From: Cyanophora paradoxa CCMP329
Lineage: Eukaryota; Plantae; Glaucophyta
DNA: 32,466 nucleotides
NCBI GenBank assembly: GCA_004431415.1
Contig: QPMI01000570.1
Location: 1 to 32,466, forward strand
Direction: 5' to 3'
The notes beneath the pieces are model-generated. The model was given only the letters and a program-made list of their open reading frames with translations, was not told the DNA's origin and ran no database searches. Of this stretch, positions 1 to 32,466 are shown one piece after another. The stretch's first letter is position 1, and every line of letters starts with the position of its first letter. Both the position numbers and the translations under genes were made by a program.

Positions 1-1758
1 ATGCAGGGCGATCCCCATCCCAGTATGCTGCAAGATCTACCAGCAACGTTGACAGCCATATTGGATTGTATATGCATCCCTCCTCGGCAATGAGACTCCC
101 ATCCTGTTGCCACTGCGCAATTTCATATCAGGACGGGCGACGATAGATATAAACAGGGAGAAGAGGACATCACATGGTAGCGGACACGGAGGTCGATATC
201 AGAAAGTGGTACGTAGTTGAGGGCGTTACGTGCAAGGATAGAAAGACTTGATAGGTCAAATGATTTAGGCACAATGCCAATCGACAAGGCATGGTCCCTC
301 AGGGCAGGACATAGTTGCACCTGCACCATTTCAATGGGCAAGGGATGATTATGTGATTAATATAAGGACATGGCACGGGTAGTGAGGCGCACCTCAGAGT
401 CGAGACCCATGTCGCGGCAGAAAGATGACCAGTTAATGCAGTAATCTCGAGGTATTGGGAGGATGTTGCAGGGACCGCAGCCGACTGTAATACGGTCACT
501 AACACATACACAGATGGATATATCATGTGCGTTGCCCCCCAGAACATCCGGAACAAATGAGCATAAACGGCATGTATGGGGCAGAAACGGAAGAGAGGGT
601 GCACCAGGCTTGGCAGACGAAGTACAAACTGCGTTAACGTGGTCTCTGTGTGGCTTATCAGTGCACTAATCTTTCGGCAGGGCGCATGTATAAACTGAGG
701 GGGTCAGGGAGAGGGCCGTAAGCACCGTCTCCGGAGGCGCACAGGTCTCAGCTTTGAACTCAAGTCCGGAGCAGGTAAGGGTGTGCCGGAGACCCCTATA
801 GAAGAAAGTACAAGACCGTCAAAGAGGCACTTGTACAGTGAGAGTTGGAGGCGCGTTTGCTCCTTCTGTAACTCCCGCGGTACAGTACGCAGTGCTCGCG
901 TTTTGTGATCGACGATGATTACACGTCCTCTTTCGCGGTCCTGCGTAGGGGGTGGGCGCCGGCAACGGAAAGCCAAAATAAGCGAACCAGCCGGATCTCG
1001 TCAATTATACCAATTAGGAGGAAACCACCACATAACCAAACACTGGCATTTCCCTCGTCTGCGATTGCATAGAATGAGTGTACGGACAACCTTGAAATGT
1101 CACCAGGGTCGAATGACTACGTACAATGCCCGCCGTGGCAAGCTCTTGCAGGCAAGCGATGAAGTTCAATAGTCGCACAGCATGTAGGTCTTCAGCAGTC
1201 TGCGTACGGTTGAAACCGTTAATGTAACATTGTAAGTATGGATACAGCAGAGTCGTGCTGAATGGTTTTCACACCTCAACGTCAATATCGACGAACGTGT
1301 GCAGCTCTGCCTCCAGGGTTTCGTGTCTTCGAGAGCCTTCCTTCATTGCCGCTGTTTGAATGGGTCGCTCTCCGGTGGTCAGAGCCAGTTCTACTGCCCT
1401 TTCACACCACAGCTGCGAAAAACACATAAAATCATCTACAGAGGTGATTACCACTTGCAAATAAAGACTGAATGCACAAGACCAGTGAGACGCCTAGCGC
1501 ACCTGAGAGCACAGCTGTGTGACAGAGAAGTAGACCTTCTTGAATCTCTTCCGGGGAGGATCGGTAGGAAAGAGTCCTCAATGTCGTTATTTGCGAATTC
1601 GTGGTAGTACTGCATGAACTTCCGAAAGCATGCGTGTTTATTACACGGCGATTCGCAGCGGCCGCAGTCAGTGCTGCTTCTATCTCCGCCATCTCTTCAT
1701 CTCCCACGATCTCCACTTCGATGTGAGACATTACACGGACACTGCATGCAGAAGACAT
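1..1758 (-). CDS. EXO5: Exonuclease V (EXO5/DEM1 family, Fe-S ssDNA 5' exonuclease), multi-exon, 3' end truncated by window edge
   Basis: Family motifs in order across exons: IEVEIVGDEEMAEIEAAL; SVDDFMCFSQLWCE...TAAMKEGSRRHETLEAELH; TAEDLHAVRLLN; REMPVFG..LIGIIDEIR; IIVDHKTR...QLSLYKCLFD; WQQDGSLIAEE...WLSTLLVDLAAYWDGDRPA at the left edge. Confidence 0.88.
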
Positions 1759-2041
1759 GATTACTGGATTTAGGGTGTGGGCAGGGACATAAGCAGGAGT
1801 TTGGCACGTGACCTAGAACTCATAGGCGGACGTGAGAAACTAGGTGGTCCCCAAGATAGCGCATCACGGATAAGACTAGTGGCACACAGGTGAAAGCAAC
1901 AACGTATAAGCGATAGCAGCGGCGGAGGCAGCGGATGATGAAAGATGGAGCAGAATCACGAAGACCAACCTGACGGAGATCAGGACGTCAGCGATTTGTG
2001 TCTATCTTGAGATCTAGAGCAGGGCTCAGCCTGAACGCTAA

Positions 2042-2790
2042 CCGCAGCGGTGAGGGCCAGAGGAACAGACGAAGAATTCCGGATGAGTTCTACGCAGCCG
2101 CCGGCAAGAACGGAGCGCGGTAACAGGTGAGCAGTCGGCCAAAGAAGCGGCCGGCGGGGGGCAGAGCGTGTTAAGAGGTAAGCAGTAAATGTAGGCTAAA
2201 GCAGCGGGCGGCGAGGATGGTACGTCTTAATCGGTGAGGGCTAGTCGAAAATAGAGGCCGGCGGAGGGGAGCGTGTTTAGCAGGCCAAAGCGAAGGCAAT
2301 CGGCGGCGGCGGAGCGGCCGGCAGGAGAGGAGCACGCTAAGCATTCCGAGACTGCGGCCGGCGAGGGCGGAGCGTGTTAACCGGTAGAGGCGACCTAAAC
2401 GTCGAAGCAGCAGCCGGCGAGGCCGGAGCTTGTTAACCGGTAAGAGCTAGCTATACGCCGAAGCAGCAGCCGGCGAGGTCGGAGCTTGATAACCGGCAAG
2501 GGCTAGCTGTACGCCGAATCAGCAGCCGGTGAGGACGGAGCGGGATAAGCGGCAAAGGCTAGGGCAAAACGGCCGGCTGGAACGGAGCGCCGGCTGGAAC
2601 GGAGGCCAGTGCAGCGGCTGGCTGGAACGGAGCGCGGCCGGCTAGAACGGAGTGCGGCCGGCGGAGCGAGCAAGTTTAGGCCAGTGCAGCGGCCGGCTGG
2701 AACGGAGCGCGGCCGGCGGAGCGCAGGCCAAATCAGTGGCCGGGGCCGGCGGCCGGAGTGGCTTAAGCAGGCCGAATCAAACAAGAGCAG
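2042..2790. repeat. Degenerate tandem repeat, ~56-bp unit
   Basis: Unit GAAGCAGCAGCCGGCGAGG.CGGAGC.TG.TAACCGG recurs at about 2404, 2460 and 2516, with more diverged copies on both sides. Confidence 0.8.
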
Positions 2791-3164
2791 GATGCGAGGT
2801 CACCTGCCTATGTCATCGGCGCACCTGCGAACTTGCGTCGAGCCGATCGAAAGGATGGTGGAGACTTGAAAGGGGTACAGGCTCATTGCTAAACGACCGT
2901 GGGCCACGGTCGTTCGGCAGACATGGGTACCGAATAATCAACGCGGCAGGCGGGCTAGCCTAGTAGTACGATTAAATGACAAAGAGTTAAACTGAGCGTT
3001 CAAGCACAGCATACCGCAATCACGGTCATGCACGAATGCGCGCGTTCAAGCATGGTATTCGCAAACTCCCGGAGCCAAACAAGAGCAGGCTGCGCGCGTT
3101 CATGATCAAGCATGGTAGTCGCAAGTTCCCGCGCCGGAGCTCCGACGTCGACGTGCCTGACACT

Positions 3165-3430
3165 AAGGGCGCTGGTCAGAGAGATGGAGACCTAAGGGAG
3201 GGGTGGGGTGCTTGAGGGTGGCGGCGACTGAGGGTGGCGGGGAGCTCGAGGGCGGCGAGGTGGAACAATGAGAATACGAGACGGGGTGAAAAAAAGGGAC
3301 TTTCGCAGCACAGCGAACAGTAGTAGGGGGGCATATAGAGAACGGACGGATAGACTACTGAGGGGGGGGGAGGGGGGGCGATCTTAAAATTACGGGCGGC
3401 TGGTCAGAGAAATGGAGACCTAAGGCAGAT
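3165..3430. repeat. Left part of ~215-230-bp tandem repeat array, interrupted by the LTR element
   Basis: Unit start GGTCAGAGA.ATGGAGACCTAAGG at about 3174 and 3402. The second unit resumes at 8378 (GGGGTGGTGCCCTAAAGGGTGGCGGCGACTGAGGG). Confidence 0.8.
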
Positions 3431-3867
3431 TGTTGAGCTAGAAATCCCCCATTCCGGTGCCCTAGGGGTGGCACGGGATTCTAGACAACAGGTTTATAGA
3501 GTGACTCTGACCTGCAGTGAGTGCAAGACCGGCCCCAGCGTGATGCAGGTTCAGCAGTATGACAGTACTCGTAGATTTGATCCGACAGAGTTTCACTACT
3601 CTAGTCTCTCTACTAGGCCGATCTCCGGGAATGACAAAATCCCCTAAACACGCACGCGCCGGGCTCCTAAAGCCCTCACGCTGTCCGTCCGAAGCTCTCA
3701 TGATCAGATCATATGATCCGATCAGACGGCTCAGACATATGAAAAGCGAGCCACTGGATTCGAACCCGAGTCTCTAAATACGCCGAAGCGAACTGCCGGA
3801 ATTGAACCCGGGTCTCTACGAACGGCAAATTCTAAGGCTGCAGCCGCCTAAGATTTCGCCCGCGACA
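3431..3867 (-). repeat. 3' LTR (437 bp)
   Basis: TGTTGAGCTAG...CCCGCGACA; direct repeat of 7941-8377. Confidence 0.95.
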
Positions 3868-4368
3868 TTCGTCGCAGCAGAGAAAAGCCGTCCTCGGCGC
3901 CTGCTACCCGTTCGTCGCAGCAAAATGCGAGGCCTAGCGTATGTAAACGTAAATCAGGTCCTGAAACCTCAGTACCACGAAGAGGTCAGGCCAGAAAATA
4001 TGGATACGAAATCCGACACTGAAGGCTGCAAAAGCAAAGCCCTCTGAGAACCTCGGAAATGCTGCGTGCGAAATTCAGAAGACGTATATAATGAAAAGTG
4101 GCCGAGGCGTTCTAACGCCCTGACGGCCCTAGCAGCACGAAGGCTGCACTAACTCTAGCAGCACGAAGGCTGCACTACCTATAGCCAAATCAGAGAAAAT
4201 CAGAAACCAGCAGAATATAACTATAGCTAAAGCTGCACATGTAGAGCTCAGAAAATATTTTCGAAGCTCACTGAGTCATGTACAAGCTAAACGCAACGAT
4301 ATGAAATCGCGATCACGATCAATATTCTAAAATAAGAATATCGAGATATCGATCGGAAATCGAACAGC

Positions 4369-4848
4369 TCAAGCTGCGTACTGCTGCTTGGCTGCGAGCT
4401 CGAGCTCGAATCGCTGCAGATGTTGCCTCACTCGCCGCGCGCTGCGGCTGATATGTACACGATTTTGTACAAATGCTTCGAGCTCCAGCTGCGGCTGCCA
4501 TGAAGAACGCCGACAGCTGCATACATACGCGTTGCAAATACGAGAAACGCAAGTATATATGATGAGAGGTCGCTGCAAGGTGCGGCCATGCTTGAACCAG
4601 CATCGCCAGCACGACTCTCTCGACGAGGGCAGTCTTGATTTGGGAATGACAGCGCCCTCGTGGACTTGCCGTGGACGTTGGCCTTGCAGACGCCGCTGCT
4701 CCTTCAACGTCGGCGAAGTCTGGCCCCTCCGGCCTGCGTCTGAATCTGTAGATGGCGAGAAAACGAGGAAGCCCTGTACATCCAAACGCGGGCGCCGCCG
4801 CGATGAGTACTTCCAAAATTTCCGCTCGTGATCTCTGAACCGCCTCAC
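4369..4848 (-). CDS. Possible second ORF of the LTR element, Cys-rich, unknown function
   Basis: 159-aa ORF on the same strand as gag, with CWRCWFKH...CVSRICNAYVCSC. No recognised domain and the start is uncertain. Confidence 0.25.
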   Translation of the reverse strand: MRRFRDHERKFWKYSSRRRPRLDVQGFLVFSPSTDSDAGRRGQTSPTLKEQRRLQGQRPRQVHEGAVIPKSRLPSSRESCWRCWFKHGRTLQRPLIIYTCVSRICNAYVCSCRRSSWQPQLELEAFVQNRVHISRSARRVRQHLQRFELELAAKQQYAA

Positions 4849-5863
4849 AAGATCCTCCGCCGTTCGACCCGAGAATTAAATTGCGGCCGGACGCACAGCT
4901 AAGGTGACGGTTGCTGTGTGCCCGCCGGCGGTAGGTGCGATTGCACGTCGAGTCCAAAGACCCAGAAGGTCCGCCGGGGATGCTCTATCCTCCGCCGGGT
5001 CAGAGGCACGAGGGAGACGGTGTCCAGTCTCCATAGCCAACAGATGGTTAAGGGCGTCCCCCGCTCCACCTGAGGCGAGACGGTGTCCAGTCTCAACCAA
5101 GTCCCCTCCTTGATTCCGAGAACGACAAAGGCCGGTTCCATCCGACTATGGGAGGTGCGCTTGCCTTGTCGTCCTGTTTCTTGTCAGTCAAGCCCGCTCC
5201 TCCGAGACGGACTGCATCTCGACGACGCCGCGTCGAGACACGCTTGACTTGAGTGTAGTAACCCGCGGCGACGATAACGCTGAGCTCGCGTCCGTCTGAT
5301 GCAGGGCCGATTCCGGTCTCGTCGGTTGGGTGTCAACCGGTCCAATGCTGTCCTGAGCGCCCTCCTGTCACGAGCAGGTCCGCGCCTCGAGCGAGACTTC
5401 GGGCATCCCACCCTCCACGGTTGTCCTCCCGCTCACGACTGTCCACAGCGCCCTCCTGGGTTCTTCCCATCCTGGCCAGGGCCTGGGCAGGTCCGCGCCT
5501 CGGTCGTGAACGCCGGTTCACCGGATCGGAGCGACGCCTTCTTCAAAATTTACGAATTCACGAATTCGAAGTCCGACCAGACCAATTGCAAGCTCCTGGT
5601 CATGATCATGATCGAGTCAAGGTCAATCCAGACCTTCAATGTCAGAAGAAAGGCCGTCGCTGTCGCAGGTGCGCGCAGTCCAGCACCGCGAAGCTGCCAC
5701 CGCTCCACCCACAACTTGAGAAGTGCAGCTGAAAATTACAAGTATACGCCACCACGTCGCAGGGACCACACCCCTCTTCGCGACGATATAAATCCTCATT
5801 CCTCCTCCGCTGGTCTTTTAATTCGCTTCACAGGCGGAGACCGAACCGCCATGGCGTATACTT

Positions 5864-7033
5864 TCACTTCGCGCCCGCCAGACTGCCGGAGCTCCGATAT
5901 TTCTCGAGCTCCTGCTGACAGGCTGAATATTGCATTTGCAGCTGGTTCAACTCCCGTTGAAGTCGCTTGCTGCAGACGGCAGTGTTGTGCGAGCCGCTCT
6001 TGCATTCATCGCACCAACGAGGTTGTCCACCGCCCTGACTTGAATTTAACTTCAGCTTCTTGCTGTCGGGCTCGTCGACGTCGTCCTCCTCGAGGCGATG
6101 ACGATCAGGGAAGGCGGAAAGTTGAGCAACAGGAGCTCTTGCCGCTGCAGTAGAAAATGGATTGCCAGTGCTTGCTTGCTGCAATCGAATCTCGAGCGCG
6201 TTGCGCGACCGAACTCGACCGAAGAATTCGCGACTCCACTCCGCCAGATTATTTCTGGAGCCCTCCGGAATTTTACTCGTGAGCTTGATCATTGACGGTG
6301 AAGTGATCGAATCCGACGACATGATTTCCGCGATCAACATCTCGTCGGAGAACGAATCTTGAAGCTGCAGTAGACGACGAAGAATATCAACATTATTTAT
6401 AAAGGCTTGCGCATCCAGCTCAGATGGATTTTCCAGCGCAGAGAAGCGACGTCCCGCCGTCTTGATAGTGTTCTTCAGAAGCTCGAATTTGTTGCCAGGC
6501 ACCAAGCCGAGCAGGTGCTCACGAATTTGTGCCCACGACGTCATGTCCAAGTCGCCGTTGCCCGACTTCGTAGTCATGACACCCAGCACAGCCGTCGAGA
6601 AGGATCCATGCACCGGGTCACTTGTCGAGCGCTGCAGCGAAGATAGTGCAAGCTCTGCCAACGTCTTGTCGGGTTCTGTGTATGTCGGAGGCCGGATACA
6701 AATTGTTAAACGTTCCAGCGACTCGACCCACGACAGTACACCCGTATTAGTCAAAGGAGGAATTTTCTCTTTGAATTCTCGCAGCTCGTGGTGACGTGCT
6801 TGCATGTCCAGGTTGCCAGTTAACGCGTCCAGTGCGTTCTTCAACGTGTTCTCGACTGCAGCAGCGGCTACCGCCGCCGGAGCCGCAACAGGCGCCGGAG
6901 CTGGTACCGGTGGTGCAACTGGAGCCGGAGGCGGAGCTGGCGCAGGTGCAGGAGCAGGCACTTGCGCTCCATGGCCAGCCGCCCCGTGGCCGCCGCGTTG
7001 GCCGCCGCCCCTGCCCCGTGTACTCGGAGCCAT
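5864..7033 (-). CDS. gag: Gag-like protein with CCHC zinc knuckle
   Basis: 389-aa uninterrupted ORF between the LTRs: Pro/Ala-rich N-terminus, capsid-like VLSWVESLE...TSWAQIREHLL region, and C-x2-C-x4-H-x4-C (CDECKSGSHNTAVC). Confidence 0.85.
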   Translation of the reverse strand: MAPSTRGRGGGQRGGHGAAGHGAQVPAPAPAPAPPPAPVAPPVPAPAPVAAPAAVAAAAVENTLKNALDALTGNLDMQARHHELREFKEKIPPLTNTGVLSWVESLERLTICIRPPTYTEPDKTLAELALSSLQRSTSDPVHGSFSTAVLGVMTTKSGNGDLDMTSWAQIREHLLGLVPGNKFELLKNTIKTAGRRFSALENPSELDAQAFINNVDILRRLLQLQDSFSDEMLIAEIMSSDSITSPSMIKLTSKIPEGSRNNLAEWSREFFGRVRSRNALEIRLQQASTGNPFSTAAARAPVAQLSAFPDRHRLEEDDVDEPDSKKLKLNSSQGGGQPRWCDECKSGSHNTAVCSKRLQRELNQLQMQYSACQQELEKYRSSGSLAGAK

Positions 7034-7925
7034 GGAGAACTTGAGCTAGACACGTCCGCCCGCCGCTCGATACCGCGCGTCGTAGTACTAGTGTAGGCCC
7101 GCGCGCCCCTCGACTCCGAATATTTTAATTTATTCCGACGTCGACTCGTGTGCCCGTTCAGTCGCAGACTAGAGTGCGAGCCTCCGAGGCTTGAGAGTTG
7201 CGAGTTCACTCGCACAAGAAGTGCGCTCAAGCCTCGCAACACGCCCAGCGCGCCGCGACTCCCGATCGCGCGCACGCCGATGCGCCGCCCGCGGCCGGCG
7301 CGCACGCGCTCGCAGGCTCGAGCTCCCGGCCGCAGGTCCGCCGGCGCGCAGCCGGGATGCCGGCGCGCGCCCTGGTTCCGGATCCGGCGCTCCGGCCCGC
7401 GGCGCTCCGGATCCGCGGATCCGGATCCGATGATCTCGCGCGAGGCCCTAGGTGCAGCGCTGCGCCCGGGGCCGCGCCGACGAGCCGCCGATCTACAGCG
7501 CGGTCTGCAGTGCAGACGCTGCGACGAGCGAGCGGCGATCAGCCCTGCGACGCGCGCGAGGCGCCTAGATCTAGAGCCCCGGAGCTAGCCCGGCTAGCCG
7601 CGACGTCGACGTCGTCGTTAGTGGCGCCCGGCGGCCGGCATGCGCGCGCACGCGCCGCGCGCGCTAGCGACCGTCGGACGCCGGGTCCGGAGCCCAGGAC
7701 GGATACGCATCTTTAAGAGCCTCGCGATGGCGCTGGCGGCCGGGCAGCGTCCGCTCATGATCACCCGCGATAGGTTGCGCCGAGCGGGAAGGGCCGGGGT
7801 TGAACGAATGCGCGAAACGGTTCTGGTCAGCGCACAGCGACTTCTGAAGGCACAGCGACTATGCGCATGAAATGAACGCGAGGCGAAGCTCGCTCGGCTA
7901 GCTCGCAGAGCCAGCGTTCGCGTTT

Positions 7926-7937
7926 GAGCAGCCCCCA
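7926..7937 (-). promoter_or_regulatory. Primer-binding site, tRNA-Pro-like
   Basis: Minus strand TGGGGGCTGCTC begins 3 nt after the 5' LTR. It is complementary to a CCA-ended tRNA and resembles the tRNA-Pro PBS TGGGGGCTCGTC. Confidence 0.65.
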
Positions 7938-7940
7938 AGA

Positions 7941-8377
7941 TGTTGAGCTAGAAATCCCCCATTCCGGTGCCCTAGGGGTGGCACGGGATTCTAGACAACA
8001 GGTTTATAGAGTGACTCTGACCTGCAGTGAGTGCAAGACCGGCCCCAGCGTGATGCAGGTTCAGCAGTATGACAGTACTCGTAGATTTGATCCGACAGAG
8101 TTTCACTACTCTAGTCTCTCTACTAGGCCGATCTCCGGGAATGACAAAATCCCCTAAACACGCACGCGCCGGGCTCCTAAAGCCCTCACGCTGTCCGTCC
8201 GAAGCTCTCATGATCAGATCATATGATCCGATCAGACGGCTCAGACATATGAAAAGCGAGCCACTGGATTCGAACCCGAGTCTCTAAATACGCCGAAGCG
8301 AACTGCCGGAATTGAACCCGGGTCTCTACGAACGGCAAATTCTAAGGCTGCAGCCGCCTAAGATTTCGCCCGCGACA
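7941..8377 (-). repeat. 5' LTR (437 bp)
   Basis: Direct repeat of 3431-3867. Confidence 0.95.
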
Positions 8378-9500
8378 AGATGCAGGGGTGGTGCCCTAAA
8401 GGGTGGCGGCGACTGAGGGCGGCGGAGAGCACGAGGCTGGCGGGGCGGAGCAACGAGGACCTGAGACGGGGTGACCAGGGGGACTTTCATACCACAGAGG
8501 GTGATGATATGACACAGGGCGGCGGGTCAGAGCGATGGAGACCTTTTTTTTGCAAGAGCCCAACCGGGCAATGTTCGTATTAAGGACAACAACAGCCGCC
8601 CCGTCGCTTGCATCGACTGGGGGGGGCGCCTAGGCTAGCTCTGAGGCTCTGCGGAATAGAGGGAAGACGTCCTGCTATCTTATCCTAGCTGTGAGCTATC
8701 GATCTGCGGCTTGAGGAGGGCCTGATGCGCTGGTGTCCTTGGTCCTGTGGAAAAGGAGGGAAGGGGGAAGGCGAGGCGCACGGGGTGCGGGAGGTCGGCA
8801 GGGGGCGAGGCGTAGGGAGGGGGAGAAGGGCAGGGAGTGGGGTACACGGAGCGCTGGAGGGTGGCGGGAGTGAGGCGTTCGAATCGGGAAGCTGAGGGGC
8901 GCGCGGGCGGGAAGGGTGACGGGCCGGGAGCGGGGCAAGGCGCTGGAGCCGGAGGGCGGGGGCGGGATGCTGGAGCAGGAGGGTGGGGGCAGGGCGCTGG
9001 ACCGGAGGGCGGGGGTGGGGCGTTGGAGACGGAGGGCGGGGGCGGGGCGCTGGAGCTGGAGGACAGGGGCTGGGCGCTGGAGGCGGGGGGCGGGGGCGGG
9101 GCGCTGGAGCTGGAGGAGCGATGGAGACCTATATAGCTAAGGGAGGGGTGGAGCGCTTGAGGGTGGCGTGCGGCGACTGAGGGTGGTGGGGAGCTCGAGG
9201 GCGGCAGGGCGGAGACAGGGTGACAGAGGGGACTTTCACAACACAACGAACAATAGCAGGGGAGCATATAGAGTACGGTTGGCTAGACTACCGAGGGGGT
9301 GGCGATCTTAAAATTACGGGTGGTGGGTCAGAGCGATGGAGACCTAAGGGAGGGGTGGTGCCCAAAAGGGTGGCGGCGACTGAGGGCAGCGGAGAGCACG
9401 ACAGCGGCGGGACGGAGCAAGCTAAGGGGAGCCTGAGACGGGGTGGGAAGGGGGACTCTCACAGCACAACGAACAGTAGCAGGGGAGCAAATAGAGTATG
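8378..9500. repeat. Right part of the ~215-230-bp repeat array plus G-rich low-complexity tract (about 8740-9120)
   Basis: GAGCGATGGAGACC unit starts at about 8530, 9116 and 9331. Shares GGCGATCTTAAAATTACGGG with 3377-3397. Internal GGCGCTGGAG repeats. Confidence 0.8.
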
Positions 9501-9509
9501 ATACGTAGA

Positions 9510-10225
9510 TTACAAGACACAGAGACACTGCTGCAGATGAGGGAGTGCAATGCGAACTAGTTCATGTACAGGTAGTCTAGCATCGAGCCGTACAATCGGA
9601 ATTCGACGCTGGTCTTCCAGCTCATTAAGCCACTCAGCATACAATTTTGACAAGCCTGGAATAGTCCGGATGGTCTCTTGTGAATCTCCCCGACTGCATG
9701 CACGACGCTGACAGAGCTCACTTGACGCATCCAGATATACTATCATAATCGGATCGGGAAACGCAAGACAAGCATACGTTTCTTGAAGCAAGTCGCGCTC
9801 GTGAAGGGTGAGATTGCCACGAGCGTGCCAGTAGGATGAGAAGATAGTATTTGAAGAATAATGACATCGCTCGACCAGGCCGATGATCGGAGGACTGCCA
9901 GTGCTAACGCTAGCGCTGTTGGCAATCGATAATTGGCGAAGGTGATCAGCATGAGACAGTAACGCTCGAAGCTGCATGCCAAGTACAGCGCCTGGTCTAG
10001 GGCCACCAGGCGCAAAAATACCGTCCAACCACGGCTGCCAAATATGCAGAGGCTCCGGGAATACACGAAACTGGGAGTGGCAGTTTGCTTCGACGGCTGC
10101 AGAAACTAGCTCTGCAATGAGCGTGCTTTTACCAGCTCCCGGCGGCGCTTCGAACGATACATATGACGCGCTGTTGCAGGCACCGGTCGGCGTACTGTGA
10201 GCGGGAAATCTACTAACGACTGCAT
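9510..10225 (-). CDS. Deoxynucleoside kinase (dNK/dCK/dGK family), apparently intronless
   Basis: One open frame from about 10230 to 9510 reads YVSFEAPPGAGKSTLI (P-loop), FPEPLHIWQPWL, LVERCHYSSNTIF (ERS motif), PDPIMIVYLDASSELCQRRACSRGDSQE (lid). The nearest ATG (10225) is one frame off. Confidence 0.88.
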
Positions 10226-10277
10226 GGACTTAGGGTGAGAAGCAGACGAAAAAAGTGAACAGGGGTACAGGCAAAAC

Positions 10278-10989
10278 ATGGACACGTGCACATAGAAGAT
10301 AGTCGCAAGCACAGCACTAGTACGCAAGCAGCGAACGCGCGTTGCAGTGCGGAACTGAATCTGAGCAGTACCGAAATAACGTCGCTGGCAAATTTCGCGG
10401 AGTGCAGCCGGTGTCACGCAGCGCACTCTGACAGGTCGGCACGTCCTATGTCTGCCGGTCGCACGCTTAGTCAGTTGCAGGTCATCGACTTCAAAGTCCG
10501 GTACCTGAATTCATAAAGGAGCAAGGGGTGCCACCCAACAAACCGGATGTGCGCTTCCCTTACCAGCTACTTCGCGCCACTGCCTCAGCGGTTGGCTGCA
10601 GCTGCTCATTATAACACGATGATTCACGAGGGAACGAGGTCCAGCTGTTCATGACCATGTCGCCAACTACTACGTATTGGGAGCAGCTACTCGGCCTGCA
10701 TGCAAACGGAATCGCGGAGAAATTGCCAGATACGGATACGGCTATAACCACATTCGACGGGAGTGGTGTCGCGACCTCTTTCCAGCAAGATCAGTACCAA
10801 CTGATCACTGCAGCTGTACCAGTCGCAGCACACGAGGACAGTGAGGATGATATGCCAGCACTGGAAATCGGCATGCCACACTTTTACATAGGGATCAACG
10901 CCATTTCCGCCGCGACCGATCCTCCAGCAGTATACTCTCATGAGCATTCGTTGATCTGGCTAGTAGGGGCGGTGCGGCGTGAAGAATAA
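10278..10989 (+). CDS. Hypothetical protein divergent from dNK
   Basis: ATG at 10278; ORF pieces 10286-10516 and 10651-10989; AATAAA overlaps the stop. No recognised domain. Confidence 0.3.
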
Positions 10990-11047
10990 AAATTCGATCG
11001 ATTAAATGGACATATCGCTAAACGAGGGCATCATAGTCATATCTATT

Positions 11048-11680
11048 CTACGGTATCAATGCAGAGTAATGGTGGTTCTGTATAGAAAGTAGAGAACCGT
11101 CGCAGTGAAAGATCCCGTGGTAGAGTAGACACAAGGGACGGTGATAACGGATGAGAGGAGGGACGTGAAAAGTTCCATCAATCCCTGTGTGTATATACGG
11201 GAAACGTCGGGAGGCACTCCTATCTTCAAAAAAAATCATGATAGGTCTACACAAGTAGGCCGAACAGAAGGCGACTTCCAGATTTGTAGCTGCACGGGCG
11301 TTATAATGACATGAGTAGTTTCTGGTTAGTAGGCAGCACACACCGTCTGTACCGGGCTCTCGCATGCGGTTGCAGTATGCGGTAATGATATTCGCACCTT
11401 GATTGAGACCTTGCGCGCCGTTTGGAGCGACTGGGGCGTCGGGAATTGCAGCGGAGTATAATAGGGGTAGAAAGGATGGAGAGGACTAGTTGACATCATC
11501 AGGTCAACAACACCTGCCCGTAGTGTATCCGCAAAGAAACATTTCTCTGATTTCCGCTGTAAGACAGGAAGGTCCCTTCAGCAGATAACCCGTCGATGAT
11601 GGATAGGAACATGCAGCGCCTGCACCAGAATTGCTGCGAATTTCGACGTATTGGAATGGAGCTCTAGATATAAATGAAAG
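11048..11680 (-). CDS. OTU-like cysteine protease/deubiquitinase domain, downstream of and possibly fused to RepHel
   Basis: SGAG(R)CMFLSIIDGL (Cys at about 11613-11615, needs a 1-nt frame correction), LRAGVVDLM, YCNRMREPGTDG/ATNLEVAFCSAYLCRPIMIF, LCLLYH, NHHYSAL. This is the OTU motif order. Confidence 0.72.
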
Positions 11681-12420
11681 GTCTAGATAATTACTGACCT
11701 GACAGAACAAGGTAAGGGGACACTACGTTTGGAGGCAGCGTCCCTTGCGTTACCATGGCAGATATGCGCTCTGCCATAATATGAACCACAGAAGATTGGA
11801 TATGAGTTGAGGAAGGTGCAGCAGGGACAACAACAGTGTTGTAGAGTGGAAGACAGCATGAACGGGAGGTGCGGACCACTAGAAGCTGCATGTGCAAAAA
11901 CCGAGTCCAGACGGCGAGGAAGGAGATCATGCGACAAGAAGGGGACGGTGCAGGGTGTAGATGGCGAAAGTAATGGACCCAGGGGACGGACAGGGGCACT
12001 AGAGGAAGAAACCGGATGAGAAGTGTGGATAACTGACGTAATCGCAGTTCCAGCTACGTTGGCCCGTTTCGGACAGGATGAGGTGACCGAATCGTTTAAT
12101 TTGCGTTTCGGTGTCACAGGGGTTGGTTGTGAACTTGAAGCAGGGGCGTTTGTAGAACCCTGTTTCTTCGGGTACCAACTTGTTTTGATGATCCGGAATT
12201 TGCAGCTTTGAGGCGATAGTATTCCATGACTGACGGCGGCTTGGCAACTGGCATAATTGAAGTTCCCCACAATGCGCGGCGATCTGACGTTGGTAGGCCG
12301 ATTGAAGACGACAGAGTCCGAAGGCGTTCCTGTTCCCGAATATCGCAAGGGTTCGGAGCAAAGTAAAGCCATCGATCGCAAGTTGTGTTCGAATCTATGA
12401 TGGCATCGACATCCGATACA

Positions 12421-15400
12421 TCAGACTCGCCGCTGCTCGAACATATGGTCGCCAATGGTACAGGTACCGCTTGGATTGGCGTCCAGGTTTCGTGACTTGG
12501 GGTCGCGTAGGACATGGGTGAATATGATATCCGCTGAAGATCGAACGCGACTACAGGCTACATACGCCATGTTATACGAGAATGCACGTGCAAGGTCAAC
12601 CACGATCTTGGGCAAGGTCAGGCCTTGGCATTTATGGATAGTAACAGCCCATGCTAGTCGAAATGGGAACTGTGTACGCGATGGCGTAGGGCTTGTGGTC
12701 TTGGCCTCACTCGTCAGGGCGGGCTGGTTTCATGTTCCGGCTGGTCTGAATTTGGCGTTTCCTTTGCATGTACAACAGGCTCATTCGAAAGATCGCGTTC
12801 GGAAGGCTCGATTCGTACAGCCTGGTAGTCGACACCTGCAAGCGAAACTTGGACGCGTCCTCGTTTGCGACCGACCTTGTCATCGTCGAATGCGATGTAC
12901 AGTGCGACGGGTGCATTCTTGTCCAAGATTCGGACCGTTGAGGACGACAGTGGAACTGGACCATCGAACTCCCAACCAACCAAGGTTCCGAGGGCTCCAT
13001 TAACCAGCCGTCGTGTGTATCTTCATTGATGATCATCATTACACGTGAGCCGAGACAAAAAGTGAACTTGGCTGCCAACAGATCACTCTGTTTATTCTGC
13101 AAACTCCAGACTGAGACAAGAAAAAAGATATATAGATCGAACATGGAACAAGCCACGCACGTCAACAGGATCAGCTGGCTTACATGTTTTCGCTTCTTGT
13201 CGTATTCACCCTCATCGAAAGCCTCCAACGTGATGATCGGTGCTAGGTACGATGTGATGTTGCGAACAGGCGAGTCTGATTGTAGGAAGCAACTTCCCTG
13301 TTACAAGGGAACACACGCAATGCATTCTGCCAAGCAGGAGAAGACAGCTCAAGCTCCAACTGCGCATACCCTCGGCGATTTTCCTGAGGGTCAACGGACC
13401 TAAAGGCCCACGGTATTTCAGCACGCTTCAAACTCCTACTTGAATGACGCAGACAATATGTAGTCACACCTGGACAGCACGAGACGTTTATCATTATCGT
13501 GGAATTCACCGACACGCAGTCGCAGACAGGTGTCACGCCACATCGTATCACCAGCTTGCCGGACCACTTCGTCGAGAAAAATGGGATGAAATAATGAAAG
13601 CCATAGATGGATATCGTCGATACGGTCGGCATCTTGCTTGAACGTACGCCACATAAGAGGCGACAAAGGACTGTAAATCCGCTTCTCCCGGACAGGAGGT
13701 AGCTGAAAGAAATCCCCGAAACAGATTACGGATTTTCCAGCAAAGGAGCATCGATCTGAAAGATCTCCTGCAGACGCTGATTGACACGCGGGAAATTCTT
13801 GCCACCTATGAAGCTGATCTCGTCGATGATGATAAGTTCGACGTCCCGGAACTTTGCATTCAATTGGCAGGCTCGTTGTCCAGACAGAGGGTAAAACGTG
13901 TCCTTTGCGCCGTCTTTAGGAGGGCACCGAATGCCAGAAGAGTAGAGACGGTGCTACCTCCAATGTTAAACGATGCAACACCAGTCCAGGACATGAGCAG
14001 AACCCCTCCGTTGCCACACGGTTGGGCCATGTTGGCATGATCCCGGCTCCATTGCATCATATATTTTACAATCGTCTTGATTAGGAAAGACTTCCTGTAC
14101 CGCCTGGTCCGACACACGCCACATGTAAGGTAGTTTGGGAGAGATGGCAGGGAGTTCCACTTGTCGGCAAGCTGGCATCCCGGCATTCGCAGCTAGCTTT
14201 GCATTGTAACTATGCAACCGGAACCAATCAGGTCATTATAATAAAAATAACGAAAGCCAGCACACTCGGATTGAGAGGTGTAGTGTTTTCGAGCCGACTA
14301 GTCATTTGACGGACGGCAACCATCAGCTCCCGTTGTCGGGGCTTCAATTTCGTTTCCATGTCTGGCAGGCTCATTGAATCAAGATCATGCAAATCGACAC
14401 TTGAATTCGACGTAGCCGGGACGGGTGGCTGAATCGAACTAGGTGGCTCAGAGTTGGCCGCCTCTGGTTCCGAAGGGATAGCAGCCGGTGCAATGTTTGG
14501 TCCACCACCTTGCGCTCCCGCAGGAGGAACGGAGTCATGAGGGAGCATTTCGGCATCGACCCCCTGGACTCCTTCGGGTGCACGGGGTCGCACATGGGAC
14601 GTGGATGATGCTGTGCCAGTGGTCGAGCGATTATCATGGTGCAAATCTCTCCCAGCAGCCAATCGCGCATCCCTGTCGAATTTTTGGAGAGATCGTTCGA
14701 GACGTGCAGCCATATGACAGTGAGTAAACTGTATGTTGTACTCTATAGTTGCACGGTGACGGATGACGGCGGCGGATATAACTTCTGGAGTAACGTCATC
14801 CTCAGACTCGACCCCCAGCAGATCGCGCAGTTCGTTCCGGAAAGGACATGCATAAAAAGAAGACTGTACAAGCTGTCCGGATCGCCATCCTTCGGAACCC
14901 GAACCCGAATTGCGCGCGGTCGACGACGCTGTTGCAGCACGTGCCGATGGAAAGGTTTGCCCATCGAGGTCCGTGGACACACGCTGGTAACGGAAATTTA
15001 TGATTACCAGTTGTGTGAAATGCAAGGATCCGATTAAAAACAAATATACCCGGAGGCAGCAATTTTGGGTCGAAGTGGTGCTGTTGTCTGCGGATGTTGT
15101 TTCCGGATAGCCTCATTCGACCATGCCGGATTCGGCTCCCAATCATTCAAATTAGTGCCATTGTCCATTCCATCGCAATCCACATCCTCGCTTGTGAGAT
15201 TCGAATCAGGGCCGGCGCCCTTTGGGGCATCACCAAGGAAATGTATGTTGAACCAATTCATGTACTGCATGAATGTCAACGATTCGAATATAGGTGGCGC
15301 ATCTAATACATCCATCAGTTCGAACGGTCGTAAAAAAACCACCCGAAGCATGCACGTACCAGCAGGGTCTTTGGTGCGAGCCATATAATAATCGATCTGA

Positions 15401-18400
15401 TCGTCGGCCCATGCATCTTGATCTTCAGGATTCTTCTGCATCCTGAATTCAAGATCTTTTTTACGACGCAGATGTTTGGTGCGCTTCGACGGAAGATAAG
15501 CCCCACTGAGCATGATGTCCTTGATGAATAAAATAAAGGGAGACCTGCCAACAGAAAATGCATATTCAGGTAAATCAAAGTGGAATGATACAATTCAATT
15601 AATTCGAAGCCAAGGAAGTATAGGGTACAGACCCAGGCAATATAATCCTGCTTCCTGTTTCGACATTGTCCGACACCCGAGCATAGCATTACGCATCTAT
15701 ATGAGGGGTCCCGACAGTCAGCGTCATGTGTAGCAAGGAATCCAGGCACGCGATGCAGCATGCCTTCAGAAGGATCTGATTAGTCGACGCCTCATCCGGC
15801 AAGTCGCTCAATACGGCCTCCACAGCTTTCATCTCCTCCGTCTCATCCTTAGTCATATAGCCGAGAATATACGCGGCTATCTTGTAAGGGTTCGTCACTA
15901 CTTGAATATCCATATTGGCCTGCCAGAGCTGGATGATGACGTCGTGAAAGTTATTCGTGTAACGATCGTCCTGCGTTGTTCGCCGGAAGATCACCTCCTT
16001 GTCACCACGGCACATAAATCGCTCTTCATGCGAACTCCGCAGATGAGTCTTAGAAGCAAACACCTGGGGAAATCCGAAGCGACATTTACAGCGCTCCTTG
16101 TATTCCGCCATGAACTTCGCAATGCGGGCAGAACGGGCGACGTGCTCAGAAGGTGCTGCTTTTTCCATAGCGGCCAACTGGTCGTCGAGGACGCTATTGC
16201 GGGCCGAATCCGGAAGGGGTCATGTAGTTCCGCACTGTCATCTACCGTAGGCAATTTCCGATGACGTCGAAACTTAAAGGAAGCAGCAGGATCGATCCTG
16301 CAAGTATGAGAGTGTTTATGTCGATTGAAACGGGCAACGTAATTCTGTAAACGAGGTGTTGCCCATGGTTGAGCGAAAGGCCCTTCCGTTCGAGGTTGCT
16401 GAAGTTGAATCGTCGGTTCGCGTACACATGAACGGGGCAGAGTAAAAAATGAGGAAATCGAATGACTCACCTCGGTTTTGACGACTGTATCAAGCCACTC
16501 ACAAACTTGCTCGGCATTGAACGTGGGATCCGAAGGGTCCAAGTTCGGTGGCGGTGTTGTCACACCATCTCGGATGCGCTCACCCAACCAGATTACCAAA
16601 TGAGCATGCAGCGATCCACGACTCTGTACCTCATACCTTCGATTACATTATTGGCGAGAATTAAGTACGGTATGAACCTAACCGCGAACCGGACAAAGAA
16701 ATCAACCACCGGCCAACCAAATAAGACCTCCCCGCCTCCGATTGGAAGAGATCAAGCATGGCACGGACACGCTCGTCGAAATGTTCAGCCACGATTCCAG
16801 GGTTATCGTTCAGCAATTTAACAACCTCGTCACGATTCGCAGTGAACGCCGTTACATCTGCACTGGACCGGAAACGAATAGGATCGATTGCACGCAATAA
16901 GTCCGGCCAATGAAGGTCGTCGCTGGAGAGAGTCATGTAGATATGAGGAAATCCAATCGTAGTGAACATGCTGTGTAATTTATTTCTCGCGTTGATCCAA
17001 TACGCGGCTGTACCGCGCACCTAATTGAACACCACTTTGGTCAGCACAGCAGAGGCAGTAATATATACAAGGGCAAAGACGTGAACGTGCGTTACGTGTC
17101 ATTGTACGGTAGCACCGCGTACGAATGGCCAAAGCGTCGAGGGAATGGTCTTCCACAGTACTGTTTATTAAATTTAATGCGTCGGCAACAGTCAAGGGGG
17201 CATTGGAAGCGACATTGTGGGTGTCACGATTATCGGTTGACATAGCATTGACTATATGATCCCGCACAAAATTGAATCCACGCCATGCATCATCATCCAA
17301 TATAATTGACACGGAATTCAGAAGAGCAGCAGGATCTCGCTGGAAGGGAGCAGATGATGCTGCAAGGCATCGGTGTGAAAAAAATTCACGGGCCGTGAGT
17401 TCGATTGGCCTGGCGGATCATGCAGGCCGTGCGTGCCTGAAGTAACTAACTTAATCTCGGGCGGCACGGTTTCAAATAGCAAATAGCTTACCTGTAGGAT
17501 AAACTGACAAGAAGGAGCAGACGTCTGTTTCGGGCGCATGCGCACGGATAATACGGCCGGCGTTTACAGGGAGAGTGCTAAGCGAAGTTCCTTTCAGATT
17601 CACGGCGACAGAAGGGCAGATCGGACGGTTCAGAGGCGAGGAGTCAGAGACTCCGTCATCCGAATCATCACTATCCGAATCATCGGCCTCGCGTGGGTTA
17701 ACGACATTGTCAGTAGTTCCAGCATTCCATTTCTCAATTTCGGCCAGTAGCTCGGGATCGGTTGGATCACGCAATAGAATATTCTGATAATACAGGTGCT
17801 TGGTGGTATTCCGCAGGCATTCGAGAACTTCGAAGCAGCGATCCAGCCTAACGCGGTTGTACCAAGTCTCTCCACCTTTCGGCTTTCGTTGATTCACCAA
17901 GCAAACCTTCCCTCTTGGTGGAAGTGGGAAAATTGCTTTGATATTGTTGATGGGGTTGCAGGTACAAAAATCACTCGTCCTTGAGAACCTAGTTGCCCTC
18001 CACCCATCCTGCGACCATTCTGCCCTTTTGGTCCTCGAACATGAATTAACTGAGATAGCATACGAAATTACATGACGGTAAATGAGAGTGACAAATAGAT
18101 ATCACCTGATAGTTATTAACCCGCTGACACATCAGCAATTCCGGGTACGTTAAATCAGACAAAAGACGTCGCGTACTTTCATCGACCTCCACACAGTGCA
18201 GACGATTCTGGACAAAATCTGCTTTAGCCGGGTGTGTCGATAAGTATCCAATAACACATACCAAGCGCGAGAAGGGGCAGAAAGGTCGTTCCGGAGTGCA
18301 TTGAAAAGCATGGCACCGGGTACAAAATTCGACACTTGCCTGATCAACGGGTATTCCATGCAGACGCAATACTGAACACGGTTGACAGCACACATCTGTA

Positions 18401-18954
18401 AGTACACACTGACAACTCGATTCATGATGTCGTAGCGGTGAAGCATTCCCAGAAGACACACATTGGCAGCGAATGACATGCAATTTATCTGACCGCCTTG
18501 ACTCTGTGCAGCAGCTACACAGTCGCCGGATGCAGTATAGCTTGAGAAAAAATAACCTGGCAGCATCCTTTAATGCTTGGTTTGAAATCTCGTTCCAGAA
18601 CTGAATCGGTTCATAGCTGATGCAAGCATATGCATGAGAAGTAGACGTGCGTACACGGAAACGCAAACTTACTCGGACAATAAGGTGGCGAAATCCGTGT
18701 GAAGTTCCAAGAGACGTTCAGTCTTGTTGCGCCTGCTACGACTTGCACTCTTCGCGTGTTCCGAGGGTCTGAGAGGATTCGACGCATGGCGAGCTGCAGG
18801 AAAAATAAAACAGAGATAAACGGACATGAAAAGAAAATTCAAATGTCACCCCGCACGTACCCGAATCATAATCACGCAAGAATTGCCTGTCAGAGTCAGG
18901 GAGCGCATTTCTCAGGCGACCACGGTACGAATTCTCTGAAAAAGCGCCCGTCAT
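12421..18954 (-). CDS. Helitron Rep/Helicase transposase (HUH-Y2 endonuclease plus PIF1-family SF1B helicase), intron-rich
   Basis: N-terminal LSDLTYPELLMCQRV and VRLDRCFEVLECL (HLE2/DUF6570-like). Rep: RGTAAYW...GFPHIYMTLSSDDLHWPDL, HUH motif YEVQSRGSLHAHLVIW (about 16585-16636), RHKHSHTC, CRFGFP, ANMDIQ...AAYILGYMTKDE. Helicase: GPGGTG/KS, WTGVASFNIGGSTV, IIIDEISF, FGDFFQLPPV, LDEVVRQAGD, LAWAVTIHKCQGLTL, AYVACSRV. Start ATG 18954 is tentative. Confidence 0.95.
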
Positions 18955-19037
18955 GCCAGTTCACTAAGGGTTGCAAGTTCTAATAAACACTCACTTGTTT
19001 GTCTGCTAGGCTGGGTCGATCGGTGAGCTATAGACCG

Positions 19038-21200
19038 ATGGGCCTCCCAACAAGGACGATCAGCGAGTACGGTGCCACACAGACCACATGGAAATTTGTC
19101 GTCCAGTGTAATATCGTGGGCACCAGCCAAGTGGTATCGCCATTCATTCTCGGTCCGAAATGCAGCCCTGCATGAGGCGGCACCGACACAACGGTACGCA
19201 AACTATAAAAAAGATGCACGCAAATTAGCGAGAGGCAAACGGTCCGAAACAAAAATACCACTTGCATGTTGAGCTGGGGTTGCATGCACGAATCGATGGA
19301 GAAGAGGCGGAGTTGATAAAGAAGACTGCGACAGATGGCACGGTCTAGGTGCAATTTTAGGAAAACGTTGCACCTAACATGGCAGCGACGTTACACCGGA
19401 ATATAATACCCATATTATTCAGCACGCACAATTTCGAGAAAACGTGAGGGCGTGAATGATGAAGAACCCGGTAGAGGGTTATAGGCAAATTGCACATCGG
19501 GCGGTGCAGCCCCGCCATGAATATATTGACTCGTTCAACCTGCGTCGACAAATGTAAGAACATTCCACGTCTCCACGCAACAGCACATATTCGGCAGCAG
19601 CGCGCAGAGGGCCTCCGAGATCTTGACACGATACGCACGGGCCAAATTCGAGGACGCGCCCCCGGCGCGAGAAGCCCTTGCGTCTAAAGCCTGCAACGCG
19701 TACGCTCTCGGCGCCCTGCCTCGGCAGGAAGGGACGTACAGCGGCGCACGCGACGGGAGCACCAGGGCGACGTGCGGCCGTCAAGGACACACCGCCGGCC
19801 GAAAGTCCACGATGGTCCACGTGTACCAGGGTAGCTGAGCACGCTAGACGCCAACTGGGGATGCAGTTCCTAAAGAAGATGCTAGGCGGCAAGACTAACC
19901 GTACTAATTCAACGACCACCCACAGGGGTATCGCATAAAAAACACAGTAGTTGGAAGCAGCACCAGCTATATTAAGATGTCTAGCGGGAAGACGATCGCC
20001 ATATCCAAGGACCTTGTCGCAAACGCGACGCAATACGCACAGAGAGCACACGATAGCGTATTACGGGATGTTAGACAGGATGCCGTTGCCAATCTCGGAG
20101 ACTTCCCCTCGGAATGCAGGGCCGACCTCGTAGAGCTGGAATACACAGCATTGCAGTTAACCGGCAAGCGGCTGATCACGAATCGACAGTTCAATCGACT
20201 CGTATGGGCGGCGGAGGTGTACGCGCAGTTCGCCGAAGTTGACCGGTGTCTGCAAGCAGAAGCTATGGAGATTAAGCGTGACAACGAGCCTAGTCAGTTC
20301 TGCGGCGTATTAAGCGTCTCCCCTTTTCAGCCGGGACACGATGGCGAGTGCTAGCTTTGAAACGGAAGTGGAATTGGAAACTGAAGGCGACTGACGAGAA
20401 ACACGTGGAAGCAGCGGCAGCTCAAGATCGGGACATCGAAGATCTGGAAATATACGCAACAGTATCAGAGGCAATCGCTGCAGTGGAGACTAGGATCGCA
20501 GATATTGAACGCGGAGGGCAACGAGCAGCGGGGACTGTAATAAGGCTGGTGGGTTGGTAAGCATGAATTATCTGTACATGAACACAATAACGTATGCGTG
20601 GATTTGAACTGAAACATGCAATCGGATGCAGTGAGGAGTGTTTGGAGGTCCGGAGAAAGAAGAAGAGCGCGTGGGGAAAATGCAGCAAGCATGCAATTAC
20701 ACGGGACCAAACCTCCAAGATTGACAGTACAAATTGTAGGCAGTAACTACCAGTTGTTCAGCAGGAATTAATATACATCATTCTAAGATGATATCCAACT
20801 CTAACTGGTGAACTTGCAAGGCAGATTCCAGAGCCTGGCAGATGCAAGGCAGTGGCATGGCAGCAGACGAACATGAGAGATGCCACAGTGCAGGTTCCGC
20901 AAGCCAGAAGCAGGTATATATACGGAAGGAACGAAGGGCGGGGGCCAACTGGATGCATATGCGGGTTGGATAGAGGCAGGGAGAATTAGGGAAGCTGAAG
21001 GAAAATGCGATGTAAGATGTAAGAAACGCGTGTGTAAGAAACACTCATCGACAAAATTGGGCGAACCTGGAGCGATCAGTCGTCAAGTACTATTTCGTCG
21101 ACGACCTCGAAAGGGTGGTAGCCGGCTCGTGACCGAGACATCTCTTCGACGAGGACGGTAATACGAAGCGCGAGCCGGGCGGATCGATCGAGGATGGCAG
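19038..21200 (+). CDS. Unknown multi-exon gene divergent from RepHel
   Basis: ATG at 19038; protein-like ORF pieces 19977-20354 and 20348-20560. A GTAAG...CAG intron (about 20557-20631) joins to GCEECLEVRRKKKSAWGKCSKH (C-x2-C...C-x2-H). Gene limits are uncertain. Confidence 0.4.
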
Positions 21201-21208
21201 CGAGAGTC

Positions 21209-23529
21209 TCAGAGGCGCCATGGCTGCCGCGTGCACCGCCTTGACCGAATCCTCATCGGCCCACTGGATGATGTGAGAGGCACGGTTGCAGATGCTGGTG
21301 ACCGACCGGAGCCCTGCTGTATGTCGGCCACAAGGCCGCTGCGCTGAGACCGAGCAGCGAGAAATGCCTGGAAGTGGCCGGCCACCGCGCGCGTCACAGT
21401 GACAACTCCAGCGACCGATGGCGTGTCGTAGAAGACCTCGGCGAGACTGTTGGACGCACCGAACGCTGCAGCAGCTGCAGAAGCTGCATACAGTGGAATA
21501 CGGCGGGAGGACAAGAGGAGGCCACCGACAAGCCCGAGAGCGGCAAGCCGAGGGCAGTTGCGGGCGACTTGTGCTATAGAGCTGACCAGAATGCCGTGCA
21601 CTTCAGGCGCGGGGCCGCTATAGGAATCACGAGGCGCTCGAGGGTGTCCGATGAGAGGCGCATAGCAAAGTCCGATACGAGACGCGTATTGTACTTGTGA
21701 TCGAAGATGCGATGAGCAGAAAGGTCGAGGGATACAAGATATTTGAGATTGTGGATGAGGTCGGCGACGTGGATGAGTTTCTCGGGCAGCACGGGGCTGC
21801 GCAGAACCTCGAGGGACCACGGTAGGTAGTTAACATCTATGCACCCGCCGGGTACTGACGGGATCGAGTTCTCAAAGTGAGTAATGTGATTCTGCAGATG
21901 GTCGTCCATCCACTCAAAATCAAACAGACTGCGGAGATTGACACGCATGGTTGACGGGGCCGCCACTGCCGGCGACGGCACCACGTGCGTGCGCGAAGCC
22001 CATGACTCGTAATCACCAAAGATGTCGAAGCTGACCATCGGAGAGTCGCACTCAAATGTGATCTCGACGGGCGCTCGCAACAACGGAGGTATGAAGTACA
22101 GCCCCTCGTGTGCATGACCCACGGGAAGGGACCCTCGGACGATAACCGACCGAGCATCGAGCCGCGACTCGACGAAGTGACAGCTGTTGGTTGCGCACTG
22201 GTACGCAATGGCGCCCGTAGATATCTCGAGCCGGTCAAGGAAGAACGGACCAAGGGACCAGCCTCCGAATCTGCGACGAGTGCATGTGATTAAAATGCAG
22301 GATCACTTGTAAAAGTAGAACAGGAGTAAATTTCGCTGTTGCTTCAAAGATACCAGCGATGAGACGGCGAACCTATCAACATAGCAGGAGCGGGGGGCAG
22401 TGGTGCCAGGCAGCGGCAAAGGCTTGAAATGCAGAGCGTCCAGGCCTTCGAGCTCATTGGATGCCAGATCATCAAAGACGAGCACCTTGGCCGACGTGTT
22501 CTTGGCGACGACGTACCATTTGCCGTGCACGGGGCGCGCGTTCCCCGGGTGGGCGGCGCTAGTGGACAGGGCGAGTGACCACTGATCTGCCGGGATGGCT
22601 GCTGGCCCATCGAAATCGGAAGGCCGAAAAGATTCGTTGACGATAACGTCCAAGAACTTCGCGATGTACGGATGCCGACGGGGCGGGACGTCGAAGATGC
22701 GCGATACGACGCGGAGTAGGCTGCTCTTGCCAGAGAGGAGGTGGTGGACCCAGCGACCGAGGAAGGCAAGAATAGGCGCGGTGTGCTGTTCACTAGAAAG
22801 GGGCTCCGCAGGGTTGACGTAGCCGACGTCGCGGAGCGCCGCGTCGAGGTCGAGAACGACGCCGCGCTTCCCGTGATAAGGGACCACGGACGACGACGAC
22901 ATGAAAATACTGCGGGCCCGCCGATGCGTGTGTGCGAACGCCACAGCCGAACGGGGGTCTGATCCGAGGTGACGCATGATTTCGGCCATCACCAGGTCTG
23001 GGAGCCCGTCCAGAGGAGAGAACCTGGAACGGATAGTGGTCGTGTGATAATCAGTCCGTACGCGCTCAGCGGCCGGAGGTGGTCGGGTGCGGGGCGCTGG
23101 AGGCATAGGGTGGGGTAGAAGCAAAGAGTGCAGTCTGGAAGCGTGGGGCCTGGGCTTGAGGGTGACGGGGAGTTGAAGGGGGGCGGCCGGGACGAGGAGC
23201 TGGAGGGCAGCAAGGGGAAGGGGGTCTGGGTGCGGCAGAGCAGGTTGATGGAAGACTCGGCCCGGGGCGGGGCGAGCAAAGACGACGGGGGCGAACAGCG
23301 GAGCACAGGGAGGGTTTGAAAGGCCCATTTGGAGTTTCGGTGAGGGCTTTAAACTAATATTCGAAGTACAGTCCAACAGTGCGCACGTGCACGGCTCCGC
23401 GGCCGCCGGAGCGACATCCGGATCCGCCGGGAAGACTCTCGCTGGATCTTCAGAAGGAGGACACGCCGTGCCAGACGTAGAAGCAGATACAGGGGCATCA
23501 GCTGAAGAGAACTGCTGAGCGATGAGCAC
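21209..23529 (-). CDS. F-box-like protein, multi-exon or frameshifted
   Basis: 408-aa ORF containing LDGLPDLVMAEIMRHL...AFAHTHRRARSI (F-box-like), continued by ORFs 21574-22122 and 21209-21820 with weak LRR-like segments (LKYLVSLDLS, RNCPRLAALGL). Confidence 0.55.
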
Positions 23530-24831
23530 AGCCGAATTTCGGACAACCGTCTAGCTGCATGCGCCATGCTAGCTGGATGCACGTGCGCACCCAATCGGCA
23601 AATCCGGAGGTGATGCAGCTGCTCCTGCAGATGGGGCATCTGTGGCTCACCTAAACGCAGCTGCAGATCCATGGGGGACAGAATAAAGGGGCGGACCGGG
23701 CAAGCTGTTCGTAGTGCGATTCGCAGGTCGACCACGCTTTGAGGGAGGCCTGCGAGCGAGATTGTGCAGCGTGTCGAGACGGACTGAGCGGTAGGGCGCA
23801 TGGCGGGGCGCGCAGCGTGCAGCGCACCCTACGGGGACGCGAACATCGGCGATGGATTTGCTTCAACGTCCGTCGACTCCGTAGACTTCGGTTTGCAATG
23901 GCGGGCCTGCGGCAACGAGAGTAGACAAAGTACATGAGTGCGTGCGGAACAAGACGAACAGGCCCGATTCAGGCGCGCGGGCACCGAGTCTTCACCATGA
24001 CCGCGCGTCCGATGGCTACAGGTGAGAACGGCCGGGCGACGGCAGATTTTTGTAATATGCCGATCAGCCGCAGAGGAGGCCTGATTAGCACGGGGGGGTA
24101 TCATTAAGGCGGCAAAACTGGCAATAGAAACCGGCTGCGATCCGGCGGCGAAACAGCCGTAGGGAGAGCAGACCCACCTGTTAAATTGGACGGGTACGTG
24201 CGGCCAGGTAGACATGAGCCGCCGATGATCTGCAGATTCGTGCACAGTCGCTGACCTGGCTGTAAGCGCGACGGCGAAGCGCGAGCTCGGCGCCTGCAAT
24301 AAAACTACATGGAAGGATGCGGTGCTACATCTGGTGACCCCCAGGGTGCGGGCTGTCACACGCACGACCGGCGAAAGCGCGCGCCGCTGTCAGAGGAAAA
24401 TTAATTCGGTGCACAAACAGAGTACACGATTGACACGGAAGATCACAAGTTCCCTTCGGAAGTCCCAGTGATGCGGGAGAGCACTTCGCGCGCAGCGCCG
24501 ACTTCCGAACTTGGCACAACGGACAATACGGTGACTGTGTACGTTCATATATGGCTTCCGAATAACAAACATTCACTTATAATAATGCTCAGGATCGAAG
24601 AAGCACGAGAAAGCATCGATAATTCAAATCCATCGCCAAGCCACGTGACGACCTCGGACGACAATTCTGGTGGGTATATACCCTATAAATCAGAAGTCAT
24701 GTGGATATGGTGCACTAAACCAAATTGTCATGTCAGCCCCGCCCCGAATTCTGCAGCGGCGGCTACTTATATAATAAAATATATTTGACATGACAGAAAG
24801 CACCGCAGCCCCCTAATCAACAGTCCTATAG

Positions 24832-25589
24832 CTAGTAGTCTTCAGACGAATCATATCCACATACATGGTCATCGTAGCAGTCCATTTCATTGCAGCAGAG
24901 ACGATTGCAGATTTCGCCGCGGTCCTTGCCGTGTGTAAGGTCCTCTCCTGGCGCTGCTGGTGGTGCATGTCTCTCATTCCTGGCACGAGGATCGCCGTAT
25001 CCCCGATAATGAATGTTCCGCTTCAGAATCCGCCGACAGCGTATAACTGTGTGATTGGGGCAGAAGGTTGTGACAAAGAAGTAATCAAGCGCGCCCATGC
25101 GGGCATGAGCCCATGTTCGATCGGTACAGACATCGCATTTTATCATCTCGCTGCTATGTTCCTCACAGTAGAGGCTGCACAACAAGGGCGTCAGCTCCCG
25201 TCAGATATGTTGGTTTTGTGAGTAGGGTTGCAATTGAACACTTAAACGTCAGATATACACCACGCGAACCTGCCACAATCTTCCGATGAGCAACGGTATA
25301 CCGTATGCTGACGACCGCAAGTACTGGCCATGGAGGGTTCGTGCAAGTCGTCATTGCAGAAAAGAATAGGACAGCCAGTGACGGATGAACACTGAGCAAG
25401 CCGGCACGTTCGTGCGGGTTCGAGCGGGCATGGGCCGTGCATACCGTCGATGGCAGGGCACGGTCCGTACGCATGTGCACACGCGACGGCAATCTCATCC
25501 CCGGAACACGCTGCAGTCGAAGTAGGAGGTGGAACGGCTTCAGCTGACGGCACCATTACTATATGCTGGATCGAAATAACGTACCCCAA
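24832..25589 (-). CDS. Cys/His-rich putative zinc-binding (PHD-like) protein
   Basis: Consecutive ORFs 25242-25589 and 24832-25185 are dense in Cys/His: CSLYCEEH..EMIKCDVCTDRTWAH...FCPNH. Confidence 0.45.
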
Positions 25590-27212
25590 ACGGGTACCCT
25601 AGTCGCTTCATGGCTCAGATCCATACATGACCCAGGCTCCATGCATCTACTTAAGCTTGCCTGCGAGCATGCCGGGCTTGCCGCCCGCTCTTCCTCCGCC
25701 TAGCCCCCGCCCTTGCCCTTTGCCCCCCCTGCCCCGGCCCCCGCCCCCTCCTCCCCCACCGCCGCCGCATCCTCATCGTCCGCGGTCCTTGCCGCGCGGA
25801 TATGAGAATAGCGTACATACACATAGCGGGATGCAGACCTGGATTAATCAGTCGTCGAGTACTACCACATCCAATTTCAAAAGGGCTATATAGTCCCAGG
25901 GGGGCTTGACATATACTTGCACATCGCGCCTTAAAAGCTTGTATAGATAATCACATGATGTGCCATGAGGAGAGTGTACAACTGAAGAGAGGGTACAAAT
26001 TGCATCACGGGAATGGCACAAGTCACGCAGGAGGCAATAAACAAGTACGTGTGTACTGAACTAGCGACCGATAGTTCAAGCAGTTGATATATCTGAAGCG
26101 TAAAGGATGTCAAGTGCGTGGATATGCGAATCACGTAGATACACATAGCCGGGCGCCATTAGAACTGTAGAACCATTAGAAATTTGAAAAACATGCGCAA
26201 CGATCAACACGTACATGATGGGACTCGCACTGAGAGATAGAACTCGACACAGGCGGCATCCAGCAGGTACAGTTTACACCTGCAGCGATACACCAGGTCA
26301 TTAGCATTTAGACCGCATCAGAGCGGACCCGGAAACACGAGCATGCGCACGGAGCAAGAGCACCAGGCGCGCAGAGCGCTCACACGACGACTGAACGGTA
26401 GTAGGACCAGGGCGCAGGCGTCTGGCGGGCAACGATGGCAATGCAAAGAAGTCAGCAGCAGGCCAGCGCATATAACAAGCAGGACAACAGTGGCAGGGCA
26501 GCGCGTACAGCGGTCCGGTCTAGATCCGACAGGCAGCGATGGCCTGAAGTACAAAAGCAAAGGAGGACTTGCGGCCTGAATGCGCCGCACACCGAGAGAG
26601 GCTGGACGCGACCAGGGTGCGGTTGTGAGCGAAGCGGAGCATATAACGAGTCGGGCGCCAAAGACAGGGCGGCACGTACAACGGAACGACGGGAGCTCCA
26701 GCTAGGGCGACACCAGCACGGCCGCCGGGCCAATTCCGAAAAGTGGAACGAGGACGCTAACAACAGCTAAGATGCAGCGGCCGCAATGCCAGGACGTGCG
26801 GCCAGAAGGGTATACGCAACACCACATAACCGGGTACACCAACGCCAAGTAGTCGATCGCGAGCGATCGCGAACGTCCGACGTCGACGTCGACTGCCGAT
26901 CGAGACAAGTCAACTAGGACCCCAAGCAAAGACCCGATCTCGGAGACTTCAAAAATCATGTACCCCCAGAATCTCATAACAATAGTACATAGGTCGCAGA
27001 GCTTTTAACAATGGGCCGTACAATTGCAGACCTTTACAACTCGAAAGTCCGACAGGTACTCCTTAAACGTCATTGGATGGAAGCAGGTACTACTCGATTG
27101 ACGGGTCACGAGTCGGCAGTATAGCCTCTGGTCTCTTCTTCCTTCGGTCAGAATTGAGACCGAGGCTGATACCGTACCCCACAAAGATCTGTTCCCCCGT
27201 GTCTTTGAACTG

Positions 27213-27750
27213 TATATGTGCGCGGCGCGGCGGCGCCGGCCGCGCGGGGCGCCGGCGCGGCGCCCCGGCGCCGGCCGCGGGATCAATATTAAAATTATTC
27301 AATGATTATCGATCCCGCGCGCGCCGGCCCCCGGGCCGGTGCCCCGCCGCGGCCGGCGCCCTACCAGTAGCTATAGGCCTATATATATATACCTCCCCCC
27401 CCCCTCTCCATCCGATGATCCCTCCCCCATCCCTCCCTATATATATATAGCTAGGCCGGCGCCTAGGCCTAGGCCTCCCGGAGTCCAGCCTGGCGATGGC
27501 AGCCGGCAGCCTCCGATGCAGCCTCATCATGCAGGCCTCGCGATCGCGATCGGGCGCCATGCCAGCCGGACCGCCGGCGCCGCCGCGCGCAGCACCCCGG
27601 CCCCGCGGCCGGATGCATATGGCCATATGCATATGCATGGGCCCCCGCGGCCGCGGCCGGCCGCGCGCGGCCCGGCCCGCGCGAGGCCTAGCTATATATA
27701 GGGGGCCGGGGCGGCGCCGGCTGCGGTCCGGATCCGTGCCGCGAGCCTTC
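27213..27750. repeat. Palindrome-rich GC/AT-block segment, possible small insertion
   Basis: Nested short palindromes (ATGCATATGGCCATATGCAT, GCCTAGGCCTAGGC, TCGCGATCGCGA) and TA runs, flanked by AACTG direct repeats (27208-27212, 27751-27755). Confidence 0.45.
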
Positions 27751-27898
27751 AACTGCCAACGTTAGGGGCTGGAGTCGCCTCAAGGCTCTCGATCGCACAT
27801 GTACACTATAGCTAGGCACTGCGAGGCTCGCAATCGCGATCGCGATTCAAAAGATTCAGAAGCGGTCATCTAGCTATAGATCTGTATCGTTACATCAC

Positions 27899-27936
27899 GA
27901 TGCCGAGCGCTCACGGCATCCGGGAAGGGAGACTTT
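27899..27936 (+). other. Candidate Helitron terminal hairpin plus T-run
   Basis: GATGCCG/CGGCATC 7-bp stem around a near-palindromic core, 13 nt spacer, then TTT at the element/host transition. Confidence 0.5.
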
Positions 27937-28269
27937 ACATGCACTGTACAGGGGGGAACGCCCTCAGTTGAACGGTCGCGCGTTCGCGCGGAGGCGTCGT
28001 CACGGCCCTCCTCGGCGGCGGCGGCGCCAGCGATCTGAGGTGGGGCGTTCCGGTTGGGTTCAGTTTCAGTCGGGCGGGCGGAGTGGCTTGGAGGGGTGCA
28101 GCAGGGAGCGGGGGGCGGGGCCTCGCCTTCGGCGGACGCAGAGAGGCCCTGGACGCCACGGGTCCGAAAGGAAAGGAGAAAGGAGGCCCGGCGTCAGGCG
28201 CGAGCAGCGGGGCGGGCGGGCGGCGAGGCGGGGCGGGGCGGCGCGGGGCGAGAGGGGCGGCGGGGGGTA

Positions 28270-28642
28270 CTGACCCAGACGCGGACGGTGTGGTCGTCCG
28301 AAGCCGACGCGAACATGTGCGGGTTCTTGGGGTTCCAGCTCACCTGAGCAGGCGTCGGCCGCGCATGGGACGGGCCGGGGAGGGCGACGCACGGCGTTGA
28401 CGGTGCCGGAGTGGCCCGGGAGGGCTTCGAGCAGGGCCCCGTTCTGCCGGTGCCATATGTACACCTGCGAGTCTGGCGGGAGGCGTCGGCGGGGTGCGCG
28501 GGGGCGCCGGGGCGGTGCCGCCGCGCCGCGCCGCGCCGCGCACCCTCGCTCCCCGAGATGACGAAGGCCTGGCCCGTGCCCCGAAGCAGCTCCGGATGAC
28601 GTAGCGCCCCTCTGCCCGCACGCCGCCGCGCCCCGTCGTGAG

Positions 28643-28675
<33 letters not shown>

Positions 28676-31357
28676 GGACCGGCGCACGCTTCTGCCCGCG
28701 GTACTTCTGGATGAGCTTTCGCTCCTTCAGGTCCCACGCGTGTATCTCCTGGACGTTGGCGTTCGGCCCCGCGTAAGTCTGGCACGCCGCCTGGGGGGGG
28801 GAGGATAGGGGGTCAGGGTCGGGCCCGCCCGGGGCGGGCGGGATCGAATCCGCGCGGCGGCGTTAGCAAAGCAGACGCGCGCCTGGTTGGATATGTTGAC
28901 GAGGAGGTGGCGCGAGTCGCTCGAGAGGCACAGGGACGTCGCCGAGGCGCCCTCCGCGATGCTGCCCCGGCGTCAGCCGCGGGGGAAGGAGGGCCGGTTT
29001 CTGTCTCTCTCTCTCTCCCCCCTGCTTGCCCCCCCCCCGGCCACCCTTCTACCCCCCCCCTCCCCGGGCCTCCCAGAGCTCGCCGCCCCTCTAACCCGTC
29101 CCCCCCCCCCCCCTCCCTTTCTAACCCCGTCTCCCGCCCCCCCCCGCCCCCTAACCCTGTCCCCCTAACCCCTGCCATTCCCCCACCCCCACCCCCCCGG
29201 GCGGCGCAGAAGCCCCCTTCCCCCTCCCTCCCCTCCCCTCCCCCTCTCTCCCTGTGCCCCTCTCTCCCGGCGATGCGGGGCGGCGCACAAGTCTCCCCGG
29301 GGCCCTCCAAGTCGTAGAGGCGTATCTTCTTCTCCGAGCAGATGGCACGATCTGCTTCCCGTCGTGGCTGCCCCCAGCAGGGATCAGAGAGGCGGCGCGG
29401 CGCGGCGCGGGGCGCGGGCGGGGCGCGGGCGGCGCCGGCGCGCCTCACGGCAGGTCGTTGATGCGGGCGCCGGTCCACTTCGAAGCTCGTTCCCGTCGAT
29501 GTCCTGCATGCGGCCCGGCTCGGCTTGGCGTGGGGCGCGCTGGGGCGGGCGCGCTGGGAGGGCGGGCGGGGGGATACCGTCAGGACGAGGAGCTGGTCGA
29601 GCCGCCCGTGACGAAGCGGCGGCTGTCAGGGAGCCACGAGCACGCCGTCACCGAGTCCGTGTGGCTCGAGAAGGTGCGCTTGCACGCCCCGGTCTGCCCG
29701 GCGAGTCGGTCGGCTGGGCGCGGCGCGGCGGCGGCGCGCGGACCCGCGTGTCCACAGCTTGACGGCGAAGTCGTTCCCGCAGGAAAGCAGCATCGTGTCG
29801 TCCGGGCTCCACGAGACGAACGAGAGCGCCTCCTGCCGTCCGGCCGGGCCCGTTCAGAAGAAGCGCGGGGCGCGGGGGCGCGGCGAGGGGCGCGCGGCGC
29901 GCCTGGTGGCCGCGCAGGGTGTGCAGCTGCCGGATCTCGTAGGAAGGCTGCGCCGCCGGGGTCGGCGGGGCCGGCGGCAGGAACGAGCGAGGGGGCGCAC
30001 CGAGTCGAGGTCGACCTCCCACACAATGACGGTCGTGTCCTTCGATGCGGAGGCGAGGTGGCGCCCGTCGTGCGAGAATGTACGAACCACACCTCGTCCG
30101 TGTGCGCCTCCAGCGTCTGCCGCGTCTCACGCGGTATCAAGTCCCTGCGCGCCGCGCCGCGCCCGGTCAGCGGCGGGCGGGCGCGGCGGGTCCCCGGGGC
30201 GCCCGACGCGCCGCGAGCACGTGTGGTCCTCGAAGAGCGACGGCATCTCCTCCCGCGTGTTATGGTACATGCAGGTGCTGATCTGCTGGTTCACGGCCTG
30301 CGCCAGGAGCACCTCGAGGCGATCCTCGGGCAGCAGGAGCGTCGGCGAGATGAACACTGCGCCGCGCGCGTCGGCAGGCGGCGGCGCACGTCACTGGGCG
30401 AGCGCGCGTCACTGGGCGAGCGCGCACTCTGCAGGCTGCGCAGAAGCTGCCTGCGCGACTCGCCCGCGGCGCCGTCCCAGTGCGCCCGCTTGTACAGGTC
30501 GGCGGTGTCCCCGCACATGATGAAGCTGCGGGGCGTGCAAAAGAAATCTGAGGAGCGCAGAAGAAAGAGGGCGCGAAGGGAATTCTTCAGCTAACAACAA
30601 CGCGCCTCGTCAGCGTGTGCAGCCGCTTGGGGTCAGGCCGCGACGTGGCCAGCTCTGTCCGCAGGCACTGCAGGGCCTCCTGCACCTTTCGCTGCTCCAG
30701 GAGCTCGAGGTACTTTTGCTGGTAGATGAGAAAACGAATGGACTGCGACGCGCGCGGAAAGCGGCGCGTCGGTGCAAGCGGGCGGGCGCGGCGGGGACGG
30801 CGCAGCACCTGCAGGTCGTCCTCCGAGTCTACGTGGCAGTTTCCGGCATCAACGTGTCGACCTGCACAGGATACGCGCTCAGCTCGCGCTCCAAGGCGTC
30901 GGCGCAGCGGAGTTCGCGCACCAGCGCCCAGTCACCCTGCAGAATACCATTCCGAAACCTGGCGACGGCGGGGGTTGCAGGAGAATTCAGATTCACTTTC
31001 CAACCGCTCGGCGGATTCACTAGGCGCGGATGAGCGAAGGCGACTGCACGCGAAGAGCAGCGCGCTCGACACAAACGGCGGACCTGTAACCGAGGCTGTG
31101 CAGCTCCTGTATCATGAGACGAACGAGCTCCGTTCTCTTGAATCCATCTTCGTCGTTCCCGCTGCCTCCTTGGCGCTGGGCTTGGCCGACCCATTGCTCG
31201 CCTCGGCCGGCGAAGGTGGCTGGGGACGCTCAGTCCCCATCTCTAATCTCTGCCGCTTCTGTGGCCGATCGTCTTCCAGGGCGCTCGTTCGTGGTAGTCG
31301 GCTGCAAGGGGGGTAGTGGCGGGAAACGTTTCGTGAAACTCGGGCCAGCAATTGCAT
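28270..31357 (-). CDS. WDR26: WD repeat protein 26 / GID7 (CTLH complex subunit), multi-exon host gene
   Basis: LisH ELVRLMIQELHSLGY; CTLH FRNGILQGDW and RFLIYQQKYLELLE; WDGAAGESRRQLL; LLPEDRLEVLLAQA..QISTCMYHN..SLFEDHTC; LEAHTDEVW; LASASKD; YVIRSCFG; DSQVYIWHR..LPGHSGTVNAV; SWNPKNPHMFASASDDHTVRVW. Both ends are approximate. Confidence 0.93.
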
Positions 31358-31406
31358 GCAAGACCCAGCCTAGCTAGCTGAGCTCGGCGAGCGCACCCAC
31401 CGCACC

Positions 31407-32466
31407 ATGCTGCCCACAGAGGTGCTTGCGGTCTGTTTCGGATTTCTGGACGTCGGAGACCGGTGCAGGGCGGGGCGCGTCTGCTCGGCCTGGCGCGCGG
31501 CGTCCCTCGAACCGCCCCTGTCCGCGTCGATCGAGCTAGTGTACGCGAGCTTTGCCTTCGTACGCGCTTGCGCTGATCTCCAGCGCAGTGTCGCGGCGGA
31601 CGTGTGGACGGAGATGTTAGGCTGGCACTGGCTGCGAGGGCCGGCCGGCAGTGGGCCGGGCATCCTTGAACGAGACGCTACCTCCGCTGGAGGCGCGGGC
31701 GCTCGCGGAGCGGTCGTGCAGTCCGTCCTTTCGAGCGCGCCCTCTCCGAGCTGCGGACGGCGCGGCTCACGGTTCTCTTCGCGGCGGAGCCGCGCCCGCC
31801 GCGGCCGGCGGCGGACGATCCACCCGAGTCGGCGGCCCTGGCGCAGGCCCTGGCTGCCGTGCCGCAGCTCACGCGGCTCGAGATCTCTGCGCCCTTCGAG
31901 CCGCCCGGCGCTTTCGCTGAGATCGCCCGCCGCCTGCGGCTCTGCGACACGCTCCCATCGCTTCGCGAACTCCGCCTCCGAAGCGGCGCCCGTCGGCTGG
32001 CTCGGAGGAGGCTCTAGGCTCCCTCAGCTCGTACACCGACGTGCGCGCGCCCCGCCCCGCCCGCCCCGCCCAACTTTGGCGAGGCGGCGGCCGCTGCAGC
32101 TCCCGGCGCACCCGTGCCTTGAGCTCCTGGACTGCCAGCTCGGCGCGGAGGAGTCCGAGCTGGAGGAACTCCCCGCCGCCTCCCCGCCCTCCGCCGCGTC
32201 CGCGGAGATCACCGTACCCGGGTGCGCGCGCCTCACCTGAGCCACCCGAGCCGCCCGAGCCGCCCGAGCCGCCCCCACTCCGGAAGGACGCGGGACCTGC
32301 TCCGCCTCGGCGGGCGCGGGCGTCCGCTTCGCGCGGTGCGAGCTGCTCTCGGCCGACCTGTCGGAGGGCGCGCCGCCTCGGCCGCCCTCGCCGCCTGCTT
32401 CCGCCCCCGGCGCTCCCGCGGGACCCCCCCACCCCGAGGTCCGTTCCGTGGATCCCCCGCCCCGCG
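31407..32466 (+). CDS. F-box (probably LRR-associated) protein, host gene, truncated at window edge
   Basis: N-terminal F-box MLPTEVLAVCFGFLDVGDRCRAGRVCSAWR, with later LRR-like pieces (PCLELLDCQL, VPGCARLT). Confidence 0.75.

Follow-up and report, generated by a model that had tools for sequence, protein, structure and literature searches.

A low-GC island beside a host gene

The stretch of Cyanophora paradoxa DNA analyzed here (32,466 nucleotides, hereafter the window) contains about 28 kb of low-GC, intron-free, foreign-looking DNA adjoining a host gene. GC content is 0.47-0.53 at 9.5-19 kb against 0.74-0.755 at 28-30.5 kb, and the preliminary description of a lower-GC island against a very GC-rich host is borne out (about 50% against 72-75% GC). 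The composition of the island is uneven, with a GC content of 0.54-0.63 at 19-24.5 kb, and its boundary with the host is not sharp, GC climbing already at about 27.2 kb. Dinucleotide distances within the island are 37-126, and those from island to host 128-238. With an observed/expected CpG ratio of 0.88-1.11 the island shows no CpG depletion, so its low GC does not stem from methylation decay. In short-read contigs, island DNA runs at least 1.9-3.0 kb beyond the left end of the window.

The adjoining host gene is WDR26-like and lies on the minus strand at 28000..31240; its exons are identical to the EukProt Cyanophora paradoxa models P0003 and P0004. Three genes only could be firmly identified in the island, and these are Exo5-like, deoxynucleoside-kinase-like (dNK) and RepHel. 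None of them shows a sign of introns, whereas WDR26 has many, and all three are on the minus strand; with three genes, a common strand is weak evidence (a chance of 1 in 4). The three genes have a GC3 of 0.45-0.54, host genes one of 0.81-0.97, and a GC3 near 0.5 without CpG depletion argues that the island genes are not ordinary host genes.

A divergent RepHel gene

The RepHel gene that had been claimed for this locus was confirmed at about 12.4-17.6 kb of the minus strand, through matches to Helitron_like_N and to PIF1-like helicases. Its roughly 1700 codons (12424..17563) encode an HUH Rep domain of the rolling-circle type and, C-terminal to it, a PIF1-like helicase. Pfam places Helitron_like_N at 16664-17020 (E 1.4e-12, 48.6 bits against a cut-off of 28.9) and PIF1/UvrD_C_2 pieces at 12424-13915; the PIF1, UvrD_C_2 and Herpes_Helicase pieces each score under the Pfam cut-off. 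In the PDB, the helicase C-terminus matches PIF1 structures with E 2.6e-12, and the match to Helraiser has E 5.1e-5. HUH-like, two-Tyr-like and helicase motifs can be read in the translation, which contains RGSLHAHLVIW and AAYILGYMTK, presumably the Rep motifs. Cys-rich and weak C2H2 zinc-finger frames lie 5' of Rep on the same strand (17475..19202; zf-C2H2 E 9e-4, under the Pfam cut-off) and may be the N-terminus of RepHel. Between dNK and the end of the helicase, a minus-strand chain of open frames without a known family (10232..12420) is candidate coding sequence.

Judged from its sequence, this RepHel is very divergent. An exhaustive search with the 218-aa Rep ORF, which has little conserved sequence, had no hit at E<=0.001 in a set of 1.84 billion representative proteins, and a word-based search against longer proteins found nothing significant among 508 candidates. 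The distance from Rep to helicase is about 4.6 kb here against about 3.1 kb in the relatives that were fetched.

At about 14.1 kb, a frameshift breaks the Walker A motif. Illumina contigs have 16, 15 and 10 bases more than the assembly over 9098-13724, 13909-20000 and 1-2715, and a crude frame path has to switch 18, 18 and 16 times across these three intervals. An extra G after 13921, seen in 4/4 runs and the sole indel listed inside RepHel, joins the helicase ORFs 13863-14192 and 13729-13953. Unpolished long-read sequence can make intact genes appear broken, and the broken-looking ORFs are probably assembly errors. Since the frame breaks agree with assembly deletions, RepHel is probably intact and intronless, a single ORF once the indels are allowed for.

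The kinase-like and exonuclease-like genes

The claim of a deoxynucleoside kinase was upheld by a minus-strand ORF of 239 codons without a stop (9513..10229), which matches Pfam PF01712 over profile positions 8-180 of 203 (E 1.7e-12, 48 bits against a cut-off of 27). It carries the P-loop PPGAGKST, with no ATG ahead of it. Matches in the PDB are weak (E 0.36), and the sole database relative is a paralog from the same species, P0002 (gene model g1397 on contig tig00000492), with 57% identity over 76 aa; the frame has stayed open over its 239 codons although it is 43% diverged from P0002. A metagenome scan with a dNK alignment at most two sequences deep gave 199 pattern matches, of which none was confirmed.

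The Exo5-like gene (exonuclease V, PD-(D/E)XK) is apparently intronless and lies on the minus strand, with estimated limits of 300..1700. As had been proposed, the family is recognizable, three adjoining ORF pieces matching Pfam PF09810: 1272-1493 (E 2.5e-10, profile positions 20-68), 1017-1268 (E 0.025, positions 67-103) and 707-1000 (E 2.4e-6, positions 162-208). Two of these exceed the cut-off of 25, at 40.8 and 27.7 bits. The C-terminal third, at about 300-700, where the Fe-S cysteines would be expected, has no PF09810 match, and the match to human Exonuclease V (7LW7) is weak, with E 0.013. The splits in the frame are probable assembly indels. Taken together, the two accessory genes look near full length and share RepHel's non-host composition, as first described; they also lack introns and lie on the RepHel strand, with GC3 near 0.5.

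The dNK and Exo5 families occur in eukaryotic cells, and the two genes could be ordinary host genes that happen to sit beside a Helitron, as would suit their being single-copy and present in all 20 of the 20 runs that hold the stretch. We regard this as very improbable, given a GC3 near 0.5 against 0.81-0.97, their intronless state next to a host gene with many introns, and the lack of a gene model for either in a protein collection that includes the EukProt proteome of the species; moreover, a dNK paralog of the GC-rich type is found elsewhere in the C. paradoxa genome.

Other open reading frames

The remaining gene claims fared less well. We could not identify an OTU protein: there was no Pfam match at E<=0.01 among the 352 ORFs of at least 50 aa and none at E<=2 among 71 selected ORFs, nor was a catalytic-Cys motif found. 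Two F-box-like ORFs of 415 and 242 codons lie on the minus strand at 21577..23550, the longer of which (22306-23550) has the F-box motif LPDLVMAEIMRHL and an Atlas lead of 0.90-0.91. Neither has a Pfam match, and neither resembles the host ORF at 31374-32237, which holds the only Pfam-significant F-box in the window and lies outside the island; the F-box gene claimed within the element is thus a candidate by motif and Atlas lead. With a GC3 of 0.67-0.68, the F-box-like ORFs are intermediate between island and host. Two Cys-rich ORFs at 24835..25598, also on the minus strand, belong to no known family and have no Pfam match. A codon-usage coding model, too weak to call ORFs with its approximately 13 island training segments, gave leave-one-out in-frame values of -0.38 to 0.20 bits per codon.

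Low GC, intron-free genes, a nucleoside kinase, a nuclease and F-box-like genes fit large DNA viruses, and the island could be an endogenous relic of a giant virus or other large DNA virus, with RepHel as one of its genes or as a Helitron that arrived with it or inserted into it. RepHel is not, to our knowledge, a giant-virus core gene. The extension of the island past the left end of the window would suit such a fragment, as would the giant endogenous viral elements reported in C. paradoxa, which in the part of that study available are likewise foreign, clustered and probably silenced genes (PMC12344493). In contrast to those elements, the island yielded neither a viral hallmark gene nor a viral relative: with Pfam, the 352 ORFs showed neither a capsid nor a polymerase, packaging ATPase, integrase or any further hallmark, and a scan of IMG/VR that detects close relatives only returned none for dNK or for a helicase ORF. 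The only relative of the kinase is the paralog in the same alga, and the identified genes are all on one strand. On this balance we consider a viral origin of the island unlikely.

Repeats and a nested LTR element

An LTR element of 4947 nt is inserted in the island at 3431..8377. Its two 437-nt LTRs (3431-3867 and 7941-8377) are 100% identical with TG...CA ends, it is flanked by the target duplication AGAT at 3427-3430 and 8378-8381, and contigs of the empty site, in which 3426 is joined to 8378 (4951 positions skipped), were found in 4/4 runs. The nested element of the preliminary description is thus substantiated, and it is young. Pfam detected neither gag nor pol, which makes a non-autonomous element probable.

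Between Exo5 and the LTR element, at 2197..2720, lie tandem repeats whose units are 56 nt and 17-20 nt long. G-rich repeats occupy 8378..9500, comprising a 27-nt minisatellite at 8932-9116 and units of about 223 nt that recur at 3144-3428; the read depth over 8378..9500 is multi-copy. In all, 2.6 kb of tandem repeats keep dNK and Exo5 apart.

Boundaries, termini and copy number

The right end of the element had been placed at a hairpin followed by TTT. A hairpin with a 7-bp stem does exist at 27900..27921, but it lies on the 3' side of the host gene, 79-102 nt beyond the stop codon of WDR26 (28000-28002), and next to a GC-rich palindromic spacer (27200..27900) with 5/9 of the TATAGCTA motifs of the window. 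A hairpin is not expected at the 5' end of a Helitron and, with RepHel on the minus strand, the proposed right end would be that 5' end, the wrong one for a hairpin. A reading of TTTACA, at about 27.93 kb, as the poly(A) signal TGTAA was considered and dropped, that signal being known from green algae.

On the RepHel strand there is no hairpin followed by CTRR and T anywhere in 1-28 kb; the opposite strand has one, at 27144-27169, against 2.2 expected by chance. No Helitron termini were identified, the ends looked for being of the HLE1 type (5'-TC and CTRR-3' with a subterminal hairpin, inserted at AT); HLE2 elements have asymmetric inverted ends at a TT target instead. The left end of the island is outside the window, and the 3' end on the RepHel strand may lie there too.

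The left 20 kb is present once only, 4/4 runs giving no further copy of 1-2715 and 9098-20000 at >=95% identity. Read depth is alike over 1-2715, 9098-13724 and 13909-20000 (266, 230 and 260 in run X1) and close to the depth that individual copies of the LTR interior show elsewhere. Short-read contigs span 9.1-13.7 kb and 13.9 to about 22.7 kb without a break, which argues against a repeated terminus close to RepHel. No empty site was found beside WDR26, island and flank occurring together in 20/20 of the runs that hold the stretch. The suggestion of one mobile unit accordingly found no backing in copy number, in a terminus on the RepHel strand or in an empty site. Single-copy, syntenic host genes had been named as the outcome that would speak against a giant Helitron; the genes are indeed single-copy, but with their non-host composition they are not ordinary syntenic host genes.

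One large element or a compact one

What lies at this locus is a single-copy, non-host, intron-free island around a very divergent and probably intact RepHel. The island is possibly one large Helitron-type rolling-circle element, the reading that we place first, with a probability of roughly 35%.

Among metagenomic sequences, 23 loci have both Rep and helicase matches. A gene order shared with such distant RepHel loci was not found, since none of the 23 has a match to dNK, to Exo5 or to any further island ORF within 10 kb, and the metagenomic RepHel families are 6.5-9.7 kb long. These short relatives would suit a compact Helitron of ordinary size at about 11.7-19.3 kb, set among unrelated foreign or decayed DNA, where the dNK-, Exo5-, F-box-like and Cys-rich genes are neighbors from other insertions and do not travel with RepHel. 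The uneven GC points the same way, as do the satellites and the young LTR element, which show repeated insertion at this place, the intermediate composition of the F-box-like segment and the exceptional rarity of full-length gene capture by Helitrons, as stated in the part of PMC6431247 available. We treat the compact element as a tentative alternative, slightly less probable than the large one, because there is no canonical 3' end downstream of the helicase on the RepHel strand and no contig break near RepHel on either side, and the neighbors share its strand, intron-free state and GC3.

If the island is one large element, the flanking genes would belong to the same mobile unit as RepHel. As other Helitrons do, RepHel would nick the DNA, unwind it and transfer one strand; the kinase could supply dNTPs, and the 5' single-stranded DNA exonuclease could process the displaced strand. 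The downstream dNK-like and Exo5-like genes would have been acquired by read-through past the element's own 3' end, and terminator bypass is given as the textbook route of gene capture downstream of RepHel (PMC6431247). A bolder version would be a Helitron of more than 23 kb from a deep, undescribed glaucophyte lineage, with a working dNK and exonuclease V of its own as a virus-like module and a kinase that came from, or gave rise to, the host paralog; this we hold to be doubtful.

Comparison with known Helitrons and significance

As in autonomous Helitrons and the HLE1 and HLE2 groups, an HUH Rep and a PIF1-like helicase are joined in one long protein and the extra genes are on the same strand; unlike in Helitrons, the locus is single-copy, and TC/CTRR ends, a hairpin or an AT target were not found. 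Gene-carrying Helitrons of maize (up to 39 kb) and fungi (up to 14 kb) likewise owe their large size to captured genes, as far as covered in PMC6431247. Those Helitrons mostly carry fragments of host composition in many copies, whereas the genes here look near full length, are of non-host composition and sit at a single-copy locus. The main text and one supplement of the HELIANO survey, which reports 20 stably included domains, do not list dNK or Exo5 among them. Our literature search found no paper on a Helitron with a deoxynucleoside kinase, a nucleoside kinase or Exo5, and none on Helitrons in Cyanophora that was on point, as judged by title.

Mobile elements of glaucophytes are hardly described. 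Should the island indeed move as a whole, this would be the first known case of a Helitron with full-length genes for nucleotide metabolism and a single-stranded DNA nuclease, and rolling-circle transposons would be less clearly set apart from small DNA viruses. Otherwise, the locus is still a clear case in which a GC-rich algal genome holds foreign genes that lack introns and have stayed open.

Composition and gene content of the island

The low-GC, intron-free island occupying about the first 28 kb of the window stands apart from host coding DNA, which is very GC-rich (GC 0.74–0.755 at 28–30.5 kb). GC3 is 0.45–0.54 in island ORFs and 0.67–0.68 in F-box-like ORFs, the host values being 0.81 for the F-box ORF 31407–32240 and, from a limited sample of exons, 0.97 for WDR26; this upholds the earlier proposal that the genes share the composition of the element. 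Dinucleotide-signature distances were 37–126 among island segments and 128–238 between island and host, with the F-box-like segment in between, the segments being just 2–3 kb long and the noise large. Repeats in C. paradoxa are described, in the available part of one report, as heavily CpG-methylated (PMC12344493); given that CpG observed/expected is 0.88–1.11 across the island, its low GC does not come from decay of methylated CpG. The genes and the contrast in composition are real, and a reading of the island as ordinary host genes is unlikely, to the point of deserving very little weight.

For the Pfam scan, ORFs were taken stop to stop: of 152 with at least 90 aa, 150 were used, together with every one of 50–89 aa left of 28.2 kb (92 on the minus strand and 110 on the plus strand). 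All identified genes of the finding lie on the minus strand. The predicted Exo5-like gene was recovered as three adjoining matches (1272–1493, 1017–1268 and 707–1000, at profile positions 20–68, 67–103 and 162–208), and since these span successive profile positions there is no sign of introns; the dNK-like ORF (9513–10229) reached 48 bits, the cut-off being 27. Cys-rich proteins were also borne out, by two ORFs at 24.8–25.6 kb and by Cys-rich frames upstream of Rep at 17.5–19.2 kb, which include a weak C2H2 finger. For the F-box protein, a motif of that kind is present in ORF 22306–23550 (415 codons), further support being limited to an Atlas lead of 0.90–0.91. We could not identify the OTU domain anywhere, even when the threshold was relaxed to E ≤ 2 for 71 selected ORFs, nor in searches for catalytic-cysteine patterns.

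The RepHel gene

The presence of a RepHel gene was confirmed by minus-strand Pfam matches to the Helitron Rep (Helitron_like_N, 16664–17020, E 1.4e-12) and to pieces of a PIF1-type helicase (12424–13915). The helicase end matched PIF1 helicases of known structure (E 2.6e-12) and the Helraiser transposase (E 5.1e-5). Reading of the translations placed an HUH-like motif in ORF 15994–16647, a two-tyrosine motif in 15692–16219, and, for the helicase, Walker B along with motifs III to VI in the interval 13953–12424, the assignments following the usual motif pattern of Helitron proteins.

Contigs assembled from four short-read runs differ from window positions 1–20000 by 0–1 substitutions and by net extra bases (16 over 9098–13724, 15 over 13909–20000 and 10 over 1–2715); relative to them the window is short by about one base per 300. 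Over these three stretches a crude frame-switching path has to change frame 18, 18 and 16 times. The Walker A motif is divided between two reading frames, and an extra G after 13921, seen in all four runs, brings ORFs 13863–14192 and 13729–13953 into one frame; it is the only indel listed inside RepHel, 45 others having no listed positions. The broken frames are probably a technical artefact, and on the strength of the net extra bases, the switch counts, the frame-fusing G and the split Walker A, RepHel probably forms a single ORF of about 1700 codons, intact and intronless, with one indel located. As bases are missing from the window, ORF lengths understate gene intactness, and the same caution covers the Exo5 frames and the absent dNK start.

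Extent of a possible mobile unit

A giant Helitron spanning the whole island is a tentative reading, to which we give a probability of roughly 0.35. It draws on the likeness of the identified genes in strand, intron-free state and composition, on the lack of a canonical 3' end (hairpin, CTRR, T) on the RepHel strand throughout 1–28 kb, and on short-read contigs that run continuously over 9.1–13.7 kb and again over 13.9 to ~22.7 kb with no repeated terminus near RepHel. Against a single unit, Exo5, dNK and RepHel are covered to equal depth (266/230/260 in run X1; 157/165/173 in run X17), which is close to that of single diverged copies of the LTR-element interior (180–198 in X17), so that the left 20 kb is single-copy at at least 95% identity. 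GC is uneven within the island, and tandem repeats amounting to 2.6 kb stand between dNK and Exo5. An alternative only slightly less probable than the giant element is a compact Helitron surrounded by foreign DNA unrelated to it.

The proposed nested LTR element is real: its LTRs (3431–3867 and 7941–8377) are identical, begin with TG, end with CA and are flanked on both sides by AGAT, and in all four runs a contig joins 3426 to 8378, skipping 4951 bases. Other copies of its interior in those runs are 95–99% identical. Missing from all four, the insertion at 3427–8381 is recent or strain-specific.

The right boundary also counts against one unit. The flank holds a minus-strand WDR26-like gene (Pfam WD40 and CTLH pieces) whose exons are letter-identical to the EukProt Cyanophora paradoxa models tig00021176_g19187 and tig00021178_g19189, with the annotated stop codon at 28000–28002. 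The preliminary description had the element end at a hairpin with TTT; this hairpin (27900–27921) sits 79–102 nt beyond that stop codon, would fall at the 5' end if the Helitron is on the minus strand, a position in which a hairpin is unexpected, and lies past the rise in GC, which begins already at ~27.2 kb. The suggested empty site beside WDR26 did not appear: all 20 runs holding 23.0–32.5 kb, which may be one strain, carry island and flank together (16 of them matching this stretch at 0.81–0.82 of words). The same WDR26 exons occur in two models on two contigs, and the locus may have been assembled twice, possibly in versions with and without an insertion. A 30-G run (28645–28674) lies within the WDR26 gene region, near C-rich arrays (29087–29252).

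The motif TATAGCTA occurs nine times in the window (2448, 4222, 9132, 24827, 27368, 27446, 27689, 27807 and 27871) against 0.44 expected, a count reached in none of 100 shuffles; five copies fall in a GC-rich palindromic spacer at 27.2–27.9 kb. The sole hairpin followed by CTGA and T in 1–28 kb is on the plus strand at 27144–27169, at the onset of the GC rise; its count is within chance expectation (2.2 per shuffle), but a plus-oriented non-autonomous Helitron could end there.

Relatives and cargo

A Rep ORF had no match among longer proteins or among 1.84 billion representatives. C. paradoxa is reported to harbor giant endogenous viral elements (PMC12344493, in part), and a fragment of a viral element is a rather unlikely source of the island; searches of IMG/VR with dNK and with a helicase ORF brought up no close relatives. 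In metagenomes, the helicase end matched 65 loci, 23 of which match at least three RepHel ORFs of the window at 26–59% identity. Two families of relatives are multi-copy units with 6.5–9.7 kb in common at 98–99.5% identity. One metagenome assembly (L001–L024 and L059–L061; contigs WLWD01...) contains at least two Helitron families in many copies, a sign that some eukaryote in the sample has gone through a recent burst of Helitron activity. The expected co-occurrence of the cargo with RepHel was not seen, as none of the 65 loci matches dNK, Exo5 or other island ORFs at E ≤ 1e-4; these relatives are distant, and the one conclusion they allow is that the wider lineage does not carry the cargo as a trait.

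Helitrons of up to 14 kb are reported from fungi and of up to 39 kb from maize, and their capture of full-length genes is described as exceptionally rare (PMC6431247, in part). The HELIANO survey lists 20 domains stably included in Helitron-like elements; in the portions available, its main text mentions neither kinase nor exonuclease, and one supplement has no dNK, Exo5 or Cyanophora entries (PMC11417382). The available part of the C. paradoxa genome report gives 29.4% repeats and does not mention Helitrons (PMC6704402). None of the papers searched mentions Helitrons alongside a deoxynucleoside kinase, a nucleoside kinase or Exo5.

For the island dNK, the databases yielded a single relative, a chimeric protein model on another C. 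paradoxa contig (P0002, tig00000492_g1397). This model, a second dNK-like locus, opens with a dNK-like stretch that agrees fully with the island dNK over its first 16 residues and thereafter diverges toward residues of the GC-rich type. The 57% identity over 76 aa, with replacements toward Gly/Ala/Pro/Glu-type residues, means that a GC-rich-type paralog of the kinase exists in this genome, which fits host capture, host domestication or an earlier copy of the cargo.

Follow-up and report, generated by a model that had tools for sequence, protein, structure and literature searches.

The first 1,758 positions of a 32,466-nt stretch of the Cyanophora paradoxa CCMP329 genome (GCA_004431415.1, QPMI01000570.1:1-32466; the whole stretch is called the window here) contain, on the minus strand, an eight-exon gene for an EXO5-family nuclease that is truncated by the window start. 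The gene is intact to the window edge, transcribed and spliced. We consider it a likely cellular duplicate (probability of roughly 0.6) located in a GC-poor domain, and not a working part of the Helitron found 10.7 kb upstream. It represents an unannotated, apparently functional second EXO5 copy that is new to a key algal model genome, and on present evidence it is a gene duplicate of the ordinary kind whose surroundings are compositionally unusual.

To define the gene, we combined Pfam domain scans, collinearity with a full-length relative and contigs from sequencing runs. The domain scans covered 86 stop-to-stop ORFs of the window and, in a second round, 62 smaller minus-strand ORFs. Two ORFs, at 1272-1493 (40.8 bits) and 707-1000 (27.7 bits), matched the Exo5 family (PF09810) above the cut-off of 25 bits. 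A full-length EXO5 protein of C. paradoxa, P0001, was found to be collinear with the window from position 1731 down to base 2, and the Met at 1731 in exon 1 aligns with its start. The resulting exons and introns are listed in the table together with the other features of the window.

Table. Features of the window. Coordinates are counted from the first base of the 32,466-nt window; a dot marks features to which no strand is assigned.
Feature	Position	Strand	Remarks
GC-poor domain	1..27300	.	GC about 47-60%, inserted repeats not counted
Single bases missing from the assembly, 1-2715	behind 360, 376, 434, 1029, 1573, 1602, 1768, 1836, 1848, 1964		
EXO5 exon 8	1..112	-	open at window edge
EXO5 intron 7	113-173	-	RNA joint 112|174
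EXO5 exon 7	174..320	-	
EXO5 intron 6	321-392	-	confirmed; RNA loose end at 322
EXO5 exon 6	393..484	-	5' border at 484 or 628; assembly one base short behind 434
EXO5 intron 5		-	258 or 114 nt, depending on the exon 6 border; no RNA contig over it
EXO5 exon 5	743..940	-	VDHKTR and QLSLY motifs; Pfam Exo5, 27.7 bits
EXO5 intron 4	941-987	-	47 nt; removal required by the frame; kept in the sole RNA contig covering it
EXO5 exon 4	988..1058	-	GIIDEIRL, catalytic Asp; assembly one base short behind 1029
EXO5 intron 3	1059-1124	-	confirmed; RNA loose end at 1125
EXO5 exon 3	1125..1199	-	
EXO5 intron 2	1200-1274	-	RNA joint 1199|1275 (X16; skip of 75, CT..AC on the plus strand)
EXO5 exon 2	1275..1412	-	LWCE, N-terminal Fe-S cysteine and start of nuclease core; Pfam Exo5, 40.8 bits
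EXO5 intron 1	1413-1502	-	GT..AG, 90 nt; no spliced RNA contig over it
EXO5 exon 1	1503..1758	-	ATG at 1758; aligns with P0001 residues 1-77
Repeat units of about 115-255 bp	3174-3430, 8384-8497, 9116-9275, 9326-9498		
LTR-type insertion, young	3431..8377	.	4,947 bp; between EXO5 and dNK
27-bp minisatellite	8932-9116		
dNK-like P-loop kinase ORF (deoxynucleoside kinase family)	9513..10229	-	Pfam dNK, 48 bits (cut-off 27); GC3 47%
RepHel (Helitron Rep-helicase)	12424..18717	-	Helitron_like_N, 48.6 bits; weaker PIF1 and UvrD_C_2 matches
WDR26-like WD40 gene	28420..31240	-	host-type comparator; encodes EukProt C. paradoxa P0006 (tig00021178_g19189.t1)
F-box gene	31.4-32.2 kb	+	

For positions 1-2715, we compared the window with contigs of two DNA runs (X1 and X13) and of two presumed RNA runs (X15 and X16). 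The contigs of X16 are spliced, showing that this run contains RNA. All seven EXO5 introns are GT..AG and, with the exception of intron 5, measure 47-90 nt. Four of the seven are confirmed by RNA from X16, two by joints and two by loose ends: the pieces skipped at the joints 112|174 and 1199|1275 are GT..AG on the minus strand, and the loose parts of the contigs that end at 322 and 1125 continue into the adjacent exons. One RNA contig over the gene extends 193 nt past the window edge. The depth of the EXO5 RNA contigs is low (2.8-5.3) and some of them keep introns; positions 365-728 and 1457-1758 lie outside their cover. With 51.6% GC in the coding sequence and 49.3% in the introns, these data bear out an earlier note, made from the sequence alone, that had described a spliced EXO5 of moderate GC content at 1..1758.

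The comparison with the DNA contigs also revealed that ten single bases are absent from the window in 1-2715, identically in both runs, with only one substitution over the same interval. Such identical gaps in two DNA runs, accompanied by a single substitution, are the signature of deletion errors in the assembly, which here reach a density of 3.7 per kb. Once the ten bases are restored, EXO5 reads as a single open frame of 364 codons to the window edge. An extra small intron in exon 1, which a change of frame had suggested, was ruled out, since bases are missing behind 1573 and 1602 and the exon is one open frame when these two are put back. A database search with the EXO5 exon ORF returned no identical protein of 173 aa or more. 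Assembly frameshifts would explain the missing EXO5 gene model, the gene having been overlooked because one-base deletions break its frame.

The encoded protein has kept every residue tested that is expected of a nuclease of this family. In an alignment of 20 EXO5 proteins, it retains all 12 invariant and all 16 nearly invariant columns, including the cysteine of WCE, the Asp of IDE, the Lys of DHKTR and the QxxxY motif; in the numbering of the window protein, D177, K194 (VDHKTR) and Q213..Y217 fall in invariant columns. The 4Fe-4S cluster of EXO5 is bound by four cysteines, one N-terminal and three C-terminal. The N-terminal one corresponds to C89 (LWCE). The other three are present in P0001, and for the window copy their positions lie past the window edge, which cuts the codon aligned with the first of the three after a single base. 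Among solved structures, human Exonuclease V (7lw7, E 1.5e-31) comes closest to P0001. Hence, the window gene shares with EXO5/Exonuclease V (PF09810; human EXO5 7lw7; yeast Exo5/Dem1) the Pfam match, the PD-(D/E)XK core residues, QxxxY, the N-terminal cluster cysteine and the collinearity with a full-length member, and differs from the family in being a second, GC-poor copy inside one genome, with an activity that is predicted. The protein would be expected to act like other EXO5 proteins, as a PD-(D/E)XK, Fe-S-cluster and single-strand-specific 5' exonuclease, possibly as a sub-functionalised paralogue that helps to maintain, for example, organelle or nuclear DNA.

The earlier note had raised the possibility of a separate, GC-rich cellular EXO5 in the same genome, and a separate EXO5 of GC-rich type was found, which was compared here at the protein level. 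P0001 (EukProt EP00741 Cyanophora paradoxa tig00000828_g4629.t1), a 517-aa EXO5 with a Pfam Exo5 score of 183.8 bits, was the only match among 451 candidates when longer proteins were searched with ORF 707-1000 (69% identical). It belongs to the same EukProt C. paradoxa proteome as P0006, the protein encoded by the WDR26-like gene of the window, and comes from a different contig, so that it represents a second EXO5 locus. The two EXO5 proteins are identical at 235 of 355 aligned residues (66%), the N-terminal tail included, identity being 70.6% in the N-terminal part (228 residues) and 61% in the C-terminal part (116 residues). Gly, Ala, Arg and Pro together make up 42% of P0001 and 26% of the window copy, whereas Phe, Tyr, Met, Ile, Asn and Lys account for 9% and 19%, respectively. 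P0001 also carries a long low-complexity insert rich in Ala, Gly and Pro (residues about 240-361) that is missing from the window copy.

When 1.84 billion representatives were scanned with P0001, 849 relatives emerged at E 0.001 or better, and among the best 150 of these none was more than 49% identical. We built a tree of 56 rows from both C. paradoxa copies and the 55 best matches less one, a protein of 739 aa that fell outside a 250-700 aa length filter. In this phylogeny, the two C. paradoxa copies are sisters (SH-aLRT 100) on a long stem, and the end branch of the window copy (0.30) is 2.5 times longer than that of P0001 (0.12). The tree thereby places the window copy as the derived, faster-evolving sister and, judged by alignment and phylogeny together, the window gene is a lineage-specific paralogue of the P0001 gene in the same C. 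paradoxa genome.

We then considered base composition. As the earlier note had observed, the EXO5 introns are unlike the GC-rich WDR26 gene, with 49.3% GC compared to 74.5% between the exon matches of the WDR26-like gene. The latter serves as the reference for host genes. Its protein P0006 is collinear on 31240-28420; 300 of its 524 residues fall in ungapped matches that are at least 90% identical, and one exon matches at 100%. At third codon positions, GC (GC3) amounts to 51.6% in EXO5, 42-64% in the RepHel ORFs and 47% in the dNK ORF, and to 74-86% in the WD40 ORFs and 81% in the F-box ORF at the right end of the window. An F-box-like ORF located upstream of RepHel (22306-23550) has an intermediate GC3 of 67%. 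The intergenic pieces within the GC-poor domain show values of 51% (10230-12423), 52% (18718-21000) and 54% (24400-27300), after which GC rises abruptly to 72-77% at about 27.3-27.5 kb and averages 72% over 27500-32466. Published work on C. paradoxa puts the genome mean at 67.6% and uses tig... names for the contigs and Augustus for the gene models (PMC6704402). The window thus contains a domain of about 27 kb at about 50% GC in a 67.6% genome, whose contents include a kinase gene, a young LTR insertion and a Helitron gene that is single-copy and near-intact.

Decay of methylated CpG was ruled out as the source of the low GC, as the ratio of observed to expected CpG in the GC-poor parts is 0.88-1.09, without depletion. 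Published data indicate that 21% of C. paradoxa genes are CpG-methylated and mostly silent, and that repeats are methylated (PMC12344493); the GC-poor domain may be such a methylated, silent region.

RepHel contains the HUH motif HAHLVIW, the tyrosine motif YILGY, the Walker B motif IIIDEISF and the PIF1-type helicase motif FGDFFQLPPV; its Walker A reads VGPGGTG and then KSFLIK, across a one-base frame step. Against the DNA contigs, 16 gaps were counted over 9098-13724 and 15 over 13909-20000, next to 0-1 substitutions, which is the error type also seen in EXO5; most of the RepHel frame breaks have the direction and density of the one-base assembly deletions. The frame from 18717 to 12427 is stop-free when 24 one-base steps in the error direction are allowed, about 18 being expected from the error density, while the same reading needs 64 steps on the opposite strand and 71-108 in 20 shuffles. 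RepHel thus appears near-intact, and is possibly intact. A single possible splice junction was seen, near 17020, where one RNA contig loses its match at 17019 and continues for 106 further letters. The database proteins nearest to RepHel share 30-39% identity with it (four matches among 258 candidates).

The DNA contigs of both runs are unbranched over 1-2715, 9098-13724 and 13909-20000, and their depths over EXO5, dNK and RepHel are 368, 330 and 377 in X1, and 157, 165 and 173 in X13. Long unbranched contigs of like depth argue against near-identical extra copies of these three genes. Helitrons begin with 5'-TC and end with a 3' hairpin followed by CTRR. Because the element is single-copy, its ends could not be defined by alignment. 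A search for the 3' terminus as a perfect hairpin (stem of 7 or more) followed by CTRRT gave no hit, and among the 176 CTRR sites in 1-12500, those preceded by the most stable folds are in the GC-rich interior of the LTR element.

Three points speak for EXO5 being independent of the Helitron: the low GC of the whole domain, the age of the EXO5 duplication and the seven introns of host style. Low GC extends over about 27 kb and also takes in the DNA on the upstream side of RepHel, and therefore composition provides no specific tie between EXO5 and the Helitron. As for age, the 34% protein divergence of EXO5 from its paralogue, next to a near-intact RepHel, fits a RepHel that is younger than the EXO5 duplication, and this duplication looks much older than an unselected, near-intact RepHel could be. 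The cellular duplicate would have taken on the GC-poor make-up of the surrounding, roughly 27-kb domain, its silent sites and introns having settled by drift at the roughly 50% GC that is the local equilibrium, in a repeat-rich environment that probably escapes the force keeping the other genes of the genome GC-rich.

Several observations count against this interpretation. EXO5 and dNK lie downstream of RepHel and on the same strand, which is where capture by bypass of a Helitron 3' end puts host DNA, and such capture yields duplications at the DNA level with introns kept. The GC3 of EXO5 (52%) agrees with that of RepHel and dNK, and the 10.7 kb that now separate EXO5 (start at 1758) from RepHel (stop at 12424) amounted to only about 5.7 kb before the LTR element inserted. 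No ends of the Helitron were found that would put EXO5 outside the element. In addition, low GC without CpG depletion removes one simple regional mechanism, the low RNA depth and retained introns make a normal cellular role putative, and the C-terminal Fe-S cysteines fall past the window edge.

Some of these observations would suit a passenger of the Helitron. Here, an element that missed its 3' terminator would have carried off the downstream dNK and EXO5 genes, introns included, and transduplicated them without any role in transposition. We consider this unlikely, even though the position and strand of EXO5, its kept introns, its RepHel-like composition and the existence of a slower-evolving second EXO5 elsewhere in the genome are in agreement with it. 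Gene capture by end bypass has been published, for instance for the Helibat elements of bats (PMC4224331), which the window resembles in having a host-derived, intron-bearing gene copy downstream of RepHel on the same strand. It differs from capture of the Helibat type in lacking element ends, further copies and signs of a recent capture, in that the gene is complete and conserved instead of a fragment, and in that the low GC outreaches any plausible element. No terminus was found in the window before or beyond EXO5, and no other copy was seen, given the unbranched contigs and the distance to the closest RepHel proteins. The duplication looks old, with 66% protein identity and silent sites at the local 50% GC; an equally old, unselected RepHel would be expected in ruins, yet it is nearly intact. 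Moreover, EXO5 has kept 28 of 28 conserved positions, unlike typical captured fragments.

It is also improbable that the gene is a silenced duplicate that is becoming a pseudogene in a methylated, heterochromatin-like and repeat-rich domain. Its low RNA contig depth with some unspliced contigs, its branch 2.5 times as long as that of the paralogue and the transposons in the domain would be consistent with this view, as would the proportion of methylated, mostly silent genes (21%) published for the species (PMC12344493). Against it speak a frame that is open across 364 codons, the full set of 28 conserved positions, splice sites that are canonical and in use, and the undepleted CpG.

The earlier note had gone further in proposing an EXO5 of the Helitron that could trim displaced strands or flaps during rolling-circle transposition. 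The support that we found for this proposal consists of the common strand, the downstream position and the shared composition. That selection for dealing with single-stranded intermediates or flaps maintained EXO5 in a Helitron lineage, perhaps along with the dNK-like kinase, is very improbable in our judgement, and we hold it to be highly doubtful that a glaucophyte Helitron lineage retained a complete, intron-bearing EXO5 together with a dNK-like kinase as replication accessories of its own. An EXO5 that is intact, conserved and transcribed, next to a near-intact RepHel of like composition on the same strand, would be compatible with such a role. However, linkage of the kind that the note envisaged was not found in related elements. 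A metagenome scan with a Rep-domain alignment gave 129 relatives and 80 loci that were kept (517 kb), and at a threshold of E 1e-3 neither EXO5 nor dNK was matched in any of the 80. As a test this is weak, since the sequence downstream extends to at least 5.5 kb in only 18 of the loci and to at least 9 kb in only 8. A Helitron domain was likewise missing from the ten scanned EXO5 relatives with more than 600 aa. Our literature search found no paper treating 'Helitron' and 'EXO5' together and, by title, none on Helitrons in Cyanophora. According to the accepted Helitron model, Rep stays covalently attached to the 5' end of the strand that transposes, which leaves a 5' exonuclease without an obvious substrate. 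Finally, EXO5 has seven host-type introns, whereas RepHel can be read without any.

Autonomous Helitrons and Helentrons do encode accessory proteins, namely RPA-like proteins, OTU proteases and AP endonucleases, and these recur over many copies and species of their families. EXO5 would resemble them as a DNA-processing protein encoded beside RepHel, and it differs from them in being found beside none of the 80 related Rep loci and, as far as our search went, nowhere in print. If the link with the Helitron were true, this would be a new kind of accessory nuclease for rolling-circle transposons and the first such transposon with an Fe-S 5' exonuclease; the GC-poor composition would then be a sign of a long life inside the element and not in the host gene pool. 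In sum, the low GC of EXO5 relative to WDR26 and the separate, host-like EXO5 suggested by the earlier note stood up to analysis, and the role in rolling-circle transposition gained no support beyond strand, position and composition; a second EXO5 exists in the genome, and no terminus was found between EXO5 and RepHel.

A viral origin of the block gained no support, as no relatives of the dNK ORF or P0001 were found in viral contigs and none of the 148 ORFs scanned contains a viral hallmark domain. In the protein atlas, the dNK ORF matched nothing closer than remote clusters of bacterial, archaeal and viral P-loop kinases.

The insertion that separates EXO5 from dNK has the structure of an LTR element. 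Its terminal repeats (3431-3867 and 7941-8377) are 437 bp long, 100% identical and bounded by TG..CA, and AGAT is present on both sides as a 4-bp target duplication. The Pfam scan of its internal ORFs found no domain, reverse transcriptase and integrase included. The joint of the empty site (3426|8378) is also represented in the DNA contigs of X1 and X13. Elsewhere in the window, the scan of smaller minus-strand ORFs gave a weak match to a C2H2 finger at 18954-19202.

Comparison of the window with contigs from two DNA runs revealed systematic one-base deletions in the assembly across positions 1-20000. We counted 10 of them in 1-2715; the contigs show a further 16 gaps over 9098-13724 and 15 over 13909-20000, and substitutions number 0-1. 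These deletions disrupt the reading frames of EXO5 exon 1, of the deoxynucleoside-kinase-like (dNK-like) ORF and of the Helitron Rep-helicase gene RepHel. Such broken frames would explain why the proteome holds no gene model for the window EXO5, a 5' exonuclease family gene. A 56-bp tandem repeat (3.7 copies, 2357-2562) lies upstream of EXO5.

Features located in the window
Feature	Position	Strand	Details
Young LTR-type insertion	3431-8377		437-bp terminal repeats, identical; TG..CA ends; target duplication AGAT
dNK-like P-loop kinase ORF	9513-10229	-	
F-box-like ORF, 415 codons	22306-23550	-	upstream of RepHel; motif LPDLVMAEIMRHL

The dNK-like ORF has no in-frame Met upstream of its P-loop, probably owing to another base missing from the assembly. 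RNA contigs of low depth span this ORF, and the proteins nearest to it in feature space are distant kinases from bacteria, archaea and large DNA viruses. RepHel (12424-18717, minus strand) is a single-copy, near-intact Helitron gene, whose nearest database proteins share only 30-39% identity with it. A one-base step near 14092, such as the assembly errors produce, interrupts the Walker A motif of RepHel. Within RepHel, the match to an RNA contig stops at 17019, with 106 more letters beyond, and this end is possibly a splice junction.

In contrast to the window EXO5, the gene model of its paralogue P0001, encoded on another contig, contains an Ala/Gly/Pro-rich insert at residues about 240-361, inside which a GRRPAPEVIE motif is repeated. 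As the insert starts at the position of intron 5 in the window EXO5, it may represent a read-through intron in the P0001 model.

GC content changes abruptly at 27300-27500, from 55-60% to 72-77%. The GC-poor DNA bordering this step shows no depletion of CpG. The F-box-like ORF has an intermediate GC3 (67%) and matches no Pfam family at E 0.01.

Neither a reverse-transcriptase nor an integrase domain was detected in the ORFs of the LTR-type insertion. The empty-site joint 3426|8378 is likewise present in DNA contigs of two runs, suggesting that the insertion may be polymorphic or its flank duplicated elsewhere. A G-rich 27-bp minisatellite (6.9 copies, 8932-9116) shows very high DNA-contig depth.

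Follow-up and report, generated by a model that had tools for sequence, protein, structure and literature searches.

The window that we analyzed, a stretch of 32,466 nucleotides from Cyanophora paradoxa CCMP329 (assembly GCA_004431415.1, contig QPMI01000570.1, positions 1 to 32,466 of the forward strand), bears on its minus strand an intact deoxynucleoside kinase (dNK) gene with a single exon, a RepHel gene of the Helitron class upstream of it, and a satellite-like repeat block downstream of it (Table 1). The repeat block is built of units of about 200 nt, includes a 27-nt minisatellite at 8932-9116, and is marked by a jump in GC from 0.50 to 0.66. It is split by an insert at 3427-8377, which is flanked on either side by LTR-like direct repeats of 441 nt that are 99.8% alike, and resumes at 3140-3427. 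Beyond it, about 8 kb from the dNK gene, lies an Exo5-family nuclease with a GC content of about 0.5. The spacer between the RepHel gene and the dNK gene might give rise to a spliced transcript from the plus strand, with a joint 10431->10478 and GT..AG ends in one RNA-like run (X18). The right end of the window, from 27.5 to 32.4 kb, is GC-rich (0.64-0.77) and host-like; the available text of PMC6704402 gives the genomic GC of C. paradoxa as 67.6%.

Table 1. Coordinates of the features of the window, numbered on its forward strand
Feature	Position	Strand	Remarks
Exo5-family PD-(D/E)XK nuclease	~707-1493	minus	three colinear Pfam pieces (E 2.5e-10, 0.025, 2.4e-6)
Satellite-like repeat block	8378-9500		starts 10 nt past the dNK stop
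dNK gene	9510-10225	minus	ATG 10225-10223, TAA 9512-9510; 238 codons after correction for a missing base
Lid R176...R180-G-D182-S-Q-E185	9675-9704	minus	from alignments A1, A4 and A5
E120-R121-C122	9864-9872	minus	counterpart of the E-R-S motif
F72	10014-10016	minus	nearly invariant Tyr at this position in the family
P-loop A-P-P-G-A-G-K-S-T	10122-10148	minus	residues 28-36, from the translation
One-base deletion in the assembly	10164-10165		throws the ATG out of the dNK frame; base present in short-read contigs
Spacer, RepHel end to dNK ATG	10226-12423	minus	2.2 kb, no Pfam match
RepHel (Helitron-type Rep and PIF1-like helicase)	12424-17020	minus	fragmented into frame pieces by assembly gaps
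C2H2-like zinc finger piece	18954-19202		may belong to RepHel

As assembled, the window contains a stop-free minus-strand frame of 239 codons (9513-10229) that holds every landmark of the dNK family and is recognized by the Pfam dNK profile PF01712 with an E-value of 1.7e-12. Its residues 31-217 match positions 8-180 of the 203 of the profile, and the score of 48 bits exceeds the cut-off of 27. In this uncorrected sequence the ATG and the P-loop fall in different frames, and no ATG precedes the P-loop in the dNK frame. The discrepancy can be traced to the loss of a single base. Two DNA runs from two studies (X4 and X6) each cover 9400-11100 with one contig that departs from the window by no other letter and by only three one-base gaps, all of them insertions at full depth: a G behind 10164, a C behind 10503 and a G behind 10629. 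The first of these, which restores the frame, is carried at depths of 158.3/158.3 and 220.4/220.4 in the two DNA runs, respectively, and of 3.54/3.54 in X19. The latter belongs to a set of runs (X18-X24) whose RNA nature is guessed, and which we hence term RNA-like. X19 carries all three insertions, X18 the single one within its cover, and X20 shows one gap within 10007-10203. Since the extra base is found in two DNA runs of two studies and in one RNA-like run, the frame break is an assembly error, and the gene is intact and uninterrupted.

Read through with the extra base, the frame comprises 717 nt, that is 238 amino acids and one terminal stop, and none of 5000 shuffles of it was free of stops. 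The corrected N-terminus agrees in both length and sequence with that of a paralogue from the same species (P0004, see below). We infer that translation starts at the ATG at 10225, with a second in-frame ATG at 10279-10277 as the alternative start. Two claims of the first-pass annotation, namely that all dNK motifs lie in one open frame and that the gene occupies 9510-10225, are thus borne out, the latter to the base, as these coordinates run exactly from the ATG to the TAA of the corrected frame. RNA-like runs of two studies, the RNA label again being a guess, give colinear partial cover of the open frame at a depth of 3-5, and it is possible that the gene is transcribed.

The RepHel gene is recognizable in spite of its fragmentation. 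Its Rep part includes a Helitron_like_N domain at 16664-17020 (48.6 bits against a Pfam cut-off of 28.9) and pieces with the HUH-type and Tyr motifs at 15692-16647, and its helicase part consists of PIF1-like pieces at 12424-14232. The Rep and PIF1-like parts of four RepHel proteins from metagenomes (P0071-P0074), which a search for relatives returned without any Cyanophora gene model, likewise align in the window by tblastn. As the C-terminus of one of these (P0073) aligns to 12678-12424, RepHel ends about 2.2 kb before the ATG of the dNK gene. Two of the related proteins (P0072 and P0073) possess a DUF6570 domain together with an N-terminal OTU or Herpes_teg_N domain. The dNK had been placed downstream of a RepHel/OTU gene; the same-strand RepHel upstream of it stands, on the strength of the Helitron_like_N and tblastn matches, while Pfam scans of 86 ORF pieces and tblastn with the OTU-bearing P0073 revealed no OTU domain in the window, where uncorrected frame errors could hide one.

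The missing base in the dNK gene is one of many. Against the short-read contigs of X4, the assembly has 16 one-base gaps over 9092-13724 and 15 over 13909-20300, in total about 31 over 9092-20300, or about 3 per kb. When 10 listed gaps (behind 13741-16729) are filled, the PIF1-like region, which previously fell into three frames, aligns to P0073 in a single one (residues 1332-1540 of the latter, E 2.9e-25), and the gap-filled sequence also yields a frame of 266 codons with the Walker A motif G-P-G-G-T-G-K-S. Thus, many of the apparent exon breaks and several of the frame changes in RepHel are assembly artefacts, although some short introns, such as one near 16650-16750, may be genuine. Because one-base errors at this rate mimic the frame changes of RepHel, the contrast drawn previously between an intronless kinase and an otherwise intron-rich locus is unsupported, being largely an artefact of the assembly. 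A more general caution follows for the use of this assembly: at about 3 one-base deletions per kb, its repeat regions imitate introns, frameshifts and pseudogenes.

By its sequence signatures and its modeled fold, the product of the window gene is a very divergent member of the deoxynucleoside kinase family. It fits the P-loop pattern [AG]xxxxGK[ST] of PROSITE (A28-P-P-G-A-G33-K34-S35), and displays the further landmarks E59-P60...W64, Q86, E120-R121-C122 and the lid arginines R176...R180. We assessed its conservation in two alignments, one of 26 family members (A2), and one comprising the window dNK, four animal dCK/dNK/TK2-like proteins, one ascovirus protein and two other relatives (A5). 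The residues invariant in the latter are E27, G33, K34, S35, E59, P60, W64, L68, Q86, E120, R121, F130, R176, R180 and D216; K34, E59, R121, R176 and R180 are also invariant in A2, in which G33 and E120 are conserved in at least 90% of the sequences. The third residue of the E-R-S counterpart is a Cys, as it is in P0002 and P0005. Searches with the single protein sequence gave no match in the PDB, whereas the A2 profile matches Drosophila dNK (E 2.7e-52), human dCK (about 1e-50), dGK (1e-45) and bacterial dGK (3e-30). The AlphaFold2 model computed with A2 as the input has a pLDDT of 92.4 and a pTM of 0.86, and its best Foldseek matches are human dCK, the Giardia deoxyadenosine kinase and Dm-dNK (TM 0.62-0.72, probability 1.00; 0.65-0.72 for human dCK). 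Thymidylate kinases rank close behind these; the sole match in PHROGs is a thymidylate kinase family (E 1.1e-7), and the sole match in NCBIfam, far under its cut-off, is dTMP kinase.

The window dNK shares with the dCK/dGK/TK2/Dm-dNK family the P-loop, the E-P...W signature, the Gln, the E-R-x motif, the lid arginines and the predicted fold, but differs from it in three respects: (i) F72 stands in place of a Tyr that is found in at least 90% of the 26 A2 sequences and in all seven other rows of A5, the Phe being shared by the paralogue P0004; (ii) the lid retains the two invariant arginines, but D182 takes the place of the third Arg that is usual among its relatives, with E185 aligned to the second Glu; (iii) the lid is three residues shorter than in six of the A5 sequences (P0005, the four animal kinases and the ascovirus protein). 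The animal enzymes in A5, in turn, have a long N-terminal extension, which the window dNK does not. Both the R-G-D lid and its shortening are common to P0003, the nearest full-length relative. By analogy with the structures of dCK and Dm-dNK, we take the P-loop Lys, the Glu and Arg flanking the 5'-OH, the base-binding Gln and the lid arginines to have the same roles here. Because these residues are all kept, with two of the lid arginines, the product is predicted to phosphorylate deoxynucleosides at the 5'-OH, with ATP as the donor of the gamma-phosphate, thereby yielding a dNMP. In the same structures the near-invariant Tyr acts at the sugar 3'-OH; the position of F72 presumably does so here, and that of D182 presumably touches the phosphates, so that activity or specificity may differ from that of the familiar enzymes. 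The enzyme is probably active despite these two unusual residues, which together with the shortened lid may alter its specificity or rate.

Close relatives of the window dNK are few. Among 1.84 billion representatives, 68 proteins matched it at E <= 0.001 and only three at E <= 1e-10. One of these is P0003, a protein of 215 aa from assemblies of public runs, which is 42% identical over its full length. The other two are gene models of C. paradoxa itself, which lie on one contig: tig00000492_g1432 (P0004) corresponds to the N-terminal part, with 59% identity to residues 16-76 of the kinase, and tig00000492_g1397 (P0002) to its middle part (57-63% identity, reaching 63% over residues 85-160). 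Both are only pieces of a kinase within chimeric models, that of P0004 continuing into a Peptidase_S74 domain. X4 also contains a paralogue contig that bears both of these conserved segments, at twice the (uncalibrated) depth of the contig of the window, 315.7 against 158.3. Thus, dNK-like sequence is repeated in this genome.

In viruses, relatives are encoded on 80 of 599 matched IMG/VR stretches, many of which are contigs of giant-virus MAGs, and the best fold matches in BFVD are dNKs of an iridovirus, a pithovirus and a megavirus (TMq 0.62-0.69); this agrees with the premise of the first-pass annotation that such kinases are typical of large DNA viruses. The window dNK resembles those of the Nucleocytoviricota in family, in fold and in a potential auxiliary role beside replication machinery, but its identity to the viral relatives (76 IMG/VR loci) is only 20-28%, and Pfam scans of the window recovered no other viral hallmark gene. 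A pattern scan with a two-row alignment (A4) found a relative on none of 33 stretches from prokaryote genomes, and a single weak locus (L077, 36% over residues 22-68) among 83 stretches from metagenomes. In a protein atlas, the clusters listed for the gene, at 0.94-0.95, were P-loop kinases in which bacterial, viral and archaeal members are mixed, and these gave no lead on its origin.

For phylogenetic analysis, 47 rows were picked from 112, with most of the long-branch rows excluded. In the resulting tree the window dNK is the sister of P0003 (support 99/95), and the pair falls among GC-rich metagenome proteins, outside of a clade of the animal and main giant-virus enzymes (98/96). Moving the pair into that clade costs 11.7 log-likelihood units and is not rejected by the AU test (p 0.179). 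A quick tree of all 112 rows was discarded, as a constrained search improved on the free tree by 45.8 log-likelihood units. In phylogenetic terms, the origin of the gene thus appears to be neither clearly viral nor clearly vertical. The two routes of arrival that had been proposed for it fare differently from the assignment of the family itself. Acquisition from a virus is not supported, given the identity of 20-28% to viral enzymes versus 42% to P0003 and a position outside of the animal and giant-virus clade, the AU test leaving room for one inside. As for retroposition, there is no sign of it: no poly(A) tract follows the dNK stop, a repeat unit beginning after 10 nt, and the intron-rich surroundings that had suggested it are largely artefactual.

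Several features tie the dNK gene to the RepHel gene. They share a strand, and they share a base composition that sets them apart from their surroundings: the dNK gene has a GC of 0.52 (0.46 at third codon positions) and the RepHel pieces one of 0.49-0.54, as opposed to 0.73-0.77 (0.73-0.86 at third positions) in the host-like flanking genes. A low-GC block runs without interruption from 9501 to about 19500, and single contigs of X4 (4649 nt) and X6 (4643 nt) reach from the helicase region at about 13730 across the dNK gene to about 9095. Moreover, one diverged RepHel contig matches the window again at about 11575-11620; therefore, homology within the family extends beyond the RepHel stop. The repetition of dNK-like sequence in the genome speaks for a link as well. 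On the other side of the ledger, neither element termini nor a hairpin 3' of the dNK stop were found, and the 270 nt that follow this stop share no inverted repeat of more than 10 nt with 19000-27400. Among the X4 matches listed, we saw no second copy of RepHel with a dNK; three diverged RepHel contigs, 80-90% alike, have no dNK piece at a likeness of at least 80% among those listed, and the depth bins 9503-9903 and 10305-11507 are covered by the main contig only, again among the matches listed. The contig depths are uncalibrated and hence carry no copy-number reading: the element stands at 158-159, the three diverged RepHel contigs at 36.8-43.5, the stretch 8662-8966 at 74.5 and the dNK paralogue at 315.7.

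Taking these together, we propose that the dNK gene is cargo of the neighboring Helitron-like element, a reading to which we give about an even chance. Briefly, the dNK gene would lie inside the termini of the element and move along with RepHel, and its product would provide dNMPs. The extra salvage capacity might then help the rolling-circle DNA synthesis of the element, a step that, taken by itself, we consider doubtful. Going further, it is conceivable, though on balance clearly unlikely, that this glaucophyte Helitron-like element carries a salvage kinase of its own, and perhaps also the Exo5-like nuclease, as selected components that feed and process its DNA synthesis.

The proposal of a Helitron-borne kinase has to be weighed against three others, the most immediate of which is that the dNK, as a resident gene or a part of some other repeat, merely happens to neighbor a Helitron insertion and stays behind when the element moves. 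This is a serious contender, though we regard it as unlikely. It would account for the lack of enclosing termini among our findings, for the diverged RepHel contigs without a dNK among the matches listed, for the 2.2 kb without a recognized domain that separate the two genes, and for the paralogous dNK pieces (P0002 and P0004) residing in GC-rich models elsewhere; the X4 contig with RepHel, which extends about 2.4 kb past 20300 into a long ORF at equal depth, also fits a single-copy region. It is harder to reconcile with a third-position GC of the dNK that is like that of RepHel and far from that of the host-like genes, with the common strand and the unbroken low-GC block, and with the persistence of about 3 one-base errors per kb, which would be expected if reads mapped to multiple places. 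If the gene does belong to the element, it might still be a neutral passenger: the Helitron would have taken up a cellular dNK that is useless to it and is drifting, its open frame reflecting youth rather than selection. Helitrons are well known to capture genes (available text of PMC11417382), F72 and D182 depart from near-invariant residues, and the other Cyanophora copies are fragments within chimeric gene models. Yet a frame of 238 codons is intact with most of the catalytic residues retained, and the copy is not young, being only about 60% identical to its paralogues. The R-G-D lid, moreover, is common to P0003 at 42% identity, which marks it as a long-standing feature of the clade rather than a product of recent decay. 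Hence, we hold passive capture to be improbable.

Finally, RepHel, the dNK and the Exo5-like nuclease might together constitute the replication and nucleotide module of a virus-like integrated element that extends past the left end of the window. The nuclease lies on the same strand and has a similar GC (about 0.5), dNKs are typical of giant viruses, and the AU test tolerates a place inside the animal and giant-virus clade. However, Pfam scans of 86 ORF pieces (18 + 12 + 56) brought up no capsid, polymerase or packaging genes, the repeat block and the LTR-flanked insert come between the nuclease and the dNK, and even the closest viral dNKs have the low identities noted above. We therefore judge this reading to be quite improbable.

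To our knowledge, auxiliary genes of nucleotide metabolism are a hallmark of large DNA viruses, and not of transposons. Helitron-like elements, for their part, do accrete other functions. The HELIANO survey of 404 eukaryote genomes reports, in its available text, 20 stably included extra domains, among them RPA, OTU and an endonuclease, and in HLE1 an RPA gene is described as lying downstream of RepHel and on its strand (PMC11417382). The arrangement in Cyanophora is alike in that the extra gene is downstream of RepHel and on the same strand. It differs from those elements, as far as the available text describes them (PMC11417382), in that a nucleotide-salvage kinase is concerned, in that this forms a separate ORF 2.2 kb away rather than a domain of the transposase, and in that it is known from a single locus. 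The word "kinase" occurs nowhere in the available text of that survey or in one of its supplements (PMC11417382). Our literature search found no paper joining Helitrons with a deoxynucleoside kinase: those retrieved for Helitron and thymidine kinase were unrelated by title, those for Cyanophora and Helitron held nothing relevant by their titles or the start of their abstracts, and the available part of PMC12344493 does not mention Helitrons.

If the dNK is indeed cargo, it would be a new cargo type for Helitrons. Should the element really carry the kinase and use it, this would mean that rolling-circle transposons, too, can be limited by the supply of dNTPs. A transposon with an auxiliary metabolic module like those of viruses, of a kind that does not figure in the additional domains listed for Helitron-like elements, would also blur the boundary between Helitrons and viruses a little more. 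On a more modest reading, the locus adds a very divergent branch to the dNKs, distinguished by an unusual R-G-D lid and by a Phe replacing the conserved Tyr.

When compared with short-read contigs of the same organism, the window assembly proves to carry about 31 single-base deletions (16 + 15 gaps) between 9092 and 20300, with exact positions given for 13 of them. These one-base gaps imitate frameshifts, introns and pseudogenes throughout the candidate Helitron-like element. A comparable problem may extend to the Cyanophora gene models tig00000492_g1397 and tig00000492_g1432. The two models share one contig and are chimeric proteins, each with part of a paralogous deoxynucleoside kinase (dNK): only the middle in one and only the N-terminal part in the other, with a Peptidase_S74 domain following the kinase piece in tig00000492_g1432 (E 5.5e-18). 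Both models may be mis-predictions across one-base assembly errors like those of the window.

The remaining features of the window are collected in the table below. Between the RepHel gene, coding for the Helitron-type Rep and PIF1-like helicase, and the dNK gene, one contig from X18, a public run whose RNA label is guessed, skips 46 nt at 10431-10478 on the forward strand with GT..AG ends (CAG|GT...CAG|GT); the skip is absent in X19, a second such run, and in the DNA runs X4 and X6. Together with the open frame that follows it, this joint may represent a spliced antisense transcript.

Features of the window around the RepHel and dNK genes
Feature	Position	Strand	Remarks
Exo5-family PD-(D/E)XK nuclease	707-1493	-	three colinear Pfam pieces, PF09810
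Satellite-like block	8378-9500 and 3140-3427		units ~200 nt, common core GGTCTCCATCGCTCTGACC
27-nt minisatellite	8932-9116		within satellite-like block
Insert in satellite-like block	3427-8377		bounded by 441-nt direct repeats
393-aa open frame in insert	5864-7045	-	by eye gag-like with zinc knuckle
157-codon frame	~10550-11020	+	after the 10431-10478 joint
Two long open frames, 415 + 242 codons	21574-23550	-	same frame
129-nt palindrome	27232-27360		79% self-complementary
Host-like DNA	27800-32466		GC-rich, 0.64-0.77
WD40-like pieces	~28200-30300	-	by eye
F-box-like frame	31374-32240	+	by eye

On the other side of the dNK gene, the satellite-like block sets in 10 nt past the stop codon. The direct repeats of its insert (3427-3867 and 7938-8377) are 99.8% alike, and a joint in X4 that connects 9349 to 8378 might correspond to the empty site of this insert; the Pfam scan returned no match to the gag-like frame. 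Further left, the three pieces of the Exo5-like nuclease match Pfam with E-values of 2.5e-10, 0.025 and 2.4e-6. The nuclease has a GC content of about 0.5, shares its strand with the RepHel and dNK genes, and may be either additional cargo or an independent gene.

To the right of the RepHel gene, the 415- and 242-codon frames (GC 0.57-0.61) are divided by a single stop at 22303-22305, and neither found a match in the Pfam scan. The X4 contig covering the RepHel gene terminates within them, at about 22750. Beyond these frames, the palindrome marks the boundary between the repeat-rich part of the window and its GC-rich, host-like part.
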